Sequence record: OQ427096.1
Length of the DNA stretch: 64,000 nt
Direction: 5' to 3' (one strand)
The notes under the pieces were generated by a model that saw only the letters and a program-made list of their open reading frames with translations, was not told the origin of the DNA and did no database searches. Numbering within the stretch: the first letter of the stretch is position 1; every line of letters starts with the position of its first letter. This document shows positions 1 through 64,000 of the stretch, one piece after another. Both the position numbers and the translations under genes were made by a program.

Positions 1-819
1 AACAAAACGCTATACAGTTACCCACCTGACCTCTCGGACGAGTCAGTACACCCAGCTGCGATCGAGTTCAAGTTCTTTGAGAGAAGCTCCCCTAGGGAAA
101 GCAGTCCTTTGAATACGGTCCATCTGTATATGCCCGAATCGGTTGCCCAGCCATCTACGGTTGACTGGGGCGACTCAAACCTCGGGTTCATCGGAAACGC
201 TATTAGATCAGCTGCCAACGGTGCTATGGCAGGACTCTCGGGCGGACTCAACGTAGGTAAGGCTATCGGGGACGCTGTCGGTATGGCAGGTGATGGTATG
301 CAGCTGTCAGGCGCCTATGGACTTGCCAACCTCGGAAGTGCTGCCGCTGGTCTAATGGGCGGTAACGTTACTGCGGAAGGACTAATGGGCGCTGTGGCTG
401 GTATGATCCCGAACCCGTATGTGACTGCGCTGTTCAAATGCGTGGGACTGCGTGAGTTTGCATTCGTCTTTAAGTTCTATCCATTCCGAGAAGAGGACTG
501 CCAGGAGATCTACGACATCATCTCTGTCTTCCGTGAGAACGCCTTGCCTTCATATAGTAAGGACTCTATGGGGACAGGTAATAACAAAGCACTGCTCAAC
601 TTCCCTTCTGAGTGTGACATCCGTTACCTATGGCAGGGAAAGGACAACGAGTGGATTCAAAAGTTCAAGCGTTCCGTCTGTACGTCTATCGACATTGACT
701 ATACTGGCCAAGGCATGTTCTCTACTATGAGAAACGGATTCCCTTCGGAGATCACAATGTCAACCAAGTGGAAGGAACTCGAGATTGTGACACGCGAAGA
801 CATCGTGGAGGGTTACTGA
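1..819 (+). CDS. gp48: Baseplate tail-tube cap, T4 gp48-like (5' truncated by window edge)
   Basis: Frame 1 is open from base 1 (NKTLYSYPPDL...). C-terminal motifs REFAFVFKFYP, FPSECDIRYL, SVCTSIDIDY and PSEITMSTKWKELE are typical of gp48. Sits directly upstream of gp53. Confidence 0.8.
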   Translation, partial: NKTLYSYPPDLSDESVHPAAIEFKFFERSSPRESSPLNTVHLYMPESVAQPSTVDWGDSNLGFIGNAIRSAANGAMAGLSGGLNVGKAIGDAVGMAGDGMQLSGAYGLANLGSAAAGLMGGNVTAEGLMGAVAGMIPNPYVTALFKCVGLREFAFVFKFYPFREEDCQEIYDIISVFRENALPSYSKDSMGTGNNKALLNFPSECDIRYLWQGKDNEWIQKFKRSVCTSIDIDYTGQGMFSTMRNGFPSEITMSTKWKELEIVTREDIVEGY

Positions 820-820
820 T

Positions 821-1360
821 ATGCCATCGTTCTTCAAGAAGTTTCCTGTACTCAGCTATACATTGGATGGGTACAACAAGGACGCTATGAACATCGTCAC
901 TGCGGCGGTGTTGAAGCGTATCAACGTGGACAAGTCCTATGTCTATCAGTCCTACGATGTGCCTAATGGTGCGACTGCGGAGTCACTTGCCTATGACCTC
1001 TACAAGGACCCTACTCTGTGTTGGGTGTTCTTCCTTGTCAATGGTATGGTGAATCCGTTGCTCGATTGGCCTATGGATGATTCCGTACTCGAGGAGTTCG
1101 TTGTTGCTAAGTATGGTAGCCTATACTCCGTTGTCTACTTCACGGACTTGGATGGCTATCGACTTGACGATGTGGCTGAGGCAGCTGTGCGTGCCTATGT
1201 AGATGCTGGTAACCCTATGCCTGCGAATGTTCATCCTGTGACTGCATTGGAAGCCGAATCAGAGTTGAACCGTAAGCGTGGAAAGATCGTCATTGTGGCT
1301 CCTCGCTATATCAACCAATTTGTAGACTTGTTCAATAAGAGCATTGAAGGAAAAGTATGA
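821..1360 (+). CDS. gp53: Baseplate wedge protein, T4 gp53-like (LysM-like)
   Basis: MPSFFKKFP start and Y-x-V..G..AESLAYDLYKDP.LCWVFFLVN...NPLLDWP motif characteristic of gp53. Confidence 0.85.
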   Translation: MPSFFKKFPVLSYTLDGYNKDAMNIVTAAVLKRINVDKSYVYQSYDVPNGATAESLAYDLYKDPTLCWVFFLVNGMVNPLLDWPMDDSVLEEFVVAKYGSLYSVVYFTDLDGYRLDDVAEAAVRAYVDAGNPMPANVHPVTALEAESELNRKRGKIVIVAPRYINQFVDLFNKSIEGKV

Positions 1361-2586
1361 CCACTGCTACGACTAGTGCCAACTATGGTGACCTCAAGAA
1401 GTTTGTCGTCACCATTGGCGATGTTGATGTCTCTGCTGCTGTGATCAGTGCACATGTCTTTCAGGAGATCTTCTCTCCTACGACTACTGCCATTGTGAAC
1501 TTCCTCGATACATCTAATCTGTTGATGACTCTCCCTATCCGTTCTGGTACTCGTATCAAAGTGGAGATTGAGACTGATATGGCGTCTATTGGTGATGGTG
1601 AGCAGTCGTGGGAGTTCGTCATCTACAAGATCGCTGATAAGGTGGCTAGTTCCCAGGGTGTGTTGGAGTACTCTGTCTATGCAGCCGACGAGGCCTTCCT
1701 ACTCAATCAGACAAAGCGTATCAAGAGATCCTATGCAGGTAAGAAGGTCTCGGACATTGCTACATCCGTTGTTCGAGAAGCCTTTGGTAAGAAGGTAGAC
1801 GTTGATGCTTCCGACAATACGATGCAGATGATCGTGCCTGGGTGGACTCCGTTCCATACTATGTCGTGGTTGTTGCAGACTGCCACAAAGGATGGCGCTG
1901 CCGACTATGCCTTCTATCAGCAGGCTAACGGCGACTTCGCGTTCAAGTCGTTCGAAGGACTCTATTCCGATCCTGACGAGTACGCGGGTATCACATTCCA
2001 GGTGCGCCCAGCTAATCTAAAGGACAACAAGGGTGATTCACTCTACGACTATGCCACTACCATTGGTGTCTATTGGTTTGACCACTTCGACGGACTGAGT
2101 AACATCGCATCGGGTTACTACTCCTCAAAGACTGCGTCCTATGACTTCAAGACCAAGGCATGGGAAACAAAGACGTTCAAGTTTGGTGATGACAACGCGC
2201 AGGACAAGAAGTACCTGAAGGTAGACTCGGAGTATCTCATGGATGCCGAGGATGCGAACATTTCGTTCATTCCTAAGCATAGTGGCATGTTCAAGAATGC
2301 AGCGTATTCGGATACTGCCGATGCCTGGATTGCCTCCCGTAAGTCTTCATTGATGAAGTTCGAGCAAGACAAGTTGATCATTCAGTTCCCAGGAACGGCG
2401 GGCGCAGCTAGATGGTTCGCGAAGTCCGTTGATGTGGACCTACCTGCTCAGGACTCTATGTCCGATGAAGAGTTCGATACTCAACGTCGTGGTCGCTATG
2501 TCATCACTCACATGGCTCACATGATCAACAAAGACACCTACAAGATCAACGCTGAGCTGGTCAAGAAGAGACTCGAGGAAGCATAA
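1357..2586 (+). CDS. Baseplate hub protein (gp27/tail-hub-like)
   Basis: Lies between gp53 and gp5 with an ATGA overlap. Has IVPGWTPF..MSWL, YAFYQ...F.FKSFE.L and GRYVITHMAHMI motifs seen in contractile-tail hub proteins. Confidence 0.65.
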   Translation: MTTATTSANYGDLKKFVVTIGDVDVSAAVISAHVFQEIFSPTTTAIVNFLDTSNLLMTLPIRSGTRIKVEIETDMASIGDGEQSWEFVIYKIADKVASSQGVLEYSVYAADEAFLLNQTKRIKRSYAGKKVSDIATSVVREAFGKKVDVDASDNTMQMIVPGWTPFHTMSWLLQTATKDGAADYAFYQQANGDFAFKSFEGLYSDPDEYAGITFQVRPANLKDNKGDSLYDYATTIGVYWFDHFDGLSNIASGYYSSKTASYDFKTKAWETKTFKFGDDNAQDKKYLKVDSEYLMDAEDANISFIPKHSGMFKNAAYSDTADAWIASRKSSLMKFEQDKLIIQFPGTAGAARWFAKSVDVDLPAQDSMSDEEFDTQRRGRYVITHMAHMINKDTYKINAELVKKRLEEA

Positions 2587-2695
2587 CAGCTGACTGAGCG
2601 CGCGTACCGCTGCTCTGTTTACTCGGTCAAGACCTACATACACCAATGCGATGACTTGCTCAGGTAAGCCATCATTCTATCAATAAGAGAGTTCT

Positions 2696-4090
2696 ATGTC
2701 GCAGGTACACAATTTTTCGTTCGGTGGCGGTGCCTTCGAATGGTTCATCGGAGTTGTCGAGGATAGAAATGATCCAGAGAAGCTGGGTCGTCTCCGTGTT
2801 CGTGCATTCGGCTACTATGATGACGAAGCCATTCCGACTTCCGACCTACCATGGGCTGTGCCTATGCAGCCTATCACTTCTTCCGCTAAGGGTGGTGTAG
2901 GTTCTTCTCCTACAGGTATTCAAGAAGGCTCCCACGTGGTTGGGTTCTTTGCCGACGGAAAGAATGCTCAGACTCCTATCATCATGGGTACACTCGCAGG
3001 TGCTCCGGGAGGGAAGCCTGATACGAACAATCTTGCTCGTGGTGAAGACCTCGGACAGACCGTCATTGCCGAGAAGGTGAAAGCCGTCAAGATGTCCTTG
3101 GCGAATAGCAATGCGCTTAGTGGACTGTCTGCTGCCACCAACATGGCGAACAAGATCAACTCGACTGTCAAGGATGCTAAGTCTAAGTTGAATAGTGTTC
3201 GTGATCAGTTCTCGAACATCGCAGGTCTGTCGAATCTTCCTTTCATGGCTGGGTTGAACAATATCTCATCTACCATGACACAGATCGCCACACTCCCATC
3301 TGAGGCTAAGGCACTGCAAGCCCAGGTTGAAGGCGAGGTACTCGCGATCAAGGGACAAATCGAGAACCTGAAGAACCTCGACCCTGAGGCACTGGCAAGA
3401 CAGTTGGTACAGAATCAGGTAGGTGATGTGGAAGCCGCAGTGAGGGCAATCAAGTCACTCGACTTCGACTCTGTGATGAGTTCTATCCAGAGCATTCCAA
3501 TGGCGATCGGACAGATCGGTCGTCTCCAGGATGCCATCGCTAATGCAGGGAACATCGGAAAGATTGTAACTACGATTCAAGGGCTGTCGAGATCTATTCC
3601 GAATCTCGCATCCATCCGAGCACTGGGTACGACGATCTCATCAATGAACGGATGGTTGGAGCCTACTACTATGGCTGCACCACTCTATCCATTGAATAAG
3701 ATCATGGAGACCGAAGGAGGTCACCTACAGGAGTTCGACGACACACCTGGTAAGGAACGCTTCCATCAGTACCACCCAACAGGCACGTTCAAGGAAGTAC
3801 ACCCGGATGGATCCAATGTCGATAAGGTGGTCAAGGACAACTACCGTGTCGTGATGGGTGATGACTACCTGCACGTAGAAGGAAAAGTTCAAGTCAACAT
3901 CGTTGGTGATGCGACAGTCGTAGTCAATGGTGATTGCACCACACAGGTATCTGGTAACAAGACAGATATCGTGAACGGAAATTATTCATTGGCAGCCGGA
4001 GGCAATGTGTCTATCGCATCAGGTGGAGCAATGACCATCGGTGCAGCTACTCAGATGGCTATTCGTGCAATGATGATCAATCTCAATTGA
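2696..4090 (+). CDS. gp5: Baseplate central spike, gp5/VgrG-like, without lysozyme domain
   Basis: N-terminal OB-fold motif WFIGVVEDRNDPEKLGRLRVR...LPWA, then YP.NK..ETEGGH..EFDDTPGKER...HPTGT and C-terminal beta-helix repeats ending INLN. Confidence 0.9.
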   Translation: MSQVHNFSFGGGAFEWFIGVVEDRNDPEKLGRLRVRAFGYYDDEAIPTSDLPWAVPMQPITSSAKGGVGSSPTGIQEGSHVVGFFADGKNAQTPIIMGTLAGAPGGKPDTNNLARGEDLGQTVIAEKVKAVKMSLANSNALSGLSAATNMANKINSTVKDAKSKLNSVRDQFSNIAGLSNLPFMAGLNNISSTMTQIATLPSEAKALQAQVEGEVLAIKGQIENLKNLDPEALARQLVQNQVGDVEAAVRAIKSLDFDSVMSSIQSIPMAIGQIGRLQDAIANAGNIGKIVTTIQGLSRSIPNLASIRALGTTISSMNGWLEPTTMAAPLYPLNKIMETEGGHLQEFDDTPGKERFHQYHPTGTFKEVHPDGSNVDKVVKDNYRVVMGDDYLHVEGKVQVNIVGDATVVVNGDCTTQVSGNKTDIVNGNYSLAAGGNVSIASGGAMTIGAATQMAIRAMMINLN

Positions 4091-4258
4091 TCAAGGTATG
4101 CCTTAAACCCTGGGTTGAGCTGGTTCTTGACCCAGGCACCTTTCTTTCTAACTTTTCTTTCTGATAAATCAAATTATACAGAACGGTCCAATACGGTGTC
4201 CACAGGACTAAGGACTTGTACCTTTGATAAATATCGTGACCTAACAGAGACCCATACA

Positions 4259-4651
4259 ATGTCCAACTTTCAGCAATTCCTACAAGAAGCATCCCTCAAA
4301 GAGTGCGACGAGCTCAATGAAAGCCTAATCCGTTCCGCAGGTGCGTCTTTATACGGCAAGGCTAAGACTACTCCTGATCACGTCGCATCCCAGGAAAAGG
4401 GACATGTGAACATTCACACCTATAAGACCATCCGTCGATCGGGTAGTGATAAGGAAAAGACCTATCACGTCGTGAGTCATGGCCCTTACCGTAACAGTGG
4501 TACCCATAAGATCGGTTCTCAGCATACCCATGGGTCTGGCGGACAGGCATCTAAGTTGGTCGGCGTCTCCGAATACAAGAACGGAAAGAAGACGAAGACT
4601 CACGGTGAAGACCACTCTGCCAACTCCCACTCCATTCACGTGTTCAAGTAA
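4259..4651 (+). CDS. Small basic His-rich protein with capsid-targeting-like N-terminus (putative internal head protein)
   Basis: Starts MSNFQQFLQEA at 4259 (track ORF 4115 is probably over-extended). TAAATA at 4228-4233 upstream. 12 His in 130 aa. Confidence 0.6.
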   Translation: MSNFQQFLQEASLKECDELNESLIRSAGASLYGKAKTTPDHVASQEKGHVNIHTYKTIRRSGSDKEKTYHVVSHGPYRNSGTHKIGSQHTHGSGGQASKLVGVSEYKNGKKTKTHGEDHSANSHSIHVFK

Positions 4652-4691
4652 GTCGTAAATAGAATAGAGACAACCCAAGGAACTTTTCATA

Positions 4692-5123
4692 ATGCCAAGC
4701 TCGACCTCTACAAATTACCAGTTCAACAAGTTCATGGAATACTTCCTGAAGGGAACTGCGTACACTCCGCCTACTTCGGTTTGGCTTGCCCTGTTCACGA
4801 CTGTGCCTAGCCTTGCTGGTACGGGTGGTGTCGAGGTAAGCACATCAGGTACCGCATACGGACGTAAGCAGATCCTTTCAACAGGTACTTCGTGGAACGG
4901 TCCATCCGGTACCAACCAGGAATGGTCCAATGCAGCCGACGTCACCTATAACGTGCCAACAGGAAACTGGGGTACCGTCACGGGTGCAGGACTGTACGAC
5001 GCCGAAACTGGCGGTAACCTACTCTACATCGCAACACTGGCAACTGCCAAGACGGTCAACAACGGTGACGGTGCGCCACGCGTACTCGCAGGACAGTTGA
5101 AGATCAGTCGCGCTACTTGCTGA
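4692..5123 (+). CDS. Small virion/tail structural protein
   Basis: PTSVWLALFT..P...GVEVS...Y.R...WGTVTGAGLYDAETGGNLL pattern seen in small beta-rich phage tail proteins. TAAATA at 4656 upstream. Confidence 0.6.
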   Translation: MPSSTSTNYQFNKFMEYFLKGTAYTPPTSVWLALFTTVPSLAGTGGVEVSTSGTAYGRKQILSTGTSWNGPSGTNQEWSNAADVTYNVPTGNWGTVTGAGLYDAETGGNLLYIATLATAKTVNNGDGAPRVLAGQLKISRATC

Positions 5124-5137
5124 TTGTTGGAAACACG

Positions 5138-5168
5138 AAAAAGCCCAGGCGATGAACCTGGGCTTTTT
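5138..5168. terminator. Bidirectional rho-independent terminator
   Basis: AAAAA-GCCCAGG-cgatgaa-CCTGGGC-TTTTT at the convergence of the + structural genes and the - strand island. Confidence 0.85.
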
Positions 5169-5182
5169 CACGGCAAGTGATC

Positions 5183-5608
5183 TTAGGTCGTTGCGATCAG
5201 CCTGACAAACTCTTCGGGACTGAGCATGTTTTCCTTGACACCGTAGTACGCCGTATGACCGACCACGCCATCCAGGAAACAGATCTGGGTGTAATGCGCC
5301 CACTGGGTCGATTTGTTGCCTTTGACGAGACGGTGGTTGCCGTCGTCATCGAACTCGTGGCGCATCTGTTCTTCTTCGAGAGCGATCCAGGTTCCTTCAT
5401 CCAGCGGACCTACGACTGCTTCGACTTCCTTCAGCCACAGTCCCCAGGCTGCTTCGTATTCGCCCTGCATTTCGGCGTTGTCCCAACTCCGCGTTTCTGC
5501 GTTGTAGTACTTGGCCTTGATGTCGTGTGCCTTCTCGTAGTTGGCAGACTTGTTCCGCAGGGCGGTGTATTCGCTGTGGTGAATGCTGTTCATGGTCTTT
5601 GTGCTCAC
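5183..5608 (-). CDS. Hypothetical protein
   Basis: 141 aa ORF in a tightly packed - strand run; start overlaps the stop of the upstream gene. Confidence 0.7.
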   Translation of the reverse strand: MSTKTMNSIHHSEYTALRNKSANYEKAHDIKAKYYNAETRSWDNAEMQGEYEAAWGLWLKEVEAVVGPLDEGTWIALEEEQMRHEFDDDGNHRLVKGNKSTQWAHYTQICFLDGVVGHTAYYGVKENMLSPEEFVRLIATT

Positions 5609-6063
5609 TTGATGATGGGTTGGGCTTGCTTCGACTGGTCGTACTCCGGATCATCCGGGAACCTGCCGAAGCGGTCGGGGATCAGCGCCTGTACGAAGCC
5701 TACCGGCATGTCACTATAGAATATACCGACAGCGGTAGCGTATTCTTCGAGCGCCTTCCCGGTGTCCGCTTCCACAACACGGATGGCGTGTTCGGTACCA
5801 TCACGGAACACCAACAGTCCCTCGTTGTCGCCCATGACGAACTTCTCCTTCTTCTGCCAGCCGCTGATCAGGTCAGTGATCAACTTCTCTGCAATCATGG
5901 GATGAATGTTCCCGACCATGATCACTTCGGGCCAGCCGCGTTCCGTCAAACCGACGGTGTACACAAACCCAGGATCCTTGTCTTCTGGATCAAACACACC
6001 GACCATGGTGTAACCGTTGAGTTCGATTTTGACGGCCAGTTCGATGGCGAGCATTTCGTTCAT
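5605..6063 (-). CDS. DUF4262-like protein
   Basis: Start MNEML at 6063 (TGATG overlap). VFDP....GFVYTVGL...GWPEVIMVG and Q.L.PDR.GRFP.DP.Y motifs recalled for DUF4262. Confidence 0.6.
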   Translation of the reverse strand: MNEMLAIELAVKIELNGYTMVGVFDPEDKDPGFVYTVGLTERGWPEVIMVGNIHPMIAEKLITDLISGWQKKEKFVMGDNEGLLVFRDGTEHAIRVVEADTGKALEEYATAVGIFYSDMPVGFVQALIPDRFGRFPDDPEYDQSKQAQPIIK

Positions 6064-6314
6064 CAGTTCTTCTCCAGTTGAGAGCTGTTCACTTCGATCA
6101 ACACGCGCGTCTTTCCCAGACGCACCGCATGCAGTACTCCGTCCTTTGTGTAGAACGGCATGACGATGGGACCCTGAGGACGCATACCGCCACCGATGGT
6201 CCACACCCATTCCTTGAAGTCCGGTTTCTCCATCCGGTCCTCAATCCACTTGCGTTGGAACTCGGTGAGATTGTAGGACTTGATGTTCTTCTCGAATCGT
6301 TCCTTAGTGATCAT
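6063..6314 (-). CDS. Hypothetical protein, paralog of 7243-7488
   Basis: 83 aa; shares YNxTxFQRxW...DFKxW...DG..AVxLGxTxVL with 7243-7488. Confidence 0.7.
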   Translation of the reverse strand: MITKERFEKNIKSYNLTEFQRKWIEDRMEKPDFKEWVWTIGGGMRPQGPIVMPFYTKDGVLHAVRLGKTRVLIEVNSSQLEKN

Positions 6315-6317
6315 GGC

Positions 6318-6713
6318 TCAGCATTCCTCGAGCTTGATCTTGGAACCCATAAACTCTTCCCACGCCGGAATGTCCTTCTTCTTTCCGTAGAACGCGAGAC
6401 TGACATACAGCCGTCCCTGCATGCCCTGTTCCGTGTAGGTGACCTTGTTGGCCAGCTTCTTCGGAAGACCCAGGTCGATCAGTCCCTGACGGAACTCGCG
6501 CAGGAACTTCTCGTCGGTGTAGATGAAGCCGTCGTTGCGAACCTGCCACGTCTTGGCATCGAAACGCGCGTCGATGTAGAGCGTCGCGTCATCCTCACCA
6601 TCGTAGCAGTATGCCTGGGCGATCTTGATCGCATTGATCAGGACTTCCTTCTTTGCGGTTGACCAATGACCGCGACCACTGGTGTTTGCGAACAGTTCAA
6701 CCTTCATGAGCAT
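6318..6713 (-). CDS. Hypothetical phage protein
   Basis: 131 aa ORF packed between neighbours; G.G.WS and YTEQGMQG..YVS motifs. Confidence 0.7.
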   Translation of the reverse strand: MLMKVELFANTSGRGHWSTAKKEVLINAIKIAQAYCYDGEDDATLYIDARFDAKTWQVRNDGFIYTDEKFLREFRQGLIDLGLPKKLANKVTYTEQGMQGRLYVSLAFYGKKKDIPAWEEFMGSKIKLEEC

Positions 6714-6717
6714 GTCC

Positions 6718-7104
6718 TCAGATGTTTTCGATCATGTGAGCGCGATAGCAGCGTGCCTTACTGCAATGCGGCTGGCGGAACATCAACTTGTTCTTGTGGG
6801 TCTTAGAACAGTAGGGGCAAGTGTCGGTGAGTTCAACTGCCCAGACCGCTTTGTAGGTCGCCGTTTGTTCCACCGAAGCCTTCTGACGGTCGACAAAGAA
6901 CGCACCGAAAGCGCACACTCCCTGTTTCACCTGATAGGAGCGACCCTGTGCACCGACTGCATCACCGACTTCGCCTTTCAGGAACTTCTCGAAGTCTGCC
7001 TGGGTGTATTCGGCGATCTTCGGATACTGCTCCTTCATCATCTTCTGGACTTCGGTGTCTTTGAAGATCTTGTTGAGCTGCTTTGCGAGTTCGGTGGTCT
7101 TCAT
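6718..7104 (-). CDS. Hypothetical protein with C-terminal Cys cluster (possible Zn binding)
   Basis: Likely start MKTTEL at 7104, downstream of the promoter at 7137-7166. Contains CPYC...HCSKARC. Confidence 0.65.
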   Translation of the reverse strand: MKTTELAKQLNKIFKDTEVQKMMKEQYPKIAEYTQADFEKFLKGEVGDAVGAQGRSYQVKQGVCAFGAFFVDRQKASVEQTATYKAVWAVELTDTCPYCSKTHKNKLMFRQPHCSKARCYRAHMIENI

Positions 7105-7136
7105 TTCTGGTTGCCCTACTGTTTGTCCGTGCCACA

Positions 7137-7166
7137 ATTATATAGAACTTTCGTGTCCTGGGACAA
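7137..7166 (-). promoter_or_regulatory. Sigma70-like early promoter
   Basis: Minus strand TTGTCC-N18-TATAAT. Confidence 0.65.
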
Positions 7167-7210
7167 TCTTATAGATCAGACACTTACGTATCTGTGTGAA
7201 TTTTAGCCGT

Positions 7211-7240
7211 GAAAGAGCCCGGATTTCTCCGGGCCCCTTG
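7211..7240 (-). terminator. Rho-independent terminator
   Basis: Minus strand GCCCGGA-gaaa-TCCGGGC followed by TCTTTC, just after the stop of 7243-7488. Confidence 0.65.
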
Positions 7241-7242
7241 TA

Positions 7243-7488
7243 TTACTTGGTCTCTGCCAGGACTTCGGTACGTCCCAGATGCACAGCCCGCAGCCCGTCC
7301 TCGGTCATGTAGGCCAGGACCAGCTTGCCCTCGACACGCTTGGGCTTGGAGCGGGTATGGAGCCAGTACTTGAAGTCTGCCTCTTCCTGCTTCCGCTCCA
7401 TCCATTCACGCTGGAAGGGAGTCGGGTTGTAGAGCGCCAGCTTGTCGCTGGAGTCGGACACGGTCTGGGTTTCCATTTCGTCACACAT
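7243..7488 (-). CDS. Hypothetical protein, paralog of 6063-6314
   Basis: 81 aa with GAGGAG RBS; own promoter upstream and terminator downstream. Confidence 0.7.
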   Translation of the reverse strand: MCDEMETQTVSDSSDKLALYNPTPFQREWMERKQEEADFKYWLHTRSKPKRVEGKLVLAYMTEDGLRAVHLGRTEVLAETK

Positions 7489-7531
7489 GATCTACTCCTC
7501 TGTTATTTCAGCCTCCGATTGAGGCAATCAA

Positions 7532-7560
7532 ACTGTAACGGAGTTCTTTCTGCAGGACAA
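7532..7560 (-). promoter_or_regulatory. Sigma70-like early promoter
   Basis: Minus strand TTGTCC-N17-TACAGT; same -35 hexamer as the 7137-7166 promoter. Confidence 0.55.
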
Positions 7561-7604
7561 CCACTTTGTGAAGGTTGCGGAGTCCGCTGATCTGTGTTTA
7601 GAAA

Positions 7605-7832
7605 TTACGACCACTCCGGTCCCGTTTCATCGACCCCAGAGCCACGGGTCCTCTCTACCAACTCCTTGACTAGCGGCTTGACGGTGTAGTAATAGAGCAT
7701 GGGTCTCTGTTCCATCTCAGCTGCATTGAGGCGCCTTTCCTCTGCGACTGCTTCTTCCTTTGTCTCGAATGGTCCCTGTACAGAGACGATGTTACAACCC
7801 ACTCGATAGTGTTCAACGATTACGTATGCCAT
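7605..7832 (-). CDS. Hypothetical protein
   Basis: Probable start MAYVIVE at 7832, just after the stop of the upstream ORF. Confidence 0.55.
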   Translation of the reverse strand: MAYVIVEHYRVGCNIVSVQGPFETKEEAVAEERRLNAAEMEQRPMLYYYTVKPLVKELVERTRGSGVDETGPEWS

Positions 7833-7836
7833 TGTC

Positions 7837-8037
7837 TTAGTCCCATAGTCCGCTGTGTGACTCATCTTTGAACCACTGCTTGGCACGTTCCTGTTCCGAC
7901 TCGGTCATGAGTGGGTATGCTGCATTAACCAACCCATGTCTCTTGCAGACAAGATTCTGTCTTGCTCGGATGCTGCTACTCCAGTCCCATAGGATGGGTC
8001 GAAGCAGTTGGTTGATGTATTCCTCTCTGTAGCTCAT
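7837..8037 (-). CDS. Hypothetical protein
   Basis: Start MSYREE overlaps the ATP-grasp stop (ATGA). Confidence 0.55.
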   Translation of the reverse strand: MSYREEYINQLLRPILWDWSSSIRARQNLVCKRHGLVNAAYPLMTESEQERAKQWFKDESHSGLWD

Positions 8038-8840
8038 AGCTTCTCTGCCCATTCGGTCATTGCGGTTACGATCTTATCAATGCGGTGGTCGTAGAAACCT
8101 GCGCAGTTGAAAGTGTTGAATTCGATCACCTTCATTCCATCCTCTGTATCGGCGACGTCCATAACACAGCAAGGATGAGGCAACCACTTGTCTGCGAGTG
8201 CCTGAGCGTGTTTGTAGGCTTCGGGATCGTTCAAGTGCTCAGACATGAGCCGTCCGCCGAAACGATACAGTGAGCCATCGATCACCTTTCCGTCGACAAT
8301 GAACCATCGCGACTCGCAGTAGATGTGCTTTACTGCGGCTACGATGACCTGTGTGTCTTCGCCAAACTCAAACGAACCAGAACGAGGACTCTGCATCCAG
8401 TCTCGGATGTCTGCCGTATCTGCGACAGTACCGTTGAAGGCTTTGAGATCCTTGACCGGACGAATGAACCACTTCTTGTCGTCGGCGCAGTCTCGGAAAT
8501 AGCGATTCAGCTCTTTGATTGTCAGGTGAATGCAATCGCCATTGAGCATATCGTCACGTTCCGCATTCCATCGGATAGCGTCGAAACGTTCGTTGTCGTA
8601 GCAGTTGCCTTTCCATTTCCGCTCGTTGGCCATCTTCGCCAACTTGACTGAGCCGTAGGGAATGATCACTGTGTCGTCCGGGATGTTCTCATACTCTGAT
8701 TCGTTGCCGAACTCTAGAGAAAACGGAATGACCGATGCTTCGACGGTCTGACAACCCAATGCCTTTGCCGCATTCCATACAGCCTCAGCCGTGTGATCTG
8801 CTACTAGGTTTGTCTGTACTGCCCATGTGACTTTGTTCAT
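8034..8840 (-). CDS. ATP-grasp domain protein (DUF4343/R2K-like)
   Basis: Start MNKVTW at 8840 with AAGGAG RBS. Motifs IIPYGS, WFIRPVKDLKAFNG, ESRWFIVDGKV, VMDVA......KVIEFNTFNCAGFY. Confidence 0.75.
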   Translation of the reverse strand: MNKVTWAVQTNLVADHTAEAVWNAAKALGCQTVEASVIPFSLEFGNESEYENIPDDTVIIPYGSVKLAKMANERKWKGNCYDNERFDAIRWNAERDDMLNGDCIHLTIKELNRYFRDCADDKKWFIRPVKDLKAFNGTVADTADIRDWMQSPRSGSFEFGEDTQVIVAAVKHIYCESRWFIVDGKVIDGSLYRFGGRLMSEHLNDPEAYKHAQALADKWLPHPCCVMDVADTEDGMKVIEFNTFNCAGFYDHRIDKIVTAMTEWAEKL

Positions 8841-8908
8841 AGTTCGCTCCTTATGCCACGGCAATAGCCAGGTTTCCCTGGCTACCACCAACCCCTACTA
8901 CGAGGTTT

Positions 8909-10273
8909 TTACTTGCTGGTCAACCTGTCCAGGACCTGCTTGCCTACGTCCGACTGTGCCAGACCTTCGAGCATGCCGGCGATCTTCGTACCGCCCTTCG
9001 GACCGAACATGTCCAGGACGTTGGTCACGCCTTCGTTCGGGTTGCCTGCATTGCTGATTACCTTGATCTCAGCACCCTGCAGAGCCTTCGCACCCTCGAC
9101 GCCGATCTTCTCGCTGGCCTCGACCTGACGGAGATCAATCAGGTACTTCTGGTAACCCTGGTTCTCACCGATTTCCTTAGCCAGGGTGATCTGTGCCTGC
9201 ACCGGCGCCAGCTGCATCGCCTTCTCAGCTTCTGCCTTTGCCGTACCCTCAGCCTGGATACCTTCCGCGTTCAGCTTCTGAGCAGCCAGGTTACCTTCTG
9301 CGACCAGTGTCGTGCGCTGCTTCTGTGCTTCTGCGTTGATCACTTCCTGCTGGCGCTCACCTTCTGCCTGCACGATCGCGACGTCCTTGACCTCGTTCGC
9401 CTTGACCACAGCCACCTTACGCTGAATCTCCGAAGAACGAGTTGCCTCGACTTCCTTGACTTCCATCTGACGAACAGTCGTTTCACGCTGAGCCGTCAGC
9501 ACTTCCTGCTGCGAACTTTCCTTCGCGATACCGACCGCCTTTTCCTTCTCAGCCGTTCGCTGACCGATAGCCTGTTGGGCTTCCTGATCACGCAGCTGAA
9601 CCGTCTGGGCTGCTGCAATTTCCGCAGTCTTTGCCTGCTGGGTGTTCTCAGCAACTGCGACACGGCTGTCACGTTCAATTGCCGAAGTGCGCTTGGCCAT
9701 GATGTTGGCGATCACACTCGAACCCTTGGCATCTCGGATGTCCATCAGCTCGATGTTCTTCACCGGCTCGACACCCCAGTTTTTCAGCTGCTCGCCGACT
9801 TCCTTAGTGAACTGGTCACCGAAGGTAGCGCGGTCCACCATGATCGTGTCGATTTCATGCGAGGCCAGAATGGTTCGCACCGCACCCTGTACAACCGAAG
9901 TCAGCTGTTCCTTCAGTTCATCGAAGCTCGACACTCGCTGCGCCGCAACGTTCGAGTCTGCGATTCGGAAGAAGCTCGTCACGTCAACAACGAACGGAAC
10001 ACGTTCCTTATCGTACGCCTCGTATGCGCTCAGGCTCAGGTCGAAGACCGACACAGGCAGGATGATGCGCGTCAGACCCAGCAGAGGAATCCAGGAAGGC
10101 CAGTTGTAGTAAGTGTTGCCACCATCCTGGTCCTTACCGTACGAGGTCTGCGACTTCGAACGCTGGAGCGTGTGTACTTCATTCGCCGGAACGACGACAC
10201 GCAGGTTCAGCACCCAGAAGATAGCTGCAACTGCCACGAGTGCCGCAATGCCTGCACCAATGAGAATAAACAT
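8909..10273 (-). CDS. SPFH/Band-7 flotillin-like membrane protein
   Basis: N-terminal TM helix, RVVVP.NEVH, SPFH core (VQGAVRTILASHEID) and long Ala/Glu/Gln coiled coil with AEAEA-type flotillin repeats. Confidence 0.85.
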   Translation of the reverse strand: MFILIGAGIAALVAVAAIFWVLNLRVVVPANEVHTLQRSKSQTSYGKDQDGGNTYYNWPSWIPLLGLTRIILPVSVFDLSLSAYEAYDKERVPFVVDVTSFFRIADSNVAAQRVSSFDELKEQLTSVVQGAVRTILASHEIDTIMVDRATFGDQFTKEVGEQLKNWGVEPVKNIELMDIRDAKGSSVIANIMAKRTSAIERDSRVAVAENTQQAKTAEIAAAQTVQLRDQEAQQAIGQRTAEKEKAVGIAKESSQQEVLTAQRETTVRQMEVKEVEATRSSEIQRKVAVVKANEVKDVAIVQAEGERQQEVINAEAQKQRTTLVAEGNLAAQKLNAEGIQAEGTAKAEAEKAMQLAPVQAQITLAKEIGENQGYQKYLIDLRQVEASEKIGVEGAKALQGAEIKVISNAGNPNEGVTNVLDMFGPKGGTKIAGMLEGLAQSDVGKQVLDRLTSK

Positions 10274-10842
10274 CAGATCAGATTTCCTTCTTTATCAATG
10301 AATTGGTTGGTTACGTTTTCAATAACGCCAGGTACGTAAAAGACCTGTACATCGTCGCACACTCGGAAGAAGTTCTTGAAGTCCCAATACCCTTCGTCCG
10401 GGCTAGCGAGCAATTCCTGCATAAGAGAGCTGAAGAAGTCTACAAACTGTTCTGCCGCTTCCAGGTTCGCGTACTTCTCATCTTCCTTACGTGGATCATT
10501 ATAACGGAGCGCCAACTGTTCGTCATACAGTTCGATCTGCTCTACTGTCGGCAGCGCGTCTTCGGTGCCCCAACGTTTCGCAGCGACCTCCGGATACTTG
10601 CCAGCAGCATACAGCCACAGGTTGAACAGTTCAACCGTTTCGTTTTCGTCGTTGCCGGTTACCTTGTACGGCAGGTCGGTTTCGCGCTTCTTGTAGCGAG
10701 ACTCGAAAGCCTTCGCGAGCAGCACGTAGAACTGTGCTTCATCTTTCGTCAGACCAGAAAGAATTTCCGTCTTGTAGTTGTCGGCGTCGTTTTCCCACGA
10801 CAGTACGTGTACCTGATAGCCGGGCTTGATGTTCTTGCTCAT
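10273..10842 (-). CDS. Hypothetical phage protein
   Basis: 189 aa; SWENDADNY and FRV...V.VFY motifs; TGATG-coupled to the flotillin gene. Confidence 0.7.
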   Translation of the reverse strand: MSKNIKPGYQVHVLSWENDADNYKTEILSGLTKDEAQFYVLLAKAFESRYKKRETDLPYKVTGNDENETVELFNLWLYAAGKYPEVAAKRWGTEDALPTVEQIELYDEQLALRYNDPRKEDEKYANLEAAEQFVDFFSSLMQELLASPDEGYWDFKNFFRVCDDVQVFYVPGVIENVTNQFIDKEGNLI

Positions 10843-11123
10843 TTCAGTCCTTGATAGTAGGTCTTGAGTTCTTCGAGGAACTGCTGTTTCCTCAACAGAG
10901 CCTCAGCGGTGTTGGCGATCATGCTTCCGACGAATTCCTTCGGAGGAATCACGTCGAGTTCGATATCGTAGCTGTACTCACAGTGAATCGCCCAGGTCTC
11001 CCTGCTGTGGAGAATTTCGTACCAGGCGTCTTCTTTGTCTCCATTGAAGTCACCTTCGAAATACTTCCACTGACCCCAGCCGTGTCCGCCTCTACCACTG
11101 ATCCAGTATCGGTTGAACTTCAT
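10839..11123 (-). CDS. Hypothetical protein
   Basis: 94 aa, overlapping start/stop with both neighbours. Confidence 0.65.
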   Translation of the reverse strand: MKFNRYWISGRGGHGWGQWKYFEGDFNGDKEDAWYEILHSRETWAIHCEYSYDIELDVIPPKEFVGSMIANTAEALLRKQQFLEELKTYYQGLK

Positions 11124-11536
11124 GGCGCAGCCTTCTCGTAGAAGCGAAGAGTGTTGTACTCATCGTCGCTGATACGAACGACCTTCGATGCCTTGGCTTC
11201 CTCTTCGGCGAGGTTCATGATGCGACGAAGCTCAGCACGATCATCATCGTACCGCGAGAGGTGCATACGCCAAGTACCGAAACCCCAACCATCAGGGTCA
11301 GTCCATGTCTTTCGCTCTTCGATCCACTCATCAAACGGCAGGATCGTTTCGACTTCCCAGACACCCAGCTTGGTCAGCCAACGATTGTTGCGTCGCTTGT
11401 TCTCATCGACGTGCCACTGATAACGGTCACCTTTGTAGGTGTCAACCCATGCTTCATGAGCACGAGCATTGACACCTTCACGAGCCCGCTTTGCGATATC
11501 GAAGATGAAGTCAGCATCGAATTCACGAGTAGCCAT
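11120..11536 (-). CDS. Hypothetical protein (Trp-rich)
   Basis: 138 aa, coupled to neighbours. Confidence 0.65.
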   Translation of the reverse strand: MATREFDADFIFDIAKRAREGVNARAHEAWVDTYKGDRYQWHVDENKRRNNRWLTKLGVWEVETILPFDEWIEERKTWTDPDGWGFGTWRMHLSRYDDDRAELRRIMNLAEEEAKASKVVRISDDEYNTLRFYEKAAP

Positions 11537-11946
11537 CAGTAGCCTCGCTCGTTGTATCGCTGAGTACGCTCTTCCTTGGTCAGAACACGGACAAAGTCCA
11601 CACGCTCAGAGTAGTACCCGTTGGAGGAACCACGCCAGGTGATGTGAACGAATTCGCGCTCGGTGCGGATGCGGTAGAATGTCCAGGTGACAGAATCGTA
11701 CTGACGAGTTTCATCACTGTTGGATTCCACAGTCGCAGAACGGATCGGAGAACCAACCAGAGCGTGAACGTCGCCATCAATGGCGTCGATGTAGACATTC
11801 TCGCAGCAGTTCTGCTGATGGAACATCACGAAGTGCTTTCCACAGGTGGTGTGGAAGTCGATCTGGTCGTTGGTCTTCTCTACGCGCTCGAGAGTCAGAC
11901 CGATCAGGTCGTCGAGCGGAACATGCTCAAATGAATCGTATCGCAT
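11536..11946 (-). CDS. Conserved phage hypothetical protein (HxQxCCE / WTFY / SNGYYSE)
   Basis: Motifs FHQQNCCENV, TWTFYRIRT and WRGSSNGYYSE, which I recall from an uncharacterised phage protein family. Confidence 0.7.
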   Translation of the reverse strand: MRYDSFEHVPLDDLIGLTLERVEKTNDQIDFHTTCGKHFVMFHQQNCCENVYIDAIDGDVHALVGSPIRSATVESNSDETRQYDSVTWTFYRIRTEREFVHITWRGSSNGYYSERVDFVRVLTKEERTQRYNERGY

Positions 11947-11955
11947 TGTATTTCC

Positions 11956-12348
11956 TTACCAGTCGTAGTTGAGGCCCTTGGTAGGGTTCTTAAGAATGCT
12001 CTCACGCCATTCGTGGAAGCTCTCTTCGGTGTACTCTTCCTTGCATCCGAAAATGGACTCATAGAGATCGATCCACTCGACAGCTTGATAACGCTCGTAG
12101 CCGAGGTCATGCAAGCGCTCTTCGCGGGCACCATCTTCGATCTTTACGAGCATGTGCAGTTCGCCACAGCCGTAGTCTTCGAATTCGAAGATGATGTCTT
12201 CCTTGCAGAGGCGCTTGTAGGCAGCCCAACGGTCTTTGAAAGGAATAGCCTTGTTGCTAAGTTCTTTGATGACAGACTTTGCAGCGTCATCAGCAACTTG
12301 CCGAAGAGAAATCACGGCGTCAATTGCTTCTTTGTTAAGAGCGGTCAT
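11956..12348 (-). CDS. Hypothetical protein
   Basis: Probable start MTALNK at 12348. Confidence 0.6.
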   Translation of the reverse strand: MTALNKEAIDAVISLRQVADDAAKSVIKELSNKAIPFKDRWAAYKRLCKEDIIFEFEDYGCGELHMLVKIEDGAREERLHDLGYERYQAVEWIDLYESIFGCKEEYTEESFHEWRESILKNPTKGLNYDW

Positions 12349-12586
12349 TACGTGTCCTGAAGGCTTTGGCAGCTTGCTCGAGAGCAGCCGTGCGGAAGAG
12401 GGTCTGTGCGATGTTGAGTGACTCAATGCCAGGAATCAGGTTGAGCATGGACGCACATTCGCGAACCACGCCCTTCGATTTCAGGATGCCGGTTTCAGAC
12501 ATCCTGGTCAGCTCATGAGCACCCTCAGCCAGATTTGCTTCGGCAAATTTCTTTGCCGATTCCATGATCCGGATAATCTCGCTCAC
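12335..12586 (-). CDS. Hypothetical protein
   Basis: GTG start overlaps the pilin-like stop (GTGA). Confidence 0.6.
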   Translation of the reverse strand: MSEIIRIMESAKKFAEANLAEGAHELTRMSETGILKSKGVVRECASMLNLIPGIESLNIAQTLFRTAALEQAAKAFRTRNDRS

Positions 12587-12831
12587 TGGCAGACGATCGT
12601 GTTGCCGTTGGAGTCCTTCATAAGCACCGCGCCTTCGGGAGACACGACGTACTTCTGACCGTCGATACAGCGAGCCTCATACGAGACCTCAGCTGCCGGA
12701 CGAGAGATGTTCGACCCACCACTAGCCCAGGTCTTGAATGCCGGAATGGCAATCGCAGCCAGGATGGCAATGATCGCAACAACGATCATCAGTTCAATCA
12801 GCGTGAAGCCTTTTGCGTTCGAATTCTTCAT
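12583..12831 (-). CDS. Type IV pilin-like protein (class III signal peptide, truncated globular head)
   Basis: MKNSNAKG|FTLIELMIVVAIIAILAAIAIPAF is a canonical prepilin cleavage/methylation motif with Glu at +5, followed by only ~50 aa with two Cys. Confidence 0.85.
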   Translation of the reverse strand: MKNSNAKGFTLIELMIVVAIIAILAAIAIPAFKTWASGGSNISRPAAEVSYEARCIDGQKYVVSPEGAVLMKDSNGNTIVCQ

Positions 12832-13015
12832 AGCGTTCAATGTAAGCCTCATAATGTTGACCGTGTTGGGTCTTGAATTTGGAATCGAGATGGTCTGCTT
12901 GCTTGAAGTGACGATTGGCTTTCGCCTCGTCGTCACGATCGTTCCACGCGTTCATCAAGCTGGCGAACACAGCACTTCTCACTGCCTGCGCCAACTGATA
13001 TGTTGCGAAGTTCAT
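12794..13015 (-). CDS. Hypothetical protein
   Basis: ATGA overlap with the upstream stop; its 3' end overlaps the pilin-like start by 38 nt. Confidence 0.5.
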   Translation of the reverse strand: MNFATYQLAQAVRSAVFASLMNAWNDRDDEAKANRHFKQADHLDSKFKTQHGQHYEAYIERYEEFERKRLHAD

Positions 13016-13233
13016 TTTGCTACCTGGATGCAGTACGCCTTACTTTGGATTGTATAGTAATAGCCCGCTTCTAACTTTCGTACTTCCTGTGAAAGATAGT
13101 TCGCCTGTTGGAGACAAAGTTCTTTCGTCTCCACCGGAATGGTGGTCTGCGAAACCGAAGGTACACAGCCTGTACCTCCGCACGTTGGTTTGCTGATCAT
13201 CACCAGAACGAGCGCCCACTTTGCCAGGATCAT
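13012..13233 (-). CDS. Small exported Cys-rich protein
   Basis: Hydrophobic N-terminus (MILAKWALVLVMIS) and four Cys in 73 aa. Confidence 0.55.
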   Translation of the reverse strand: MILAKWALVLVMISKPTCGGTGCVPSVSQTTIPVETKELCLQQANYLSQEVRKLEAGYYYTIQSKAYCIQVAK

Positions 13234-13565
13234 TCGCCGTACTCCAGGCGAATCTGACGCGCCAGCTTGGTCAGGAATTCGTGCTCACCGCCGTAGTCCT
13301 GGAAAGAAAGACGACGGTCTTCACCGTTGTGAATGCGGAACGAACTGCCGTGACCCTTGGTCTGGACTTCGGCACCGGTCAGTGTGAACGGAATGTAGTA
13401 GCGGTCGTACGCCTTGTCGTACTCTACCTTGGGCAGCGGTGGAAAGATCTCGTCGAGAATAGCTTTCGCTTCTTCAGAAAAATCGCACTGGTCTTTGCCT
13501 TGGGCTTCGAGCAGAGCGTCGGCGAGGTACTCAATCTTTTCTTGGCGTGTTCTGTTCATGTTCAC
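13230..13565 (-). CDS. Hypothetical protein, first gene of the - strand island
   Basis: 111 aa; ATGA-coupled to the next gene. Confidence 0.65.
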   Translation of the reverse strand: MNMNRTRQEKIEYLADALLEAQGKDQCDFSEEAKAILDEIFPPLPKVEYDKAYDRYYIPFTLTGAEVQTKGHGSSFRIHNGEDRRLSFQDYGGEHEFLTKLARQIRLEYGE

Positions 13566-13566
13566 A

Positions 13567-13606
13567 ATGCTACAGTTCGCCTACGAAAGAACAACCGTGG
13601 TAAATA
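13567..13606. promoter_or_regulatory. Back-to-back promoters: sigma70-like (minus) and late TAAATA (plus)
   Basis: Minus strand TTGTTC-N16-TAGCAT at 13567-13594; plus strand TAAATA at 13601-13606. Confidence 0.5.
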
Positions 13607-13631
13607 TTCGTGTACCTCCAAGGACTTTGTA

Positions 13632-15470
13632 ATGGCAGGCTTTAAACAGACAATTATTTCGCACGCACCGAAGATGTTTCTTACATTCGACGGTGATGCC
13701 TACGATCCGAACAGCCGAATGCTAACGGCTAGCCCTCAGGTCTTCATCGACGAGTCGGGTTTCAACTCCAACATCATGCTGCACAATGAGTCAGAAGTCT
13801 ACCCAGCCTATCGCATGGGTATCCCTTCTCTGATTGACATTGAGCAGACAGATCAACGTAGCACATCATTCGGTTGGTATGGCTATCAGCCGCTTGCGCC
13901 TACCCGTTGGCCAAAGTCTTTCGTAGAAGTGCAGCACCAGTCTCATCTTGCTCTAACCGCAGAGCGAGGTTCCTACACTGTTGGCTTCTTTGTCAACAAG
14001 GCAGAGAAGGAAGACAAGTGGCGCGACCAAGAACGCATCCTAGGGTTCAACCACTACACACAGACACTCAACAAGCGCTTCATCCGCAAGGCTGGGTCGT
14101 TTGACGTCTACTTCCGTGACTATTGGTCAGCCGCCGAAGAGATTCGTTTCGGTTACCCAGGCGGCGGTGAGATTGTCTGGGTTGTGCCTGATTGGTTCTA
14201 CGGGAAGAAGAACTTCGTTGTCTGTACTTGGAAGATCACGGAAATCAATCCTGACGTCTATCTCAACGAGGCCTATCTTTACGTCAACGGCCATCTGTAT
14301 GGCAGCTATTCGACAACTACGGCTGGCACTTTCCCGAACAGCACAACAACCACTCCAATCGAGATCGCTGGCGTAATCAACTCTTCATCATACTTTGAAG
14401 ACCGTCAGACGAGCGACCTGCAACTCGATCAGATGTTCATCCTCAACAAAGCGTTGACCCAGGACGAAATCTGTCGCTTGTATAGAAAGTCTAAGTCTTA
14501 CGACAACATCGCAGTGCAGGCTCAGGCATCAGCATACTGGCCAATGACAGATGTGGAAGACCCAGCAGTATTCACGATTAAGGATTTGGTAGGCTACAAT
14601 GACGGTGTGTATCTTGGTGGTGTGACACGCGTAGCACGACAGCAGACTGCTCCGAGTCCTATCCTAGGTGGCTCATCTGTCTACTTCCACAATGGTGGTA
14701 TGGGTGCAGCGCACAGACTGACGAACATTACAACCTATACTCCAGTGTTCAACTTCAACGGCGATTGGACGATTGATCTTTGGATGCAGTTCTCAAACAC
14801 AGATCGTTCGGTACTCTTCTCCTGTCAGAAGGACGACTATCCGCATGGTGGTGTGCTGATTGAAGTTAATCGCCGTAACAACACCAACGTGCCAGGTCAT
14901 ATCCAGCTGTCAGTAAGTCAGGAGTTCTACGTTTCTTCTCTTCTCAATCGAGACAATGGTCAGCCTTTCAACTTCAATGATGGTAGGTTCCACCACGTCG
15001 CAGCAGTCCGAAAGGGGAGCACTGTTACTCTCTGGATTGACGGCATCAAGCACGGTTCGGTGAGTGCACCTGTTCAGAGTCTTTCCAACCCAGGTCCGGG
15101 GCAGGTGTACTTCATGGGCGCCGCCCCAGGCAGTCTAAATACCACTGGCTACATGTCTGCGGTTGGTGTCTATCCTTACGCTCTGGATGATGCTGAGATT
15201 AGACTGCGTAATCTGTACTCGTTGATCTATCGTATCCAAGGCAATGTCACACTGCAAGGTAACCCGTATCGTGCTACTGTGCGTGCTTTCAGTCATAGGA
15301 CAGGCGTGTTGATTCGTGAGATCGAGTCCTCGACATCTTCAGGTGACTACTCGATGACATTGTATGACAACTCTTTGATTGACCTGATGGTCATGAACAA
15401 GCAAGACCCTAATATTCGCTATCGAGTCTATGGACCGATTGCACCAGCTCTTTATGAGGATGTTCCATAA
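13632..15470 (+). CDS. LamG/concanavalin-A-like domain virion protein with C-terminal beta-sandwich module
   Basis: True start probably MAGFKQ at 13632 (AAGGA RBS, TAAATA upstream). AYWPM.D, DWTIDLW, FHHVAAVRKG..VTLWIDG LamG signatures. Confidence 0.7.
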   Translation: MAGFKQTIISHAPKMFLTFDGDAYDPNSRMLTASPQVFIDESGFNSNIMLHNESEVYPAYRMGIPSLIDIEQTDQRSTSFGWYGYQPLAPTRWPKSFVEVQHQSHLALTAERGSYTVGFFVNKAEKEDKWRDQERILGFNHYTQTLNKRFIRKAGSFDVYFRDYWSAAEEIRFGYPGGGEIVWVVPDWFYGKKNFVVCTWKITEINPDVYLNEAYLYVNGHLYGSYSTTTAGTFPNSTTTTPIEIAGVINSSSYFEDRQTSDLQLDQMFILNKALTQDEICRLYRKSKSYDNIAVQAQASAYWPMTDVEDPAVFTIKDLVGYNDGVYLGGVTRVARQQTAPSPILGGSSVYFHNGGMGAAHRLTNITTYTPVFNFNGDWTIDLWMQFSNTDRSVLFSCQKDDYPHGGVLIEVNRRNNTNVPGHIQLSVSQEFYVSSLLNRDNGQPFNFNDGRFHHVAAVRKGSTVTLWIDGIKHGSVSAPVQSLSNPGPGQVYFMGAAPGSLNTTGYMSAVGVYPYALDDAEIRLRNLYSLIYRIQGNVTLQGNPYRATVRAFSHRTGVLIREIESSTSSGDYSMTLYDNSLIDLMVMNKQDPNIRYRVYGPIAPALYEDVP

Positions 15471-16399
15471 TGGCAGTTACCCAGTATCTCTACACCGACA
15501 CCGACGCTCCAGTTCTCTACGGGCAGCCTGGGGCTTTCATCACAGTGCTGAAAGCTGTTCTTGTGAACGGTTATGGCACCAAGCCTGGTATGGGTTGGAC
15601 GCTAGAGTACGAGTCAGGAACGATCGCAGTATTCCGTAACTCGACCGCTGCGGGCTCGACAGGCATGTACCTGCGAGTAGATGACTCTAACTGGCAGTAT
15701 GCGATTGTCAAGGCCTACAAGACAATGTCGGACATTTCGACTGGAACTGATGCTATTCCTGGCGTCCTGCCTTCTTACAGCAATTCAAATATCTTCTGGC
15801 CTAAGTCAGCAAACAATAACAACAACGCTATCATGTGGAACTTCATCGGCGACGAGAGAACGTTCTACCTGAATATTTGTCCTTGGTCAAGCCAGAACGC
15901 TAATCAGTTTGCGAACTATGCGTATATCTACGCTGCGGGCGATTACGACTCCTACGTTCCTAGCTTTGCTCACAACTATTTTGTGGCAGGAAATTACGAC
16001 GGTGGCTATTCATCGAATGGTCCTTGTATGATCGACGATCAGAGTTCCTACGTATGCTGTGCTATTGGACGTGCGCAGGACAATGTCGCTGACAAATACT
16101 CCAAGGCATGGGTAAGCTACATGGCAGGTGGTGTACCTTCCGGATCATACAATCATCAAGCGTTCTCAGTCTACACAGGACAGAGAATCTTCTATCCTGC
16201 ATATGTGATGGAAAATGCTGTCCAGACCAATATCACAGGTAAGTGGCGTGGTTTGTACGGAATGGTAGGTCGCTCAAACTTCACATGGAATGAGAACTAC
16301 GGCAAGCTCCCAAACAACCCAACCGGTCCTGATTTGATTCAGTTCACAGTTTCCAATAACAGCAGTCAGGGCGTCTACATCTTGAACGGAGGCTGGTAA
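15470..16399 (+). CDS. Virion/tail structural protein
   Basis: DAPVL.G..G....VLKAVLVNGYG.K...GWT and W..IGDERTFYL motifs, recalled from phage tail appendage proteins. Confidence 0.6.
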   Translation: MAVTQYLYTDTDAPVLYGQPGAFITVLKAVLVNGYGTKPGMGWTLEYESGTIAVFRNSTAAGSTGMYLRVDDSNWQYAIVKAYKTMSDISTGTDAIPGVLPSYSNSNIFWPKSANNNNNAIMWNFIGDERTFYLNICPWSSQNANQFANYAYIYAAGDYDSYVPSFAHNYFVAGNYDGGYSSNGPCMIDDQSSYVCCAIGRAQDNVADKYSKAWVSYMAGGVPSGSYNHQAFSVYTGQRIFYPAYVMENAVQTNITGKWRGLYGMVGRSNFTWNENYGKLPNNPTGPDLIQFTVSNNSSQGVYILNGGW

Positions 16400-17385
16400 T
16401 GACAATTTTGATTGAGCCTGCAGTATTCAAGAAGGAAGGAACATACACTTGGAGCGATAGGCGCAATCACTACCTTGTCATGGATGGCGAGTTCAAAAAG
16501 AGACCAAATGATATCGGCGGTCTCGGATACATCGCGGGTATGCTACCTGGAATCGTGACAGTAGACGGCGCGCCCGCATCTAGAACAATTGAACTTCGAT
16601 TCCGGGATGGTCGTAAGGAAATCTTTGCAAGTACGGTTTCTAATCCTGTAAACGGAACCTACCTCATTGACGACCTCAACCCAAAGCTCATTGTTGATCT
16701 CATTGCAAGAGAAAAGGAAGACGGCGTCTATAACGATATCATCGTTTCCAAGATTCGCCCATGGACAGACTATCAAATGTACATCCATGGACCTGATTTC
16801 CCTAACGTTCGAATCAAGCCAATTTTCAAGCGTGTGTTTGAGCTCACCGGCGGAGTGATGCCTTATCAACTCAGCTCAGATATCACTATTCCTGAAGGAA
16901 CAGAAGTAACGCTTGATGGAAGGTTCTTGACGGTCAATGTTACTGCACCTATGGAAACAGATCTGTATATCAAGGTTCAGGACACTTCTGGGCTTTCGGT
17001 TGAAAAGAGCATCACTGTCAGTTCCTCTAATTCGATTGTATCTAAGTTCACAGGAAATTGGATCCTCGAAAACGACCCTGTAACGGACGAACCAAGACTG
17101 AGGTCAAATCAGATTCCTCATTCTGGTTCTACCTCTTCGACTTGGGCAGCCGACAAGAATTACACACAGATGTCGTTCCGTATGTTCTCATCTTCCGAAG
17201 CAGGATACGATATTTTCTACCTATATGTCAACGATTCGGAACGTGCTCGTGTTAGCGGACCAGCTGCATCCTTCAACTACAGCACTCCTATCAATGCTGG
17301 TGATGTGATTAGAGTCACTTATGCAAAGGATGGTAGTGCAATCGGTGGCACCGATGAAGCATGGGTGTATATCGACGGCGTCTAA
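16399..17385 (+). CDS. Virion/tail structural protein (beta-sandwich, Ig-like and CUB-like segments)
   Basis: N-terminal G.VTVDGAPASR.I module; C-terminal SSEAGYD.FYLYVND...Y.KDGS...GTDEAWV. Confidence 0.6.
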   Translation: MTILIEPAVFKKEGTYTWSDRRNHYLVMDGEFKKRPNDIGGLGYIAGMLPGIVTVDGAPASRTIELRFRDGRKEIFASTVSNPVNGTYLIDDLNPKLIVDLIAREKEDGVYNDIIVSKIRPWTDYQMYIHGPDFPNVRIKPIFKRVFELTGGVMPYQLSSDITIPEGTEVTLDGRFLTVNVTAPMETDLYIKVQDTSGLSVEKSITVSSSNSIVSKFTGNWILENDPVTDEPRLRSNQIPHSGSTSSTWAADKNYTQMSFRMFSSSEAGYDIFYLYVNDSERARVSGPAASFNYSTPINAGDVIRVTYAKDGSAIGGTDEAWVYIDGV

Positions 17386-17412
17386 ATAAGACGAACTCAA
17401 GAGAAACAACAA

Positions 17413-17820
17413 ATGGCAAACTCACTATACGCTAAAGCACGTCAACGATTCCTCGAAGGCGCAATCAATTGGAACACAGACACGATTCGTGCTCTTCTCG
17501 TTGACTCAGGTAACTACACTGTCAACCTGGCTACGCACGAGTTTGTCACCTCGATTCCTTCAGGTGCACGAGTTGCAGGGCCAATCACCCTGACAGCTAA
17601 GACTACAACTGATGGTGCAGCCGACGCGGCTGACGCTGTCTTCCCTACGGTCTCTGGTGCAAGTATCGAGGCAGTCGTTCTCTACAAAGACACAGGCACC
17701 GAAGCGACTTCGCCTTTGATCGCTTACATTGACATTGCTTCAGGCCTCCCGGTAACTCCAAATAGCGGTGACATCAACGTCGTTTGGGACAATGGTACAA
17801 ACAAGATCTTCCGCCTATGA
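17413..17820 (+). CDS. Small virion/tail structural protein
   Basis: MANSLYAKARQRFLEGAINWNTDTIRALLVD...GDINVVWDNG.NKIFRL pattern recalled from phage tail modules. TAAATA at 17383. Confidence 0.6.
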   Translation: MANSLYAKARQRFLEGAINWNTDTIRALLVDSGNYTVNLATHEFVTSIPSGARVAGPITLTAKTTTDGAADAADAVFPTVSGASIEAVVLYKDTGTEATSPLIAYIDIASGLPVTPNSGDINVVWDNGTNKIFRL

Positions 17821-19097
17821 ATCATCTATTCGTTTATCAGCCGTATTCTGTCTGGCCCTTCCGTGGAAAGGCTTTTATGCTTCGCCAAGGCCTCGAACCT
17901 GTCATTGATCCAACGATCTCAGTTGTATGGAATGGATACAACTCTGAGTATCGTCCATTGATGAAGCTAGCACCTGATCAGACTAAGGGTGTCTATTCGC
18001 ACTCAAACACGACAGCGAATGTTCACCGTTACTTTGATGTAACTACAACCGGTCTAAATCCTACCAATGCAACAGCTGCATTTGCAGGCTTCATCAATGA
18101 CTCGTTTGCAGGCCAAGATTACTATGGTTGGGTTGGTTCTACGTCATCGTTCATCAACGCTTTCCGATGGTCTGATCACAGCCTAATCACCCTTGTCAAA
18201 ACTGGCCTGGGCGAAGTCTATAGTTGCTCCTTGCATCCTAATGGATATCACCTTGCAGTGACCCACGGTACGACTCCATTCTTGCGATTGTATGACCTGC
18301 GCGATGGCTCGTATGTTGATGCAGCATCAGCTCACTTGAACTATTCGACTTGTAAGTGGACTCCTGACGGAACTGCGCTTGTTTCGGTTTCCTCGAGCTC
18401 TCCATACGTTTCAAAGTGGAACCCGAGCATTACAACAAGAACATCTATCAGCACAAGCTCCGCATACTCTCACTCCTCATCTTATGTTGGTGGATACCAG
18501 TATGGGTATGGCGCAGTTAAGGGTATCGATCACTGGACAAAGCCAGGTGCAGTGCTGATGTCTGTCTGTTCGCTGGGTAACGCACCTTACTTGTTTGAGG
18601 TTGACACCGTAACAAATACCATCACAAACGTTCCGTCAGGAAACACGGAATATCTTTATTGGGCAGCATACGACAGTAAGTTCAACAAGCTCTATACCTA
18701 CCAAGGAACCAACGGTTATACCACGGTTCAAAATTTCCGTAGGTTCAACGGAACAACTTATGTCGAGGAACCAATGGTGTCCGCGCCACAATCGCTAGTT
18801 TCCAGCAGTTCGACTGGAACATCTTGTGCGCTTATGATTGTGAGTGCAAAGACAGGAACTATCACCGGTACGGTTCGAGACGTCAACAACAATCCGGCTG
18901 CTCGTAAGATCCGAGCATATCGTCGTTCTGACGGACTGCTTGTTGCTGAGACAACCTCAGACGGAACGACCGGTAACTACACGATCATCACTCCAACCTC
19001 AGACACTGAGGCATACGACGTTCAGTTCGTTACCAACAATGGCGAGCTATTGAACGATTTGTTCTACGCACGCACCACACCTGCAGCGGTAGCATAA
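17817..19097 (+). CDS. Beta-propeller-like tail protein with C-terminal beta-sandwich module
   Basis: Probable start MNHLF at 17817 (ATGA overlap). WD40-like blades (SCSLHPNGYHLAV, CKWTPDGTALV). Confidence 0.55.
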   Translation: MNHLFVYQPYSVWPFRGKAFMLRQGLEPVIDPTISVVWNGYNSEYRPLMKLAPDQTKGVYSHSNTTANVHRYFDVTTTGLNPTNATAAFAGFINDSFAGQDYYGWVGSTSSFINAFRWSDHSLITLVKTGLGEVYSCSLHPNGYHLAVTHGTTPFLRLYDLRDGSYVDAASAHLNYSTCKWTPDGTALVSVSSSSPYVSKWNPSITTRTSISTSSAYSHSSSYVGGYQYGYGAVKGIDHWTKPGAVLMSVCSLGNAPYLFEVDTVTNTITNVPSGNTEYLYWAAYDSKFNKLYTYQGTNGYTTVQNFRRFNGTTYVEEPMVSAPQSLVSSSSTGTSCALMIVSAKTGTITGTVRDVNNNPAARKIRAYRRSDGLLVAETTSDGTTGNYTIITPTSDTEAYDVQFVTNNGELLNDLFYARTTPAAVA

Positions 19098-21496
19098 TGC
19101 CAAGAAATTTTGTAACTGTGAACGGCACTGTCAACATTGATGGTGCTGCTCGTCAAAAGGATATCACACTGTTCTCTTACGGGAACGGTGCCAATCCTAC
19201 CTACATGACTAAAGGCACAAGCAGCCCAGTAGACGGAACGTACTCTATCATCGGACTCAAGGAGCGCGGACAGCATATCCTTGGCTTAGCATCATCTGAT
19301 TATGGTCCTACATGGCTACCTGGAACAGCTTATACGGTTGGTCAAACGGTACTCCCTAAGACCGCTAACAACCACTGGTATACTTGCACAACCGCAGGTA
19401 CCTCTGATACGATTGAGCCTAACTGGGTTGTTGGTGGAGACTTCACGATTGAGTGCTGGTTGAACAGAGCTTCAGACAACAACATGTCTGTCATCTCAAA
19501 GCTAGGCCCTAACTACGATGGATTTGCTTGCATCACACGTGGTGGTGCAGTCGGTTTTATGGTCAATGGGTTTGAGTACAACTCTGCTCCTAATGCAACT
19601 GCAAGCAGCACGTGGTATCATGTTGCCTGGGTTATGACCGGAGGCACAATGCGAATCTATGTGGATGGTGCCATTGTTGTAGAGCGTGCTGGGCTGTCGA
19701 TTCTTCCTAATACCTATGATGTGGTCATTGGTGCAGACAACGGAACAGGTGTTCGCGCTAACTTCTTCAATGGATTCATTGATAGTGTCCGAATCACTAA
19801 GGGTGTTGCTAGGTACTCTGGTAATTCATTCAATGTACCAACAAAGGACTTCCCTTCCTTCGGACCAGTTGATCCTCTGTCTCCTGAGACTAAGAGCCTG
19901 ATGCGGTTTGACGGTGTTGAAGGTTCAACCACCTTTGAAGATGAGAAAGGCTTTACCTGGTCAGCTCAGTCAACAGTCGCTCTCCAGACAAACCAATACA
20001 AGTTTGGTGGGTCCTCAGCATATTTCAATAATGCGTACGCTGGTTGGATGAAGGTAGACTACAATGCCGATTTCAATCTCAACGGTGATTGGACAATTGA
20101 GACATTCTTCCGTCTCGATGGAAACACTGCCAACGTCACACCTCACATCTTTGAGGTCAGCAATGGCCCAGGTCAGCGTTTGAATGTTTTTCGAGACAAT
20201 CAAGGCAACTTGTCGTTCTATACTGAGTACACCAATGGTGCAAGTGGTGTGCGCCTCACCTATCCAATTTCTCCTGACACATGGTACCATGTTGCACTTG
20301 TTAGAAGTTCATCAGGTGTTAAGATGTTCGTCAACGGCAACTTGGTTGGTACCTACACAGGTGCCGTTATTCCTGCTGCCTCAACTGCACAGATCTACCT
20401 CGGAAACTACTCGTTCTCTCCAAACACCAACGACGGTTTGAATGGTTGGATCGATGAATTCCGTTTCACTCGTGCAGCCAGATACACATCTTCGTTCACT
20501 GTTCCGACCACTGCATACCCCCGAGCAGGTGGCGACCCGTCCTATAACAACGTATCGTCTCTGATCAAATTCAACGATTCAATCGTTGATGAAAAGGGTC
20601 CGGTTTGGACATTCAGCGGTGACGGTGGCCCGAGACAATGGGCGTACAAGTTCCCACCTGGGGCTCTCTACCTTGTTGGTAGTGGTTCGATGTCCACACC
20701 AAATTCAGATAGCCTCAATCTAGTTTCCAAGACTAGTTTCCCTGATGGCACTGCAAAGTGGATTGACAGCGGCGCAACGGAGTCACCTATTGCAAGAGGA
20801 CCGTTCCAGATTCCTGATCCTGTTGCAGACACGAGCACAATCTTCCTATCTCGCAATCACGAACTGCCTCCACAGGAAGAGATGACAGCAGCTAGGGCTG
20901 TAGTATATGGAGGCTGTACCTCGGTTAGTAGCAAATTTGCTGGATACAAAGCGATCAAGTTTGATGGATCAACCGCAGGTCTCTATTACCCTGCTGTAGC
21001 GCCTGGCTCAGGTGATTGGACAGCTGAAGGCTGGTTCTATATGGACGCCTTGTCTCCTTCATCTTCGCAATGTGTTCTATACATTGGCGACATTGGTAGC
21101 AACAATCATCGCATTCAGATGGGACCAACAACTGCAAACGGAATCGAAGGATTTGTAAGCGCAGGGCTCAACGGTGGAACTTCCTCATTCGCATCTTCAA
21201 ACCCAATTTCGGGAGGAAGCCTCATCCAGTCAAACACCTGGTATCACATTGCTTTTGAAAAGTTTGGAAACAATACATATTTGTATCTGAATGGAAATCA
21301 AGTTGCTACTGCAACATTGGTTGCAAACTATTGGATGGCTCCTGCTTCAACTGCCAATACCTACATTGGTACAGGACGCGTGTCTAGCGTGACTCGATTC
21401 ATCAATGGCAGAATCGGCGAGGTGAGAGTTAGTAACGTTGCACGCTACCAAGGTGTTGCGAGCTTCCAAATTCCAACGGCGCCTTACACGGTTTGA
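19097..21496 (+). CDS. Multi-LamG receptor-binding or tail fibre protein
   Basis: Three DFTIECW/DWTIETF/DWTAEGW...WYHVA...G.IDE/S.R.T..ARY LamG cores; N-terminal WLPGTAY...WYTCTTAGTS module. Confidence 0.75.
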   Translation: MPRNFVTVNGTVNIDGAARQKDITLFSYGNGANPTYMTKGTSSPVDGTYSIIGLKERGQHILGLASSDYGPTWLPGTAYTVGQTVLPKTANNHWYTCTTAGTSDTIEPNWVVGGDFTIECWLNRASDNNMSVISKLGPNYDGFACITRGGAVGFMVNGFEYNSAPNATASSTWYHVAWVMTGGTMRIYVDGAIVVERAGLSILPNTYDVVIGADNGTGVRANFFNGFIDSVRITKGVARYSGNSFNVPTKDFPSFGPVDPLSPETKSLMRFDGVEGSTTFEDEKGFTWSAQSTVALQTNQYKFGGSSAYFNNAYAGWMKVDYNADFNLNGDWTIETFFRLDGNTANVTPHIFEVSNGPGQRLNVFRDNQGNLSFYTEYTNGASGVRLTYPISPDTWYHVALVRSSSGVKMFVNGNLVGTYTGAVIPAASTAQIYLGNYSFSPNTNDGLNGWIDEFRFTRAARYTSSFTVPTTAYPRAGGDPSYNNVSSLIKFNDSIVDEKGPVWTFSGDGGPRQWAYKFPPGALYLVGSGSMSTPNSDSLNLVSKTSFPDGTAKWIDSGATESPIARGPFQIPDPVADTSTIFLSRNHELPPQEEMTAARAVVYGGCTSVSSKFAGYKAIKFDGSTAGLYYPAVAPGSGDWTAEGWFYMDALSPSSSQCVLYIGDIGSNNHRIQMGPTTANGIEGFVSAGLNGGTSSFASSNPISGGSLIQSNTWYHIAFEKFGNNTYLYLNGNQVATATLVANYWMAPASTANTYIGTGRVSSVTRFINGRIGEVRVSNVARYQGVASFQIPTAPYTV

Positions 21497-21588
21497 AACA
21501 CGGTTAAATATCTCAGTCTATAGGGCTGATATCTTATCTGTGTTGAACGCGCTATCTGAAAATCTAAACGACGCCGCAGGTAGCTTCG

Positions 21589-24500
21589 ATGCCACTTGAT
21601 TTCATTGCGTCTAATCTAACCCATACCAAACCAGTAGGAACTCTGGACTTTGTAAGCCCGGAAGGAATGCTATTTGATATTGAGATTGGTGATGGTGGCG
21701 AGTTCAAGATTGCCGGTGCACTTACAGGACAATTCCTCCAAGCTTCTTGGGGAGGTAAGCCTGTCTATGGTCACCCTGCACATGTTGTTGAATCCACCTG
21801 GGGCAATGGAACCTACATCGGTGCAGGTATTGCACGTCGTAGCCATGTCAATGTTCCTACCATTGTCCAGCAGAAGTTAATCAAACCTGCTGGCCTTGAT
21901 CAATCAGAATTCGGTGTAGTTCAGACCAACCCAACCTCCAAGTATGTTCACCCTACAGGTGGACAGATCGATACAACTTGGTTCGGTGCAAGAGGATACT
22001 CTGCTCCTGTAACTGCTGTAGGCGCGTCTTGGTCCGACCAGATTGTAATTTCTCCTCTTGCGATTGAGTCGACGCTCACCTTCGGTGATGCAAAGATCGT
22101 CCCTGAACAGAACATTGAACCTTCCGGTTGGGTTTCAACTCAATTCGGTAACAGCTATGTCTTGCATTGGTACGAGTACGCTCCGCCAATGTGGACTCTT
22201 GATGGTTCATGGGCTGGTAAGGACGAATACTTTGACGCTAAGGATGGTGTAATCCATGCCTTGTGGCGCCCACCTGCAGATTCACAGACAATCGCTCCTA
22301 TTGCATTCGTTGATAGTGCAATGGGTAGTCCGCGCGTACGTCAAGCTGTAAAGCCTGAGGGTATTGCGTCTACTGTCAACTTCGGTATCGCTCAGCTATT
22401 CCCTTCGATCTGTAATAACTGGTCGTATCAGGGCGCAACCAACCGCATTCCGATCACGTTTGACAATGTTGCTGAGGCATACCCAGGCAACCGCATCCCG
22501 ATTGAGTTCCGTTGCGGATCGTCAGGAATTCGATACTCCGACTTCGAAGGCTTTATCGAAGCGCGTGATGGTGCCGAACTCCAGGTCAAGATGTATGACG
22601 GCTATCTGTCGCTCAACATCGGTGAAGGTGCTACTCTAAGTCCAATTGATCTGACGACACGAGTCAGCATCCCGCTCAACTTCTATGATGGTGCGAGCTG
22701 GATTGGTGGCCGTGGATGCGTTAATGTATCAGGTCTAGTCAACATTGGCTCGAGCGGTAACGCTACACCAAGCCCAACGCTCAACTCTGTTCGCCTTCAG
22801 AACAGTGGTGATCCGACCATTGGTTCTTCGGTTGGTACTCCTATCCTTGACGTATCTGGTCAAGACACATTCGAGTACTCATGGACACAGACCCTCAACG
22901 GTCCATGGTACGACAACGACTTTACAGATGCGTTCCTTGAGTTCGGTGTATTCTTCAACCGTCCTCATAGCACCATCACAACGGCGACCGGTTACTGGGA
23001 ATACGGCACTCCGTTCAACTCCAATAATTCACCTTGGCTGAGCTTCAGAATCCCTCGCGATCCTGAAAGTAAAACAGTCCCGGTCTATGCGCGCGTTGGC
23101 AATGAGACAATCACCCTCCAGCCATTTGAGAAGCCAGCTGGCCTCGATCTTTTTGCTGGTGGTAACCGTCTTCGTGTTCGTTTCCTACGCAACGGTCTAA
23201 CGCTTACTCTTGAGATCTACTACGGCGACACTCTGCTGTCTAGGCAGAACCCGCCTGTATCCTGGCCAACAAGCGTTGTCCCTGTTTGGTACTACCGTAA
23301 CTACAACACCCCATCCTCGTACATTGACCTTGCAAACATGCTGGGCTGTACGGATGGTCTGCTGACAACTTACCCAGCTACCAACTTCAACTTCGGTGCA
23401 AACTTCTACGATGGTCAATCGGTTGCGCTTGATCTGTCCACGTCGACGATCCTGCCAATCAATAGCTTCGCCGAAGATGCTTATCTGGCTGCGGTACTTG
23501 ATACACGTCCAGTCGTAACATTCCCGATCAACGTCTATGAAGGCGCCTCGGTCGACCTAGCACTCAACACCACGTCTACGCTACAGCCTGTAGCATACGA
23601 TGGCGGTGTGTTCGACTTTGATATCAAGATCAACCCATCTGCAGACCTCCTGTTTGCAATGGCAGATGGTGCTTCAGCTTCGATTGGTCTGTCAACTGCA
23701 TTGCAGCTTGGCGCAGTCAGCATGTTCGAAGGCGCGGCAGTTTCAGCGTCGCTTGATACACTCGAAAACTACTACATCTACGATGGCGCGTTCGTCGAAG
23801 TCGGATTCTCGACTGAAACCACGATGCCAATGGATGGTTACGCTGGCGAGACGGTGCAGGCTACACTTGATGTTCGTCCATCACAGGGTATCGGCACTCT
23901 CGGTATCTATGAAGGTGCGAACGTTGTCACGTCGTTCACTACGCTGCCTCAGGTACTGCTGTATCCAAATGAGATCAAGGATGGACACTCGTTCAACTAT
24001 GACATCCTCGGCTTTATGGGGATTGACCTCAACAATACTGCTTGCTGCCCAATCAAGGACAATCCAGCACGTATTGAACTGACTGCTGGACCTGCACCAG
24101 ATGAGCGTTACGACGGCGACAAGACTGTCTTCACTGCTGAACTGTCCACACTACCACGTTTCAGCCTGAATGTCTACAGCGGTGAGCGTTTTGACTCAGT
24201 TGATCCTGAGTACCTGACGTTCAACTTCTATGAAGGCTCAGGTGCAATCGTTGATCGTGTCGAGTACAGCCGTTACAACTTCAACCTGTGTGAGGGTAAC
24301 TTCCTTCCAGATGGCGATCATGTCAACGTCGAGCTTATCGCAACCGATTCGCTCTGTAATGACTCGACTCTCATCTTCGATGGTGGATTCGTTGATCTTG
24401 ATCTTCAGAACAATGTGCAGTTTGCTGTACCTTTGCCTGCAGGTGAATACCTCGATGCAGTGGTCACAATCGACAACGCCTGGATCATCAACTTCCTGCA

Positions 24501-24783
24501 CGGTGAATATGTACGTGTATCGAATCCCGAATTCCCGCTCAACTTCTACGGTGGCGAAATGTCATCCGCTAAGTTTGAAGAGGAAGACATCTACGGCTTC
24601 TCCGGCGAGTATGTTTCGGTCAACCTGTCCACTGACTACGACGTTGAGTTCCTTGAAGTAGGCTGCCTTGACAACGAGTTTGTTCCTGCAAACGAGAACG
24701 GCGACCCTGATTGGGATAAGTTCAATCCTGTTCCAGTTGAGCTCGACTTCTTCAGCCACTCAATCAAGGCTCGATGCTTCTAA
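21589..24783 (+). CDS. Large acidic virion structural protein with internal repeats
   Basis: 1064 aa. N-terminal I.P.G..S..FG repeats and C-terminal ~20-aa [YF][DE]G[AE]xV repeats. TAAATA at 21505. Confidence 0.65.
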   Translation: MPLDFIASNLTHTKPVGTLDFVSPEGMLFDIEIGDGGEFKIAGALTGQFLQASWGGKPVYGHPAHVVESTWGNGTYIGAGIARRSHVNVPTIVQQKLIKPAGLDQSEFGVVQTNPTSKYVHPTGGQIDTTWFGARGYSAPVTAVGASWSDQIVISPLAIESTLTFGDAKIVPEQNIEPSGWVSTQFGNSYVLHWYEYAPPMWTLDGSWAGKDEYFDAKDGVIHALWRPPADSQTIAPIAFVDSAMGSPRVRQAVKPEGIASTVNFGIAQLFPSICNNWSYQGATNRIPITFDNVAEAYPGNRIPIEFRCGSSGIRYSDFEGFIEARDGAELQVKMYDGYLSLNIGEGATLSPIDLTTRVSIPLNFYDGASWIGGRGCVNVSGLVNIGSSGNATPSPTLNSVRLQNSGDPTIGSSVGTPILDVSGQDTFEYSWTQTLNGPWYDNDFTDAFLEFGVFFNRPHSTITTATGYWEYGTPFNSNNSPWLSFRIPRDPESKTVPVYARVGNETITLQPFEKPAGLDLFAGGNRLRVRFLRNGLTLTLEIYYGDTLLSRQNPPVSWPTSVVPVWYYRNYNTPSSYIDLANMLGCTDGLLTTYPATNFNFGANFYDGQSVALDLSTSTILPINSFAEDAYLAAVLDTRPVVTFPINVYEGASVDLALNTTSTLQPVAYDGGVFDFDIKINPSADLLFAMADGASASIGLSTALQLGAVSMFEGAAVSASLDTLENYYIYDGAFVEVGFSTETTMPMDGYAGETVQATLDVRPSQGIGTLGIYEGANVVTSFTTLPQVLLYPNEIKDGHSFNYDILGFMGIDLNNTACCPIKDNPARIELTAGPAPDERYDGDKTVFTAELSTLPRFSLNVYSGERFDSVDPEYLTFNFYEGSGAIVDRVEYSRYNFNLCEGNFLPDGDHVNVELIATDSLCNDSTLIFDGGFVDLDLQNNVQFAVPLPAGEYLDAVVTIDNAWIINFLHGEYVRVSNPEFPLNFYGGEMSSAKFEEEDIYGFSGEYVSVNLSTDYDVEFLEVGCLDNEFVPANENGDPDWDKFNPVPVELDFFSHSIKARCF

Positions 24784-24826
24784 GATTTCTTTAGTAAGTA
24801 ACCAGTAATCAAAGAAAACTTTACAA

Positions 24827-26107
24827 ATGGCTACATGTCTTGAATCAATTGCTGCGATGGGAGGGATTGGATCTCTGCAGGAGATCTTCCCTAACACTGT
24901 CATGCCTTTCAGCGTGACGTCGACGGCTAACAAGCTGTTTAGGCTCCGATCGCCTCAGTTCCAGTCTGTTCAATTTGCATTCAACCTTGCAGGTAACTCC
25001 TGGAACACACAGATGACGGTGTTCAGTTGGAACGGTGCAACGGCGACCGCAATTGGTTCGGCGTCTATCACATCAGCTTTTGTCAGCGTTACAATTGACT
25101 TCCCTGTAGGTGATTACATCATCTGCCTTCGACCAGGAACTGCAACACCTCAGTCGGGGACCTTCACTGCTTCATTCACAGGCTACTCACAGACAGCAAA
25201 TCTCGTGGTAGATATGTTTGGTGGCGAAGAGTACTCATGCATCGTGTCTGATCCTCCAAGACCGCCGCGTGAGTGTAATGAGGCTTTGTTCTTTGAGGTT
25301 CTTGAAGGAGAACTCCCGCCTGGCTTACAGATGGATTTTCAGGGAACAATCACTGGTCTTTTGCCAAACCTTGATTGCCTTGAGGACACACCTGCCCCTG
25401 CTGTGAACTGGTACTTTACCGACAACGACGGTACGTCATGGCCTTGGGGTCGTCAGTGGAGATTCAAAGTCAAGGTATGGGTCAATGGTCTGAAAGACAC
25501 AGCCTTCGATGAAGATTGGTTCTGTGTCAAGATCCACAACAACTGGACATTCGACCTTGACAACTTCATGGAACAGAGTCCATTCCAAAGAGTGGATTAT
25601 GTCCGTGTCGTAGAGCCACCAAAGCCACTCGAGGTTGAGTGCGCACCTTGTGCTCAGATGGAAGAAGTACAGTTCATCCCTCAGCCAATTGACGCTGTCT
25701 GTGAGCCTTGCCAAAACTCTACGGTTGCCAATCAGGTTGAGTTGATTGCGATCCCGGTTGAGCTTGCAGGTATCGATCCGAACGATGTCGTCACCTGGTA
25801 TGACTTGAACAAGGACACTGTCTTCACCAACCCATACCTTGAGAAGTTCCGTGATGATTTGAGAGACTCACAAGTTTTCAAGATCATCACAAACTATCGA
25901 GAGACCAATCCTTACGAGAGCCTCGAGTACGCTGTAGCATCCAACTATCAAAACTATCTCCAGCTTGCTGAGATTCGTCTTGACCCTACAACAGATCCAA
26001 ATAACCTCTCTGTTTTGATGTCTCAATGGCGTGACTACATGAATCAATCGCTACCAACCACACCAATTGGATACGGAGGAGAGACTTTCAGTGTCAACCT
26101 TGCCTGA
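24827..26107 (+). CDS. Virion structural protein with putative Ig (He_PIG-like) domain and CxPC motifs
   Basis: FEVLEGELPPGL.MD..G.ITG Ig signature; CAPC and CEPC motifs. Confidence 0.6.
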   Translation: MATCLESIAAMGGIGSLQEIFPNTVMPFSVTSTANKLFRLRSPQFQSVQFAFNLAGNSWNTQMTVFSWNGATATAIGSASITSAFVSVTIDFPVGDYIICLRPGTATPQSGTFTASFTGYSQTANLVVDMFGGEEYSCIVSDPPRPPRECNEALFFEVLEGELPPGLQMDFQGTITGLLPNLDCLEDTPAPAVNWYFTDNDGTSWPWGRQWRFKVKVWVNGLKDTAFDEDWFCVKIHNNWTFDLDNFMEQSPFQRVDYVRVVEPPKPLEVECAPCAQMEEVQFIPQPIDAVCEPCQNSTVANQVELIAIPVELAGIDPNDVVTWYDLNKDTVFTNPYLEKFRDDLRDSQVFKIITNYRETNPYESLEYAVASNYQNYLQLAEIRLDPTTDPNNLSVLMSQWRDYMNQSLPTTPIGYGGETFSVNLA

Positions 26108-26321
26108 TCAATGCGATCCGTGTCCTGTAATCGAGCCGTTTGTGCCTGTTGCCAAACTGCCGGACGTGCTTTGCCCTTGCCCTGAAGAAGTCGAAAAGCC
26201 TTCTATTCTTCCAACCATCACGACACAGGAAGTGATCACCTATTGCTTGAAGGACGCACTTTACGCAATGGCGACGCAACTCTACTGTGATCTAAACAAC
26301 GGTCCAAAGGGCTGTAGGTAA
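26091..26321 (+). CDS. Small Cys/Pro-rich protein
   Basis: In-frame GTG at 26091 preceded by GGAGGAG; CDPCP and CPCP motifs. Confidence 0.45.
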   Translation: MSTLPDQCDPCPVIEPFVPVAKLPDVLCPCPEEVEKPSILPTITTQEVITYCLKDALYAMATQLYCDLNNGPKGCR

Positions 26322-26332
26322 ATATTCAAGAT

Positions 26333-26617
26333 ATGGGACTACCAACTTGCCGAATGACAGATATGACCATGGGTCACGGATGCTATCCGCCCCAGAAGGT
26401 CTTACAAGGTTCACCAACGGTTTTCATCGAAGGTTTGCCGGCTCACAGAGTTGGTGACGCGATCCAGCCACATTGCTGTGATCACTGTCACCCTAGCTTT
26501 GCGGCAATGGGTTCCTCCACAGTCTTTGTCAATGGACAACCACTCATGCGAATCGGTGATTCTGCAAACTGTGGTTCCAAATTGATGACAGGCGCAATGA
26601 CAGTATTGGCAGGCTAA
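26333..26617 (+). CDS. PAAR-repeat spike tip protein (T4 gp5.4-like)
   Basis: GHGCYPP..V.QGSPTVFIEG.PAHRVGD...PH...H....GSSTVFVNG.PL.RIGD...CGS. Confidence 0.9.
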   Translation: MGLPTCRMTDMTMGHGCYPPQKVLQGSPTVFIEGLPAHRVGDAIQPHCCDHCHPSFAAMGSSTVFVNGQPLMRIGDSANCGSKLMTGAMTVLAG

Positions 26618-27006
26618 TGGCTGAGAACAAAATCTTTTCCGACCTAGACTTGAACATGATCCCGAATCCTCATACGGGTGACCTCATGCCTAAGGTGAAT
26701 CAAGAAGCTATCAAACGCTCTGTAAGGCATGCCTTCAAGTTGAACGCGTATGATATCCCATTCAACAACTCAATCAAGTCTAGCCTGAAGCACTATCTGT
26801 TCGAGCAGAACACCCAGCTCACACGCGCTGCGCTTGAGACTGATCTCCGATGGCTAATGACCAAAGTCGAGCCGCGCATCGAAGTTCAGACGATTAATAT
26901 CGTTGCGCCTAAGAACAAAGATGGCTTTGACATTACCATCACCTACAAGATCAAGTCGATCAATACCATCGACTCGTTTAACCTGATTGTCGAGAAAATC
27001 CGATGA
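26617..27006 (+). CDS. gp25: Baseplate wedge gp25
   Basis: FSDLDL...NP.TGDL......AIKRSV and EPRIEV motifs. Confidence 0.85.
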   Translation: MAENKIFSDLDLNMIPNPHTGDLMPKVNQEAIKRSVRHAFKLNAYDIPFNNSIKSSLKHYLFEQNTQLTRAALETDLRWLMTKVEPRIEVQTINIVAPKNKDGFDITITYKIKSINTIDSFNLIVEKIR

Positions 27007-28772
27007 AAAACTTGCCTGTCCAGTCGCTTCAATTTGAAGACATCAAGACTAACTTCAAGGAATTCTTGAAGGGAAACGATCGATACTCTGACTTCAACTT
27101 TGAAGCCTCAGGTATCAGCACGCTGCTCAACGTCGCGTCTTACCAAACTCACTACATTGGCTTCTTCGTCAAGATGCTCCTTGATGAAGCGTTTATCGAC
27201 TCGGCTCACACCCGTCAGGCAATGCTTAGCCATGCTAAGAAGTCCTCATACGTTCCAAAGGGTAAGCAATCTGCGAAGGCTGAGGTTGTTCTCACGCTAA
27301 CCGTTGGAACAAACAATGAGCCTCTGAGCCGCAACTATCCGATTGAACGTGGTGCTACTTTCAAGGCCACAAACGATACACAGGACCAGCGCATCTTCAC
27401 GGTGCTTGATGGTTCTACTATCTACAATCGCTCGGTTACCGGTTCGACTGCTACATATACATCGGCTCCTCTCCGAATCTATGAAGGCCAATTCCGCTCC
27501 TGGAACTTCGTAGTTGATACGAGCGTTCAGAACCAGCGTTTCATCCTAAAGGACGAGATGGCTGACGTCGATACTTTCCGTGTGCGCGTGAAGGAGAATG
27601 CATCGTCGACAGTGTTTGAAGAGTACACCATTGCATCTGACGTGCTTGATCTTGATCCGACATCCAAGGTGTTCTTTGTCTCTACAGACGAGAACGGTTA
27701 TTATCAGATCTTCTTCGGTAACGGCGTCTTTGGTGTTCAGCCTGAAAACGGCAACGCAGTTGAGCTGAGCTACATCAGCACAAACGGCGAGTCTGGTAAC
27801 GGTGCTAAGGCATTCACCTACCAGAACGATATTCAGAATGTCGTCTCGACGGTAACGACCAATTCGGTTTCTGCTGGTGGTATGGAACCACAGACGATTG
27901 AGGAACTTCGATTCGCTATTCCGAACGCCAACAAGCGTCAGAATCGAATCGTCATCTCGTCTGACTATCGTAGCATCCTCCTTGACAAGTTCCGCAACGT
28001 CGATTCGCTCAACGTCTGGGGCGGCGAAGAGAATGTGATCCGCGACTACGGTAAAGTCTATATGTCCATCAAGCCTAAAAACTCGGACAAGCTGACTGCT
28101 CTTAGCCGCACGCAAATTCGTCAGGATATCGTCAAGAAGTATGGCGTGGTCGGTATGGACGTTGTGTTCGTTGATCCCGATTTCATCAACGTTGACCTGT
28201 CAATCACTGCTAAGCTTGATCTCCGTAAGACGACTCGCTCGCAGCCTGAACTATTCAACCTTATCCTTGAGCGTGTCAAGGAGTACAACGAGACCTACCT
28301 GTCCAAGTTTGATAGCATCCTTTCCGACGTCGATCTCCTGTCTTACATCCGACAGGGTGAGCCTGCCATTGTTTCGATTTACTCTTCAAAGATTCTGTCT
28401 AAGGATCATCAGCACCTCCACAACTCCACTGCCTCGAACAATGTGGTGTTTGGTAACCGACTGGTCAAGGGAACAATCGAATCAGGTGTGATCACCTATG
28501 GCACTGAGACTGTCAAGTTGATTGATGACGGTGCAGGTGTTCTTAAGTTGGTTCGAGTCTCTGATAGTTCAGTGATTGTAGCTAAATCAGGATCGGTTGA
28601 CTACACCGGAGGAGTCGTAACCTATGCACTGCCTCAGGCTGCTAAGGTTGCTGGCTATGAGACAAGTACATCAGGTGTTCTTGAGTTCCGTGCAGTCCCT
28701 TCGGTTCCAGACATCAACACCAACATGAACAACATCGTTCGTATCGAAACCACTAAGGTAGCCGCTGGATGA
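27003..28772 (+). CDS. gp6: Baseplate wedge gp6
   Basis: LxFEDIK.NFK.FL......DFNFE.SG.S.LL...Y.THY; Q.R.V...DY; VWGGE......YGKV. Confidence 0.9.
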   Translation: MKNLPVQSLQFEDIKTNFKEFLKGNDRYSDFNFEASGISTLLNVASYQTHYIGFFVKMLLDEAFIDSAHTRQAMLSHAKKSSYVPKGKQSAKAEVVLTLTVGTNNEPLSRNYPIERGATFKATNDTQDQRIFTVLDGSTIYNRSVTGSTATYTSAPLRIYEGQFRSWNFVVDTSVQNQRFILKDEMADVDTFRVRVKENASSTVFEEYTIASDVLDLDPTSKVFFVSTDENGYYQIFFGNGVFGVQPENGNAVELSYISTNGESGNGAKAFTYQNDIQNVVSTVTTNSVSAGGMEPQTIEELRFAIPNANKRQNRIVISSDYRSILLDKFRNVDSLNVWGGEENVIRDYGKVYMSIKPKNSDKLTALSRTQIRQDIVKKYGVVGMDVVFVDPDFINVDLSITAKLDLRKTTRSQPELFNLILERVKEYNETYLSKFDSILSDVDLLSYIRQGEPAIVSIYSSKILSKDHQHLHNSTASNNVVFGNRLVKGTIESGVITYGTETVKLIDDGAGVLKLVRVSDSSVIVAKSGSVDYTGGVVTYALPQAAKVAGYETSTSGVLEFRAVPSVPDINTNMNNIVRIETTKVAAG

Positions 28773-30265
28773 GCACACTAATCCCAGTACTCGCGCATAA
28801 GCTTCCAGAGTTTGTGCGTGAAGACTATCCTAATTTCGTACAATATGTGCGAGACTATCTGGCCTGGATGGAACAGGACGACAACTTCTTGGGCATCATT
28901 AATGCCTGGAAGGAAAACATGGAGCCTTCGCGTCAAGTCGAGCCTTACATTGATGCAATGCTCACTGACCTCGGGTTCGTCTCAGGTCAGAACCTCGCTG
29001 TAGACAAGAACCTGTTGATCCATCTGTTGCAGGACTTCTATCTCAGCCGTGGTACTGAGGCATCGTTCCGATTTCTTTTCCGAATGCTGTTCAATGCCGA
29101 CGTTGAGATTCGCTACCCGCGAGAGCAGATGCTCGTTCCGTCATTCGCTGAGTATGGTGAGCGTCATTTCATCTTCACCACAGCGAACAACATCAACATG
29201 CTTGACTTCCAAGACCTCGTACTCTATGTGCGTGAGAATGGTGGTACGTTGACAGGGCTGACGACTAAGGTAAAGGCTTCGATTGAGAACATTCAGATCG
29301 TCCATGGCTCAGGAACACCATATTTCCGAATTGAGATCCTCCGCCCGACATTTGAATTTCTTGTCGGTGAAGCTGTCACAATCATCTCGGGCGACTACGC
29401 TATCACGGAGTTTGTGAAGCCTGTTCTCGCAATTGAAATGAACACTCCTGGGTCTGGCTACAAAGCAGGTGAAGTGATCCAGATCACTGGCGCCAAACTC
29501 AATGGTAACGCATTCATCGAGAGTACTCGCAAGGGCGGTGTAAGTAATATCCAGATCGTATCATCAGGCGCCAACTACTCTGTAGGCGATCTAATTGTTG
29601 CTCGTTCTGATGATGACGGTTTCGGTTTCTCTGCTTCGGTCACACAAGTCGATGCTCAAGGTGGCATCACAGGGTATAAGGTAATCAATGAAGGCTACAA
29701 CTACGCAACACTTCCTAATCTTTATGCTCAGAGTACTGTCCCAGCGAGCCTTAAGGCGTCGGGTGGTAACGTGGGTGCGATCCAAACTGTCAAAATGGAA
29801 AACCCATTTGTAGACTTTGACACCACCGATATCTCTATCGTAAGCGCTGAAGGAACTGGTGGTACATTGACAGCTAAGGCTGTCAGCCGTTGGGAGACTC
29901 GCGAATGGACTGACCGAAAAGGCTTCCTTGCAGAGAGCTCAACCCTGATTGACTCTGACCGTGTGCAGCAGTTCTCATACACCATCGTTAGCCCAATCTC
30001 ATCAAGCCTTTACGACAGCTTTGTTGCAGACTATCTACATCCAGTCGGATTTGTTCGTTCAAGTTCCTACGAGATTGTTTCTAACCTTGGCTTAAATATC
30101 ACAAGTGGAACGCCTGCAATTGGTACTGAGACTCCAATCGTGTATCCGGCAGTTCTAAATCTCACGTTTGTGTCTGAGTACGATTCGTTCGAGACCATCA
30201 CACTCGTAACAGACACCGGTGACGAATTCGGCACCAACCTATTTGAACCAATCCTAATTGATTGA
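28769..30265 (+). CDS. Baseplate wedge protein, gp7-like
   Basis: LPEFVREDYP.FV.....Y..W, FY..RGTE.SF.FLFR.LFN, IQDS-like IDSDR.QQFSY and HPVGF motifs; downstream of gp6. Confidence 0.65.
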   Translation: MSTLIPVLAHKLPEFVREDYPNFVQYVRDYLAWMEQDDNFLGIINAWKENMEPSRQVEPYIDAMLTDLGFVSGQNLAVDKNLLIHLLQDFYLSRGTEASFRFLFRMLFNADVEIRYPREQMLVPSFAEYGERHFIFTTANNINMLDFQDLVLYVRENGGTLTGLTTKVKASIENIQIVHGSGTPYFRIEILRPTFEFLVGEAVTIISGDYAITEFVKPVLAIEMNTPGSGYKAGEVIQITGAKLNGNAFIESTRKGGVSNIQIVSSGANYSVGDLIVARSDDDGFGFSASVTQVDAQGGITGYKVINEGYNYATLPNLYAQSTVPASLKASGGNVGAIQTVKMENPFVDFDTTDISIVSAEGTGGTLTAKAVSRWETREWTDRKGFLAESSTLIDSDRVQQFSYTIVSPISSSLYDSFVADYLHPVGFVRSSSYEIVSNLGLNITSGTPAIGTETPIVYPAVLNLTFVSEYDSFETITLVTDTGDEFGTNLFEPILID

Positions 30266-30276
30266 GGATCTAAGAA

Positions 30277-31800
30277 ATGGCTTACAGCTTCACGCCTTCT
30301 ATCAAACCATATGTGATCTCCAGCTTGTACGAGGCCATGAAGTCTGCTCGCCCTTCGGCTAGAACTCCTTCGACTTCCTACTCGCTTGGTGCACAGGTTT
30401 CCAACGGAAATAACCGCTACATCTGCATGCAGGAAGGTGTCACAGGTGCAGGTAACGGTCCTTCCAACACCACTGGTGCGGTCTATGACGGCACGGTTCG
30501 CTGGCTCGCCCTTGGCGCAGACAATGTCCAGGATGGCGACGTCATCTCTAACCTCTACCTTGGCGTAGGCAAGCAGACAGAATGGGCTAACCCTTCTACT
30601 CCTGACGCACCAGACACATCTTTGACTGGACAGAATGAGGCACTTGATGACCTCACTGCTCTTATCAAGATTGACTCTTCCAACCTGCGACTTGGTCTGA
30701 AGAACAACACCTGGACCACTGGCACAATCTACTCGCAGTATGATCCTGATGTGGTTACCTACGCTACTCCGAATTATGCTATCGTTGGCGGCACCTATGT
30801 CTACAAGTGCCTCGATAACAACAACGGTATCGCATCTACTGACGCACCAACTGGCACAAGCACTTCTCTGATCGAGACTGCGGATGGCTATATTTGGAAG
30901 TATGTCGGTTCGGTATCAGGCCCTGAGATGTTCACTTTTGGTACGACCGAATTCGTTCCTGCTCCTACCGAAGTCAATGTTACAACAGTGCAGGGCGAGA
31001 TCTCGTCGTTCACTGATATGGTATCCACTTCAACTCCGTTTGCTTCGGCTGATACGATTCGCGTTGTAGTACAGGGTAACGGTACAGGTGCATCAGGTGC
31101 CGCACGTTCAACAACTTCGGGTGCATCAAAGACTTTGACTGGTCTGTATGCAACCGCAGGCGGTTCTAACTACACCGAAGCCTATGCGATTGCATATAAG
31201 GATGGTACTCCGGGAACAGGTGCAACGCTGGCTGCGACAATTGATGCAGGCAAAATTGATACTCTGACCGTTAGCTCCCCAGGTTCGGCTTACACTTCTG
31301 CATCAGTGGTTATCATCGGTGACGGCACTGGCGCTGAAGCAACTGTCGTTGTTTCCTCAGGCATTATCACAGCAGTCAACATCACTGAGGAAGGTAGCGG
31401 TTACACCTGGGCAAAGGCATTCATCATCCCAGGTACGGCTGGTGGTGTTGCTAAGGCAAACCTGTCGCCCCCGGGTGGTCATGGTTCCAACCTCGACACT
31501 GAGCTTGGTATCGCATCCGTTCTGGTTTCGGCGCGTCTTTCGGCAAGCCTGTCTAACTACATCCCAACCGAGCCATCTGACACCGACGGTTCGTTCCGTC
31601 AGGTAACTCTGGTATCAGGTGTTCGTGGTACGACAAAGAATGCGCTTGCCTATGTTGGTCCATCACACCCGGATTATGTATCTGGATCGCAGGCTAAATA
31701 TCTCAAAGGCAGCGGCTTTGTTCTATACATGAACAACATCGTAGCTATCGAACACACTTCCTCTCAGGAAGAAGTGATCAAGATCTCAATTTCGCTTTAA
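30277..31800 (+). CDS. gp8: Baseplate wedge gp8
   Basis: LYLGVGK..EW, W..GT.Y.QY, VYKCLDN......ST..P and ET.DGYIWKY motifs; C-terminal EEVIKI.I. Confidence 0.8.
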   Translation: MAYSFTPSIKPYVISSLYEAMKSARPSARTPSTSYSLGAQVSNGNNRYICMQEGVTGAGNGPSNTTGAVYDGTVRWLALGADNVQDGDVISNLYLGVGKQTEWANPSTPDAPDTSLTGQNEALDDLTALIKIDSSNLRLGLKNNTWTTGTIYSQYDPDVVTYATPNYAIVGGTYVYKCLDNNNGIASTDAPTGTSTSLIETADGYIWKYVGSVSGPEMFTFGTTEFVPAPTEVNVTTVQGEISSFTDMVSTSTPFASADTIRVVVQGNGTGASGAARSTTSGASKTLTGLYATAGGSNYTEAYAIAYKDGTPGTGATLAATIDAGKIDTLTVSSPGSAYTSASVVIIGDGTGAEATVVVSSGIITAVNITEEGSGYTWAKAFIIPGTAGGVAKANLSPPGGHGSNLDTELGIASVLVSARLSASLSNYIPTEPSDTDGSFRQVTLVSGVRGTTKNALAYVGPSHPDYVSGSQAKYLKGSGFVLYMNNIVAIEHTSSQEEVIKISISL

Positions 31801-31808
31801 GGTAACCA

Positions 31809-34800
31809 ATGGGCAAGCTTGACCTAAATCGTGCTCCGTACTTCGACGACTTCGAGCCGAAGAAAAACTTCATGAAGGTCCTGTATCAGCCTGGGCGTCC
31901 TGTTCAGGCTCGAGAACTGAATCAGGTACAGAGTATCTTCCAACACCAGATTGAATCCTTCGCGAACCATATTTTCAAGAATGGTTCCAAGGTAAGCAAT
32001 GCGCGCACCTCCTTGCAGTCGAAGGCTTATGTCCGACTGACCGGAACGCCTGTTGTGTCCACCTATCCTGAGAACACTCGCCTTCTTGGTGAGACCTCAG
32101 GAATCACCGCGACTCTTGTTCGTGGCGTAGACGTTGAAGGCGACGATCCAGCTACTCTGTATGTGGTCTATACCGGAACCGCAATTGACGGTGAGACCTC
32201 TGTATTCATCCCGGGTGAGAACATCCGTATCCTTGACGTGAACAGCGTTGAAGTCGGAACTGTCACTGTACGCTGCCCATCTTGCCCAGGTTCCGGTTTG
32301 AACGACACTCTGCCTCCAACAGGCTGGGGTCAGTTCTTCACTGTAGACGAAGGCATCTTCTACTTCGAGGGCATGTTCCTCGATACAACTCGCCAAGACA
32401 TCATCGTGGTCAAGTACCTCGAGAAGAATGTCAGTGGCGATATCGTAAACTTTACTCCTTGCAAGCTTGGTCTGGACTTTGTTCAGAACATCGTCACCTA
32501 TCAGGACGACAACTCGCTTCTTGACCCATCCCTTGGTTATCCAAATAGCACTGCTCCGGGTGCAGATCGTTACCAGGCTAAGCTCGTACTGACCAAGCGC
32601 AGCTACAACTTTGAGGATGGTGAAAACTTCATTCCTCTGTGCCGCCTTGGCCCAGGTATGACTGTTGAGTTCATGAAGACTGACTCTGAGTATGCTGACC
32701 TGATGGATACCATCGCGAAGCGTACCTATGAGACAAACGGTGACTACACCATCCGCCCATTCAAGGTCTCCTTCTTCAACGCTAAGAAGTCCACAGCCGC
32801 TGACTCGCTCGGCTGGTCTGTTGACGGCGATGAAGATTCGCTGGTCTCGGTCGTCACTCCATCCGTTGCATACGTCAAGGGTTATCGTGTAGAGACAATC
32901 TCGGATACTCCGGTCGTCTTCAAGAAGGCACGTGATACGAACAAGATGTCATCGTTCGTCAAGCACTTCGATGGTCGCAGCTATATCCTCGGCGTTCCTA
33001 AGGGCGCAGGTATCTGGGCTGGTGCGAACAACGCAGGTATGATGACCGATGCAACTGTCGTCATCTACGACCAACCAACCACAGGTAATGCTGCTGCAGG
33101 TACACCAATTGGTACCCTGAAGATCAGCGATGCTGCTTATGTCTCAGGTAACTTGACGACAAAGGAAGCCACCTACCGTTACTATGTCTACGACATTGCA
33201 ATGAACGCAGGTAAGAAGCTGTCTGACGCTCGATCCTTTGTGGTCGCAAGCTCTGGCTTCTACACCAATGCTGTAATTGATTCTGTCACTTCCTCTGTTG
33301 AGCTTTACAACGCGAACCAGACTGCTCTCATCTACAAGGTGGATCGTCAGGACGTCAAGTCGCTTCGTTCTTCGGATGATCCGCTTAACGGTGCAATGAA
33401 CGTTGTCATCCGCAGAAAGCTCAATGGTGTTGCTGACGGATCGGGTTCGGTGACCTTCACCACATCGGCTAACGAATACTTCGACAACGCTGGTTCGTCC
33501 ATGCTGGGTTGGTATGTTGCTGGTGGTGTAACGACTTCCTTCATCCCAGGTCCGCTAACCGCGTTCAGCCCAACTAGCATTACCGTAGCGCTCGGTTCAG
33601 GTGCCGCCGGTGCATCGGTATATGTGATCATCGACGTGTTGAAAACAAACCAGACAGAGCGCACGAAAACGCCTCAGAATCTGACTGTTACAACCAACAC
33701 TGCCCCTGACACTGCTATCGGTGCAGAAATTGTTCTTGGTGTGACCGACGCATATCGTCTGAAGAGTGTCAAGCTGTTTGTTGAAGGTTCGCCTGATACA
33801 CCGGTGGCAGACATCACTGACGAATACAAGATCAACTCTAACATCACTGACACCGCATATCGCGAGTCCAAGATTGTTCGTACCAAGGCTCCAAGCTTCT
33901 CGACGAACAACTCATACCGCCTTGCGATCAACTTCGATTATTTCGAGCACAGCGGTTCACAGGGCTTCTTCACTGTTGACTCCTATGCACCGGCACTTAA
34001 CGCTGACGACTCAGGAGTGACCTATGAGACTCTTGGTGGATACACTGCTTCGAGTGGTGTTGTTTATCCTCTGTCTGCTTCCATCGACTTCCGTCCAGAC
34101 ATCCTGGGAACAAACCCAGTAACATCTGTTCTGCCAGCCAATGAAAGCACTGCAATCTTCGACATTGAGTACTACCTCGCACGTACTGACCTCCTTCAGA
34201 TCAACAAGGACGGATTCATCTACGTAAAGAAGGGCGAGCCTTCGGATGATCCACGTCCTCCGAAGACTGACGATAACGCGATGGCACTCTATGAGATCTG
34301 GCTCTCGCCTTACACCTACTCGTTGAATGACGTTCGTACCAAGTTCATCGAGAACCGTCGCTACACAATGCGAGACATTGGTTCGCTCGAGAAGCGAATT
34401 GAGAATGTTGAATACTACACCACACTGTCTCTCCTTGAGAAGTCAGCACAGGACATGTCCATTAAGGACGCTAATGGCCTTGACCGATTCAAGAACGGTT
34501 TGATTGCAGACAACTTCTCTGACTTCCAGGCAGCTGATCTCACCAACACTGAGTTCAAGGCAGCAGCAGACCGCACCAAGGCTCAGCTGCGCCCAAGCTT
34601 CAAGTTGATGAACCGTAAGCTCGTGTTCAATGCAGCTAAGTCGTCAGGATTCCAGCTGTCAGGTAACATGGCACACCTACCGTTCACCGAGAGCGTTGCA
34701 GTTGAGCAGCCGTATGCTACTAAGCATCTGAGTGTCAACCCTTACCTGCAGTACAATCAGGAAGGTCAGATGGTAATGTCGCCAAACAACGACACCTGGT

Positions 34801-35057
34801 CCGATACAACGATGCTGCCTCAGCTCATCACCAACATCGACGCCAACGTTGAAGCGATCAAGACCATTGTTGAACAGACTCCGAACCCTGCACCAAATCC
34901 AGTTGTTGAAGAGAAGGTTCTTGCAGTTGACTGGGGTACGCACGTCGACCTCAATACTACTGTCCTAAATAAGGTAGAGACTAAACCAGTCACAGGCGGT
35001 GGTGGACGAGGTGGTTCGCCATGGCGTAACCTGAATGTCGCCACGCGCGCTAATTAA
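31809..35057 (+). CDS. VrlC/DUF4815-like baseplate protein, N-terminal part
   Basis: LNRAPYFDDF....NF.KVLY.PGRPVQARELNQVQS; APGADRY; NRRYTMRDIG.LEKRI..VEYYTTLSLLE; DRFKNG...DNF. Confidence 0.8.
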   Translation: MGKLDLNRAPYFDDFEPKKNFMKVLYQPGRPVQARELNQVQSIFQHQIESFANHIFKNGSKVSNARTSLQSKAYVRLTGTPVVSTYPENTRLLGETSGITATLVRGVDVEGDDPATLYVVYTGTAIDGETSVFIPGENIRILDVNSVEVGTVTVRCPSCPGSGLNDTLPPTGWGQFFTVDEGIFYFEGMFLDTTRQDIIVVKYLEKNVSGDIVNFTPCKLGLDFVQNIVTYQDDNSLLDPSLGYPNSTAPGADRYQAKLVLTKRSYNFEDGENFIPLCRLGPGMTVEFMKTDSEYADLMDTIAKRTYETNGDYTIRPFKVSFFNAKKSTAADSLGWSVDGDEDSLVSVVTPSVAYVKGYRVETISDTPVVFKKARDTNKMSSFVKHFDGRSYILGVPKGAGIWAGANNAGMMTDATVVIYDQPTTGNAAAGTPIGTLKISDAAYVSGNLTTKEATYRYYVYDIAMNAGKKLSDARSFVVASSGFYTNAVIDSVTSSVELYNANQTALIYKVDRQDVKSLRSSDDPLNGAMNVVIRRKLNGVADGSGSVTFTTSANEYFDNAGSSMLGWYVAGGVTTSFIPGPLTAFSPTSITVALGSGAAGASVYVIIDVLKTNQTERTKTPQNLTVTTNTAPDTAIGAEIVLGVTDAYRLKSVKLFVEGSPDTPVADITDEYKINSNITDTAYRESKIVRTKAPSFSTNNSYRLAINFDYFEHSGSQGFFTVDSYAPALNADDSGVTYETLGGYTASSGVVYPLSASIDFRPDILGTNPVTSVLPANESTAIFDIEYYLARTDLLQINKDGFIYVKKGEPSDDPRPPKTDDNAMALYEIWLSPYTYSLNDVRTKFIENRRYTMRDIGSLEKRIENVEYYTTLSLLEKSAQDMSIKDANGLDRFKNGLIADNFSDFQAADLTNTEFKAAADRTKAQLRPSFKLMNRKLVFNAAKSSGFQLSGNMAHLPFTESVAVEQPYATKHLSVNPYLQYNQEGQMVMSPNNDTWSDTTMLPQLITNIDANVEAIKTIVEQTPNPAPNPVVEEKVLAVDWGTHVDLNTTVLNKVETKPVTGGGGRGGSPWRNLNVATRAN

Positions 35058-35071
35058 TCACAAGGCTTGAA

Positions 35072-37603
35072 ATGGCAACTGTAGAATCAAGAACCGACAA
35101 ATACGATCTGGGCGACGTTGTAAAGGACGTCCAGATCGTTCCTTACATCCGTAGCCGAAGCGTTGAGTTTTATGCTACCAAGATGAAGCCAAACACGCGA
35201 GTCTACGCGTTCTTCGACGGTCAAGCCGTTTCGGAGTTCTGCCGAGACATTGGTTTCCAGCTTAGCGCTGCTAACGCTGGAACTGCCTCGCAGCTTGTTG
35301 AGTTTGGTTCACCTCTGATCACTGACGCTAACGGTGAGCTCCGCGGCGAGTTCAAAATCCCGGGCGGTCGATTCTTCACCGGTGAGAAGGAGTTTGTCCT
35401 TTCGGATGACCCAGGTCTCACTGGCGATGCAGATATGCAGACGACCAGTTCTAAGGCAGCCTACTTCGCTGGCGGTATCAACGTCACCAAGCAGAATGTC
35501 ACACTGAACGTCGTTTCGACAATCGTAATCCCTGAAACGGTTAACCCAGCACGCGCTGCCCCGGAACCTGCTCCGGCGCCTCCTGCACCAGATCCAGCTT
35601 GCCTTAGCCATCAGAAGAAGTATCACCCGACCAATTACCGTGAAATCTGCCAGTGTATCGCAGGCGGTGGCACGGCTGGTGCGTGTGGTGACCCGATCGC
35701 ACAGGCGTTCATTGTAGACAACGACATGTTCATCACGTCGATCGATCTGTTCTTCAAGCAGGTCGACCTGTTCAGTGATCGCGTGTTCGTACAAATCCGT
35801 GATATGGCAAACGGCTACCCAGGTACCACTGTCATTGCACAGAAGTACTACAGCCCAGACCAGATTCAGCCATTTGCATCTGATGATTCGAGTAAGGCAT
35901 TCAAGGTCGTATTCGATCAGCCAGTGTTCCTAGAGTCGAACACCCAGTACTGTTTCGTTGTTGGTGGTTACTCTCCAAACACTCGCCTATGGGTCTCTCG
36001 CCTTGGTGAGGAAGTGACAAACATGCCAGGCAAGATCGTTGAGCAGCAGACGACCACTGAGGTCAGCTTCCGTTCACTCAATGGTACGACTTGGAATGCA
36101 GAACAGTATGAACAGATCAAGTATCGTCTCTACAAGGCAAACTTCACTCCAGGTACGATGAACCTTGTGTTCGAGAATGCACATGAAGATGAAGAAGTTG
36201 TTCTTCCTGAGAATCCGTTCCAGACCCAGACAGGTCAGTCGCGCGTCCGTGTCTTCCTGCGTGACCACGGTCTGACCACTGGTGACCGTATCTCGATGAG
36301 CCTGACAAGTGATACACCGTTCACGATTAACGTTTCGGACTTCGTTCCGCAGGTTGGTCAGACGATGCACACCACGACCGGTAAGGGTATCATCTCAGAC
36401 ATCAAGTCAACTGCTACTGCCAATCAATATGAAGTAACACTCAAGGATATCTCCGGTGTGTTCACTGCAGGTCAGACCTACTCCTGCGATGCAAAGACTC
36501 GCGAGGTTCGTGACTGGTATCTGATTAGCTCCATCGACACCAAGAAGCCAGCCAGCTACACACTCAACCAGTGCTTCGGTACGGTTGTCACTAACTCGTA
36601 CGGCGCAAAGTATCCAGGTGGTACTATCGCAGGCATTCCTGTGTCCGAATTCAACACCGAGCACGTAACCGGTTCGCTGGGTCACTCGATTGTCGAAGTA
36701 TGCTCGGTTGACTCGTTCATCATCAACCTGACCACACCTGCTACGATGACTGGTCGTTTCGGCGGAAGCGGCATCACATGCTACAACGGTGGTGGTAAGT
36801 TTGACGTGTTCAACGTCTCAGGTGCGTACATGCCTTATCGTTCCTCTGAGAACTGGACACTCACAGGCGTTGGTCATGGTGACACTAGTAGCCTGTTTGA
36901 GGCAGCCAATTATCAGACTCAGGCTCCGGTATCGTTTGTTCCACAGGAAGATAAGTTCCTTGGTCAGCCACTGAAGATTGCGTCAGCAAACAACGAGCAG
37001 ATCATGCTCGGTACAGGTAACCGTTCGGTGACTGTCTCAGCTACGTTCAACTCAACGGATGCGACTAGCACTCCTATGGTCAACATGGACACCTTCTCGG
37101 CGATTTTGATCAGTAACCGTTCTGAGTGGCAAGAGAAGTCGAAGATGACTTCGATTCCATACGACGCTACCCAGCCTGTATGGCACGCTGAGGAAGAGAT
37201 CGTCAACGGTTCCGAGATCTACAAGTATGTCACTCGTACTGTCAACCTTGAGAACGCTGCAAACGACCTCTACCTGTATGTTGATGCCTACAAGGACCTA
37301 AACGCAGACTTCGATGTCTACTTCAAGGTTCTTCCGGTCTACGCTTCGGGTTCGATTGAGGCACGTCCTTGGATCAAGGCAAACGCACTGACCAAGTCTC
37401 GTTCTTCGGTTGACACATCTGATCTGGTAGAGTACAAGGTTGTCGCTTCTGAGCACTGCACCGCATACACTTCGGAAGGCGTCAACTATAGCGGCTGGGC
37501 AGAAGATCCGTTCACTGCATTCAAGATCAAGCTCGTTGGTCGTTCTAAGAACTCAGCCAAGCCTGTACTGTTTGAATCACTAAGAGCAATCGCAATCACA
37601 TAA
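35072..37603 (+). CDS. VrlC/DUF4815-like baseplate protein, C-terminal part
   Basis: VPYIRSR.V.F.....KPNTR.YAFFDG; DPIAQAF......FITSIDLFF; C-terminal F.AFKIKLVG.S.N.A.P. Confidence 0.75.
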   Translation: MATVESRTDKYDLGDVVKDVQIVPYIRSRSVEFYATKMKPNTRVYAFFDGQAVSEFCRDIGFQLSAANAGTASQLVEFGSPLITDANGELRGEFKIPGGRFFTGEKEFVLSDDPGLTGDADMQTTSSKAAYFAGGINVTKQNVTLNVVSTIVIPETVNPARAAPEPAPAPPAPDPACLSHQKKYHPTNYREICQCIAGGGTAGACGDPIAQAFIVDNDMFITSIDLFFKQVDLFSDRVFVQIRDMANGYPGTTVIAQKYYSPDQIQPFASDDSSKAFKVVFDQPVFLESNTQYCFVVGGYSPNTRLWVSRLGEEVTNMPGKIVEQQTTTEVSFRSLNGTTWNAEQYEQIKYRLYKANFTPGTMNLVFENAHEDEEVVLPENPFQTQTGQSRVRVFLRDHGLTTGDRISMSLTSDTPFTINVSDFVPQVGQTMHTTTGKGIISDIKSTATANQYEVTLKDISGVFTAGQTYSCDAKTREVRDWYLISSIDTKKPASYTLNQCFGTVVTNSYGAKYPGGTIAGIPVSEFNTEHVTGSLGHSIVEVCSVDSFIINLTTPATMTGRFGGSGITCYNGGGKFDVFNVSGAYMPYRSSENWTLTGVGHGDTSSLFEAANYQTQAPVSFVPQEDKFLGQPLKIASANNEQIMLGTGNRSVTVSATFNSTDATSTPMVNMDTFSAILISNRSEWQEKSKMTSIPYDATQPVWHAEEEIVNGSEIYKYVTRTVNLENAANDLYLYVDAYKDLNADFDVYFKVLPVYASGSIEARPWIKANALTKSRSSVDTSDLVEYKVVASEHCTAYTSEGVNYSGWAEDPFTAFKIKLVGRSKNSAKPVLFESLRAIAIT

Positions 37604-37803
37604 TGGACGCAAAAGTCAGAGACTATCCAGACCTTATCAAGCGCGGAGGCGGCGTGGTTAACACCAATCACGACGAGTACCTCCGCGCTAAGGCTCGTTT
37701 GAAACAAGCAAAGCGCATCGACAATCTAGAGAGCGAGGTAAGGGGGCTTCACTCAAAACTAGACATCCTGATTGGACTACTCCAGCATGATCAATCTAAA
37801 TGA
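37603..37803 (+). CDS. Small conserved protein upstream of neck gene
   Basis: V..YPDL.K....VVNTN..EY....coiled coil. I recall similar small ORFs at this position in T4-like phages. Confidence 0.6.
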   Translation: MDAKVRDYPDLIKRGGGVVNTNHDEYLRAKARLKQAKRIDNLESEVRGLHSKLDILIGLLQHDQSK

Positions 37804-37944
37804 CATCTCCCTTCGTCTAATGTCGTATCAGGCAACTGTGCGACAAACGATTACCGCCGTTCAGCAACAGCAGTGCAGTTCTGACTTCATTGACCGTGTC
37901 AGCATTGCCCTAAATAATATCGAAAATCCGTCCAGGAACGAAAC

Positions 37945-38709
37945 ATGGCAAAACTCAACTCGCGAGAAGAGTTCACCAACTACTGTCTGAGAGCTCTCGG
38001 TGCGCCTGTAATGCGCATCAACGTAGACGCCCAGCAGGTTGATGACCGAATCGAAGACGCCCTAGACCTATTCTGGGAATATCACTCTGATGGTTCGGAA
38101 CTCGTATTCCTGAAGGTACAGGTTACTGAGACGATGAAGCAGCAGGGTTACCTCCAGCTTCCTCCTGAGACTCAGTCTGTTCTGCGCGTCATCAATGCAG
38201 GCTCGGGTATGGATGGAGGCGGAAACGGTATCGCAACTATCAACCTGCAGTATCAGCAGTACATCACCGATATCATGAACCCTCGCCGCATCATGCAAGG
38301 TGATGGTCTTTCAGCTTACTACATCACTCAATCTTACCTCAACACTTTGAACGACACGTTCTCTGCTGAGGACAGAATCCAATTCAACCAGCACTACGAT
38401 AAGCTCTATATTCTTGGTGACTGGGATGCTTTGACTGTTGGATCTTGGATGGGCATTGAGTGCTACCGCCGTGTAATGCCTGAGGTTTCGGGCGATGTAT
38501 GGAACAACCGCTGGCTCAAGAAGTATGCTACTGCACAGATCAAGAAGCAGTGGGGAACGAACCTTGTGAAGTTTTCCAATGTCCAGCTACCTGGTGGTGT
38601 TCAATTGAATGCTCAGGAAATCATGGATGAAGCGAAGGAAGAGATTCAGACGCTGAAGCAAGAACTTCACGACATGTATGAAGAGCCACCGAATTTCTTC
38701 GTAGGTTAA
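37945..38709 (+). CDS. gp13: Neck protein gp13
   Basis: SREEF..YCLRALGAP...INV...QV.DRI; W.K.YATA.IK.QWG.NL.KF....LPGGV.LN. Confidence 0.95.
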   Translation: MAKLNSREEFTNYCLRALGAPVMRINVDAQQVDDRIEDALDLFWEYHSDGSELVFLKVQVTETMKQQGYLQLPPETQSVLRVINAGSGMDGGGNGIATINLQYQQYITDIMNPRRIMQGDGLSAYYITQSYLNTLNDTFSAEDRIQFNQHYDKLYILGDWDALTVGSWMGIECYRRVMPEVSGDVWNNRWLKKYATAQIKKQWGTNLVKFSNVQLPGGVQLNAQEIMDEAKEEIQTLKQELHDMYEEPPNFFVG

Positions 38710-38743
38710 ATATCTCGAACATTAATCATTTCGAGAACCTATC

Positions 38744-39388
38744 ATGGCCTTGAACCGCTACTTCAACACTGCGAACGAGAATTCCGAACAGGAACTCTTT
38801 GAGGATCTGGTCATCGAGATGATCCAGATGAACGGGCAGGACGTTCTCTATATTCCTAGAGAAATCTTTGAGGTTGATCCTGTCCTTCAGGAGCCGAAGA
38901 AGACTGTCTTCCGTCGCAACTTCATCATTGAGGCTTACCAACCGGATGGTTACGGCTATCCGGGTGAGCAGAACATCATGTCTAAGTTTGGCTTCCGAGT
39001 CAATCAGACTGCTGACTTCATTATGTCCAAGAAGCGTTTCGCTGAGCTTGGAACTGGACGAGAGCGTCCGATGGAAGGTGACCTCATTTATGTCGGCAAT
39101 CCCTACGATCCAGATTTCTCTCTGACCAACACTCTGTTTGAGATCAATCAGGTATGGTACAACCAGCCTGACTGGCAGTTTGGTCGCCACTTCACTTACA
39201 AGCTGGTATGTGAGACCTGGACTGGTTCTCGTGAGAAGTTCCAGACCGGTAAGACTGCACTTGATACAATGGAGACAGTGTCTGATGACAGCGAGGAGCC
39301 AGCACGTGTCAATGAAGGCATCATCTCTGCGAAGACCGGAATCATCGTTGACCAGTTTGATCGCCACAATCCATTCGGTGACTTCTAA
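38744..39388 (+). CDS. gp14: Neck protein gp14
   Basis: EQ.L.EDL..E.IQ..G.DV.Y.PR; SKFG; RP.EGDLIY; NPFG C-terminus. Confidence 0.95.
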   Translation: MALNRYFNTANENSEQELFEDLVIEMIQMNGQDVLYIPREIFEVDPVLQEPKKTVFRRNFIIEAYQPDGYGYPGEQNIMSKFGFRVNQTADFIMSKKRFAELGTGRERPMEGDLIYVGNPYDPDFSLTNTLFEINQVWYNQPDWQFGRHFTYKLVCETWTGSREKFQTGKTALDTMETVSDDSEEPARVNEGIISAKTGIIVDQFDRHNPFGDF

Positions 39389-40128
39389 TGTCAAGACCTC
39401 ACTTCTATTGGCAGACAACTAAAAAGCTGATCGTGGCATTTGCTACGATCTTTGATGAGATCGAGGTCACTGATGACTTTGGTCGACCTTACAAGGTACC
39501 TTTGATTTTCTCCCAGAAAGAGAAGTTCATTGAAGCCATCTACTCCAGTAAGAGTATGGGCGAGACCGACATTGATATCACATTCCCTCGAATGGGTTTC
39601 GAGTTGGCAGGTATGAACTACGCTCCTGAGCGTAACCTCAACCCACTGAACCAGATTGTCGATCAGATGGATGACGGTGAAGAGGTGATGACCTACAACC
39701 GAGTCCCGTACGATCTACAGTTCGATCTCTACATTGGTGCTCGTAAACTCGAGGACTCTCTAAAGGTACTTGAACAGATCATTCCGTTCTTTACTCCTGA
39801 GCTGTCTGTCACCATCCGTGATAGAGAGGACTTCCAGCTTGAGACTGTGGTTCCTGTCACATTGAACTCGACGTCGGTTAATATCGACTATGAAGGAACC
39901 TTTGATACAAAGCGTACGATCATGTGGACCCTAAACTTCACCGTGAAGGGATACTACTACCCGGACCGTCGTGCTACCAACATGATCAAGCAAACGATTC
40001 TTAACTTTGGTGACAAAGATTACGAAAGAATCTTCTCTAAATACACGAGTACAGTCACACCAATCGAAGCTGGTCCTAATCAGATTCACACGGTTGTGGA
40101 CACACATGGATCACAATTCGAGGAATAA
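39388..40128 (+). CDS. gp15: Tail sheath stabiliser/terminator gp15
   Basis: HFY....KK.IVAF...F; VPL....KEKF; PRMGFE; VPYD..F.LYI; EQI.PFF.P. Confidence 0.95.
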   Translation: MSRPHFYWQTTKKLIVAFATIFDEIEVTDDFGRPYKVPLIFSQKEKFIEAIYSSKSMGETDIDITFPRMGFELAGMNYAPERNLNPLNQIVDQMDDGEEVMTYNRVPYDLQFDLYIGARKLEDSLKVLEQIIPFFTPELSVTIRDREDFQLETVVPVTLNSTSVNIDYEGTFDTKRTIMWTLNFTVKGYYYPDRRATNMIKQTILNFGDKDYERIFSKYTSTVTPIEAGPNQIHTVVDTHGSQFEE

Positions 40129-40131
40129 GAA

Positions 40132-40410
40132 ATGACGTTTGAAGAATTTCTAGGTGAAGCCATCAAAGGATGGAAGCACGCACATAACGACCTTGCAAAG
40201 CATCGTCGCGAACAGTCTCAGGCAGGAAATGAATGGCATACGCATGCGCTGAACAAGTCTGGTAAGGAAAGCGGTATGCACGATGCTCGTAAGTCGCACG
40301 CATCAGAAGCAGCTGCTCGTGCTCACCATGAACAGTTGAAGAAGAATAACCCGAACTCGCATATCGCGCACAACCTGTACCACAACGGTAAGCACGTCGG
40401 AACGATGTAA
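40132..40410 (+). CDS. Small His-rich protein with capsid-targeting-like N-terminus
   Basis: MTFEEFLGEA start; 13 His in 92 aa. Confidence 0.65.
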   Translation: MTFEEFLGEAIKGWKHAHNDLAKHRREQSQAGNEWHTHALNKSGKESGMHDARKSHASEAAARAHHEQLKKNNPNSHIAHNLYHNGKHVGTM

Positions 40411-40922
40411 TGCAAAATGCCCTTGATGCAATCTCACAATCCCTAGGTGCCGCAACTCCTGTTGCGACCATTCCTCGCCCATCTCAAGAAATTGCGAAGG
40501 TTGATGAGTTCAAGGAAGCACCTGAGATTGAAGATGATTATCAGGAGGCTCGTTCTAATCTGAAGGAACTAATCACTCAGGTAATGGAATATGTACCTGA
40601 GGTAGTAGAACTGACACGTCAATCACAGTCAGACAAGATGATCAATGCGATGGCCAATCTGCTAAACACAGCAGCCAATCTCAACATCAACTTGTCTAAG
40701 CTGTCTAAGGACATCAAGCAAGCTCCTAAGGGTAAGGGAGTCGTTGCCGGCTCTCCACAGGAAGAAGTTGCTCAGGTATCTAACACTACGAATATTTTCG
40801 TTGGTTCTACAGAAGAGTTCTTGGATATGATGATGGAGAAGGATAAGCGTGCCAAGGAAGCTGCAAAGGCAGCCCAAGCAGCTTCCGTCATCGAAGGCGA
40901 ATGCACGACAGTAGAGACGTAA
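40410..40922 (+). CDS. gp16: Terminase small subunit gp16
   Basis: EDDY..AR.NL and NTTNIFVGSTEE.L motifs; upstream of gp17. Confidence 0.85.
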   Translation: MQNALDAISQSLGAATPVATIPRPSQEIAKVDEFKEAPEIEDDYQEARSNLKELITQVMEYVPEVVELTRQSQSDKMINAMANLLNTAANLNINLSKLSKDIKQAPKGKGVVAGSPQEEVAQVSNTTNIFVGSTEEFLDMMMEKDKRAKEAAKAAQAASVIEGECTTVET

Positions 40923-41419
40923 CATTCCATTGGACTCAGAAGAGCCTTCGGAGCATATCCTCACTTCGTTCGGAATTCGGAGACTCTGACGAGTCTCCTC
41001 ATAGTGGTCATAATGTCTTTCTGAACCTTGAATTTTAATCACAATTCGGCCAAGCTGGCTCAAATGATGATTAAGAGTTTAATCACAAGACTGGTCTGAC
41101 CCTATACAGGACACGGGGAATCGGTGGCGCCCTATTAGTCAGGATTGGTGCAATTAAGCAATCCCGCCAGTCCATATGCCGCACAGTCTCTGAGCATATG
41201 AACACACCAGTTGCAAAGTAAGCAGAGCTGGTCAAACTTTAAGCCGTAAAGGCTCTTTGAATTGTCTCTGGTACTACACTCAACAGACTCTATCTCACGT
41301 CGCGACTACGCTTAGCCGACGGCTAGTTCTGATCTAATTTTGAGAAACAATTGGTAAATATTCTTACATACATATGGTAAATGATTTCCTGTGGTTGGAC
41401 AATAAGACTTGGAAACAAT

Positions 41420-43069
41420 ATGAAATTCGATAAGACATACCATGGTGAAATCAATCCCATGGATCAGTACAATGGATTGAACAACCTTAAGAAGGCAGGC
41501 GTCAAGATTCAGATGACTCCTGAACAGGCTGAAGAGTTCTACAAGTGCTCACAGGACTTCGAGTATTTCCTTGAGAACTACGTTGAGATTTTGAGCCTTG
41601 ACCAAGGCACTGTTCCGTTCGTTCCGTTCGGCTATCAGCGCCGTGCAATGAAGAAGATCGTAGGCAACCGATTCTCAATCCTGCGATGGCCACGACAGAT
41701 GGGTAAGACTACGACAGTAGCAGCCGTCCTGTTGTGGTACGCCATCTTCAACAAGAAGTACAATATCTACGTTCTGGCTCAGCAGCGTGGACAGGCTATG
41801 GAAATTCTTGATCGTATCAAGGAAATGTACGAGTGCCTGCCATGGTGGTTCCAGCCTGGTATTCACACGTGGAACAAGGGTTCGATCCAGCTGGGCAACA
41901 AGTCCAAGATCGTGACAGCAGCTACCGGCGGTTCAGGTGTTCGTGGTAAGTCGGTCAACCTTCTGTATCTTGACGAGTTCGCATGGGTCGATAACGATCA
42001 CGAGTTCTACACAGCAACCTACCCTGTCGTATCTTCGGGTGACACGTCCAAGATCATCATCACGTCTACGCCTAACGGTATGAACCTGTTCTACAAATTG
42101 TGGACAGAGGCTCTGCGCGGTGACAACAACTATGTCTGGGACGATGCCTTGTGGCATGAGCATCCTAAGCGAGACAAGGCTTGGTATGACGAGCAGATGG
42201 CTAACATGTCTGAGCGTCAGTTCAATCAGGAATTCATGTGCGAGTTCCAAGGTTCGTCTGATACGCTGCTCTCGCCGGCAACTCTTCAGAGACTGGTCTT
42301 CCAGAATCCGATTCGTCTGCTTGGTGATCATAAGGAATTCAAGATCTATGAGGATCCGATTCCTGGACACTTCTACGTCATCACCGTTGACGTCTCGGAA
42401 GGTGTAGGTAAGGACTACTCAGTTGTTTCGGTCATTGACGTCACCGAGGCGCCTTATAAGCAGGTTGCAATGATGCGATCAAACATCATGTCTCCATTGC
42501 TGCTGGCTGACCTTGTTGATAAGACAGGTAAGAAGTACAACGATGGCTATGTGATCGTTGAGTCGAACACCTATGGTAAGCAGGTTGTTGATGCCCTGTG
42601 GATGGACTACGAGTATGAGAACATGCTTCTCTCCCGTGGTGGCAACAACGATGCAAAGATTTCGGGTGCGCGCAATGAGCGTATCGCACCAGGCGTCAAG
42701 ACTACAAAGAAGACCAAGCAGATCGGCTGCTCAACACTGAAGGGTTTGATTGAGTCGAGTCAGCTCATCATCAACGACTACGACACTATCGAGGAACTCA
42801 ACTCGTTCTCTAAGAAGGGAACAAGCTATGAGGCTGAGAAGGGCAAGTACGATGACATTGTGATGAGCCTTGTTATCTTCGCGTGGTTCTCTGCACAGCC
42901 TTACTTCGAGGACACGTTTGATCAGAACACGAGAGATCTTGTTCGTCAAAACATCCTGCAGGACGCTGAGTATCACACTGCCTTCGGATTCATGGACGAC
43001 GGCACTGACGATGGTTTCGACTTCGGCTTTGGCAAGCAGAGTGAGGAATTGTTGGAGACTTTCCACTAA
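41420..43069 (+). CDS. gp17: Terminase large subunit gp17
   Basis: Start MKFDK at 41420. PRQMGKTT Walker A, LYLDEFA Walker B, STPNG, DVSEGVG.DYS and DD.VM motifs. Confidence 0.97.
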   Translation: MKFDKTYHGEINPMDQYNGLNNLKKAGVKIQMTPEQAEEFYKCSQDFEYFLENYVEILSLDQGTVPFVPFGYQRRAMKKIVGNRFSILRWPRQMGKTTTVAAVLLWYAIFNKKYNIYVLAQQRGQAMEILDRIKEMYECLPWWFQPGIHTWNKGSIQLGNKSKIVTAATGGSGVRGKSVNLLYLDEFAWVDNDHEFYTATYPVVSSGDTSKIIITSTPNGMNLFYKLWTEALRGDNNYVWDDALWHEHPKRDKAWYDEQMANMSERQFNQEFMCEFQGSSDTLLSPATLQRLVFQNPIRLLGDHKEFKIYEDPIPGHFYVITVDVSEGVGKDYSVVSVIDVTEAPYKQVAMMRSNIMSPLLLADLVDKTGKKYNDGYVIVESNTYGKQVVDALWMDYEYENMLLSRGGNNDAKISGARNERIAPGVKTTKKTKQIGCSTLKGLIESSQLIINDYDTIEELNSFSKKGTSYEAEKGKYDDIVMSLVIFAWFSAQPYFEDTFDQNTRDLVRQNILQDAEYHTAFGFMDDGTDDGFDFGFGKQSEELLETFH

Positions 43070-43138
43070 CCTGAGAACATAAATATCTCAGACATATTGC
43101 TTACATGAAGCACGATTTTTGATCTCAGGAGAATATAG

Positions 43139-45115
43139 ATGGCATCATCTAATCTAAGCCCTGGAGTTGGTTTCACTGAAACTGACCTCACCAACATTGT
43201 TGGTTCTTCTGGCACCTCGGGCGGTGCATTTGCGGGTGACTTTGCGTGGGGACCAGTCGAGCAGATTGCGACAGTGTCTTCGCCATTGGAACTCGAGAAG
43301 ACCTATCACAAGCCAGATGACAAGAACTACACTTCTTGGTTCTCTGCATTCAACTTCCTCGCTTATACTGGCGACCTGAAGATTGTTCGTGCGGCTGACG
43401 AAGATGCAATCAACTCTTCGGATGACGGCAACGGCTTCCTGGTAAAGAACTCGAACCACTTTGAAGTTGTCAAGACTGCTCCTACAACTGTGCAGTTCGC
43501 TGCAAAGTATCCGGGTGCACTGGGTGACTCGATCGCTGTTCACATGGCTGACGCTTCGACGTTCGCTGGTTGGCAGTATGCGTATCTCTTCGACACCGCT
43601 CCGGGCTCCTCGCAGTGGGCTGAATCCCTTGGTGCAGCGAATGACGAACTTCACATCGTGATCGTTGACAAGCAGGGTAAGTTCTCGGGCGTGGTTGGTT
43701 CGGTGCTTGAGACCTTCTCTTACCTGTCGAAGGCTTCGGATTCCAAGGATGCGAACAACGGTCCTAACTTCTACATCAACGTCCTGAACCGTACTTCTAA
43801 GTATGTCTGGGCGCTGGCTCTTCCTACTGGCGCAGATCTGTCTGCTCCTTCGACCGGTAAGGTTGCTTCGGTAACTGTCGGCGCAGGTGGTACAGGCTAC
43901 ACTGCGGCACCAACCGTAACATTCTCTCTTCCAGCAACAGGCGGCGTTCGTGCTACCGGTACTGCAACTGTGACGGCTGGCGCTGTAACTGGTGTGACCA
44001 TCACCAATGCAGGTTCCGGATACGTCACGGCTCCTACTATCACATTCGCAGGAGCGGGTACAGGTGCAACGGCAACTGCGGTTGTTGGCACTGTCACTGA
44101 CGCTGCAGAATGGGGTACTCCAGGTGTGGTTGCAGGTGAAGCACAGACCTTCAAGCGCCTTGTCGCTGTAAAGGCTGCTCCTCTGACCGGTGGTAAGGAT
44201 TCGACTGCTATCACTGCAGGTGACCTGACTCGCGCTTACGATCTGTTCTCGAACCAGGAAGAAGTCGACGTATCGTTGATCTTCACTGGCGATGCAGGTG
44301 GTGAGACTGAGCACAACGTTACTGTCCAGAGTGCAATCGACAACCTTGCTGAATCCCGTCGCGACTGCGTTGTGTTCTACTCGCCGCAGCTTTCGGACGT
44401 CCTGAACAAGACTCAGTCTGACGCAGTGAACGCTGTTGTATCGACTCGTAACCTCGTTGGACGCGCAAGCTCCTACGCTGTTATGGACTCGGGTTGGAAA
44501 CTCCAGTACGACGTTTACAACGACAAGTACCGTTGGATCCCGCTGAACGCTGACCTCGCAGGTCTCTGCGCCCAGGTTGACAGCACCAATGATCCATGGG
44601 TCAGCCCAGGTGGTTACACTCGCGGTCGCCTTAAGAACGTTGTCTCGCTGGCGTTCAACCCGAACAAGACCAGCCGTGATGCGATCTACAAGGTCGGTAT
44701 CAACCCAGTTGTCACGTTCAACACTGACGGAACTGTCCTCTACGGAGACAAGACCCTGCTCGGTAAGAACTCGGCATTTGGACAGATCGGTACCCGTCGC
44801 CTGTTCATCTCCCTGGAGAAGGATATCTCGACGGCTGCTAAGTACTACCTCTTCGAGACCAACAACGACTTCACACGAAACAACTTCGTGAACATGGTGT
44901 CGCCAAAGCTCGAACAGGTACGCGGACGTGGCGGTATCGAAGACTTCCGCGTTGTTTGCGATACGTCGAACAACACCGCCGAGGTCATCATGAACCGTCA
45001 GTTTGTTGGTTCGATCTTCATCAAGCCTGTCTACTCGATCAATTGGGTTCAGCTCAACTTCGTTGCGGTCCGTCAGGACGTCAGCTTCGACGAAGTGGTC
45101 GGTGGCACATTCTAA
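43139..45115 (+). CDS. gp18: Tail sheath protein gp18
   Basis: SPGV...E.DLT; F.WGP; KYPG.LG; DSGWK..YD.YND.YRW.P; R.N.RRLF-like GTRRLF. Confidence 0.97.
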   Translation: MASSNLSPGVGFTETDLTNIVGSSGTSGGAFAGDFAWGPVEQIATVSSPLELEKTYHKPDDKNYTSWFSAFNFLAYTGDLKIVRAADEDAINSSDDGNGFLVKNSNHFEVVKTAPTTVQFAAKYPGALGDSIAVHMADASTFAGWQYAYLFDTAPGSSQWAESLGAANDELHIVIVDKQGKFSGVVGSVLETFSYLSKASDSKDANNGPNFYINVLNRTSKYVWALALPTGADLSAPSTGKVASVTVGAGGTGYTAAPTVTFSLPATGGVRATGTATVTAGAVTGVTITNAGSGYVTAPTITFAGAGTGATATAVVGTVTDAAEWGTPGVVAGEAQTFKRLVAVKAAPLTGGKDSTAITAGDLTRAYDLFSNQEEVDVSLIFTGDAGGETEHNVTVQSAIDNLAESRRDCVVFYSPQLSDVLNKTQSDAVNAVVSTRNLVGRASSYAVMDSGWKLQYDVYNDKYRWIPLNADLAGLCAQVDSTNDPWVSPGGYTRGRLKNVVSLAFNPNKTSRDAIYKVGINPVVTFNTDGTVLYGDKTLLGKNSAFGQIGTRRLFISLEKDISTAAKYYLFETNNDFTRNNFVNMVSPKLEQVRGRGGIEDFRVVCDTSNNTAEVIMNRQFVGSIFIKPVYSINWVQLNFVAVRQDVSFDEVVGGTF

Positions 45116-45139
45116 GAACAACTACTCGTAGTATTCTTG

Positions 45140-45167
45140 AGCCCCGGGAAACCGGGGCTTTTCTTTT
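45140..45167 (+). terminator. Rho-independent terminator
   Basis: AGCCCCGG-gaaa-CCGGGGCT-TTTCTTTT after gp18. Confidence 0.85.
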
Positions 45168-45201
45168 GCCTAAATAGAACGATGACAATTGGTAACCTGG
45201 C

Positions 45202-45666
45202 ATGACATTTGAAGATTTCCTATACGAAGCGTTTGGTGTGAACGAGGTTGTGACCTATGGCACAAACCCGACAGCTGACAATGGCGCCTTCTCAAGGCAT
45301 GAAGGTTCTATTCACACCTACATCCTGTTCCGAGGCAAGAAGTTTATGATCTTGTTCCTCACACAGGACAGCTCAATCACATTCTCATTGGTCAGCGAGA
45401 AGAACCTTGATTCGACGTTGATTCCTCAAAAGGAGTCTAAGGATGGTCTCGTGTTCTACAACAAGATCTTCTCGGCTATGAACGTGGTGCTCAATGCTGC
45501 ACACGCTAAGAAGTTTCAGTTTGAAGGTGAAACCGACGAGCTTAAAGACCTCTATAGCAAGTTCGTGTCCAACCGATCATTTCTCAGAATGCTCAAGGAC
45601 AAAGGCTGGCGATACGACGGAGAGAAATACGAAGGTTTGTATCTTTTCTCGAAGGTCAGCAAATAA
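45202..45666 (+). CDS. Hypothetical protein with capsid-targeting-like N-terminus
   Basis: MTFEDFLYEA start; own TAAATA at 45171. Confidence 0.7.
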   Translation: MTFEDFLYEAFGVNEVVTYGTNPTADNGAFSRHEGSIHTYILFRGKKFMILFLTQDSSITFSLVSEKNLDSTLIPQKESKDGLVFYNKIFSAMNVVLNAAHAKKFQFEGETDELKDLYSKFVSNRSFLRMLKDKGWRYDGEKYEGLYLFSKVSK

Positions 45667-45741
45667 ATACACATGATTCTCGATTAGTATGGTTAGGTCC
45701 ATAGAGATTCATCAATTCAATCTCAATAAAGGATAACTATC

Positions 45742-46290
45742 ATGGCACAGGCAGACGTTTATTCGTTTCTTGCTAACTTCCGTGGTGGCGGTGCTCGCCC
45801 TAACCGTTACCGCGTCAACATTTCCTTCCCGCTGTCTGTAGGTCGCGCTGTTGAAGCAGCAACCAAGATCAGCTTCACCTGCCAGTCGGCTTCGATTCCT
45901 GAATCCACACTGGGTGCCATTGACGTGCCTTACATGGGTCGTCAGGTAAAGATCCCGGGTGATAAGGTTTGGGGTGATTGGACTGTTCAGATCCTCCTCG
46001 ACAACGACTTCCTCGGACGTACCGTTTTCGAGCAGTGGCAGGATCAGCTGCTTGGTTTCCGAACCAACGTTGCTCAGCCACAGATGCTGAATCCAATCTT
46101 CTCGTATGCACAGGCAGACATCATCACTCTGGACCGTGCAGACCAGGAAGTACAGCGTTACCGCGTTTACGGTATCTTCCCAACAATGGTTGGCGAAATC
46201 CAGCTCGGCTACGACCAGAACGACCAGATCGCTCTGCAGCCAGTGACGTTCGCAATCAATGGCTGGGAATCTACAGCTACCCGTTTCTAA
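45742..46290 (+). CDS. gp19: Tail tube protein gp19
   Basis: GGARPNRY.V; C.SASIP....G.I.VPYMGR.VK.PGD.....W.V; F...W. Confidence 0.95.
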   Translation: MAQADVYSFLANFRGGGARPNRYRVNISFPLSVGRAVEAATKISFTCQSASIPESTLGAIDVPYMGRQVKIPGDKVWGDWTVQILLDNDFLGRTVFEQWQDQLLGFRTNVAQPQMLNPIFSYAQADIITLDRADQEVQRYRVYGIFPTMVGEIQLGYDQNDQIALQPVTFAINGWESTATRF

Positions 46291-46307
46291 GCTATGAAAC
46301 GAAGGAC

Positions 46308-46336
46308 AGCCCAGTGAAATATCTGGGCTTTTCTTT
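46308..46336 (+). terminator. Rho-independent terminator
   Basis: AGCCCAG-N8-CTGGGCT-TTTCTTT after gp19. Confidence 0.75.
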
Positions 46337-46372
46337 GGATTAAATATCATGTGAAACCATGAAGGAACTATC

Positions 46373-48022
46373 ATGCAGATTTTTGGTTACGAATTCGGGA
46401 AGAAGAAAGAACCTACACAAGAGTTGACCACGTTCAATATCGACCGTGAGACTACCTCTGAGGTCGTCGTTCCTGAGACCTATTACAATGACCATGCGGG
46501 CGTCATGTCCGTTCCGTATGAGTTGCTCCAGACTCCGGCGGATGAAGCCGAGCTTATCCGTTCTTATCGCGATCTTGCATCCACAGCTGAGGTCGATGAA
46601 GCCCTGCAGGAAATCCGAAACGAAGTTTTCATCTTCGACGTTCCTGGTAAGAAGGCTGTTGAACTAGATTTTGTCACAGAGTCTAAGCTATCAGCTGCGA
46701 TGCGCAAGAAGATTGCTGCAGAGTTTGATGAAGTTTACAAGCTCACTGACTTTGATATCAACGGCGCACAGTGGTTCGACGATTGGTATGTAGACTCCAA
46801 GATCTACCTCTACAAGATGGTAGATTACACCAAGCTCAAACAGGGTATCCAGAAGGTTCAGTTCATTGACCCACTCAAGATTCGTCTTGTCCGTGTCATG
46901 CCCAAGCCTAATCCGGATGGAACCTTCGATGCTGCTAAGGTCAAGCAGTTCTATCTGTATAGCAACTTTGATCCTAAGTCTCATCCGCTCAATCAGGTTA
47001 TTCAGCTCCAGCAGGGTACATCAATCCAAGGCATTCAAATTCGTCCAGAGAGCATCACCTATGTGAACTCTGGTCTGTTTGATCGCAACCTTGGTCGCTT
47101 TGTCGGTTATCTGAAGAAGTCGATTGTACCATTCAACATGCTTAAGATGATGGAAGATGCAATGATCATCTTCCGTGTCGTTCGTGCACCTGCACGTCGC
47201 GCCTTCTATGTTGACGTGTCTGGTCTGCAGAAGAACAAGGCTGAGGCTTACATCAAAGACCTCATGGCCAAGTTCAAGAACAAGATGGTCTATGACTCGA
47301 AGACAGGGCAGCTGTCTGATCGTCGTAACATCATGACCATGTTGGAAGACTACTGGCTGCCTCGTCGTGAAGGCAAGTCCACTGAGGTTACGACCATTGA
47401 AGGTCAGAACTCTCAGGACATCATGGATGAAATCGAATACCTACGCGACAAGTTCTGGCGTTCGCTAGGCGTACCTCGCAGCCGCTTCGGTGACCAGCAG
47501 ACTCCAAACCTGTTTGGTAAGGGTAACGAGATCACTCGTGACGAATATCGCTTCACAAAGTTCCTGCACACTCTGCGCTCGCGATTCATTCCTGTTCTGG
47601 AAGACATCCTACGCACTAACCTGCTGCTCAAGAAGATCATTACTGAGGCAGACTGGAACGATATCAAGCGCGATATCATCTGGAACTACACTGAGGACAA
47701 CACCTTCGTTGAATCGAAGGAAACGGAAATCCTCAACAACCGTCTCAATACTTTAAATACAATCGATCCTCATGTAGGCAAGTATTTCTCCAAGCTGTAT
47801 GTTCAGAAGAACGTTCTTCGCATGTCCGAGAAGGAGATCGCAGAAGAAGATAAGCAGCTTGCAAAGGAACACGCATCAGGCATCCACGATGACCCAGATG
47901 CAGAAGACGGCGACAATGGCGCGACTTTCAGCGGTAACGCTCCGCCTCAAGGTCAGGATGACGGAGAGGAACAAGAGTTTGCAGACATCCAGCCGGGCGA
48001 CAACCCATTTCCAACAGATTAA
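46373..48022 (+). CDS. gp20: Portal protein gp20
   Basis: L.MMEDA..I.RV.RAP.RR.FYVDV..L.K.KAE.Y; M.MLEDYWLPRREGK.TEVTT. Confidence 0.97.
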   Translation: MQIFGYEFGKKKEPTQELTTFNIDRETTSEVVVPETYYNDHAGVMSVPYELLQTPADEAELIRSYRDLASTAEVDEALQEIRNEVFIFDVPGKKAVELDFVTESKLSAAMRKKIAAEFDEVYKLTDFDINGAQWFDDWYVDSKIYLYKMVDYTKLKQGIQKVQFIDPLKIRLVRVMPKPNPDGTFDAAKVKQFYLYSNFDPKSHPLNQVIQLQQGTSIQGIQIRPESITYVNSGLFDRNLGRFVGYLKKSIVPFNMLKMMEDAMIIFRVVRAPARRAFYVDVSGLQKNKAEAYIKDLMAKFKNKMVYDSKTGQLSDRRNIMTMLEDYWLPRREGKSTEVTTIEGQNSQDIMDEIEYLRDKFWRSLGVPRSRFGDQQTPNLFGKGNEITRDEYRFTKFLHTLRSRFIPVLEDILRTNLLLKKIITEADWNDIKRDIIWNYTEDNTFVESKETEILNNRLNTLNTIDPHVGKYFSKLYVQKNVLRMSEKEIAEEDKQLAKEHASGIHDDPDAEDGDNGATFSGNAPPQGQDDGEEQEFADIQPGDNPFPTD

Positions 48023-48034
48023 AGGAGCCGATTA

Positions 48035-48829
48035 ATGGCAATTGATATCAACAAATTGAACGCCTACGACTTCATCAAGGAAATGAAAAGCCATATGGCT
48101 AACGTCCTTGAGGAGCGTCTAGAGAGTGGTGAGGTCTGCCCTCCGCTGCCTCTGGAAGAGCACGTAGCTAAGGATACAACCGACACCGATTGGACTGCAA
48201 TGGGTGAGGCTGAAAAGAACCTAGTCATCTCGCTCCGTGAGAACGGTCGCCAGCGTGGTTCAGACGAAGGTGCTTATGCATCTGGTGTCCTTTGGCTGAC
48301 ATTCAAGAACAAGAAGGCTTGCGAAGACTACTGCACCTACCTCGAAACTGCAGATGGCGTTGACACCTATGAGATTGAAGCTGTACGCGAAGATCTCGTG
48401 AACGGTTTTGTCGAAGATCAGGAATATGACTTCGGTGACATTATGTTCGACAAGGACTTTGAATTCAACGTCTATGTCTACATTGATGCAGACCTAGTTA
48501 TGCTTCCGGCTGAAGATCTCGAAGTTGGCGACGAGTTTGAATGGGATGACGATTCAGACAACGGTTTCCTGTCCGAGGTTCGCCGAAAGATCAAGGTAAA
48601 CTTCCGCGGTAAGAAGCGCATTAAGATGCAGTGCAGCCCTGGATTCAAGTGGGATGCGGCAGCTAAGACCTGTAAGAAGATCTCTGGTGCTCAGGTAGCT
48701 GTTATGCGAAAGGCAATGCGCCGCGCGGTATTGACCAAGAAGTCGATGGGCCAGTCGTTCAAGGCACGAGTCGTTCGCAAGACCCGCAAGGCTAACCGCT
48801 TCCGTAAATCATTTGGACTGGGACGCTGA
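48035..48829 (+). CDS. Prohead core protein (gp68-like C-terminus, extended acidic N-terminus)
   Basis: Located between portal and protease. Basic C-terminus LSEVRRKIKVNFRGK.RIKM.C.PGFK...RKA.R.RKS.GL. Confidence 0.65.
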   Translation: MAIDINKLNAYDFIKEMKSHMANVLEERLESGEVCPPLPLEEHVAKDTTDTDWTAMGEAEKNLVISLRENGRQRGSDEGAYASGVLWLTFKNKKACEDYCTYLETADGVDTYEIEAVREDLVNGFVEDQEYDFGDIMFDKDFEFNVYVYIDADLVMLPAEDLEVGDEFEWDDDSDNGFLSEVRRKIKVNFRGKKRIKMQCSPGFKWDAAAKTCKKISGAQVAVMRKAMRRAVLTKKSMGQSFKARVVRKTRKANRFRKSFGLGR

Positions 48830-48830
48830 G

Positions 48831-49076
48831 ATGACGTTTGACGAATACCTAGCAGAGCAAAACTTGGCTGCGATGGCTAATCATCACTTCACTAAGGCTA
48901 AGCGCCACAAAGAAGGCACGCTGCATTGGCATAAGCACAATGCGCGTGGCCACGCACTTTGCTCACAACATCACGATAAGAACGGCGACCACAAAAAGGC
49001 TGCCGAGCATCACGCCAAGTGCGAAGAGCACATTGCCGCTGCCGAAAAGATCGAAGATCAGAAGCACGGCTATTAA
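48831..49076 (+). CDS. Small His-rich protein with capsid-targeting-like N-terminus
   Basis: MTFDEYLAEQ start at 48831; 14 His in 81 aa. Confidence 0.6.
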   Translation: MTFDEYLAEQNLAAMANHHFTKAKRHKEGTLHWHKHNARGHALCSQHHDKNGDHKKAAEHHAKCEEHIAAAEKIEDQKHGY

Positions 49077-49095
49077 GTAGAAGAGAGAACAGGAA

Positions 49096-49785
49096 ATGCA
49101 AGTACTAGTAGAACGCATTGACGATGTTCGTAATGAAATCCTCGTTGAGGAAGTTGGTGGCATCAAGCACAAGAAGTACATCATCGAAGGTATCAGCATC
49201 CAGGCTGAGGTAAAGAACCGTAATGGTCGCGTTTACCCAAAGGAACTGATCAAACCTGAGATCGATCGCTTCATTCGTGAAGACATTGCACTCGGACGTG
49301 CGGTGGGTCACCTCAATCACCCTGCAAACGATCCGCGTAACGACTATAAGGAAGTGTCTCACAAGTATGAGTCGCTGACTGAGGACGGCAACAACTGGAT
49401 CGGTCGCGCAGTCGTAACCACAGGCACACCAAATGGTCGTATCGTTGCTGGTCTGATGGATGAAGGCGTGAACATGGGTACGTCAACTCGTGCTCTTGGC
49501 AAGACCAAGATGTTCGAGCAGCGCGGTCAGAAGACAGCTGTGGTGCAGAGCTTTAGGCTCATCTCCCCAGGTGACATTGTATCTGATCCGTCGGCACCAG
49601 ATGCATACCTCACCAACCTAATGGAAGGTAAGGAGTGGGTTTGGGAAAATGGTCTCCTGATGGAACGTGAAGTGGAGATTAAGAAGGAGATCAATCATGC
49701 AGCTCGCACAGGTACACTGAACGAAGCGAAGATGATTGAACTGTTCAAGAAGTTGGTTGCTCTGAGCAACGGACGCGAAGTCTGA
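49096..49785 (+). CDS. gp21: Prohead protease gp21
   Basis: IEGI..QAEVKNRNGRVYP; GHLNHP; VSH; G.S.RA.G; D.V.DPSAPDAY. Confidence 0.95.
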   Translation: MQVLVERIDDVRNEILVEEVGGIKHKKYIIEGISIQAEVKNRNGRVYPKELIKPEIDRFIREDIALGRAVGHLNHPANDPRNDYKEVSHKYESLTEDGNNWIGRAVVTTGTPNGRIVAGLMDEGVNMGTSTRALGKTKMFEQRGQKTAVVQSFRLISPGDIVSDPSAPDAYLTNLMEGKEWVWENGLLMEREVEIKKEINHAARTGTLNEAKMIELFKKLVALSNGREV

Positions 49786-49850
49786 GAATTTCTCAGAACT
49801 AAATACCATAGAACTTAAAACATCATTCTGAAAGATCTTAGGAGTAAGTA

Positions 49851-50663
49851 ATGAATGAACAACTAAAGGAACTTCTGGAGACCCTAGAGCTTTCAGAAGA
49901 AACCGCAACTCAGATCCAGACCATCCTGACAGAAGCATTTGCAGCTGCAAAGGAAGAAGGTAAGGCTGAGGGCAAGAAGGAAGCTGATGAAGCTGCTGAC
50001 AAGGACAAAGAAGCCCTTGAAGAAGCACATCAGGAAGAAATTGCGTTCCTCAAGGAACAGGCTAATGCCTACGGAACCCACCTGAAGGAAAAGGCTAACG
50101 CTTATGGCGAGTCGATCCAGGAGTCCGTTGTTGCTAAGGCTAAGGAGTATGCTGAGTTCGCAGTTGATGCATTCATCACTGAGAACAAGGAACGCTTCGT
50201 AGAAACTGAAGAGTTCGCTCGCATGAAATCTGCGTTCGAGTTCATCAAGGAAGCATTTGAGAAGAATGCGTTCCAAGTTAAGGAAGATGCTGCTGTAATT
50301 GAGCTGACAGAGTCCCTACAGGAATCTACTGCTCAGTATGAGTCGCTCTTCGAAGACCTCTCTGCTGCTAAGGAAGAGCTTGCACAGCTGAACCGTACTC
50401 TGATTCTGGAGCGCGCAACTGCTGATCTGGCTGAGACTCAGAAGGAGAAGGTAAATGAATTGCTTGAGGCTGTCTCGTTCGATTCTTTGGATGAGTACAA
50501 GGACGGCGTAGCAATGATCGTTGAGCAGGCTAAGGCTGTGGCTGCCCCAGCACAGGTTGCACCTCTCGCCGACACCCCGGAAGTGCTCAACGAGCAAGCG
50601 ACCCCGGCTAAGAAGGAAGTCAACCAGGATGTCAAGCGCCTGATGGGCAAGGGCCTTCTGTAA
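49851..50663 (+). CDS. gp22: Prohead scaffold gp22
   Basis: Acidic coiled coil between gp21 and gp23, with LAETQKEKV..L.E.V.F motif and many (L/I)xE cleavage sites. Confidence 0.85.
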   Translation: MNEQLKELLETLELSEETATQIQTILTEAFAAAKEEGKAEGKKEADEAADKDKEALEEAHQEEIAFLKEQANAYGTHLKEKANAYGESIQESVVAKAKEYAEFAVDAFITENKERFVETEEFARMKSAFEFIKEAFEKNAFQVKEDAAVIELTESLQESTAQYESLFEDLSAAKEELAQLNRTLILERATADLAETQKEKVNELLEAVSFDSLDEYKDGVAMIVEQAKAVAAPAQVAPLADTPEVLNEQATPAKKEVNQDVKRLMGKGLL

Positions 50664-50733
50664 GTTGAATTCCCAGAACATAAATATCTGAGAATTGTTT
50701 AATTCGTATTTGAGATTTTTAGGAGAACAAAAG

Positions 50734-51969
50734 ATGTCTCAAGAAGAAAATAAAGTGGATACCCTCCTAGAGAAGTGGGAACCAGTTCTTGAAAGCGAAA
50801 AGGCAGATGCAATTACTGACCCGTATCGCAAGAAGGTAACTGCTCAGCTTCTGGAGAACACACAGGAAGCACTGAACGAAGCTTCGAACCTGACCGCCGG
50901 CGTGCAGAACTGGGACCCTGTCCTGATCTCCATGGTCCGCCGTATGGCTCCTAAGCTGATCGCTTATGACATCCTCGGTGTGCAGCCAATGACCGCTCCG
51001 TCGGGTCTGATCTTTGCACTGAAGGCACGTCGTGCTGCTACCCCACCGAACACTGGTCCTCAGGCTGGTGCAGAAATCCTTGGTCTGCAGGAAGCTGATA
51101 CTTCGTACTCCGGTACCGGTACTCACGCTGCAATCACTGATGCAAACTTCCTGACTGGTTTCGCGACCGGTACTGGTAAGGTCACATCGGCTGGTGAAGT
51201 GGATCCATGGAACTCGGTCGGCGTCACCATCGACAAGGTCAACATCTCGGCAGTTACCCGTCAGCTGCGTGCAGACTACTCCATTGAGCTTGCTCAGGAC
51301 ATGAAGCGCGTACACGGTCTGGATGCAGATGCTGAGCTTGTTCAGATCCTCAGCAACGAACTGATCTCCGAAATCAACCGTCAGGTTGTTCGTACGGTCT
51401 ACAACGCTGCTAAGGTCGGTGCGCAGTTTGCTTCGTCCCCAGGTACCTTCGACCTGAATGCTGACGCTGACGGACGTTGGTCTGTTGAGCGCTTCAAGGG
51501 TCTGCTGTTCGCAATCGAGCGCGACGCTAACGCGATCGCAATCGAGTCCCGTCGTGGTAAGGGTAACTTCCTGATCGTCTCGTCCGACGTTGCTTCGGCA
51601 CTCGCGATGGCAGGCGTTCTGGACTACGCTCCAGCCCTTCAGGGCCAGGTTTCGCTCGAAGTCGACGCAACCGGTGCAACTTATGCCGGTACCGCAGGTC
51701 GCTTCAAGGTCTACATCGATCCGTACCTCGGTACCGATGCATACCTGGTCGGCTTCAAGGGTTCGACTCAGTACGACGCAGGTCTGTACTACGCGCCATA
51801 CATTCCTCTGGAACTGCACCGCGCTACCGACCCAAGCAACTTCCACGCTGCTCTGGGCTTCAAGACCCGTTATGCAATGGCAGAGAACCCATTCGTGGGC
51901 AACTCGACCAGCATCGGTTCGAACGCGAACTACTACTACCGCAAGGCCCTCGTCAAGAACCTCATGTAA
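50734..51969 (+). CDS. gp23: Major capsid protein gp23
   Basis: Start MSQEE at 50734 (AGGAG RBS). LLEKW.PVL, VRR..P.LIAYDI.GVQPM..P.GLIFA, ELAQD.K..HGLDA..EL, DAG.YYAPY and GFKTRY motifs. Confidence 0.98.
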   Translation: MSQEENKVDTLLEKWEPVLESEKADAITDPYRKKVTAQLLENTQEALNEASNLTAGVQNWDPVLISMVRRMAPKLIAYDILGVQPMTAPSGLIFALKARRAATPPNTGPQAGAEILGLQEADTSYSGTGTHAAITDANFLTGFATGTGKVTSAGEVDPWNSVGVTIDKVNISAVTRQLRADYSIELAQDMKRVHGLDADAELVQILSNELISEINRQVVRTVYNAAKVGAQFASSPGTFDLNADADGRWSVERFKGLLFAIERDANAIAIESRRGKGNFLIVSSDVASALAMAGVLDYAPALQGQVSLEVDATGATYAGTAGRFKVYIDPYLGTDAYLVGFKGSTQYDAGLYYAPYIPLELHRATDPSNFHAALGFKTRYAMAENPFVGNSTSIGSNANYYYRKALVKNLM

Positions 51970-52006
51970 CAGTGAGGTCCTTACAGGACACGGTTGTAAA
52001 GTTTTC

Positions 52007-52040
52007 AGACAAGACCCGCTCACAAGGCGGGTTTTGTTTT
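52007..52040 (+). terminator. Rho-independent terminator after gp23
   Basis: AGACAAGACCCGC-tcacaag-GCGGGTTTTGTTTT. Confidence 0.8.
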
Positions 52041-52263
52041 GGTTGAATTTCTAGGCATCTACAATCGTACATCTCTATGATGCATCTTTCTGGACTGTTA
52101 AAATGCTCTTGAACCAGATGGGTAGCAAATAGAAAGAAAGTTAGAAAGAAAATAAAGAAAGGAGTATAGATGCCACCGAGGTGTCGTGCCCGAGGCTAAA
52201 AGATTCGGCATGTAGTACATAGACACACGTGGTAGGTGTAGCTTTTAAGCAAGAAAGTGAGAT

Positions 52264-52336
52264 CCCTTGATACTACTAGGTTTCAGTAGATGAAGGGGTA
52301 ATTTTGAAAAGCCGTAGAACCCTTGATATTACTAGG
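52264..52336 (+). repeat. 17-bp direct repeat CCCTTGATA(C/T)TACTAGG, two copies
   Basis: Copies at 52264-52280 and 52320-52336 with one mismatch. Confidence 0.8.
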
Positions 52337-52338
52337 AG

Positions 52339-52620
52339 TTGCGTATGCAGTTTTATTCTTCAATGACCTTGGCAGACTTTGTAGCAGCCAATTGGACACT
52401 GATGGACCCTAATGTGGTTAGCCTCATTGAACGAGAAGCAGATCGTCTTGCTGAGTTGGAAGAAGATGTGATCTCGTGGAAGGCAATTTCGGAAGACATT
52501 GTTGATGCCAATGAAGACAATCGTGATTACATTCTCAATCGAATTGAAGACATCAAGAAAGGTTCCTACACTCTAAATGAGCTTGAAGAGTTCGTTCGTC
52601 ACATGGATACATCAGTATGA
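52339..52620 (+). CDS. Hypothetical acidic protein
   Basis: 93 aa; ATGA-coupled to the dNMP kinase gene. Confidence 0.55.
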   Translation: MRMQFYSSMTLADFVAANWTLMDPNVVSLIEREADRLAELEEDVISWKAISEDIVDANEDNRDYILNRIEDIKKGSYTLNELEEFVRHMDTSV

Positions 52621-53162
52621 TCAGACTCATTGGACTAACAGGTAAGGCAGGAACAGGCAAGGACACCTTTGCAGGTTTCATCAACAAGGCCATCAATTTT
52701 GAACCGTATTCGTTTGCAGGTCCACTCAAGGATGCTTGCTGCGGACTGTTCGGATGGACTCGTCATCAGATTGATCATGACAGAGAGTTCAAAGAGGCAA
52801 TCGATCCTCGCTGGGGTTTCAGTCCGCGTCGCGCAATGCAGTTGATGGGAACAGAGTATGGACGTCAGATGCTTCGTGATGACATTTGGATTCACATGGC
52901 TAAGATCAGGCTTGATGAAACTCGTAAGGCAGGTCTGCTCGTTGTGGACGTTCGTTTTGAGAACGAAGCATCATGGATCAGAGACAATGGTGGGTTGCTC
53001 ATCCACATTGAACGTCCGGGAGCAAAGTCTGTGGCTGCACACGCTTCTGAGGCAGGTGTTGCCTTTGAAGATGGAGACCTGGTTGTCACCAACTCCGGAT
53101 CATTGGATGCTCTCCAGATCATTGCACAGAACATCGTGACCAACCTGAGATTGACCGATTAA
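52617..53162 (+). CDS. gp1: Deoxynucleoside monophosphate kinase (T4 gp1-like)
   Basis: IGLTGKAGTGKDT, SFAGPLK, SPRRAMQLMGTE.GR, DVRFENE and HASEAG motifs. Confidence 0.9.
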   Translation: MIRLIGLTGKAGTGKDTFAGFINKAINFEPYSFAGPLKDACCGLFGWTRHQIDHDREFKEAIDPRWGFSPRRAMQLMGTEYGRQMLRDDIWIHMAKIRLDETRKAGLLVVDVRFENEASWIRDNGGLLIHIERPGAKSVAAHASEAGVAFEDGDLVVTNSGSLDALQIIAQNIVTNLRLTD

Positions 53163-53170
53163 ATACTGGC

Positions 53171-53665
53171 ATGACCAGTAAAACAATCAATCGAAATCCA
53201 GCGATCAACACCAGCTATAAGCTCGAGATTCCGGGCTTTGATTCGCTGAACTACTTTGTGCAGTCAACCGAAATCCCGTCTCTATCTTCGGGTGGTGTTG
53301 AAACCGCATATCAAAACTGGGGTACGAACGTCCCCAGTAACAGAATCGAGTTTGATCCTCTGAACGTCAACTTCTTGGTGTCAGAGGATCTAATGAACTA
53401 CCAATCGCTCTATGAGTGGATGATTCAGATCACCATGACTGAGCCTGTAGTTCCTGAGATGATGAAGAACATTGTTCTTCACATCACCAACTCGTCTCGT
53501 AATCATAAGATGCAGATTCGATTCCATAAGGCATATCCGACCATGTTGGGTTCTATCCCATTTGATTCAGGTGTCAATGATGTGAATCCTCTGCTCTGTT
53601 CCGCAACATTCCGTTATCAATACTTTGAGATTATTCGCGATGCGTCTGGACGAACTTCAAGCTGA
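53171..53665 (+). CDS. gp3: Tail completion/tube terminator gp3
   Basis: NYFVQS..IPS.S; EFDPL.V.FLV.EDL.NY..LYEW; A.P..LG; ATFRY. TAAATA at 53160. Confidence 0.85.
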   Translation: MTSKTINRNPAINTSYKLEIPGFDSLNYFVQSTEIPSLSSGGVETAYQNWGTNVPSNRIEFDPLNVNFLVSEDLMNYQSLYEWMIQITMTEPVVPEMMKNIVLHITNSSRNHKMQIRFHKAYPTMLGSIPFDSGVNDVNPLLCSATFRYQYFEIIRDASGRTSS

Positions 53666-54065
53666 GATTGCCGTTGACTCTGCAATCAATAATAATGCCC
53701 TGGATACGGAATCCCTGAGGATTCCAATGTTGCACTCGAAGTACTACAACTACTTCCTTACAGAGCTTCGTATTCTGAAAGGCATCGAGATTGAATATAA
53801 GCGTGTGAAGAAAGAACGCCACCAGTATTGGCTGGGACAGGCGAGTGATGAAGTCTACAAGGCTGAGCCTAAAGACATCAAAATCCTCAGGCAAGACCTT
53901 GAACTGTACCTCGATGCAGATGAGAAGTTGACTGAGCTGAAATCGAAATATGAGATGCAAAAGATGAAGACTGAGATGCTCGAAGCCTTCATCAAGACAT
54001 TGAACACAAGAAACTTCCTAATCAAGAACTCAATTGAATTCCTCCGGTTCAAGAACGGCGGATGA
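53640..54065 (+). CDS. uvsY: Recombination mediator UvsY
   Basis: L..ESL.IP.LHSKY; YL.AD; R.F.IKN.IEF.RF..G. Confidence 0.9.
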   Translation: MRLDELQAEIAVDSAINNNALDTESLRIPMLHSKYYNYFLTELRILKGIEIEYKRVKKERHQYWLGQASDEVYKAEPKDIKILRQDLELYLDADEKLTELKSKYEMQKMKTEMLEAFIKTLNTRNFLIKNSIEFLRFKNGG

Positions 54066-54079
54066 CATAGGCACGAAGA

Positions 54080-55579
54080 ATGCAAGCAGATATCAAACTT
54101 CACTATAAGAACGAACTACACGTCACCCTGGACTGCCCTGTTGGCGTCTCCTACGAAGTGTCTGAGGCGTTTGCATTCTTCGTCAATGGCTACAAGTTCA
54201 TGCCTGCGTTCAAGGCAGGTCGTTGGGATGGTAAGGTTCGCCTTTATAACATCAAGGACCGTAACTTCTACATTGGTCTGCTGCCAAAGCTCTTTGAATG
54301 GGCTGAGGAAAACGGCTACACCATTGAGTACGCTAATCCGAAGGACTTTGAGCGCCAGTACCCAACCATCAATGAAGAGTCTTGGAACGAGCTGAAGAAG
54401 TGCGGCAAGTTTGAGCCTAAGTGGTATCAGAAGGAAGCTGTCTTCAGGGCAATCAATGAGTCTAAGACTCTGATCCTGTCGCCAACAGGCTCGGGTAAGT
54501 CTTACATTCAGTATCTGATCACGCGTTACCTGCTTGATCACACTGATGGTAAGGTTCTGATGACGGTTCCATCGACGTCGCTTGTTGAACAGATGTTCTC
54601 TGACTTCAAGGACTATGTAGCTGACGATTGGGACGTTGAAGAGAACGTTCACCGTATCTACTCTGGTAAGGAGAAGTACACAGAACACCGAGTCGTCATC
54701 TCGACTTGGCAGTCTGCGATCAAGCTACCTAAGGCATGGTTCCAGTCTTTCTCTGCCTACATCTGTGACGAGGCGCATGGTGCAGACGCGAAGAGCATTT
54801 CGCAGATCATTGACCAGCTTGGTCATGCTCAGTTCCGCCTTGGTCTGACAGGTACACTCGATGGCACTAAGATGCACGAGCTTGACATGCAGGCTCGATT
54901 CGGTTCCATTGTGCGCGTTGCCTCGACAAAGGACCTGCAGGATGAAGGTTCTCTGGCTCCGTTGAACATTGAGTGCTTCCAGCTGCGATACAGCAAGGAT
55001 GATATCGCTCTCGTGAAGAACATGGACTATGATGGTGAGATCAAGTTCTTGGTCAGTCATCCGAAGCGCAATTATCTGCTCGCAAAGACTGCATTGACGC
55101 AGAAGGGTAACACCTTGATGCTGTTCAACTATGTTGCGAAGCATGGAAAGGTGCTCTACGAGTTGATGAAGCCAATGTGCGAGAAGTACGGAAAGAATCT
55201 GTACTTCATCTCAGGCTCAACTGCTGTTGATGACCGCGAACAGATTCGTCAGATTCTGGAGAAGGAAAACAACGCCATCCTGCTCGCATCGTACGGTACG
55301 CTTGCGGTTGGTGTCAACGTCAAGAACCTGCACAATCTGATCTTCTGTCACCCGATCAAAGCCGTCATCCGAACCCTTCAGTCGATTGGACGAATCCTTC
55401 GAACGGCAGAAGGGAAACAAGATGTAAAACTCATTGATATCGCGGACGATTTATCCTATACTACACGCAGTGGGGTAAAAAAGCAGAACACAATTCTGCG
55501 CCACTTCCTAGAAAGGCTCAAAATCTACGTAGGCGAGAAATGGAAGTACAAAATCATCCCGATCAAGATGGGCGAGTAA
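54080..55579 (+). CDS. uvsW: DNA helicase UvsW (SF2)
   Basis: F.F...GYKF.P.F..G.WDGK.RL; SPTGSGKS; DEAH; GLTGT; QSIGR.LR. Confidence 0.95.
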   Translation: MQADIKLHYKNELHVTLDCPVGVSYEVSEAFAFFVNGYKFMPAFKAGRWDGKVRLYNIKDRNFYIGLLPKLFEWAEENGYTIEYANPKDFERQYPTINEESWNELKKCGKFEPKWYQKEAVFRAINESKTLILSPTGSGKSYIQYLITRYLLDHTDGKVLMTVPSTSLVEQMFSDFKDYVADDWDVEENVHRIYSGKEKYTEHRVVISTWQSAIKLPKAWFQSFSAYICDEAHGADAKSISQIIDQLGHAQFRLGLTGTLDGTKMHELDMQARFGSIVRVASTKDLQDEGSLAPLNIECFQLRYSKDDIALVKNMDYDGEIKFLVSHPKRNYLLAKTALTQKGNTLMLFNYVAKHGKVLYELMKPMCEKYGKNLYFISGSTAVDDREQIRQILEKENNAILLASYGTLAVGVNVKNLHNLIFCHPIKAVIRTLQSIGRILRTAEGKQDVKLIDIADDLSYTTRSGVKKQNTILRHFLERLKIYVGEKWKYKIIPIKMGE

Positions 55580-55998
55580 GCGAAAACTCAGCTGTAGATT
55601 TGGTAAAGGTCGAATCGGGTAAGGCATATCCGATTCGTCTAATGCACTTCCCAAACGGTTTGAATGTCATTGGTTATGTGATTGCAGTCTTCCCAGAGAC
55701 TACGATGGTTCTGCGACCCTATACGGTCACAGTTGATTACAATGCACATACAGATAATGTCGAAGGATATGAGTTCAGTCCTTTCCTGGATCAGATGGCA
55801 TATTTCAATCCTCTGGATTTGACGCCGGTTCCCTTCATGAACAATCAGATGATCGCCATTGTGCGCCCATCAGAACATGTGGTGAGCAATTACACCGGCG
55901 TGATCAGGTTGAGAGAAAAGATTGCATCTACCCCTGACGATGAACACTTTGAGATCCTAGTATCTCGAGAGGTTCCTGATAGTAAGACACTTCACTAA
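55540..55998 (+). CDS. Hypothetical protein
   Basis: 152 aa between uvsW and gp55; beta-rich (Sm-like pattern possible). Confidence 0.6.
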   Translation: MEVQNHPDQDGRVSENSAVDLVKVESGKAYPIRLMHFPNGLNVIGYVIAVFPETTMVLRPYTVTVDYNAHTDNVEGYEFSPFLDQMAYFNPLDLTPVPFMNNQMIAIVRPSEHVVSNYTGVIRLREKIASTPDDEHFEILVSREVPDSKTLH

Positions 55999-56014
55999 TA
56001 CGGCATTTTCAGCA

Positions 56015-56494
56015 TTGACCGAAGACAAGAAGAAAGCAAATCACTATGTAGACAAGCAGGCGCTCTACGCTGACCTGTGTGAATGGAAGATTCGGAAAGA
56101 CACGGCAATCGCTGAAGGCAGGAAGGCACCACCCCTACCAGATTCGGTTGGCGATGCTATCATGAAGGTAGCTGAGGGTCAGGCATCACGTCCAAACTTC
56201 CGTAACTATACCTATATCGAAGAGATGAAGGGCGAAGGCATCATCGCAGCCGTTCGCGCCATGAACTCCTTCGATCCAAAGCGCCTCGGTAAGAACGGTG
56301 AGGTTAACCCGTTCGGATTCATTTCCCTGTGCGTATGGCGAGCATTCCTGGGCTACATTGCCTACGAGAAGAAGCTCCAAAAGACTAAGATGGATATGAT
56401 GACTGATCCTGTCAACGAGTTCTTCTCGACGATGGATGGCGATCACGGTCACTACATCGACAACTACGACGTCGTTGAATTCATGAGCCACTGA
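56015..56494 (+). CDS. gp55: Late transcription sigma factor gp55
   Basis: HYVD...LY; F.NY.Y.EEM..EG; FD.......NPF...S..WRAF...I..EKK. Confidence 0.85.
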   Translation: MTEDKKKANHYVDKQALYADLCEWKIRKDTAIAEGRKAPPLPDSVGDAIMKVAEGQASRPNFRNYTYIEEMKGEGIIAAVRAMNSFDPKRLGKNGEVNPFGFISLCVWRAFLGYIAYEKKLQKTKMDMMTDPVNEFFSTMDGDHGHYIDNYDVVEFMSH

Positions 56495-56503
56495 GGTAAT
56501 CAT

Positions 56504-57565
56504 ATGAAGATTGCAATGATTACCGATCAGCACTTTGGTGTTCGCAATGGCTCCAAGTTCTTCTTGGACAACTACGAGAAGTTCTACAATGAGATCTTCT
56601 TCCCGACTATCGACGAACTAGGCATCACTCACCTCTGGATGCTCGGTGACTTTTGGGAATACCGCACTCGTATTGACGTGGTTACTCTGTGGCGCGCTCA
56701 AGAGATCTTCCTTGACCGCCTTGAGGAACGTGGCATTCAAGTAACCATCATCTATGGTAACCACGACGTCGCCTACAAGAATCGAAACGACATCAACTCG
56801 ATCGACTTCTTGGCGAAGATGTACAAGAACATCCATGTGGTCAAGACACACGAGACGATTGAGTTTGATGGGACTCCTGTCAACTTCCTGAGCTGGGTGA
56901 ACAACTCCAACCTGGCAGATAGTCTCGAGTTCATCAAGAACTGTCCGCCTACCATCCTGTGTGGTCACTTTGAGATCAAGTCGTTTGAAATGATCAAGGG
57001 TCATGTATGTGAACACGGCTTCGACAAGAGCCTGTTTGATCGCTTTGATCAGGTCTATTCAGGACACTTCCACACGGTCTCCACCGACGGTCGAATCTTC
57101 TACATCTCAAATCCATCTCAGACCAATTGGTCCGACTACGGTCTCGACAAAGGTTTCCGAATCTTTGACACGACCACTCGAGAGTTGGAATTTGTTCCAA
57201 ATCCGTTTGATGTCTACTCCAAGATCGCCTATAATGACGACATTGATATCGTAGAGTTTGACTACGATGGATATGCCGATAAGATCGTTCGCGTCTATGT
57301 GCAGTCTTACTCTTCGACAAACCAGCACAAGCTGAGTCTGTTCCTCGAGAAGTTGAACAAGGTTGTCTATAGCGCAGACCTGATCGAGATCGACGAGACT
57401 CAATTCAATAGCGAGACTGGTGACCTGCAATTCGTAGACAACCATGAGCTGATTGAGAAATACATCGAAGAGGTTGTCCAGAGCCCAACCATTGACAAGA
57501 ACGTCCTCAAAGGCATGTTCAAGGAAATGTACCGTGAGGCACTGGATATGGCAGAGACAGAATGA
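56504..57565 (+). CDS. gp47: Recombination endonuclease gp47 (Mre11/SbcD-like)
   Basis: ITDQHFGVR, LGD, GNHD, GHFE and SGHFH motifs. Confidence 0.95.
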   Translation: MKIAMITDQHFGVRNGSKFFLDNYEKFYNEIFFPTIDELGITHLWMLGDFWEYRTRIDVVTLWRAQEIFLDRLEERGIQVTIIYGNHDVAYKNRNDINSIDFLAKMYKNIHVVKTHETIEFDGTPVNFLSWVNNSNLADSLEFIKNCPPTILCGHFEIKSFEMIKGHVCEHGFDKSLFDRFDQVYSGHFHTVSTDGRIFYISNPSQTNWSDYGLDKGFRIFDTTTRELEFVPNPFDVYSKIAYNDDIDIVEFDYDGYADKIVRVYVQSYSSTNQHKLSLFLEKLNKVVYSADLIEIDETQFNSETGDLQFVDNHELIEKYIEEVVQSPTIDKNVLKGMFKEMYREALDMAETE

Positions 57566-57780
57566 CAACTTATGTAGATGAAATGAGAACAGAGCTTCTT
57601 GGATATGCGGCTCTTGATCCTGAAATCCTTGCATTCATGCGCAAGCGTTTGCCTAGGATCATCGCTGAAGAACTTGTAGGTGTCCAACCAATGGATGAAG
57701 GTGGCAAGGCCTTTGAGGAGCTCTATCAGCATCTTAAAGCGACTAACAAAGCCTTTGTCTTTTCGAGCAATTTTGAATGA
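57562..57780 (+). CDS. Small protein carrying a gp23-like segment
   Basis: MRKRLPRIIAEELVGVQPM matches gp23 VRRMAPKLIAYDILGVQPM; ATGA overlaps on both sides. Confidence 0.7.
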   Translation: MTTYVDEMRTELLGYAALDPEILAFMRKRLPRIIAEELVGVQPMDEGGKAFEELYQHLKATNKAFVFSSNFE

Positions 57781-59495
57781 TCTATTTTCGTAAACTGAGA
57801 TTCAAGAATATCTTGTCCTTCGGCGACGTTATGACCGAAGTACAGCTGGATCGCTCACCATCAACAATGGTCATCGGAAAGAATGGTGTCGGTAAGAGTT
57901 CTCTCTTGCTGGACACCCTCGCCTTTGGTCTGTTTGGTAAGCCTTTCCGCAAGATCAAGAAAGAGCATCTGATCAACACTAAGAATGGTAGAGATGCTCT
58001 GGTTGAGATTGAGTTTGACAAGGATGGCAAGAGCTACCTTGTTCGCCGAGGCATCAAGCCTGGCATTTTTGAGATCTTCGAGGACGGTAAGCTCCTGAAT
58101 CAGGAAGCCAACAACCGCGACTATCAGAAGATCTTCGAGCAGCAGATCCTCTGTATGAACTACGACGCTGCCTGTCAGATCATTCTGGTTGGTAAGGCTC
58201 AGCACACGATGTTCATGCAGCTCAACACTGGCGAACGTCGCAAGTTTGTTGAGGTTGTGCTGAACCTGATCGTGTTCTCAAACATGGCACGTCTGCACAA
58301 TGCAAAGACGACCGAGCTTCGTAACCGTATCGGTGAACTCAAGACTGCAATCACTGTCGCAGCAGAGAAGATCAAGATTCGCAAGAAGTACATTGATGAC
58401 CTCAAGAACGCTGATAAGCAAAATGCAGCAGCAGAACTTGAACGTATCAATGCTCAGATTGACGAGATCACTGCTCAGTTGACTGAGCTACATGCGCGTA
58501 AGAGCGAGATTGAAACGGTTGAAGGTATTGACAGGGATGCCTATAAGAAGGCGATGAATCATCTGTCTGAGCACTCCAAGATGATCGTCAAGCTGGACAC
58601 TTCGCTGTCTCAGATTGAGAACAGTCTGCGCCAGTTGAACAAGTCTCAGGATTGCCCTACCTGCCATCGTCCTCTAGAACATGAGGATCATGCTAAGCAA
58701 GTCGATCACCTTACAGACAAGAAAGCCAAGATCGATCTGGCAAAGATGGAGCTGTCTGTTCGCATTCAGCAATTTGAGTCGGTCGTGGCTGAATTCGAGG
58801 TTGCGGTTGCTAAGTACGACGCCTACATCGACAAGGTTCGCTCGGTTGACATGCAGATTGCATCGGCTGAATCCAAGCGAGACTTCCTGGTCGCTGAGAC
58901 AAAGAAGGAACGTCACAGTCAGGCAGACAAGATCAAGGAAGCAAACGGCGAGTTGAAAAAGCTCGAGGACATGCACACCGCTCTGGTAGACAAGCTGGAA
59001 CAGCTTTATACTAAGAGTGATTACATGAGCCTGATTGGAACGATGCTGCAGGACAAGGGTATCAAGACAATGCTGATCAAGCGCTTCATTCCGATCATCA
59101 ACCATGAGGTCAACACTCACCTCAATCACCTCGGTCTGTTCGTCAACTTCCATCTGGATGAAAACTTTGACGAAACGATCAAGGCACGAGGCTTTGACAC
59201 CCTCGGGTACAATTCGTTCTCAGAAGGTGAGAAGCTGCGCATGGATATGGCGCTTCTGATGGCATGGCGCGATATCGCACGAATGCAGGGCAACGTTGCA
59301 ACAAACATCCTTATCTTTGACGAGATCTTTGACAGCTCACTTGACCAAGGCGGCGCTGACGCATTGGCAGACATGCTTGCACTGGTGAAGGACTTGAACG
59401 TCTTCATCGTCACGCACACTCCAGAGAAGATCATTGACAAAGTCCGTTCAACCATGAAGATCGAGAAAGTCGACGGGTTTAGTAGAATCGTATGA
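57777..59495 (+). CDS. gp46: Recombination ATPase gp46 (Rad50/SbcC-like)
   Basis: GKNGVGKS Walker A, CPTC zinc hook, FSEGEK.R and LIFDEIFDSSLD. Confidence 0.95.
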   Translation: MIYFRKLRFKNILSFGDVMTEVQLDRSPSTMVIGKNGVGKSSLLLDTLAFGLFGKPFRKIKKEHLINTKNGRDALVEIEFDKDGKSYLVRRGIKPGIFEIFEDGKLLNQEANNRDYQKIFEQQILCMNYDAACQIILVGKAQHTMFMQLNTGERRKFVEVVLNLIVFSNMARLHNAKTTELRNRIGELKTAITVAAEKIKIRKKYIDDLKNADKQNAAAELERINAQIDEITAQLTELHARKSEIETVEGIDRDAYKKAMNHLSEHSKMIVKLDTSLSQIENSLRQLNKSQDCPTCHRPLEHEDHAKQVDHLTDKKAKIDLAKMELSVRIQQFESVVAEFEVAVAKYDAYIDKVRSVDMQIASAESKRDFLVAETKKERHSQADKIKEANGELKKLEDMHTALVDKLEQLYTKSDYMSLIGTMLQDKGIKTMLIKRFIPIINHEVNTHLNHLGLFVNFHLDENFDETIKARGFDTLGYNSFSEGEKLRMDMALLMAWRDIARMQGNVATNILIFDEIFDSSLDQGGADALADMLALVKDLNVFIVTHTPEKIIDKVRSTMKIEKVDGFSRIV

Positions 59496-59719
59496 GCACA
59501 TTCTTTCAACAGTTCTTCGAGGACACCTGTAAAAATGTCCTTAGCAATCATCTCGGCGAGTTGTCGGATGAGGTAACATATCAAGAGATCCGTATTGATC
59601 TAGCCGAATATGCTAGACTCACGGGAGTCCAAATTGTTATGAAGGTCGTTGGACCAAGGCACCTGAACTTCTCTACATGGAGTCAGGACGTTCAGTATTT
59701 CTATGACTACCAATGGTAA
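59492..59719 (+). CDS. Hypothetical protein
   Basis: 75 aa; ATGA-coupled to gp46. Confidence 0.5.
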   Translation: MSTFFQQFFEDTCKNVLSNHLGELSDEVTYQEIRIDLAEYARLTGVQIVMKVVGPRHLNFSTWSQDVQYFYDYQW

Positions 59720-59725
59720 AAGATC

Positions 59726-59890
59726 ATGAGTAAGCGTTTGACCCAGTACTTCTATCTGTACGAACTCGGTGAGAACACCATCACCGAGCGCATCACATTC
59801 TTTGAGGGCGAACGCCCCGAGGCTCTTGCCATTCCCGGTTGGAAGGGTTGGTTGGACGAGTTGGTCCATGCAGGTGAAGCTGCATTTTGA
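59726..59890 (+). CDS. Small hypothetical protein (54 aa, below ORF track cutoff)
   Basis: MSKRLTQYFYLYELGENTITERITFFEGERPEALAIPGWKGWLDELVHAGEAAF* read directly; fills the gap before the gp45 promoter. Confidence 0.5.
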   Translation: MSKRLTQYFYLYELGENTITERITFFEGERPEALAIPGWKGWLDELVHAGEAAF

Positions 59891-59910
59891 TACATGCCTG
59901 AGGTTACATG

Positions 59911-59940
59911 TTGCCTCAGTCACCTACCTGTTAGTATAAG
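59911..59940 (+). promoter_or_regulatory. Possible sigma70-like promoter for the gp45 operon
   Basis: TTGCCT-N18-TATAAG upstream of the AGGAG RBS of gp45. Confidence 0.4.
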
Positions 59941-59970
59941 CACATATTGTTCACTTAGGAGTTGTAAATT

Positions 59971-60609
59971 ATGAGTTTGTCATCTGAAACTTTGAATGTT
60001 CTGAAGAACTTTGCCTCGATCAACCAGGGTCTCCTGTTCAAGCCAGGCAATCGTCTTCGTACTCTGTCCGTTCTGAAGAACGTGTTCGCTGTCGCTGAAA
60101 TCAACGACGAGATTACTCGCGAGTTCGCTATCTACGACCTCAACGAGTTCCTGGGCACGATCAGCCTGTTCTCCAAGCCGCACCTGACCTTCAATGAAGA
60201 TCACATCCTGATTCAGGACGGCAAGACCAAGGTCAAGTACTTCTATAGCTCGCCGGCAGTTGTTGTGTCGCCGCCGGACAAGGATATCGTGCTGACCGAT
60301 CCGCTGCTGACCTTCGAACTGACCGAAGGCAACATCAACCAGATTCAGAAGGCTGCGGCTACTCTGAAACTGAAGGAACTGTCGATCCGCGAAGGCAAGC
60401 TGACCGCACTCAACTCGGGTGGCGTTGGCAATCAGATCACCATTGAGCTGGATACCGAAGGCAAGATGAGTGACGAGAAGCTCGTCAAGATCGAGAACCT
60501 GAAGCTCATCGAAGGTTCGTATAATGTCAAGGTCTTCGAGCAGGCAGTTGAGTTCAGCCACATGACCAAGCCGGGTCTCGTCTACCTGGTCACCGTCGAG
60601 GCCAAGTAA
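59971..60609 (+). CDS. gp45: Sliding clamp gp45
   Basis: MSLS.ETL.VLKNFASINQ.L; FAIYDLNEFL. Confidence 0.95.
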   Translation: MSLSSETLNVLKNFASINQGLLFKPGNRLRTLSVLKNVFAVAEINDEITREFAIYDLNEFLGTISLFSKPHLTFNEDHILIQDGKTKVKYFYSSPAVVVSPPDKDIVLTDPLLTFELTEGNINQIQKAAATLKLKELSIREGKLTALNSGGVGNQITIELDTEGKMSDEKLVKIENLKLIEGSYNVKVFEQAVEFSHMTKPGLVYLVTVEAK

Positions 60610-60610
60610 G

Positions 60611-61027
60611 ATGACGGCCATCTTCGGGAACATTCTCGATCAGGCGCTGGAGCTAAACCTCCAGCGCCAGGCCATCAATGCTAACTACCGACACAACTTC
60701 GAGCCACACATGTGGATGCGCGAGTTCTGTACGGTTCGCCTGCAGATCGGTCGTGGTTGTGGTCACACAATGGCAATCCGCTCTCGTTCTAAGCGAGATG
60801 ATTTGGTGATTGTTCCGTCGTCATTCCATATCATGACGATGTCTGAGAATCGAGTAGAGAAGCCTACTGTCATTTCCTCGACTGATCCGAATGCCATTGT
60901 CCTTCGCGGAAAGACTTTCAAGCGAATCTGGGTTGATGATGCTTCGATTCGTTCTGATGGTGATATTCGGAATGTGTATGTGATTGCATTGATGCATCGT
61001 GCCGAACAAATTATCCTTGTAGGCTGA
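60611..61027 (+). CDS. Hypothetical protein with degenerate P-loop-like motifs
   Basis: IGRGCGHT (Walker A-like) and RIWVDDA (Walker B-like). Confidence 0.6.
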   Translation: MTAIFGNILDQALELNLQRQAINANYRHNFEPHMWMREFCTVRLQIGRGCGHTMAIRSRSKRDDLVIVPSSFHIMTMSENRVEKPTVISSTDPNAIVLRGKTFKRIWVDDASIRSDGDIRNVYVIALMHRAEQIILVG

Positions 61028-61051
61028 TTTAACAACTGTGAGATATTGATA

Positions 61052-61996
61052 ATGAGTGACGAGAAAGAAATGTACCTGTGGAGTGAGAACTATCGTCCGC
61101 ACACTGTGAATGACTGTATTCTTCCTCCACGTTTGAAGACCTACTTCCAGGCAATTGTGGATAAGGGACAACTGGCCAATATGACATTGGTTGGTGGACC
61201 GGGTACAGGTAAGACCACCGTCGCACGTGCGATGTGTGAAGAGCTGAAAATCGATCATATCGTCATCAACGCGTCTGAGAACGGCAACATTGAGACGATT
61301 CGTACTACGGTACGACAGTTTGCATCGACGGTCAGCTTCGGAGGTGGCATCAAGGCCATCATCCTGGACGAGGCGGACGGTCTGACCAAGAATGCTCAGC
61401 AAGCTCTGCGCGCCTCGATTGAAGAGTTTGCAGGCAACTGCCGCTTCATCTTTACCGGCAACTTCGGTAACCAGATCATTGAACCTCTGACCAGTCGAGC
61501 ACCGATCGTTGAGATCGTCTTCTCGAAGGAAGAGAAGAAGGCTCTGCTGATGGAGTTCTTGAAGAAGGTTGCAGGTGTCCTTAAGTCGAAGGGTATCGCA
61601 TTCACTCCTGAAGAACTGACTCAGGTCATCGTCAAGAACTTCCCTGACTTCCGTAAGACTTGGAACCTGATCCAGCGTTATTCGGCTAACGGTTCACTCG
61701 AGATTACGAGTCAGACTGGTATCAATGATGGTGCTCTGAAAGAACTGATTGATTACCTAAAGGGTAAGAAGTTTGGCGACATGCGCAAGTGGGTCGTTGA
61801 TCACCTCGACAATGATGCAGCATCTCTGCGTCGCAGCCTGTATGAAAAGATGGCTGTCTTTGTCAAGCCTCAGAGCATTCCTCAGCTGGTTCTGATCATC
61901 GCAGAGTACGACTATAAGGAAGGTCACGTCATGGACAAGGAAATCAACACCGTTGCGATGTTGACTACCATGATGGCGGACGTTGAATTCGTATAA
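61052..61996 (+). CDS. gp44: Clamp loader large subunit gp44
   Basis: LW.E.YRP.TV.DCILP; GGPGTGKT; INAS; ILDEAD; SR motif. Confidence 0.95.
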   Translation: MSDEKEMYLWSENYRPHTVNDCILPPRLKTYFQAIVDKGQLANMTLVGGPGTGKTTVARAMCEELKIDHIVINASENGNIETIRTTVRQFASTVSFGGGIKAIILDEADGLTKNAQQALRASIEEFAGNCRFIFTGNFGNQIIEPLTSRAPIVEIVFSKEEKKALLMEFLKKVAGVLKSKGIAFTPEELTQVIVKNFPDFRKTWNLIQRYSANGSLEITSQTGINDGALKELIDYLKGKKFGDMRKWVVDHLDNDAASLRRSLYEKMAVFVKPQSIPQLVLIIAEYDYKEGHVMDKEINTVAMLTTMMADVEFV

Positions 61997-62013
61997 ATAT
62001 CTAGGAGGTAACA

Positions 62014-62418
62014 ATGGCATCTATGAGTCCATTTGATATCGCCTCGCACATCAACGAGAAGAAAGGTGTGCTGGATGTTGAAGAAATTGGCTATAGTTCG
62101 TACGTAGTCAACAAGGTACTGTCGAATACAATTGATAGTGTCTTGTTCGCGAATGAGATGAATCGTTACTGGGGACTTCCAACCCAGGCGCAATTTGACT
62201 TCTATTACCATGGTCTGCCGAAGAAGAAGCGTTTCGGCAAGTGGCACAAGAATCAGGACGACACCGCGTCGCTCGATCTAATTCAGGAATACTACGGATA
62301 TAGTCGGAAACGAGCCAAAGATGTGCTCGGACTTCTTCGACCTTATCTTGATGACATTCGCAAAGAATTAGAAAAAGGTGGCAAAAATGTCGCAAAACAG
62401 AAAGCAGGAACTTCTTGA
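62014..62418 (+). CDS. gp62: Clamp loader small subunit gp62
   Basis: SPFD....IN; Y..Y.VN..LS...D..LFANEMN; K.KRF.KW; ..YY.YS..A; KGG. Confidence 0.9.
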   Translation: MASMSPFDIASHINEKKGVLDVEEIGYSSYVVNKVLSNTIDSVLFANEMNRYWGLPTQAQFDFYYHGLPKKKRFGKWHKNQDDTASLDLIQEYYGYSRKRAKDVLGLLRPYLDDIRKELEKGGKNVAKQKAGTS

Positions 62419-62812
62419 GTCCTTCTTTGAAATTGAACCTTTGAACAAGGATCAGTTTCTAAAGGTACGTGAAACTTTGACCCGTATTGGGTTGCCGAGC
62501 AAGCGCAATGGTGATCAGACTCTTTGGCAGACATGCCACGTCTTCCATAAGCAAGGTCGTTACTACATCGTCCATTTCAAGCAGCTGTTCCTGCTCGATG
62601 GTCGAACAGATGTAACCGACTTTACCGATGAAGATGAAGATCGTCTGGAGTTCATCGTAAACTTGCTTGAGCAGTGGGGTTTGGTCACATCACTGGTTGA
62701 AGTTGACGCCAGAGTTGAATCAAACGTAATGATTATCCCTTATCGCGATAAGCATAAGTGGAGCCTTCGTGTGAAATACTCCTTGGGAAATACTGATAAT
62801 GGCGAGAGCTAA
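62387..62812 (+). CDS. regA: Translational repressor RegA
   Basis: FLKVRETLTRIG......L.Q.CH..HKQGRYYIVHFK.LF.LDG; I..LL..WGL. Confidence 0.95.
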   Translation: MSQNRKQELLESFFEIEPLNKDQFLKVRETLTRIGLPSKRNGDQTLWQTCHVFHKQGRYYIVHFKQLFLLDGRTDVTDFTDEDEDRLEFIVNLLEQWGLVTSLVEVDARVESNVMIIPYRDKHKWSLRVKYSLGNTDNGES

Positions 62813-63410
62813 GAAAGAAGAGCAGGTCACTGACCTGGGCGCGCTGGATATGTCCAGCGTAGCTGTCATCGGACAGATTGCATCGTTCGAAGATGACAAC
62901 GTTGGCTTCTATCAGAAGCGCAACAAGACCATTCCTGATTATGCGACAGAGTTCTCGGCAGGCTTTGACCTGAGCGTTGACATTGAAGCAGGTGACGTGA
63001 TCAACAAGTACGATCATCGTAATCAGAAGATCGAAATCACTGCTCGTGGACAAGACAACGCTCCGGCGCGTCTGTATCTGGAGCCAGGTGATCGTGCTCT
63101 GGTTCCGACTGGCTTGCACGCGGATATCCCGGAAGGCTACTACATCGCGATTCATGCGCGTAGTGGAACTTCCTGGAAACAGGGTCTGATTCTGACAAAT
63201 GGCGTCGCAGTGATTGACGCAGACTACGTGGGCGAGATCTTCATCTCGGTCACCAACAACAGTGGCACCAGGGTAGTCCTAGAAGACGGTGAGCGCATTG
63301 CTCAGGGGCTGCTGATGCCCGTTATCAAGGCGCCCTTCAAGAGGCTTGACACTAAGCCAGCACAAAAAACTAGCCGCGCAGGTGGCTTTGGATCAACAGG
63401 GAGCAAGTAA
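62799..63410 (+). CDS. dut: dUTPase (trimeric)
   Basis: Motifs AGFDL, RSG, GVIDADY-like VAVIDADYVGE, RIAQ and RAGGFGSTG. Confidence 0.95.
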   Translation: MARAKKEEQVTDLGALDMSSVAVIGQIASFEDDNVGFYQKRNKTIPDYATEFSAGFDLSVDIEAGDVINKYDHRNQKIEITARGQDNAPARLYLEPGDRALVPTGLHADIPEGYYIAIHARSGTSWKQGLILTNGVAVIDADYVGEIFISVTNNSGTRVVLEDGERIAQGLLMPVIKAPFKRLDTKPAQKTSRAGGFGSTGSK

Positions 63411-63682
63411 TGAGCGATATCAAGTTGGTATGGACCACTCACGGTCAGATCCTCGGTGAGGTCACCGCCAAGGGCGATGGTTACGAAGTAGAGAATCCGG
63501 TATTCATTTCGCCGGGCGGGCAGGGTGTCAGCATGCTGCCTGTGAACATGTTCTCCGATGAAACGAAGATCACTCTGACGAAAGAGGACCTTCGCTTCGG
63601 TGGTCACCTGTTCGAGCCGATCACTGAGCTGCGCAACGCGTATACTCAGCAGTTCGGGTCAGGGATTCAGCTTCTGAGCTGA
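63410..63682 (+). CDS. Hypothetical protein (Sm-like fold pattern)
   Basis: IKLV....G.ILG.V......V.NP...; ends F.SGIQL; resembles small conserved T4-like ORFs. Confidence 0.6.
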   Translation: MSDIKLVWTTHGQILGEVTAKGDGYEVENPVFISPGGQGVSMLPVNMFSDETKITLTKEDLRFGGHLFEPITELRNAYTQQFGSGIQLLS

Positions 63683-64000
63683 GTCGGCTGAAACGCCATA
63701 TCTCGCCGAGATCAGCTTGCTAACACTTGCTGATCCGGCGATGACGCCTAGATAGGCAAGCCAGATAAACTCAAGTGATGCTGCCGCTGGCGCAGTGATA
63801 TTGATGAATAGGAACGCGATGGTCGCCACAAAACAGGCAACGACGTTCCAGAATTTTGTAGATGACACGGTCAGGGTGCCCGGCTCGTAGAACATAGAGC
63901 TGAGGTCAAGTTTCCTGATTGCCTTGAACAAGACATAAGCAATCATTAGCATGAAGACTAGTGCTGCACATGAGGCAGCAAACAGGAAGCCGTTGGTTCC
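63659..64000 (-). CDS. Membrane protein, possibly holin-like (5' truncated by window edge)
   Basis: Frame stays open to the window end. Three hydrophobic segments and an SSTKFW motif. Confidence 0.5.
   Translation of the reverse strand, partial: GTNGFLFAASCAALVFMLMIAYVLFKAIRKLDLSSMFYEPGTLTVSSTKFWNVVACFVATIAFLFINITAPAAASLEFIWLAYLGVIAGSASVSKLISARYGVSADSAQKLNP

Follow-up and report, generated by a model that had tools for sequence, protein, structure and literature searches.

Tagged genes and head genes in phage X1

The window, that is, the whole stretch of DNA analysed, comprises bases 1-64000 of OQ427096.1, the record of Xanthomonas phage X1, a T4-like myovirus of 200 kb. Four small genes in it, here designated A, B, C and D and all annotated as hypothetical proteins in X1, share an N-terminal sequence, and re-reading of the record confirmed both the open reading frames at 4259, 40132, 45202 and 48831 and the N-termini quoted for them in the original prediction. 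These genes and the features considered together with them are as follows, a slash marking the end of a tag or of a predicted propeptide.

4226..4233, + strand: late-promoter-like box GATAAATA, 33 nt upstream of gene A
4259..4651, + strand: gene A, 130 aa; tag in codons 1-10 (4259-4288), MSNFQQFLQE/AS
40132..40410, + strand: gene B, 92 aa; tag in codons 1-9 (40132-40158), MTFEEFLGE/AI
45139..45160, + strand: terminator-like hairpin, downstream of gp18 and upstream of gene C
45169..45176, + strand: late-promoter-like box CCTAAATA, 33 nt upstream of gene C
45202..45666, + strand: gene C, 154 aa; tag in codons 1-9 (45202-45228), MTFEDFLYE/AF, then a globular alpha/beta domain
48035..48829, + strand: gp68-like prohead core or scaffold-related protein, 264 aa, upstream neighbour of gene D; PHROG head scaffolding match over residues 180-262
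48831..49076, + strand: gene D, 81 aa; tag in codons 1-9 (48831-48857), MTFDEYLAE/QN
49096..49785, + strand: gp21-type prohead protease; Pfam Peptidase_S77, 96.9 bits; matches T4 prohead protease structure 5jbl
49851..50663, + strand: gp22-type scaffolding core protein; Pfam T4_CASP; 19 [LI]xE sites in 270 aa
50734..51969, + strand: gp23 major capsid protein; predicted propeptide 50734-50880, ending ALNE/AS
84124-84540, outside the window: further candidate X1 gene found with the a-priori motif (see below); ParB-like-domain protein in a nucleotide-modification neighbourhood
122029-122556, outside the window: further candidate X1 gene found with the a-priori motif

The placement of A-D among late structural genes was borne out by the annotation and by Pfam and PHROG matches of their neighbours. 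Three of the four had been thought to carry TAAATA just upstream; this holds for A and C, where it stands at -33, but the nearest copy before gene B is at -96, within gp15, and gene D has none within 120 nt. The spacing of the box at gene A is the same as at gp13, gp14, gp20 and gene C, and the whole X1 genome contains 44 copies of TAAATA on the + strand and 4 on the - strand. B and D, having no promoter-like box of their own, are located inside late operons, B being coupled to gp15 and D to the gp68-like gene; B starts 4 nt past the gp15 stop codon and D 2 nt past that of its neighbour. Judged by this context, the four genes would be expressed late, together with the head genes.

The gp21 protease, whose presence had been predicted, was found in the form of the Peptidase_S77 gene and is presumed to be the tag-removing enzyme. 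Since it shares only about 36% identity, over around two thirds of its length, with T4-group proteases (e.g. that of RB69), its specificity and docking site could differ from theirs. The gp22-type scaffold, the presumed docking partner of the tags, contains 7.0 [LI]xE sites per 100 aa versus 0.85 in 34 large X1 proteins. As regards gp23, the mature N-terminus of the T4 protein aligns about 15 residues or less away from the predicted cleavage site. The sites in gp22 and gp23 agree with the matching LxE sites ascribed to both proteins beforehand, and E/A cleavage contexts resembling the tag ends were found in the two of them. The gp68-like gene of X1, the 264-aa neighbour of D, is annotated as a putative prohead core protein.

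The N-terminal tag and its predicted cleavage site

The pattern common to A, B, C and D is M-x(1,2)-F-[EQD]-[EQD]-[FY]-L-x-E. Its core, F[EQD][EQD][FY]L.E, has five occurrences in the X1 genome (200 kb, translated in six frames), four of them being the N-termini of A-D. The strict motif was defined post hoc, after inspection of the four genes; the a-priori motif, M.{1,2}[FYW]..[FYW][LI].E, derives from publications on T4 and not from A-D. This a-priori motif was found six times in X1 against 0.39 expected from residue frequencies, and 100 shuffled X1 genomes gave a mean of 0.27 and a maximum of 3. In line with the expectation that it should exceed its frequency at random starts, it was commoner at X1 gene starts than at internal methionines (5 of 312 predicted N-termini versus 1 of 1247 internal Met positions; Fisher p = 0.0016). 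The X1 relative BUDD has eight matches; in the two genomes taken together almost all matches lie at gene starts, with an over-representation of 15-20 times.

The set of four tagged genes was real but turned out to be bigger than predicted, as the genes at 122029-122556 and 84124-84540 also match and probably belong to the same class as A-D; the match at 84124 may be due to chance. A possible further member is the gene at 83009-83239, with the core motif at residues 11-17; it encodes an acidic protein, is conserved in BUDD and its membership in the class is uncertain.

Internal head proteins of the T4 type bear an N-terminal propeptide of roughly 10-19 residues with hydrophobic or aromatic residues at positions 4 and 7, and T4 ipII and ipIII (NC_000866) start with MKTYQEFIAE/A. 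The tag of gene A matches this sequence position for position and in the same register, and those of B, C and D match with a shift of one residue, most X1 tags being one residue shorter. Conserved between the T4 and X1 tags are the aromatic residues 4 and 7, Leu or Ile at 8 and Glu at 10, usually followed by Ala; in T4, positions 4 and 7 are critical for targeting and 8 and 10 for processing (PMC9026906). L-x-E stands at the tag end in all four X1 genes and the next residue is Ala in three. Furthermore, the only [LI]xE site of B, C and D, and also of genes F and G of BUDD, is the one at the tag boundary, and their 457 mature residues contain none against 3.9 expected (P = 0.02); T4 IPI, IPII and IPIII likewise have a single site each. 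The mature parts of A-D are basic (pI 9.0-10.0), and those of B, C and D, being devoid of further consensus sites, would resist gp21; gene A has two additional LxE sites, at residues 15 and 21.

All four genes use CTA, a rare codon, for the Leu of the tag, with the remaining tag codons varying synonymously. CTA as a DNA-level mark of a cassette was rejected, as relatives use CTT, CTC or TTG, or replace Leu by Met, Ile or Val.

Candidate cargo behind the tag and its turnover

The four genes had been described as unrelated, and indeed their mature parts display no similarity beyond composition (z <= 2.1). A, B and D have an unusual His/Lys-rich composition in common; four of the X1 proteins are strikingly rich in His, at 9-17% (14% in B and 17% in D, the latter being the highest value of any protein of the X1 genome) versus 1-2% in the T4 internal proteins. 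Searches of Pfam, PHROGs and NCBIfam gave no matches for A-D, Pfam IPI_T4 included, and the mature parts neither showed homology to T4 IPI, IPII or IPIII nor resembled T4 internal proteins or solved structures.

Gene A, with its basic, His/Lys-rich mature part, had no homologues among 5.8 billion proteins in a word-indexed search, the query itself being the sole match. It is missing from BUDD and forms a clean cassette of about 440 nt, present in X1 only in the X1/BUDD comparison. The gene B family (nine members, identity down to 40%) retains the tag with an invariant Glu; sequence and profile searches of the PDB with this family returned nothing usable. For gene C the word-indexed search gave the query alone and a full HMMER scan was needed to collect the family, in which the tag Glu is at least 90% conserved. 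The bodies of the B and C families fall to 22-40% identity while the tag persists. With tblastn, B and C matched only X1 and BUDD among 50,697 phage records, and gene C is 39.6% identical to its BUDD copy, whereas neighbouring genes are 94-98% identical.

The single-sequence AlphaFold model of gene C was poor (pLDDT 53) and was replaced by an alignment-based one (pLDDT 88.6), in which a helix at residues 3-12 covers the tag. This model matched uncharacterised phage proteins, including matches in Atu_ph07, and structure search yielded no PDB match: the best hits were GNAT-like, with E = 0.06 and TM 0.35-0.38, and a GNAT-like acetyltransferase fold was rejected. A profile search of the PDB with the C family found nothing, and hhalign of this family against T4 IPIII pointed to no relation (probability 1.2%).

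Moreover, BUDD carries two tagged genes beyond the set of X1 and has a tagged gene between gp21 and gp22. An X1-like metagenome contig has tagged genes in all four slots that it covers (those of B, C and D, and the BUDD slot between gp21 and gp22), the cargo of the D and gp21/gp22 slots being different, and the tag is borne by unrelated cargo in other T4-like contigs, too. The tagged genes act as cassettes turning over among close relatives. Two observations speak against a T4-type tag: a scan of the nearest cultured outgroup, Stenotrophomonas phage Mendera, over its first 50 kb gave no tag motif, and among 80 gp21-anchored IMG/VR loci, with a best protease identity of 48%, a tag-like gene was present in only one (L116, 747-1061). 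The exact degenerate DNA pattern of the tag gave 38 matches in IMG/VR, mostly deep within long ORFs, and was discarded as uninformative.

Probable internal head proteins and alternative readings

The register of the tag, the assembly machinery, the pattern of sites, the late context, the basic bodies and the turnover all support the T4-type capsid targeting sequence that had been proposed for these genes, and on this comparative evidence we consider it probable that A, B, C and D encode T4-type internal head proteins, i.e. a known kind of system with new cargo. T4 and X1 have in common unrelated cargo bodies behind one tag, small and basic mature proteins, a gp21-family protease, a gp22-family scaffold, late expression (suggested for X1 by context) and gene sets that vary among close relatives. 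They differ in that the X1 genes are single insertions amid core late structural genes, whereas the T4 genes occupy separate loci; besides, X1 has Xanthomonas as its host and is only distantly related to T4. Head-internal proteins of the giant phages phiKZ, 201phi2-1 and SPN3US are also addressed by N-terminal propeptides, which a homologous prohead protease cuts after Glu (PMC5694885); those propeptides are mostly longer than 100 residues with the motif A/S-x-E, whereas the X1 tag has 9-10 residues and, as in T4, L-x-E. A larger enzyme cargo is known from T4 as well, namely Alt, a packaged ADP-ribosyltransferase that is taken into the head and shortened by gp21 (PMC9026906). An ADP-ribosyltransferase domain is likewise present in an X1 protein of 1395 aa, which starts with MILQE and lacks the aromatic tag. 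In the open literature we found the tag described for T-even phages only, and subscription journals may hold earlier descriptions.

In the mechanism that we propose, A-D would be made late in infection, and their first 9-10 residues would form a short amphipathic helix with two aromatics three apart, followed by Leu. This helix would serve as the capsid targeting sequence, holding the protein on the gp22 scaffolding core during prohead assembly, until gp21 cleaves after the Glu of L-x-E. The tag would then be lost and the basic mature product of 72-145 aa, which in B, C and D has no further sites, retained in the head with the DNA, most likely to exit with it at infection. Gene C, which diverges rapidly, is the best candidate for a host-directed, perhaps anti-defence, factor, and the His/Lys-rich A, B and D may be DNA-associated counter-ions or metal binders.

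Gene D lies between the gp68-like gene and gp21, at the T4 position of the core genes 67 and 68, and so could belong to the core itself. In T4 these two genes, located between that of the portal and gene 21, specify small proteins that become part of the core and are substrates of gp21. On this reading the tagged proteins, and D in particular, would be transient constituents of the prohead core that gp21 cuts and that are expelled or broken down before DNA packaging or in its course, being neither retained nor injected; the tagged gene between gp21 and gp22 in BUDD and in the X1-like contig fits this picture. We regard it as unlikely, since T4 gp67 and gp68 have no tag of the internal-protein type and 3.5-3.8 [LI]xE sites per 100 aa, whereas D has the tag and one site; D as a homologue of gp67/gp68 was rejected on this ground and on that of BLASTP, which gave no alignment and no similarity of D to T4 gp67. 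Furthermore, the mature parts are basic, as expected of proteins retained on DNA, and the block of core genes does not include A, B or C.

It is less likely still that the shared N-terminus serves another purpose, be it a protein-binding epitope, e.g. for the sliding clamp, or a signal in the mRNA or at the translation start. With its hydrophobic and acidic residues the motif resembles the epitopes by which T4 gp43, gp55 and gp33 bind the clamp, but those are C-terminal (PMC2988020), whereas in X1 it occupies the very start of the protein, in the register of the experimentally defined T4 tag and followed by the E/A context of the protease. The invariable CTA hints at a nucleotide-level constraint; against that, the other tag codons vary synonymously and the Leu codon or residue varies in relatives. 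Most improbable of all is a resemblance that arose by chance or was left over from common descent of small paralogues and has no function of its own. The post hoc definition of the strict motif and the compositional likeness of A, B and D would agree with it, but the literature-fixed motif exceeds expectation and lies almost exclusively at gene starts in both X1 and BUDD, the mature parts are alike in composition only, and the tag is kept in the diverged B and C families and on unrelated cargo in other T4-like contigs.

We further put forward, tentatively, a broader idea that we regard as rather doubtful: the T4 head-address tag could be an ancient label, T4-superfamily-wide and tuned in each lineage, with X1 revealing two new cargo classes, very His-rich small basic proteins and the gene C family. 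If so, the proteins that any phage with a gp21-type protease packages, and probably injects, could be read off from its sequence alone; the gene C family would be widespread, with members of about 150 aa and a fold absent from the PDB, and the 40% identity of C between phages otherwise 94-98% identical would mark an injected counter-defence factor under arms-race selection.

Proteins travelling with phage DNA act ahead of any phage gene expression; T4 IPI inhibits a restriction system, and T4 IPIII is needed for infecting particular strains. Provided that the tag has the same role in X1 as in T4, ten residues would suffice to recognise such first-response proteins without homology to known cargo, both in X1, which is considered for biocontrol of black rot, and in its uncultured relatives. 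The comparison of relatives also shows the way in which the set of tagged genes changes, namely by single promoter-plus-gene cassettes inserted between conserved structural genes, with related phages having the same slot and the same tag and different cargo behind it.

Tagged genes in the late region of phage X1

The window corresponds base for base to positions 1-64000 of the 200,058-bp genome of Xanthomonas phage X1 (OQ427096.1), which infects X. campestris pv. campestris 8004, and carries a T4-like late block with baseplate genes, gp13, gp14, gp15, terminase genes, sheath gp18, tube gp19, portal gp20, a gp68-like gene and the gp23 capsid protein. The gp22 scaffold was recognised by a match to Pfam T4_CASP, and the gp21 protease, claimed in the original prediction, was confirmed by a match to Pfam Peptidase_S77. 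The whole genomes of X1 and of BUDD (ON758385.1), its sole close cultured relative with a DNA identity of about 89%, were used for comparison. The four small ORFs (A-D) predicted to share near-identical N-termini are all real, their coordinates and starts proved correct, and all are annotated as hypothetical:

Gene A, 4259-4651, hypothetical protein, N-terminus MSNFQQFLQEA
Gene B, 40132-40410, hypothetical protein, N-terminus MTFEEFLGEA
Gene C, 45202-45666, hypothetical protein, N-terminus MTFEDFLYEA
Gene D, 48831-49076, hypothetical protein, N-terminus MTFDEYLAEQ

Their first 9-10 residues, ending in L-x-E, form a candidate capsid-targeting tag of the T4 type. A six-frame search of the 200-kb genome for the core F[EQD][EQD][FY]L.E gave just five matches, of which four were the N-termini of A-D. 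To avoid scoring a motif on the data that had suggested it, the test pattern was set from the T4 literature alone (aromatic residues at 4 and 7, L/I at 8, E at 10, one residue fewer allowed). The genome-wide scan with this pattern upheld the motif, with six matches in X1 and eight in BUDD; the level expected by chance was 0.39 from residue frequencies, and shuffling the genome 100 times produced 0.27 matches on average and never more than 3. Gene starts accounted for almost all matches, the pattern being found at 5 of the 312 N-termini predicted vs 1 of 1247 internal Met. Two further conserved X1 genes outside the window carry it (the slash marks the predicted cut), while membership of gene 83009-83239, with the core motif at residues 11-17, is uncertain:

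122029-122556, 175 aa, MSFETYLKE/S, basic, His-rich
84124-84540, 138 aa, MIDFDTWLYE/D, ParB-like domain

It should be added that the ParB-like gene and a cytidyltransferase gene lie near genes annotated as GTP cyclohydrolase I, TGT-like transglycosylase, QueE-like and PTPS (69405-75509 and 172197-172703), which suggest a DNA modification of 7-deazaguanine type.

As for codon usage, the tag Leu is CTA in all of A-D (4280-4282, 40150-40152, 45220-45222, 48849-48851); large X1 genes use this codon for 7% of their Leu residues, and A-D use it for 1 of their 25 remaining ones. Its use in the tag is mostly kept in the BUDD copies, not in remoter relatives. X1 carries a tRNA-Leu(UAG). A 655-aa antisense ORF (43154-45121, minus strand) spanning the whole sheath gene was rejected as a codon-bias artefact: it is codon-aligned with gp18 and open only because gp18 avoids TTA, CTA and TCA after codon 6.

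The sequence TAAATA stands 33-67 nt upstream of many X1 late genes and is strongly strand-biased (44 on the gene strand vs 4 on the opposite one genome-wide; 23 vs 0 in the window). From this position and bias, and from the description of T4 late promoters as a simple 8-bp TATA box (PMC2988020), TAAATA is likely the late-promoter core of X1, which also encodes a gp55-type sigma factor. Both A and C have the box at -33, a spacing equal to that of gp13, gp14 and gp20, and C is preceded by a terminator-like hairpin; the start codons of B and D lie 4 nt beyond the gp15 stop codon and 2 nt beyond that of the gp68-like gene, respectively.

Turnover between close relatives

Between X1 and BUDD, protein identity was 96% for B, 88% for D and 39.6% for C, the neighbours of the latter being far better kept (gp18, 94.5%; gp19, 98.4%). 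Gene A, situated behind the gp5 hub gene, is absent from BUDD together with its promoter-like box, as a clean indel of about 440 nt with conserved flanks (window 4091-4691 vs BUDD 84424-84602). BUDD has two extra tagged genes:

Between gp21 and gp22, MKFEDYLAE
164342-164593, beside nrdA, MSTFEEFLNEA

The second starts directly after a tRNA gene, which resembles the position of T4 ipI next to the T4 tRNA cluster. In X1, ARAGORN identified 41 tRNA genes at 123424-147337, several of them interleaved with small ORFs. The X1-like metagenome contig L129 has tagged genes in all four slots that it covers (those of B, C and D and the gp21/gp22 slot of BUDD), with different cargo in the D slot and the gp21/gp22 slot (MNFGDFLFE, MNFEDFLFE).

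Predicted cleavage sites and the internal proteins of T4

According to the T4 gene sequences (NC_000866), the N-terminus of ipII and ipIII is MKTYQEFIAE, followed by Ala, and that of ipI is MKTFKEF. The first ten residues of IPIII are enough for head incorporation, targeting being dependent on residues 4 and 7 and processing on 8 and 10 (review of Black laboratory work, PMC9026906). Across the tags of both X1 and BUDD, precisely these four positions are invariant; the exact T4 register is found in gene A and in the BUDD extra gene at 164593, the remaining tags being shorter by one residue. In the open literature we found no description of such a tag outside T-even phages, and prior descriptions elsewhere are possible.

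The pattern [LI]xE, as cleavage site of a gp21-type protease, recovered the accepted T4 sites (gp23 65, gp24 10, IPII/IPIII 10, IPI 19). The sites predicted in gp22 and gp23 were indeed present: gp22 has 19 in 270 aa (7.0 per 100 aa vs 0.85 in 34 large X1 proteins), several of them in the E/A context of the tags, and gp23 has ALNE/AS at residue 49, near the aligned position of the mature T4 gp23 N-terminus. Each of T4 IPI, IPII and IPIII has a single such site, at the tag boundary, and this is repeated in B, C, D and the two BUDD extra genes, where 457 mature residues contain none vs 3.9 expected.

We consider it probable, on the strength of these sequence features, that A-D follow the mechanism of T4 internal proteins. 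The tagged proteins would be made late and their N-terminal helix would dock on the scaffolding core; gp21 would then cut after the Glu and remove the tag, and the basic mature protein would stay with the DNA in the head and probably be co-ejected with it. That the tagged proteins, and mainly D, are instead transient core components appears unlikely: the T4 core proteins gp67 and gp68 are untagged with 3.5-3.8 [LI]xE sites per 100 aa, whereas D, next to the gp68-like gene, has a tag and one site, and no similarity was found between D and T4 gp67, so D is built like an internal protein and not like a core protein.

That the motif has another role, for instance as an epitope of the clamp type or as a signal at the mRNA level, seems very improbable beside its T4 register and E/A cleavage context. 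We give even less credence to chance or mere common descent: when the mature parts were compared in pairs, with shuffled sequences as controls, no similarity beyond composition emerged. Besides, the 1395-aa product of X1 95507-99694 has a PARP-type ADP-ribosyltransferase domain; it starts MILQE and lacks the aromatic tag, but may correspond to Alt, an enzyme packaged by T4.

Mature proteins and the wider distribution of the tag

The predicted mature parts of A-D comprise 72-145 aa with pI of 9.0-10.0. His content reaches 17% in D, 14% in B and 9% in both A and the 122029 gene product (X1 genome mean, 2.6%), and no other real protein encoded by X1 is as rich in His; T4 internal proteins are Lys-rich but, unlike these four, His-poor. 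Gene C product, modelled with AlphaFold using 27 remote homologues from a full HMMER scan (pLDDT 88.6, pTM 0.82), is globular in the model, with the tag helix at residues 3-12 preceding an alpha/beta domain. Its fold had no significant match in the PDB (best E = 0.06, GNAT-like domains) and matched uncharacterised phage proteins, some being domains within much larger proteins. No link was found between the cargo of the tagged genes and any known anti-defence protein.

Searching further afield, no motif was found in the first 50 kb, the part scanned, of the nearest cultured outgroup, Stenotrophomonas phage Mendera, and in marine relatives found via gp21 it was rarely present near that gene. Other T4-like contigs carry small genes, in tandem, whose tag is shared but whose bodies are unrelated:

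L131, three genes, shared start MITFK
L132, two genes directly before gp21, shared start MKSIYSLI.E
L134, three genes beside a C-family gene, shared start M.P.FKE[YF]L
L116, one gene near the terminase gene, start MKSFQQFLSE

The tandem genes on L131 (4965-7360, 9740-10434), from an uncultured T4-like phage, lie near genes for a Pfam AGT alpha-glucosyltransferase, a DNA methylase and dCMP/thymidylate enzymes. On L132, the adjacent genes 15841-16257 and 16266-16535, between the portal and protease genes, have unrelated bodies and a common 15-residue N-terminus of a different sequence, MDIK[DE]ILNTKRDEAL, possibly another type of address or propeptide used in this lineage.

Among the nine members of the B family (identity down to 40%) the tag Glu never varies, and it is at least 90% conserved among the 28 members of the C family (22-49% identity), many of which start M-K-x-F-K-E-[FY]-L-x-E. 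This conservation, together with the tagged genes on other T4-like contigs, points to an old and widespread tag with local variants.

Follow-up and report, generated by a model that had tools for sequence, protein, structure and literature searches.

Why would a strictly lytic phage carry a gene whose product begins like a type IV pilin and ends after only 82 residues? The gene in question, hereafter the mini-pilin gene, lies in the window, i.e., the whole stretch of 64,000 nucleotides that we analyzed. Xanthomonas phage X1 (OQ427096.1) matches window bases 10000-16000 with 100% identity, and Xanthomonas phage BUDD matches them with 87%. According to its GenBank record, X1 has a genome of 200,058 bp and infects X. 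campestris pv. campestris 8004; thus, the initial annotation, made from the letters alone, pointed in the right direction when it suggested a host with type IV pili (T4P) such as Xanthomonadales or Pseudomonas. X1 has been described as a strictly lytic myovirus whose latent period lasts ~60 min, and pilins are nowhere mentioned in that description (PMC13384950). In GenBank, the mini-pilin is a 'hypothetical protein' of 85 aa (WEM34242.1; 12583..12840, TTG start at 12840). The features on which our discussion relies are listed below in window coordinates.

8909..10273, minus strand: gene for an SPFH/Band_7-domain protein that shares its leftward gene cluster with the mini-pilin gene (context, not a proven partner)
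12335..12586, minus strand: downstream 83-aa ORF, with a GTG start overlapping the TGA stop of the mini-pilin gene (GTGA); BUDD annotates an overlapping form
12583..12831, minus strand: mini-pilin coding sequence, 82 aa plus TGA, with the ATG at 12831 and the stop TGA at 12585-12583
12586..12678, minus strand: C-terminal Cys-bracketed beta-module E52-Q82, with C55 at 12667-12669 and C81 at 12589-12591
12679..12735, minus strand: variable Gly/Ser-rich linker K33-Y51, in place of the alpha1-C of ordinary pilins
12736..12807, minus strand: alpha1-N assembly/transmembrane helix F9-F32 (mature residues 1-24), with F1, T2, E5 and P22
12808..12831, minus strand: basic prepilin leader peptide M1-G8 (MKNSNAKG), ending in Gly(-1), with predicted PilD cleavage between G8 and F9
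12794..13015, minus strand: upstream 73-aa ORF, overlapping the start of the mini-pilin gene by 38 nt; conserved, not annotated in the X1 record

The N-terminus of the mini-pilin is its most readily recognized part. It reads M-K-N-S-N-A-K-G, followed after the predicted cleavage site by F-T-L-I-E-L-M-I-V-V-A-I-I-A-I-L-A-A-I-A-I-P-A-F, and carries a complete class III (prepilin) signal, with both the leader and the hydrophobic helix of ~20 residues in place. Pfam N_methyl (PF07963; 41.1 bits, cutoff 21.2, E=1e-10) and NCBIfam TIGR02532 (36.8 bits, cutoff 16.3) both score above their cutoffs, and this bears out the class III leader ending in KG that had been noticed in the ORF at 12583-12831. 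Cleavage by PilD, as well as assembly and recognition of the pilin, requires the residues G(-1), F1 and E5. The claim that the protein is near-identical to gammaproteobacterial PilA holds for this N-terminus: 25 consecutive residues, KGFTLIELMIVVAIIAILAAIAIPA, recur as an identical stretch in a 135-aa PF00114 pilin (P0034), and the same stretch is matched by many named Shewanella pilins. The Kyte-Doolittle hydropathy, calculated in 19-residue windows (KD19), peaks at 3.09 (residues 11-29), and AlphaFold2 places a helix at residues 11-36 with a pLDDT of 96.

Among the partial NCBIfam matches, the best were T4 pilins (PpdD-type, 43 bits; PilA, 41.5 bits), while the models of type II secretion system (T2SS) pseudopilins scored lower. 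The GspH model reached 32 bits (31.9 against a cutoff of 80) and covered only residues 7-34; the GspG model TIGR01710 reached 26 bits against a cutoff of 88.85 and aligned with the N-terminus only, not over its full length. No Pfam head domain was matched in the mini-pilin.

The start that we prefer for the gene differs from the annotated one, as the TTG chosen in GenBank lies 9 nt upstream of the ATG at 12831. In a distant ortholog from a sewage contig (L011), an in-frame TAA is found 18 nt before its own ATG; therefore, the ATG at 12831 represents the conserved start. The 73-aa ORF overlapping this start is annotated in BUDD (USV40914.1) and was called in a 13-kb Logan contig (L003), while its L011 ortholog is 57% identical. 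On the other side, the downstream 83-aa ORF shows a dN/dS of 0.15, and its GTGA overlap with the mini-pilin stop suggests that the two genes are co-transcribed and translationally coupled. The initial annotation had also called the gene early-expressed, which we find unsupported, since a scan for promoters and terminators around it gave no signal above shuffled expectation. The PADLOC-DB models, run against the mini-pilin and six neighboring proteins, returned 0 matches.

Orthologs of the mini-pilin were found in BUDD (87% aa identity), in L003 (84%) and in the sewage contigs L011 and L012 (48%), a degree of conservation that chance cannot account for. The gene order in L011 is that of X1—a divergent LamG-domain structural gene, three small ORFs, and then the mini-pilin—with the flanking proteins of the two being just 34-70% identical. 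Within the trio of X1, BUDD and L003, the dN/dS of the mini-pilin gene, resting on 25-29 substitutions, was 0.43-0.51 versus 0.12-0.32 for the neighboring genes. The replacements in this trio cluster in the linker (dN 0.30-0.42), with dN of 0.025-0.07 in the helix and the C-terminal part. Deeper pairs within the family gave a dN/dS of ~0.09-0.22, at saturated dS. Such a retention of the syntenic position in BUDD and in two metagenomic relatives, together with a dN/dS well below 1, indicates that the mini-pilin gene is a real gene under purifying selection and excludes pseudogene-like decay; the drift of dN/dS towards 1, which the initial annotation had named as the sign of such decay, was not found.

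Fifty residues follow F32, in agreement with the earlier count of only ~50 aa after the helix. The first part of this stretch, the linker, was modeled by AlphaFold2 as non-helical with low confidence, and its length varies across the family. The model, computed with a 99-member alignment of the family (A3), has a mean pLDDT of 84. The beta-module forms a small three-stranded sheet in it, with strands 52-56, 59-64 and 67-70 at pLDDT 92-95. C55 and C81 are 25 residues apart. Of the family scaffold, the X1 module keeps both Cys, G58, K60, Y61, G67, D73, G76 and I79, while it deviates from the family consensus at Q59, L70 and T78; the changes in the X1 clade include Q70 to L and Y/F59 to Q.

None of the resources searched gave this module a known relative. 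Foldseek found no neighbor of the mini-pilin model in the PDB (nothing below E=0.5) and only weak matches in BFVD (E ~0.02), to equally small uncharacterized phage proteins. Proteins of Acidovorax phage ACP17 and Vibrio phage nt-1 are among these weak matches. Neither Pfam nor NCBIfam has a model covering the C-terminal module, as both recognize the N-terminal motif only, and the matches to six pilin-like PHROGs families are likewise essentially N-terminal, with one of them (phrog_13280) extending to residue 66 in X1 only. It had been supposed that the Cys pair resembles a D-region loop. The pair is indeed present (C55 and C81); D-region homology, however, was undetected by hhalign. We rejected homology of the Cys-bracketed tail to a pilin head or D-region, as profile-profile alignment with 20 canonical pilins covered only the first ~40 residues (to ~41), and thus the tail is not a recognizable remnant of either.

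The same module is shared by a large family. We compared a profile built from seven members with 1.84 billion cluster representatives, and 104 of the 147 best-listed matches (three query members excluded) were proteins of 70-115 aa that aligned from end to end. The family comprises more than 100 clusters at 50% identity, made up of 70-100-aa proteins with the ~30-aa beta-module in common. Their layout is constant: a leader (median 5 residues), the pilin helix, a variable Gly/Ser/Asn-rich linker and the ~30-residue module, in which the two Cys are a median of 26 residues apart and which ends close to the C-terminus (median distance, 2 residues). Near the C-terminus, the module follows the pattern C-x2-G-[YF]-K-[FYV]...G...Q..D..G.G[VI].C. 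The X1 protein belongs to the family as defined in this way, matching the profile from end to end with 142 bits. In A3, both Cys are present in 99 of 99 members, an invariance that is partly by construction, as members were chosen for a Cys pair; G58 and G76 occur in at least 94%, and strong conservation extends to an aromatic-Lys-aromatic triplet, a Gln and an Asp.

Because A3 was selected by profile, it is biased towards conserved N-termini, and its invariant Gly and Glu are partly circular, since the regular expression used required G...E. A module-only search, seeded and scored with the C-terminal 44 residues of one consensus-like member, gave 210 proteins. The best 120 of the 210 were all 76-97 aa long; among these 120, at least 116 carried Gly(-1) and at least 114 carried Glu(+5), with the exceptions resembling 5'-truncated gene calls. 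Both residues are retained even in family members with a diverged hydrophobic helix. Not one of the module-only matches, in the length range searched, had the module behind a Sec or lipoprotein signal. Overall, in the matches found, the beta-module is obligatorily fused to a prepilin N-terminus. In the libraries and the literature that we searched, no description of the X1-type family with its conserved module was found.

All contexts that we examined for family members were cultured phages, viral contigs or phage-like metagenomic contigs. The cultured phages with an X1-type mini-pilin are X1, BUDD and Synechococcus phage BUCT-ZZ01, and members were also found on seven IMG/VR viral contigs (28-168 kb). 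The phage-like contigs show arrays of small co-directional ORFs together with genes for DNA ligase, T4-type RNA ligases, endonuclease V, rIIB and NAMPT/NUDIX proteins. The best 120 profile matches in a collection of 5.8 billion proteins included none on contigs longer than 136 kb; ordinary pilins in the first search were on multi-megabase chromosomes. Among the matches listed, none of the 141 pilin-like ORFs in 80 bacterial loci with the pilin motif was a mini-pilin. On the contig of one relative, a T4 Imm-like superinfection-immunity gene lies ~2.3 kb from the mini-pilin.

What, then, might such a protein do? In our opinion, the most likely reading, of which we are about half persuaded on the strength of sequence and model, is that the X1 gene encodes a PilD-processed decoy ('mini') pilin that disturbs the biogenesis of type IV pili. 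Such a scenario would run from membrane location through PilD processing, disulfide formation and interaction with the T4P machine to a phenotype, all of which we infer. The mini-pilin would be inserted into the inner membrane via its pilin helix, and the host PilD would cut the 8-residue leader between G8 and F9 and methylate F9. The mature product would then have 74 residues (~7.8 kDa) and a full alpha1-N, the segment with F1, E5 and P22 that PilD, the assembly platform and neighboring subunits recognize; the flexible linker and a 31-residue disulfide-closed beta-knob would stand where ordinary pilins have alpha1-C and the globular head. By mimicking the assembly-competent part of PilA, the product could join the membrane pilin pool and enter, or dock on, the T4P machine, where it might stall or cap extension or give defective filaments, such that infected cells would lose functional pili. 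Alternatively, a decoy of this kind might alter the filament. The expected outcome would be that pilus-dependent competitor phages are excluded and that twitching ceases for the ~60 min of the latent period.

This reading fits because the assembly N-terminus is kept, the head is replaced by a small tethered knob and the gene resides in a lytic phage. We consider it plausible in view of the class III signal, the large family, the purifying selection, the phage contexts and the precedent of FimU mimics. Clusters of pilA-pilBCD-pilSR occur in the host family, and phages of Xylella and Xanthomonas that bind T4P are known (PMC7504290). Against a decoy stands the conserved beta-module, for which a pure poison would have no obvious need, as well as the deviation of the X1 clade from the family consensus at several module positions. 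The recurrent neighborhood of Band_7/SPFH and rIIB genes also hints at a membrane role, perhaps one without any link to pili. A decoy pilin does not imply self-exclusion of X1.

These objections lead to the other explanations, which have to be weighed together. The prepilin N-terminus may be just an anchor that displays the beta-module in the periplasm, the target being something other than the pilus—envelope integrity, lysis timing or SPFH/FtsH-type membrane domains. The module is indeed the most distinctive conserved part of the protein and lacks pilin homology; Band_7/SPFH genes lie 0-2.5 kb from mini-pilins in at least 2-3 independent lineages, versus one weak case in 72 control viral loci, and rIIB adjoins the mini-pilin in one family locus (L179). 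However, L003 keeps its mini-pilin without the SPFH gene, many family loci have no Band_7 nearby, and the length range searched yielded no example of the module following a Sec or lipoprotein signal. The near-universal G(-1), F1, T2 and E5 and the frequent P22 would be superfluous in a plain anchor; thus, the retention of G(-1), F1 and E5 suggests something more than that, and we regard an anchoring role alone as unlikely. The conservation data speak even more clearly about the idea that the ORF is a captured fragment of host pilA without function. Short, headless and annotated merely as hypothetical, the gene may look like such a remnant, but its synteny is kept across deep divergence, its dN/dS is well below 1, and hundreds of related sequences contain the conserved module, whose fold is modeled with confidence. 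These data effectively refute the remnant, which we deem hardly credible.

Two further explanations keep the pilin-like N-terminus at the center and change its target. The alpha1-N might be read by PilS-PilR-type or PleC-type sensors as part of the pilin inventory, which would switch off pilin expression or trigger retraction or second-messenger signaling, with no entry into the filament. PilA of P. aeruginosa reportedly regulates pilA through intramembrane contacts with PilS, a finding ascribed to Kilmury and Burrows in 2016 (cited in PMC6058289), and a latent period of 60 min would leave enough time for transcriptional effects. A precedent is offered by Caulobacter, where a 17-residue pilin transmembrane peptide suffices for signaling and reduces susceptibility to the pilus phage CbK by ~77% within 10 min (PMC7196804). 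In X. axonopodis pv. citri, on the other hand, control of pilA was reported for PilR and not for PilS (PMC7170775); moreover, a transcriptional shut-off does not remove existing pilin, and the conserved C-terminal module would be left without a role, so that we judge sensing of this kind to be rather improbable. A decoy could also be aimed at the T2SS pseudopilus or at a competence pilus instead of the T4a pilus. The class III signal and PilD are common to T2SS pseudopilins, the GspH and GspG models match the N-terminus in part, and, according to a report on a related plant pathogen, the T2SS can be required for phage infection (PMC9765573). The GspH and GspG scores are far under their cutoffs, however, and the N-terminus is closest to T4a major pilins, including the IPA(F/Y) end of alpha1-N, which makes another filament a distinctly improbable target.

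Returning to a decoy that acts on type IV pili, it is tempting to generalize from X1 to its relatives. X1-type mini-pilins might be widespread effectors of virulent phages, acting as knob-bearing chain terminators or caps and providing a generic, PilD-activated shutdown of pili within minutes in hosts of many phyla; related secretion and competence filaments would possibly be affected as well, and SPFH/Band_7 scaffolds may cooperate. We put this forward only tentatively, being more inclined to doubt it than to believe it. Type IV pili drive motility, contribute to virulence and rank among the major receptors of phages, and the selection, docking and polymerization of pilins are still poorly understood. 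A natural 74-residue protein that keeps just an assembly helix and a 30-residue knob would be a minimal probe of what the T4P machine recognizes. What stands out here is the size and conservation of the family—hundreds of diverged sequences in large lytic phages—and its novel small module. Should the mini-pilin poison or cap pili, exclusion by receptor mimicry would extend from temperate Pseudomonas prophages to virulent phages of many hosts, and a recurrent 'hypothetical' gene of T4-like and jumbo phages would be explained. It would also offer a template for anti-pilus peptides and predict interference between X1-like and pilus-dependent phages in Xanthomonas biocontrol cocktails.

Finally, we would like to set the mini-pilin beside the systems already known. 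The initial annotation held that the phage proteins known to block pili are not pilin mimics, a statement that has been superseded: prophage-encoded FimU mimics become part of the pilus of P. aeruginosa and block phages that bind its tip, and PilA-like proteins of virulent phages, detected by database searches, fall into four groups, one of them truncated to ~60 residues; for such proteins, either pilus incorporation or inhibition of assembly was proposed (Sztanko et al., Cell Rep 2026, PMC12952977). P-FimU of F10-like Pseudomonas phages resembles the X1 protein in being phage-encoded and having a prepilin N-terminus, and its use of the host T4P machine to block pilus-dependent phages has been demonstrated (PMC12952977). 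P-FimU proteins, however, are full-size minor pilins with a GspH/FimU-type head that come from temperate prophages and preserve pilus function, whereas the X1 protein has 82 aa, is headless, belongs to a strictly lytic phage and ends in an unrelated C-terminal module. AGR89608.1 of the virulent Pseudomonas phage PAK_P5, an example of the truncated group, is likewise a headless pilin helix, but this 59-aa protein has a charged, Cys-free tail where the X1 family has a linker and the Cys-bracketed beta-module; PHROG 10597 (59 positions) matches residues 6-35 only of the X1 protein.

With PilA itself (PF00114 plus PF07963), the X1 protein shares the leader, G(-1), F1, E5, P22 and the 25 identical residues, while it has no alpha1-C, no four-stranded head and no PF00114 match, its helix ending at residue 36. 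Non-pilin inhibitors of T4P are also encoded by phages: Aqs1 and Tip bind PilB, and PfsE binds PilC (PMC13436744, PMC8764522). Their effect is the one proposed for X1, i.e., loss of pilus function and superinfection exclusion, but they are not pilin-like and have cytoplasmic or platform targets. The Caulobacter peptide, CIP, is again a headless pilin helix, which alone can impair pilus function and lower susceptibility to a pilus phage. Unlike the X1 protein, it is host-derived, originates from a type IVc pilin, acts through PleC signaling and has no C-terminal module.

The initial annotation had also proposed a search of phage genomes for short prepilin ORFs and their neighborhoods. With a family member as the query, tblastn detected pilin-like N-termini in 173 phage records, from phages of Synechococcus, Pseudomonas, Vibrio, Aeromonas, Xanthomonas, Acinetobacter and Delftia. 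KVP40.0030 (66 aa) and its Vibrio-phage counterparts lie between dexA and td, and the Xanthomonas jumbo phage PhiXhv-15 encodes an unrelated 99-aa 'type IV pilus subunit'. These two and NVP1081O_058 of Vibrio phage 1.081.O are similar to the X1 protein in joining a prepilin N-terminus to a short tail, and all three sit among nucleotide-metabolism or other early-type small genes of large virulent phages. Since their tails are unrelated to the X1-type module, they represent separate kinds of mini-pilin. Large virulent phages thus carry mini-pilins as a recurrent theme, with that of X1 falling into one well-defined subfamily. Overall, the idea of pilin mimicry by phages is already in print as a hypothesis, and what distinguishes the X1 family from the proteins for which it was formulated is its conserved module.

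In phage X1 and the related phage BUDD, as well as on contigs that encode other members of the mini-pilin family, a gene for an SPFH/Band_7 protein lies close to the mini-pilin gene:

Window 8909-10273, minus strand: SPFH/Band_7 gene of X1, 2.3 kb from the mini-pilin in X1 and BUDD
L014, 4734-5546: SPFH/Band_7 gene, ~0.4 kb from the mini-pilin
L179, 9052-9846: SPFH/Band_7 gene, 0-1 genes from the mini-pilin
L181, 8993-9787: SPFH/Band_7 gene, 0-1 genes from the mini-pilin
L182, 4816-5610: SPFH/Band_7 gene, 0-1 genes from the mini-pilin

On the 270-kb contig coding for the mini-pilin P0133, the distance is 0.7 kb. Overall, this proximity is repeated in at least two to three independent phage lineages; among the control viral loci, an SPFH/Band_7 gene was found in 1 of 72, being a weak case. 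Many loci of the mini-pilin family have no SPFH/Band_7 gene nearby. The mini-pilin is also present in the close relative L003, which has none of the 189-aa, SPFH and ATP-grasp genes of X1 and BUDD; comparing L003:5324-7337 with window 7243-11123 reveals an indel of ~3 kb within the mini-pilin's gene cluster.

Two further neighbourhoods of mini-pilin genes stand out:

L179 (136-kb contig), 5712-10273: row of consecutive genes, namely a large one (725 aa) lacking annotation, one resembling T4 rIIB, the Band_7 gene, a 52-aa ORF and the mini-pilin
L005 (metagenomic phage contig), 1212-1400: 62-aa gene with a T4 Imm superinfection-immunity domain (PF14373)

The L179 row gives the impression of early-type, membrane-associated functions grouped together. 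The Imm-domain gene is situated ~2.3 kb upstream of the 75-aa mini-pilin P0006.

Two ORFs are located upstream of the X1 mini-pilin:

Window 12794-13015, minus strand: conserved 73-aa ORF, overlapping the mini-pilin start by 38 nt
Window 13221-15470, plus strand: longest ORF (749 aa, TTG start), containing the annotated LamG-domain gene

The annotation of BUDD includes the 73-aa ORF and the GenBank record of X1 omits it; its ortholog in the syntenic sewage contig L011 is 57% identical. The 749-aa ORF begins ~410 nt before the annotated LamG-domain start (13632); since it overlaps divergent small genes, the shorter annotated form is probably right. On the other side, the mini-pilin TGA stop and the GTG start of the following 83-aa ORF overlap as GTGA (window 12583-12586); the GenBank form of this ORF is shorter (76 aa, start 12565).

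Within the family, a subgroup (P0143, P0423-P0428, P0455 and others) shares a conserved E-N-P-N-A-G-K-P-G-S-F-G extension beyond the second Cys, some of its members having M-S, not F-T, after the cleavage Gly. KVP40-like Vibrio phages encode a short pilin-like ORF that differs from the X1-type mini-pilin:

L094, 3004-3204: KVP40.0030
L178, 3001-3249: its counterpart

Its position is fixed, with dexA/dut on one side and thymidylate synthase on the other, and its tail differs from phage to phage.
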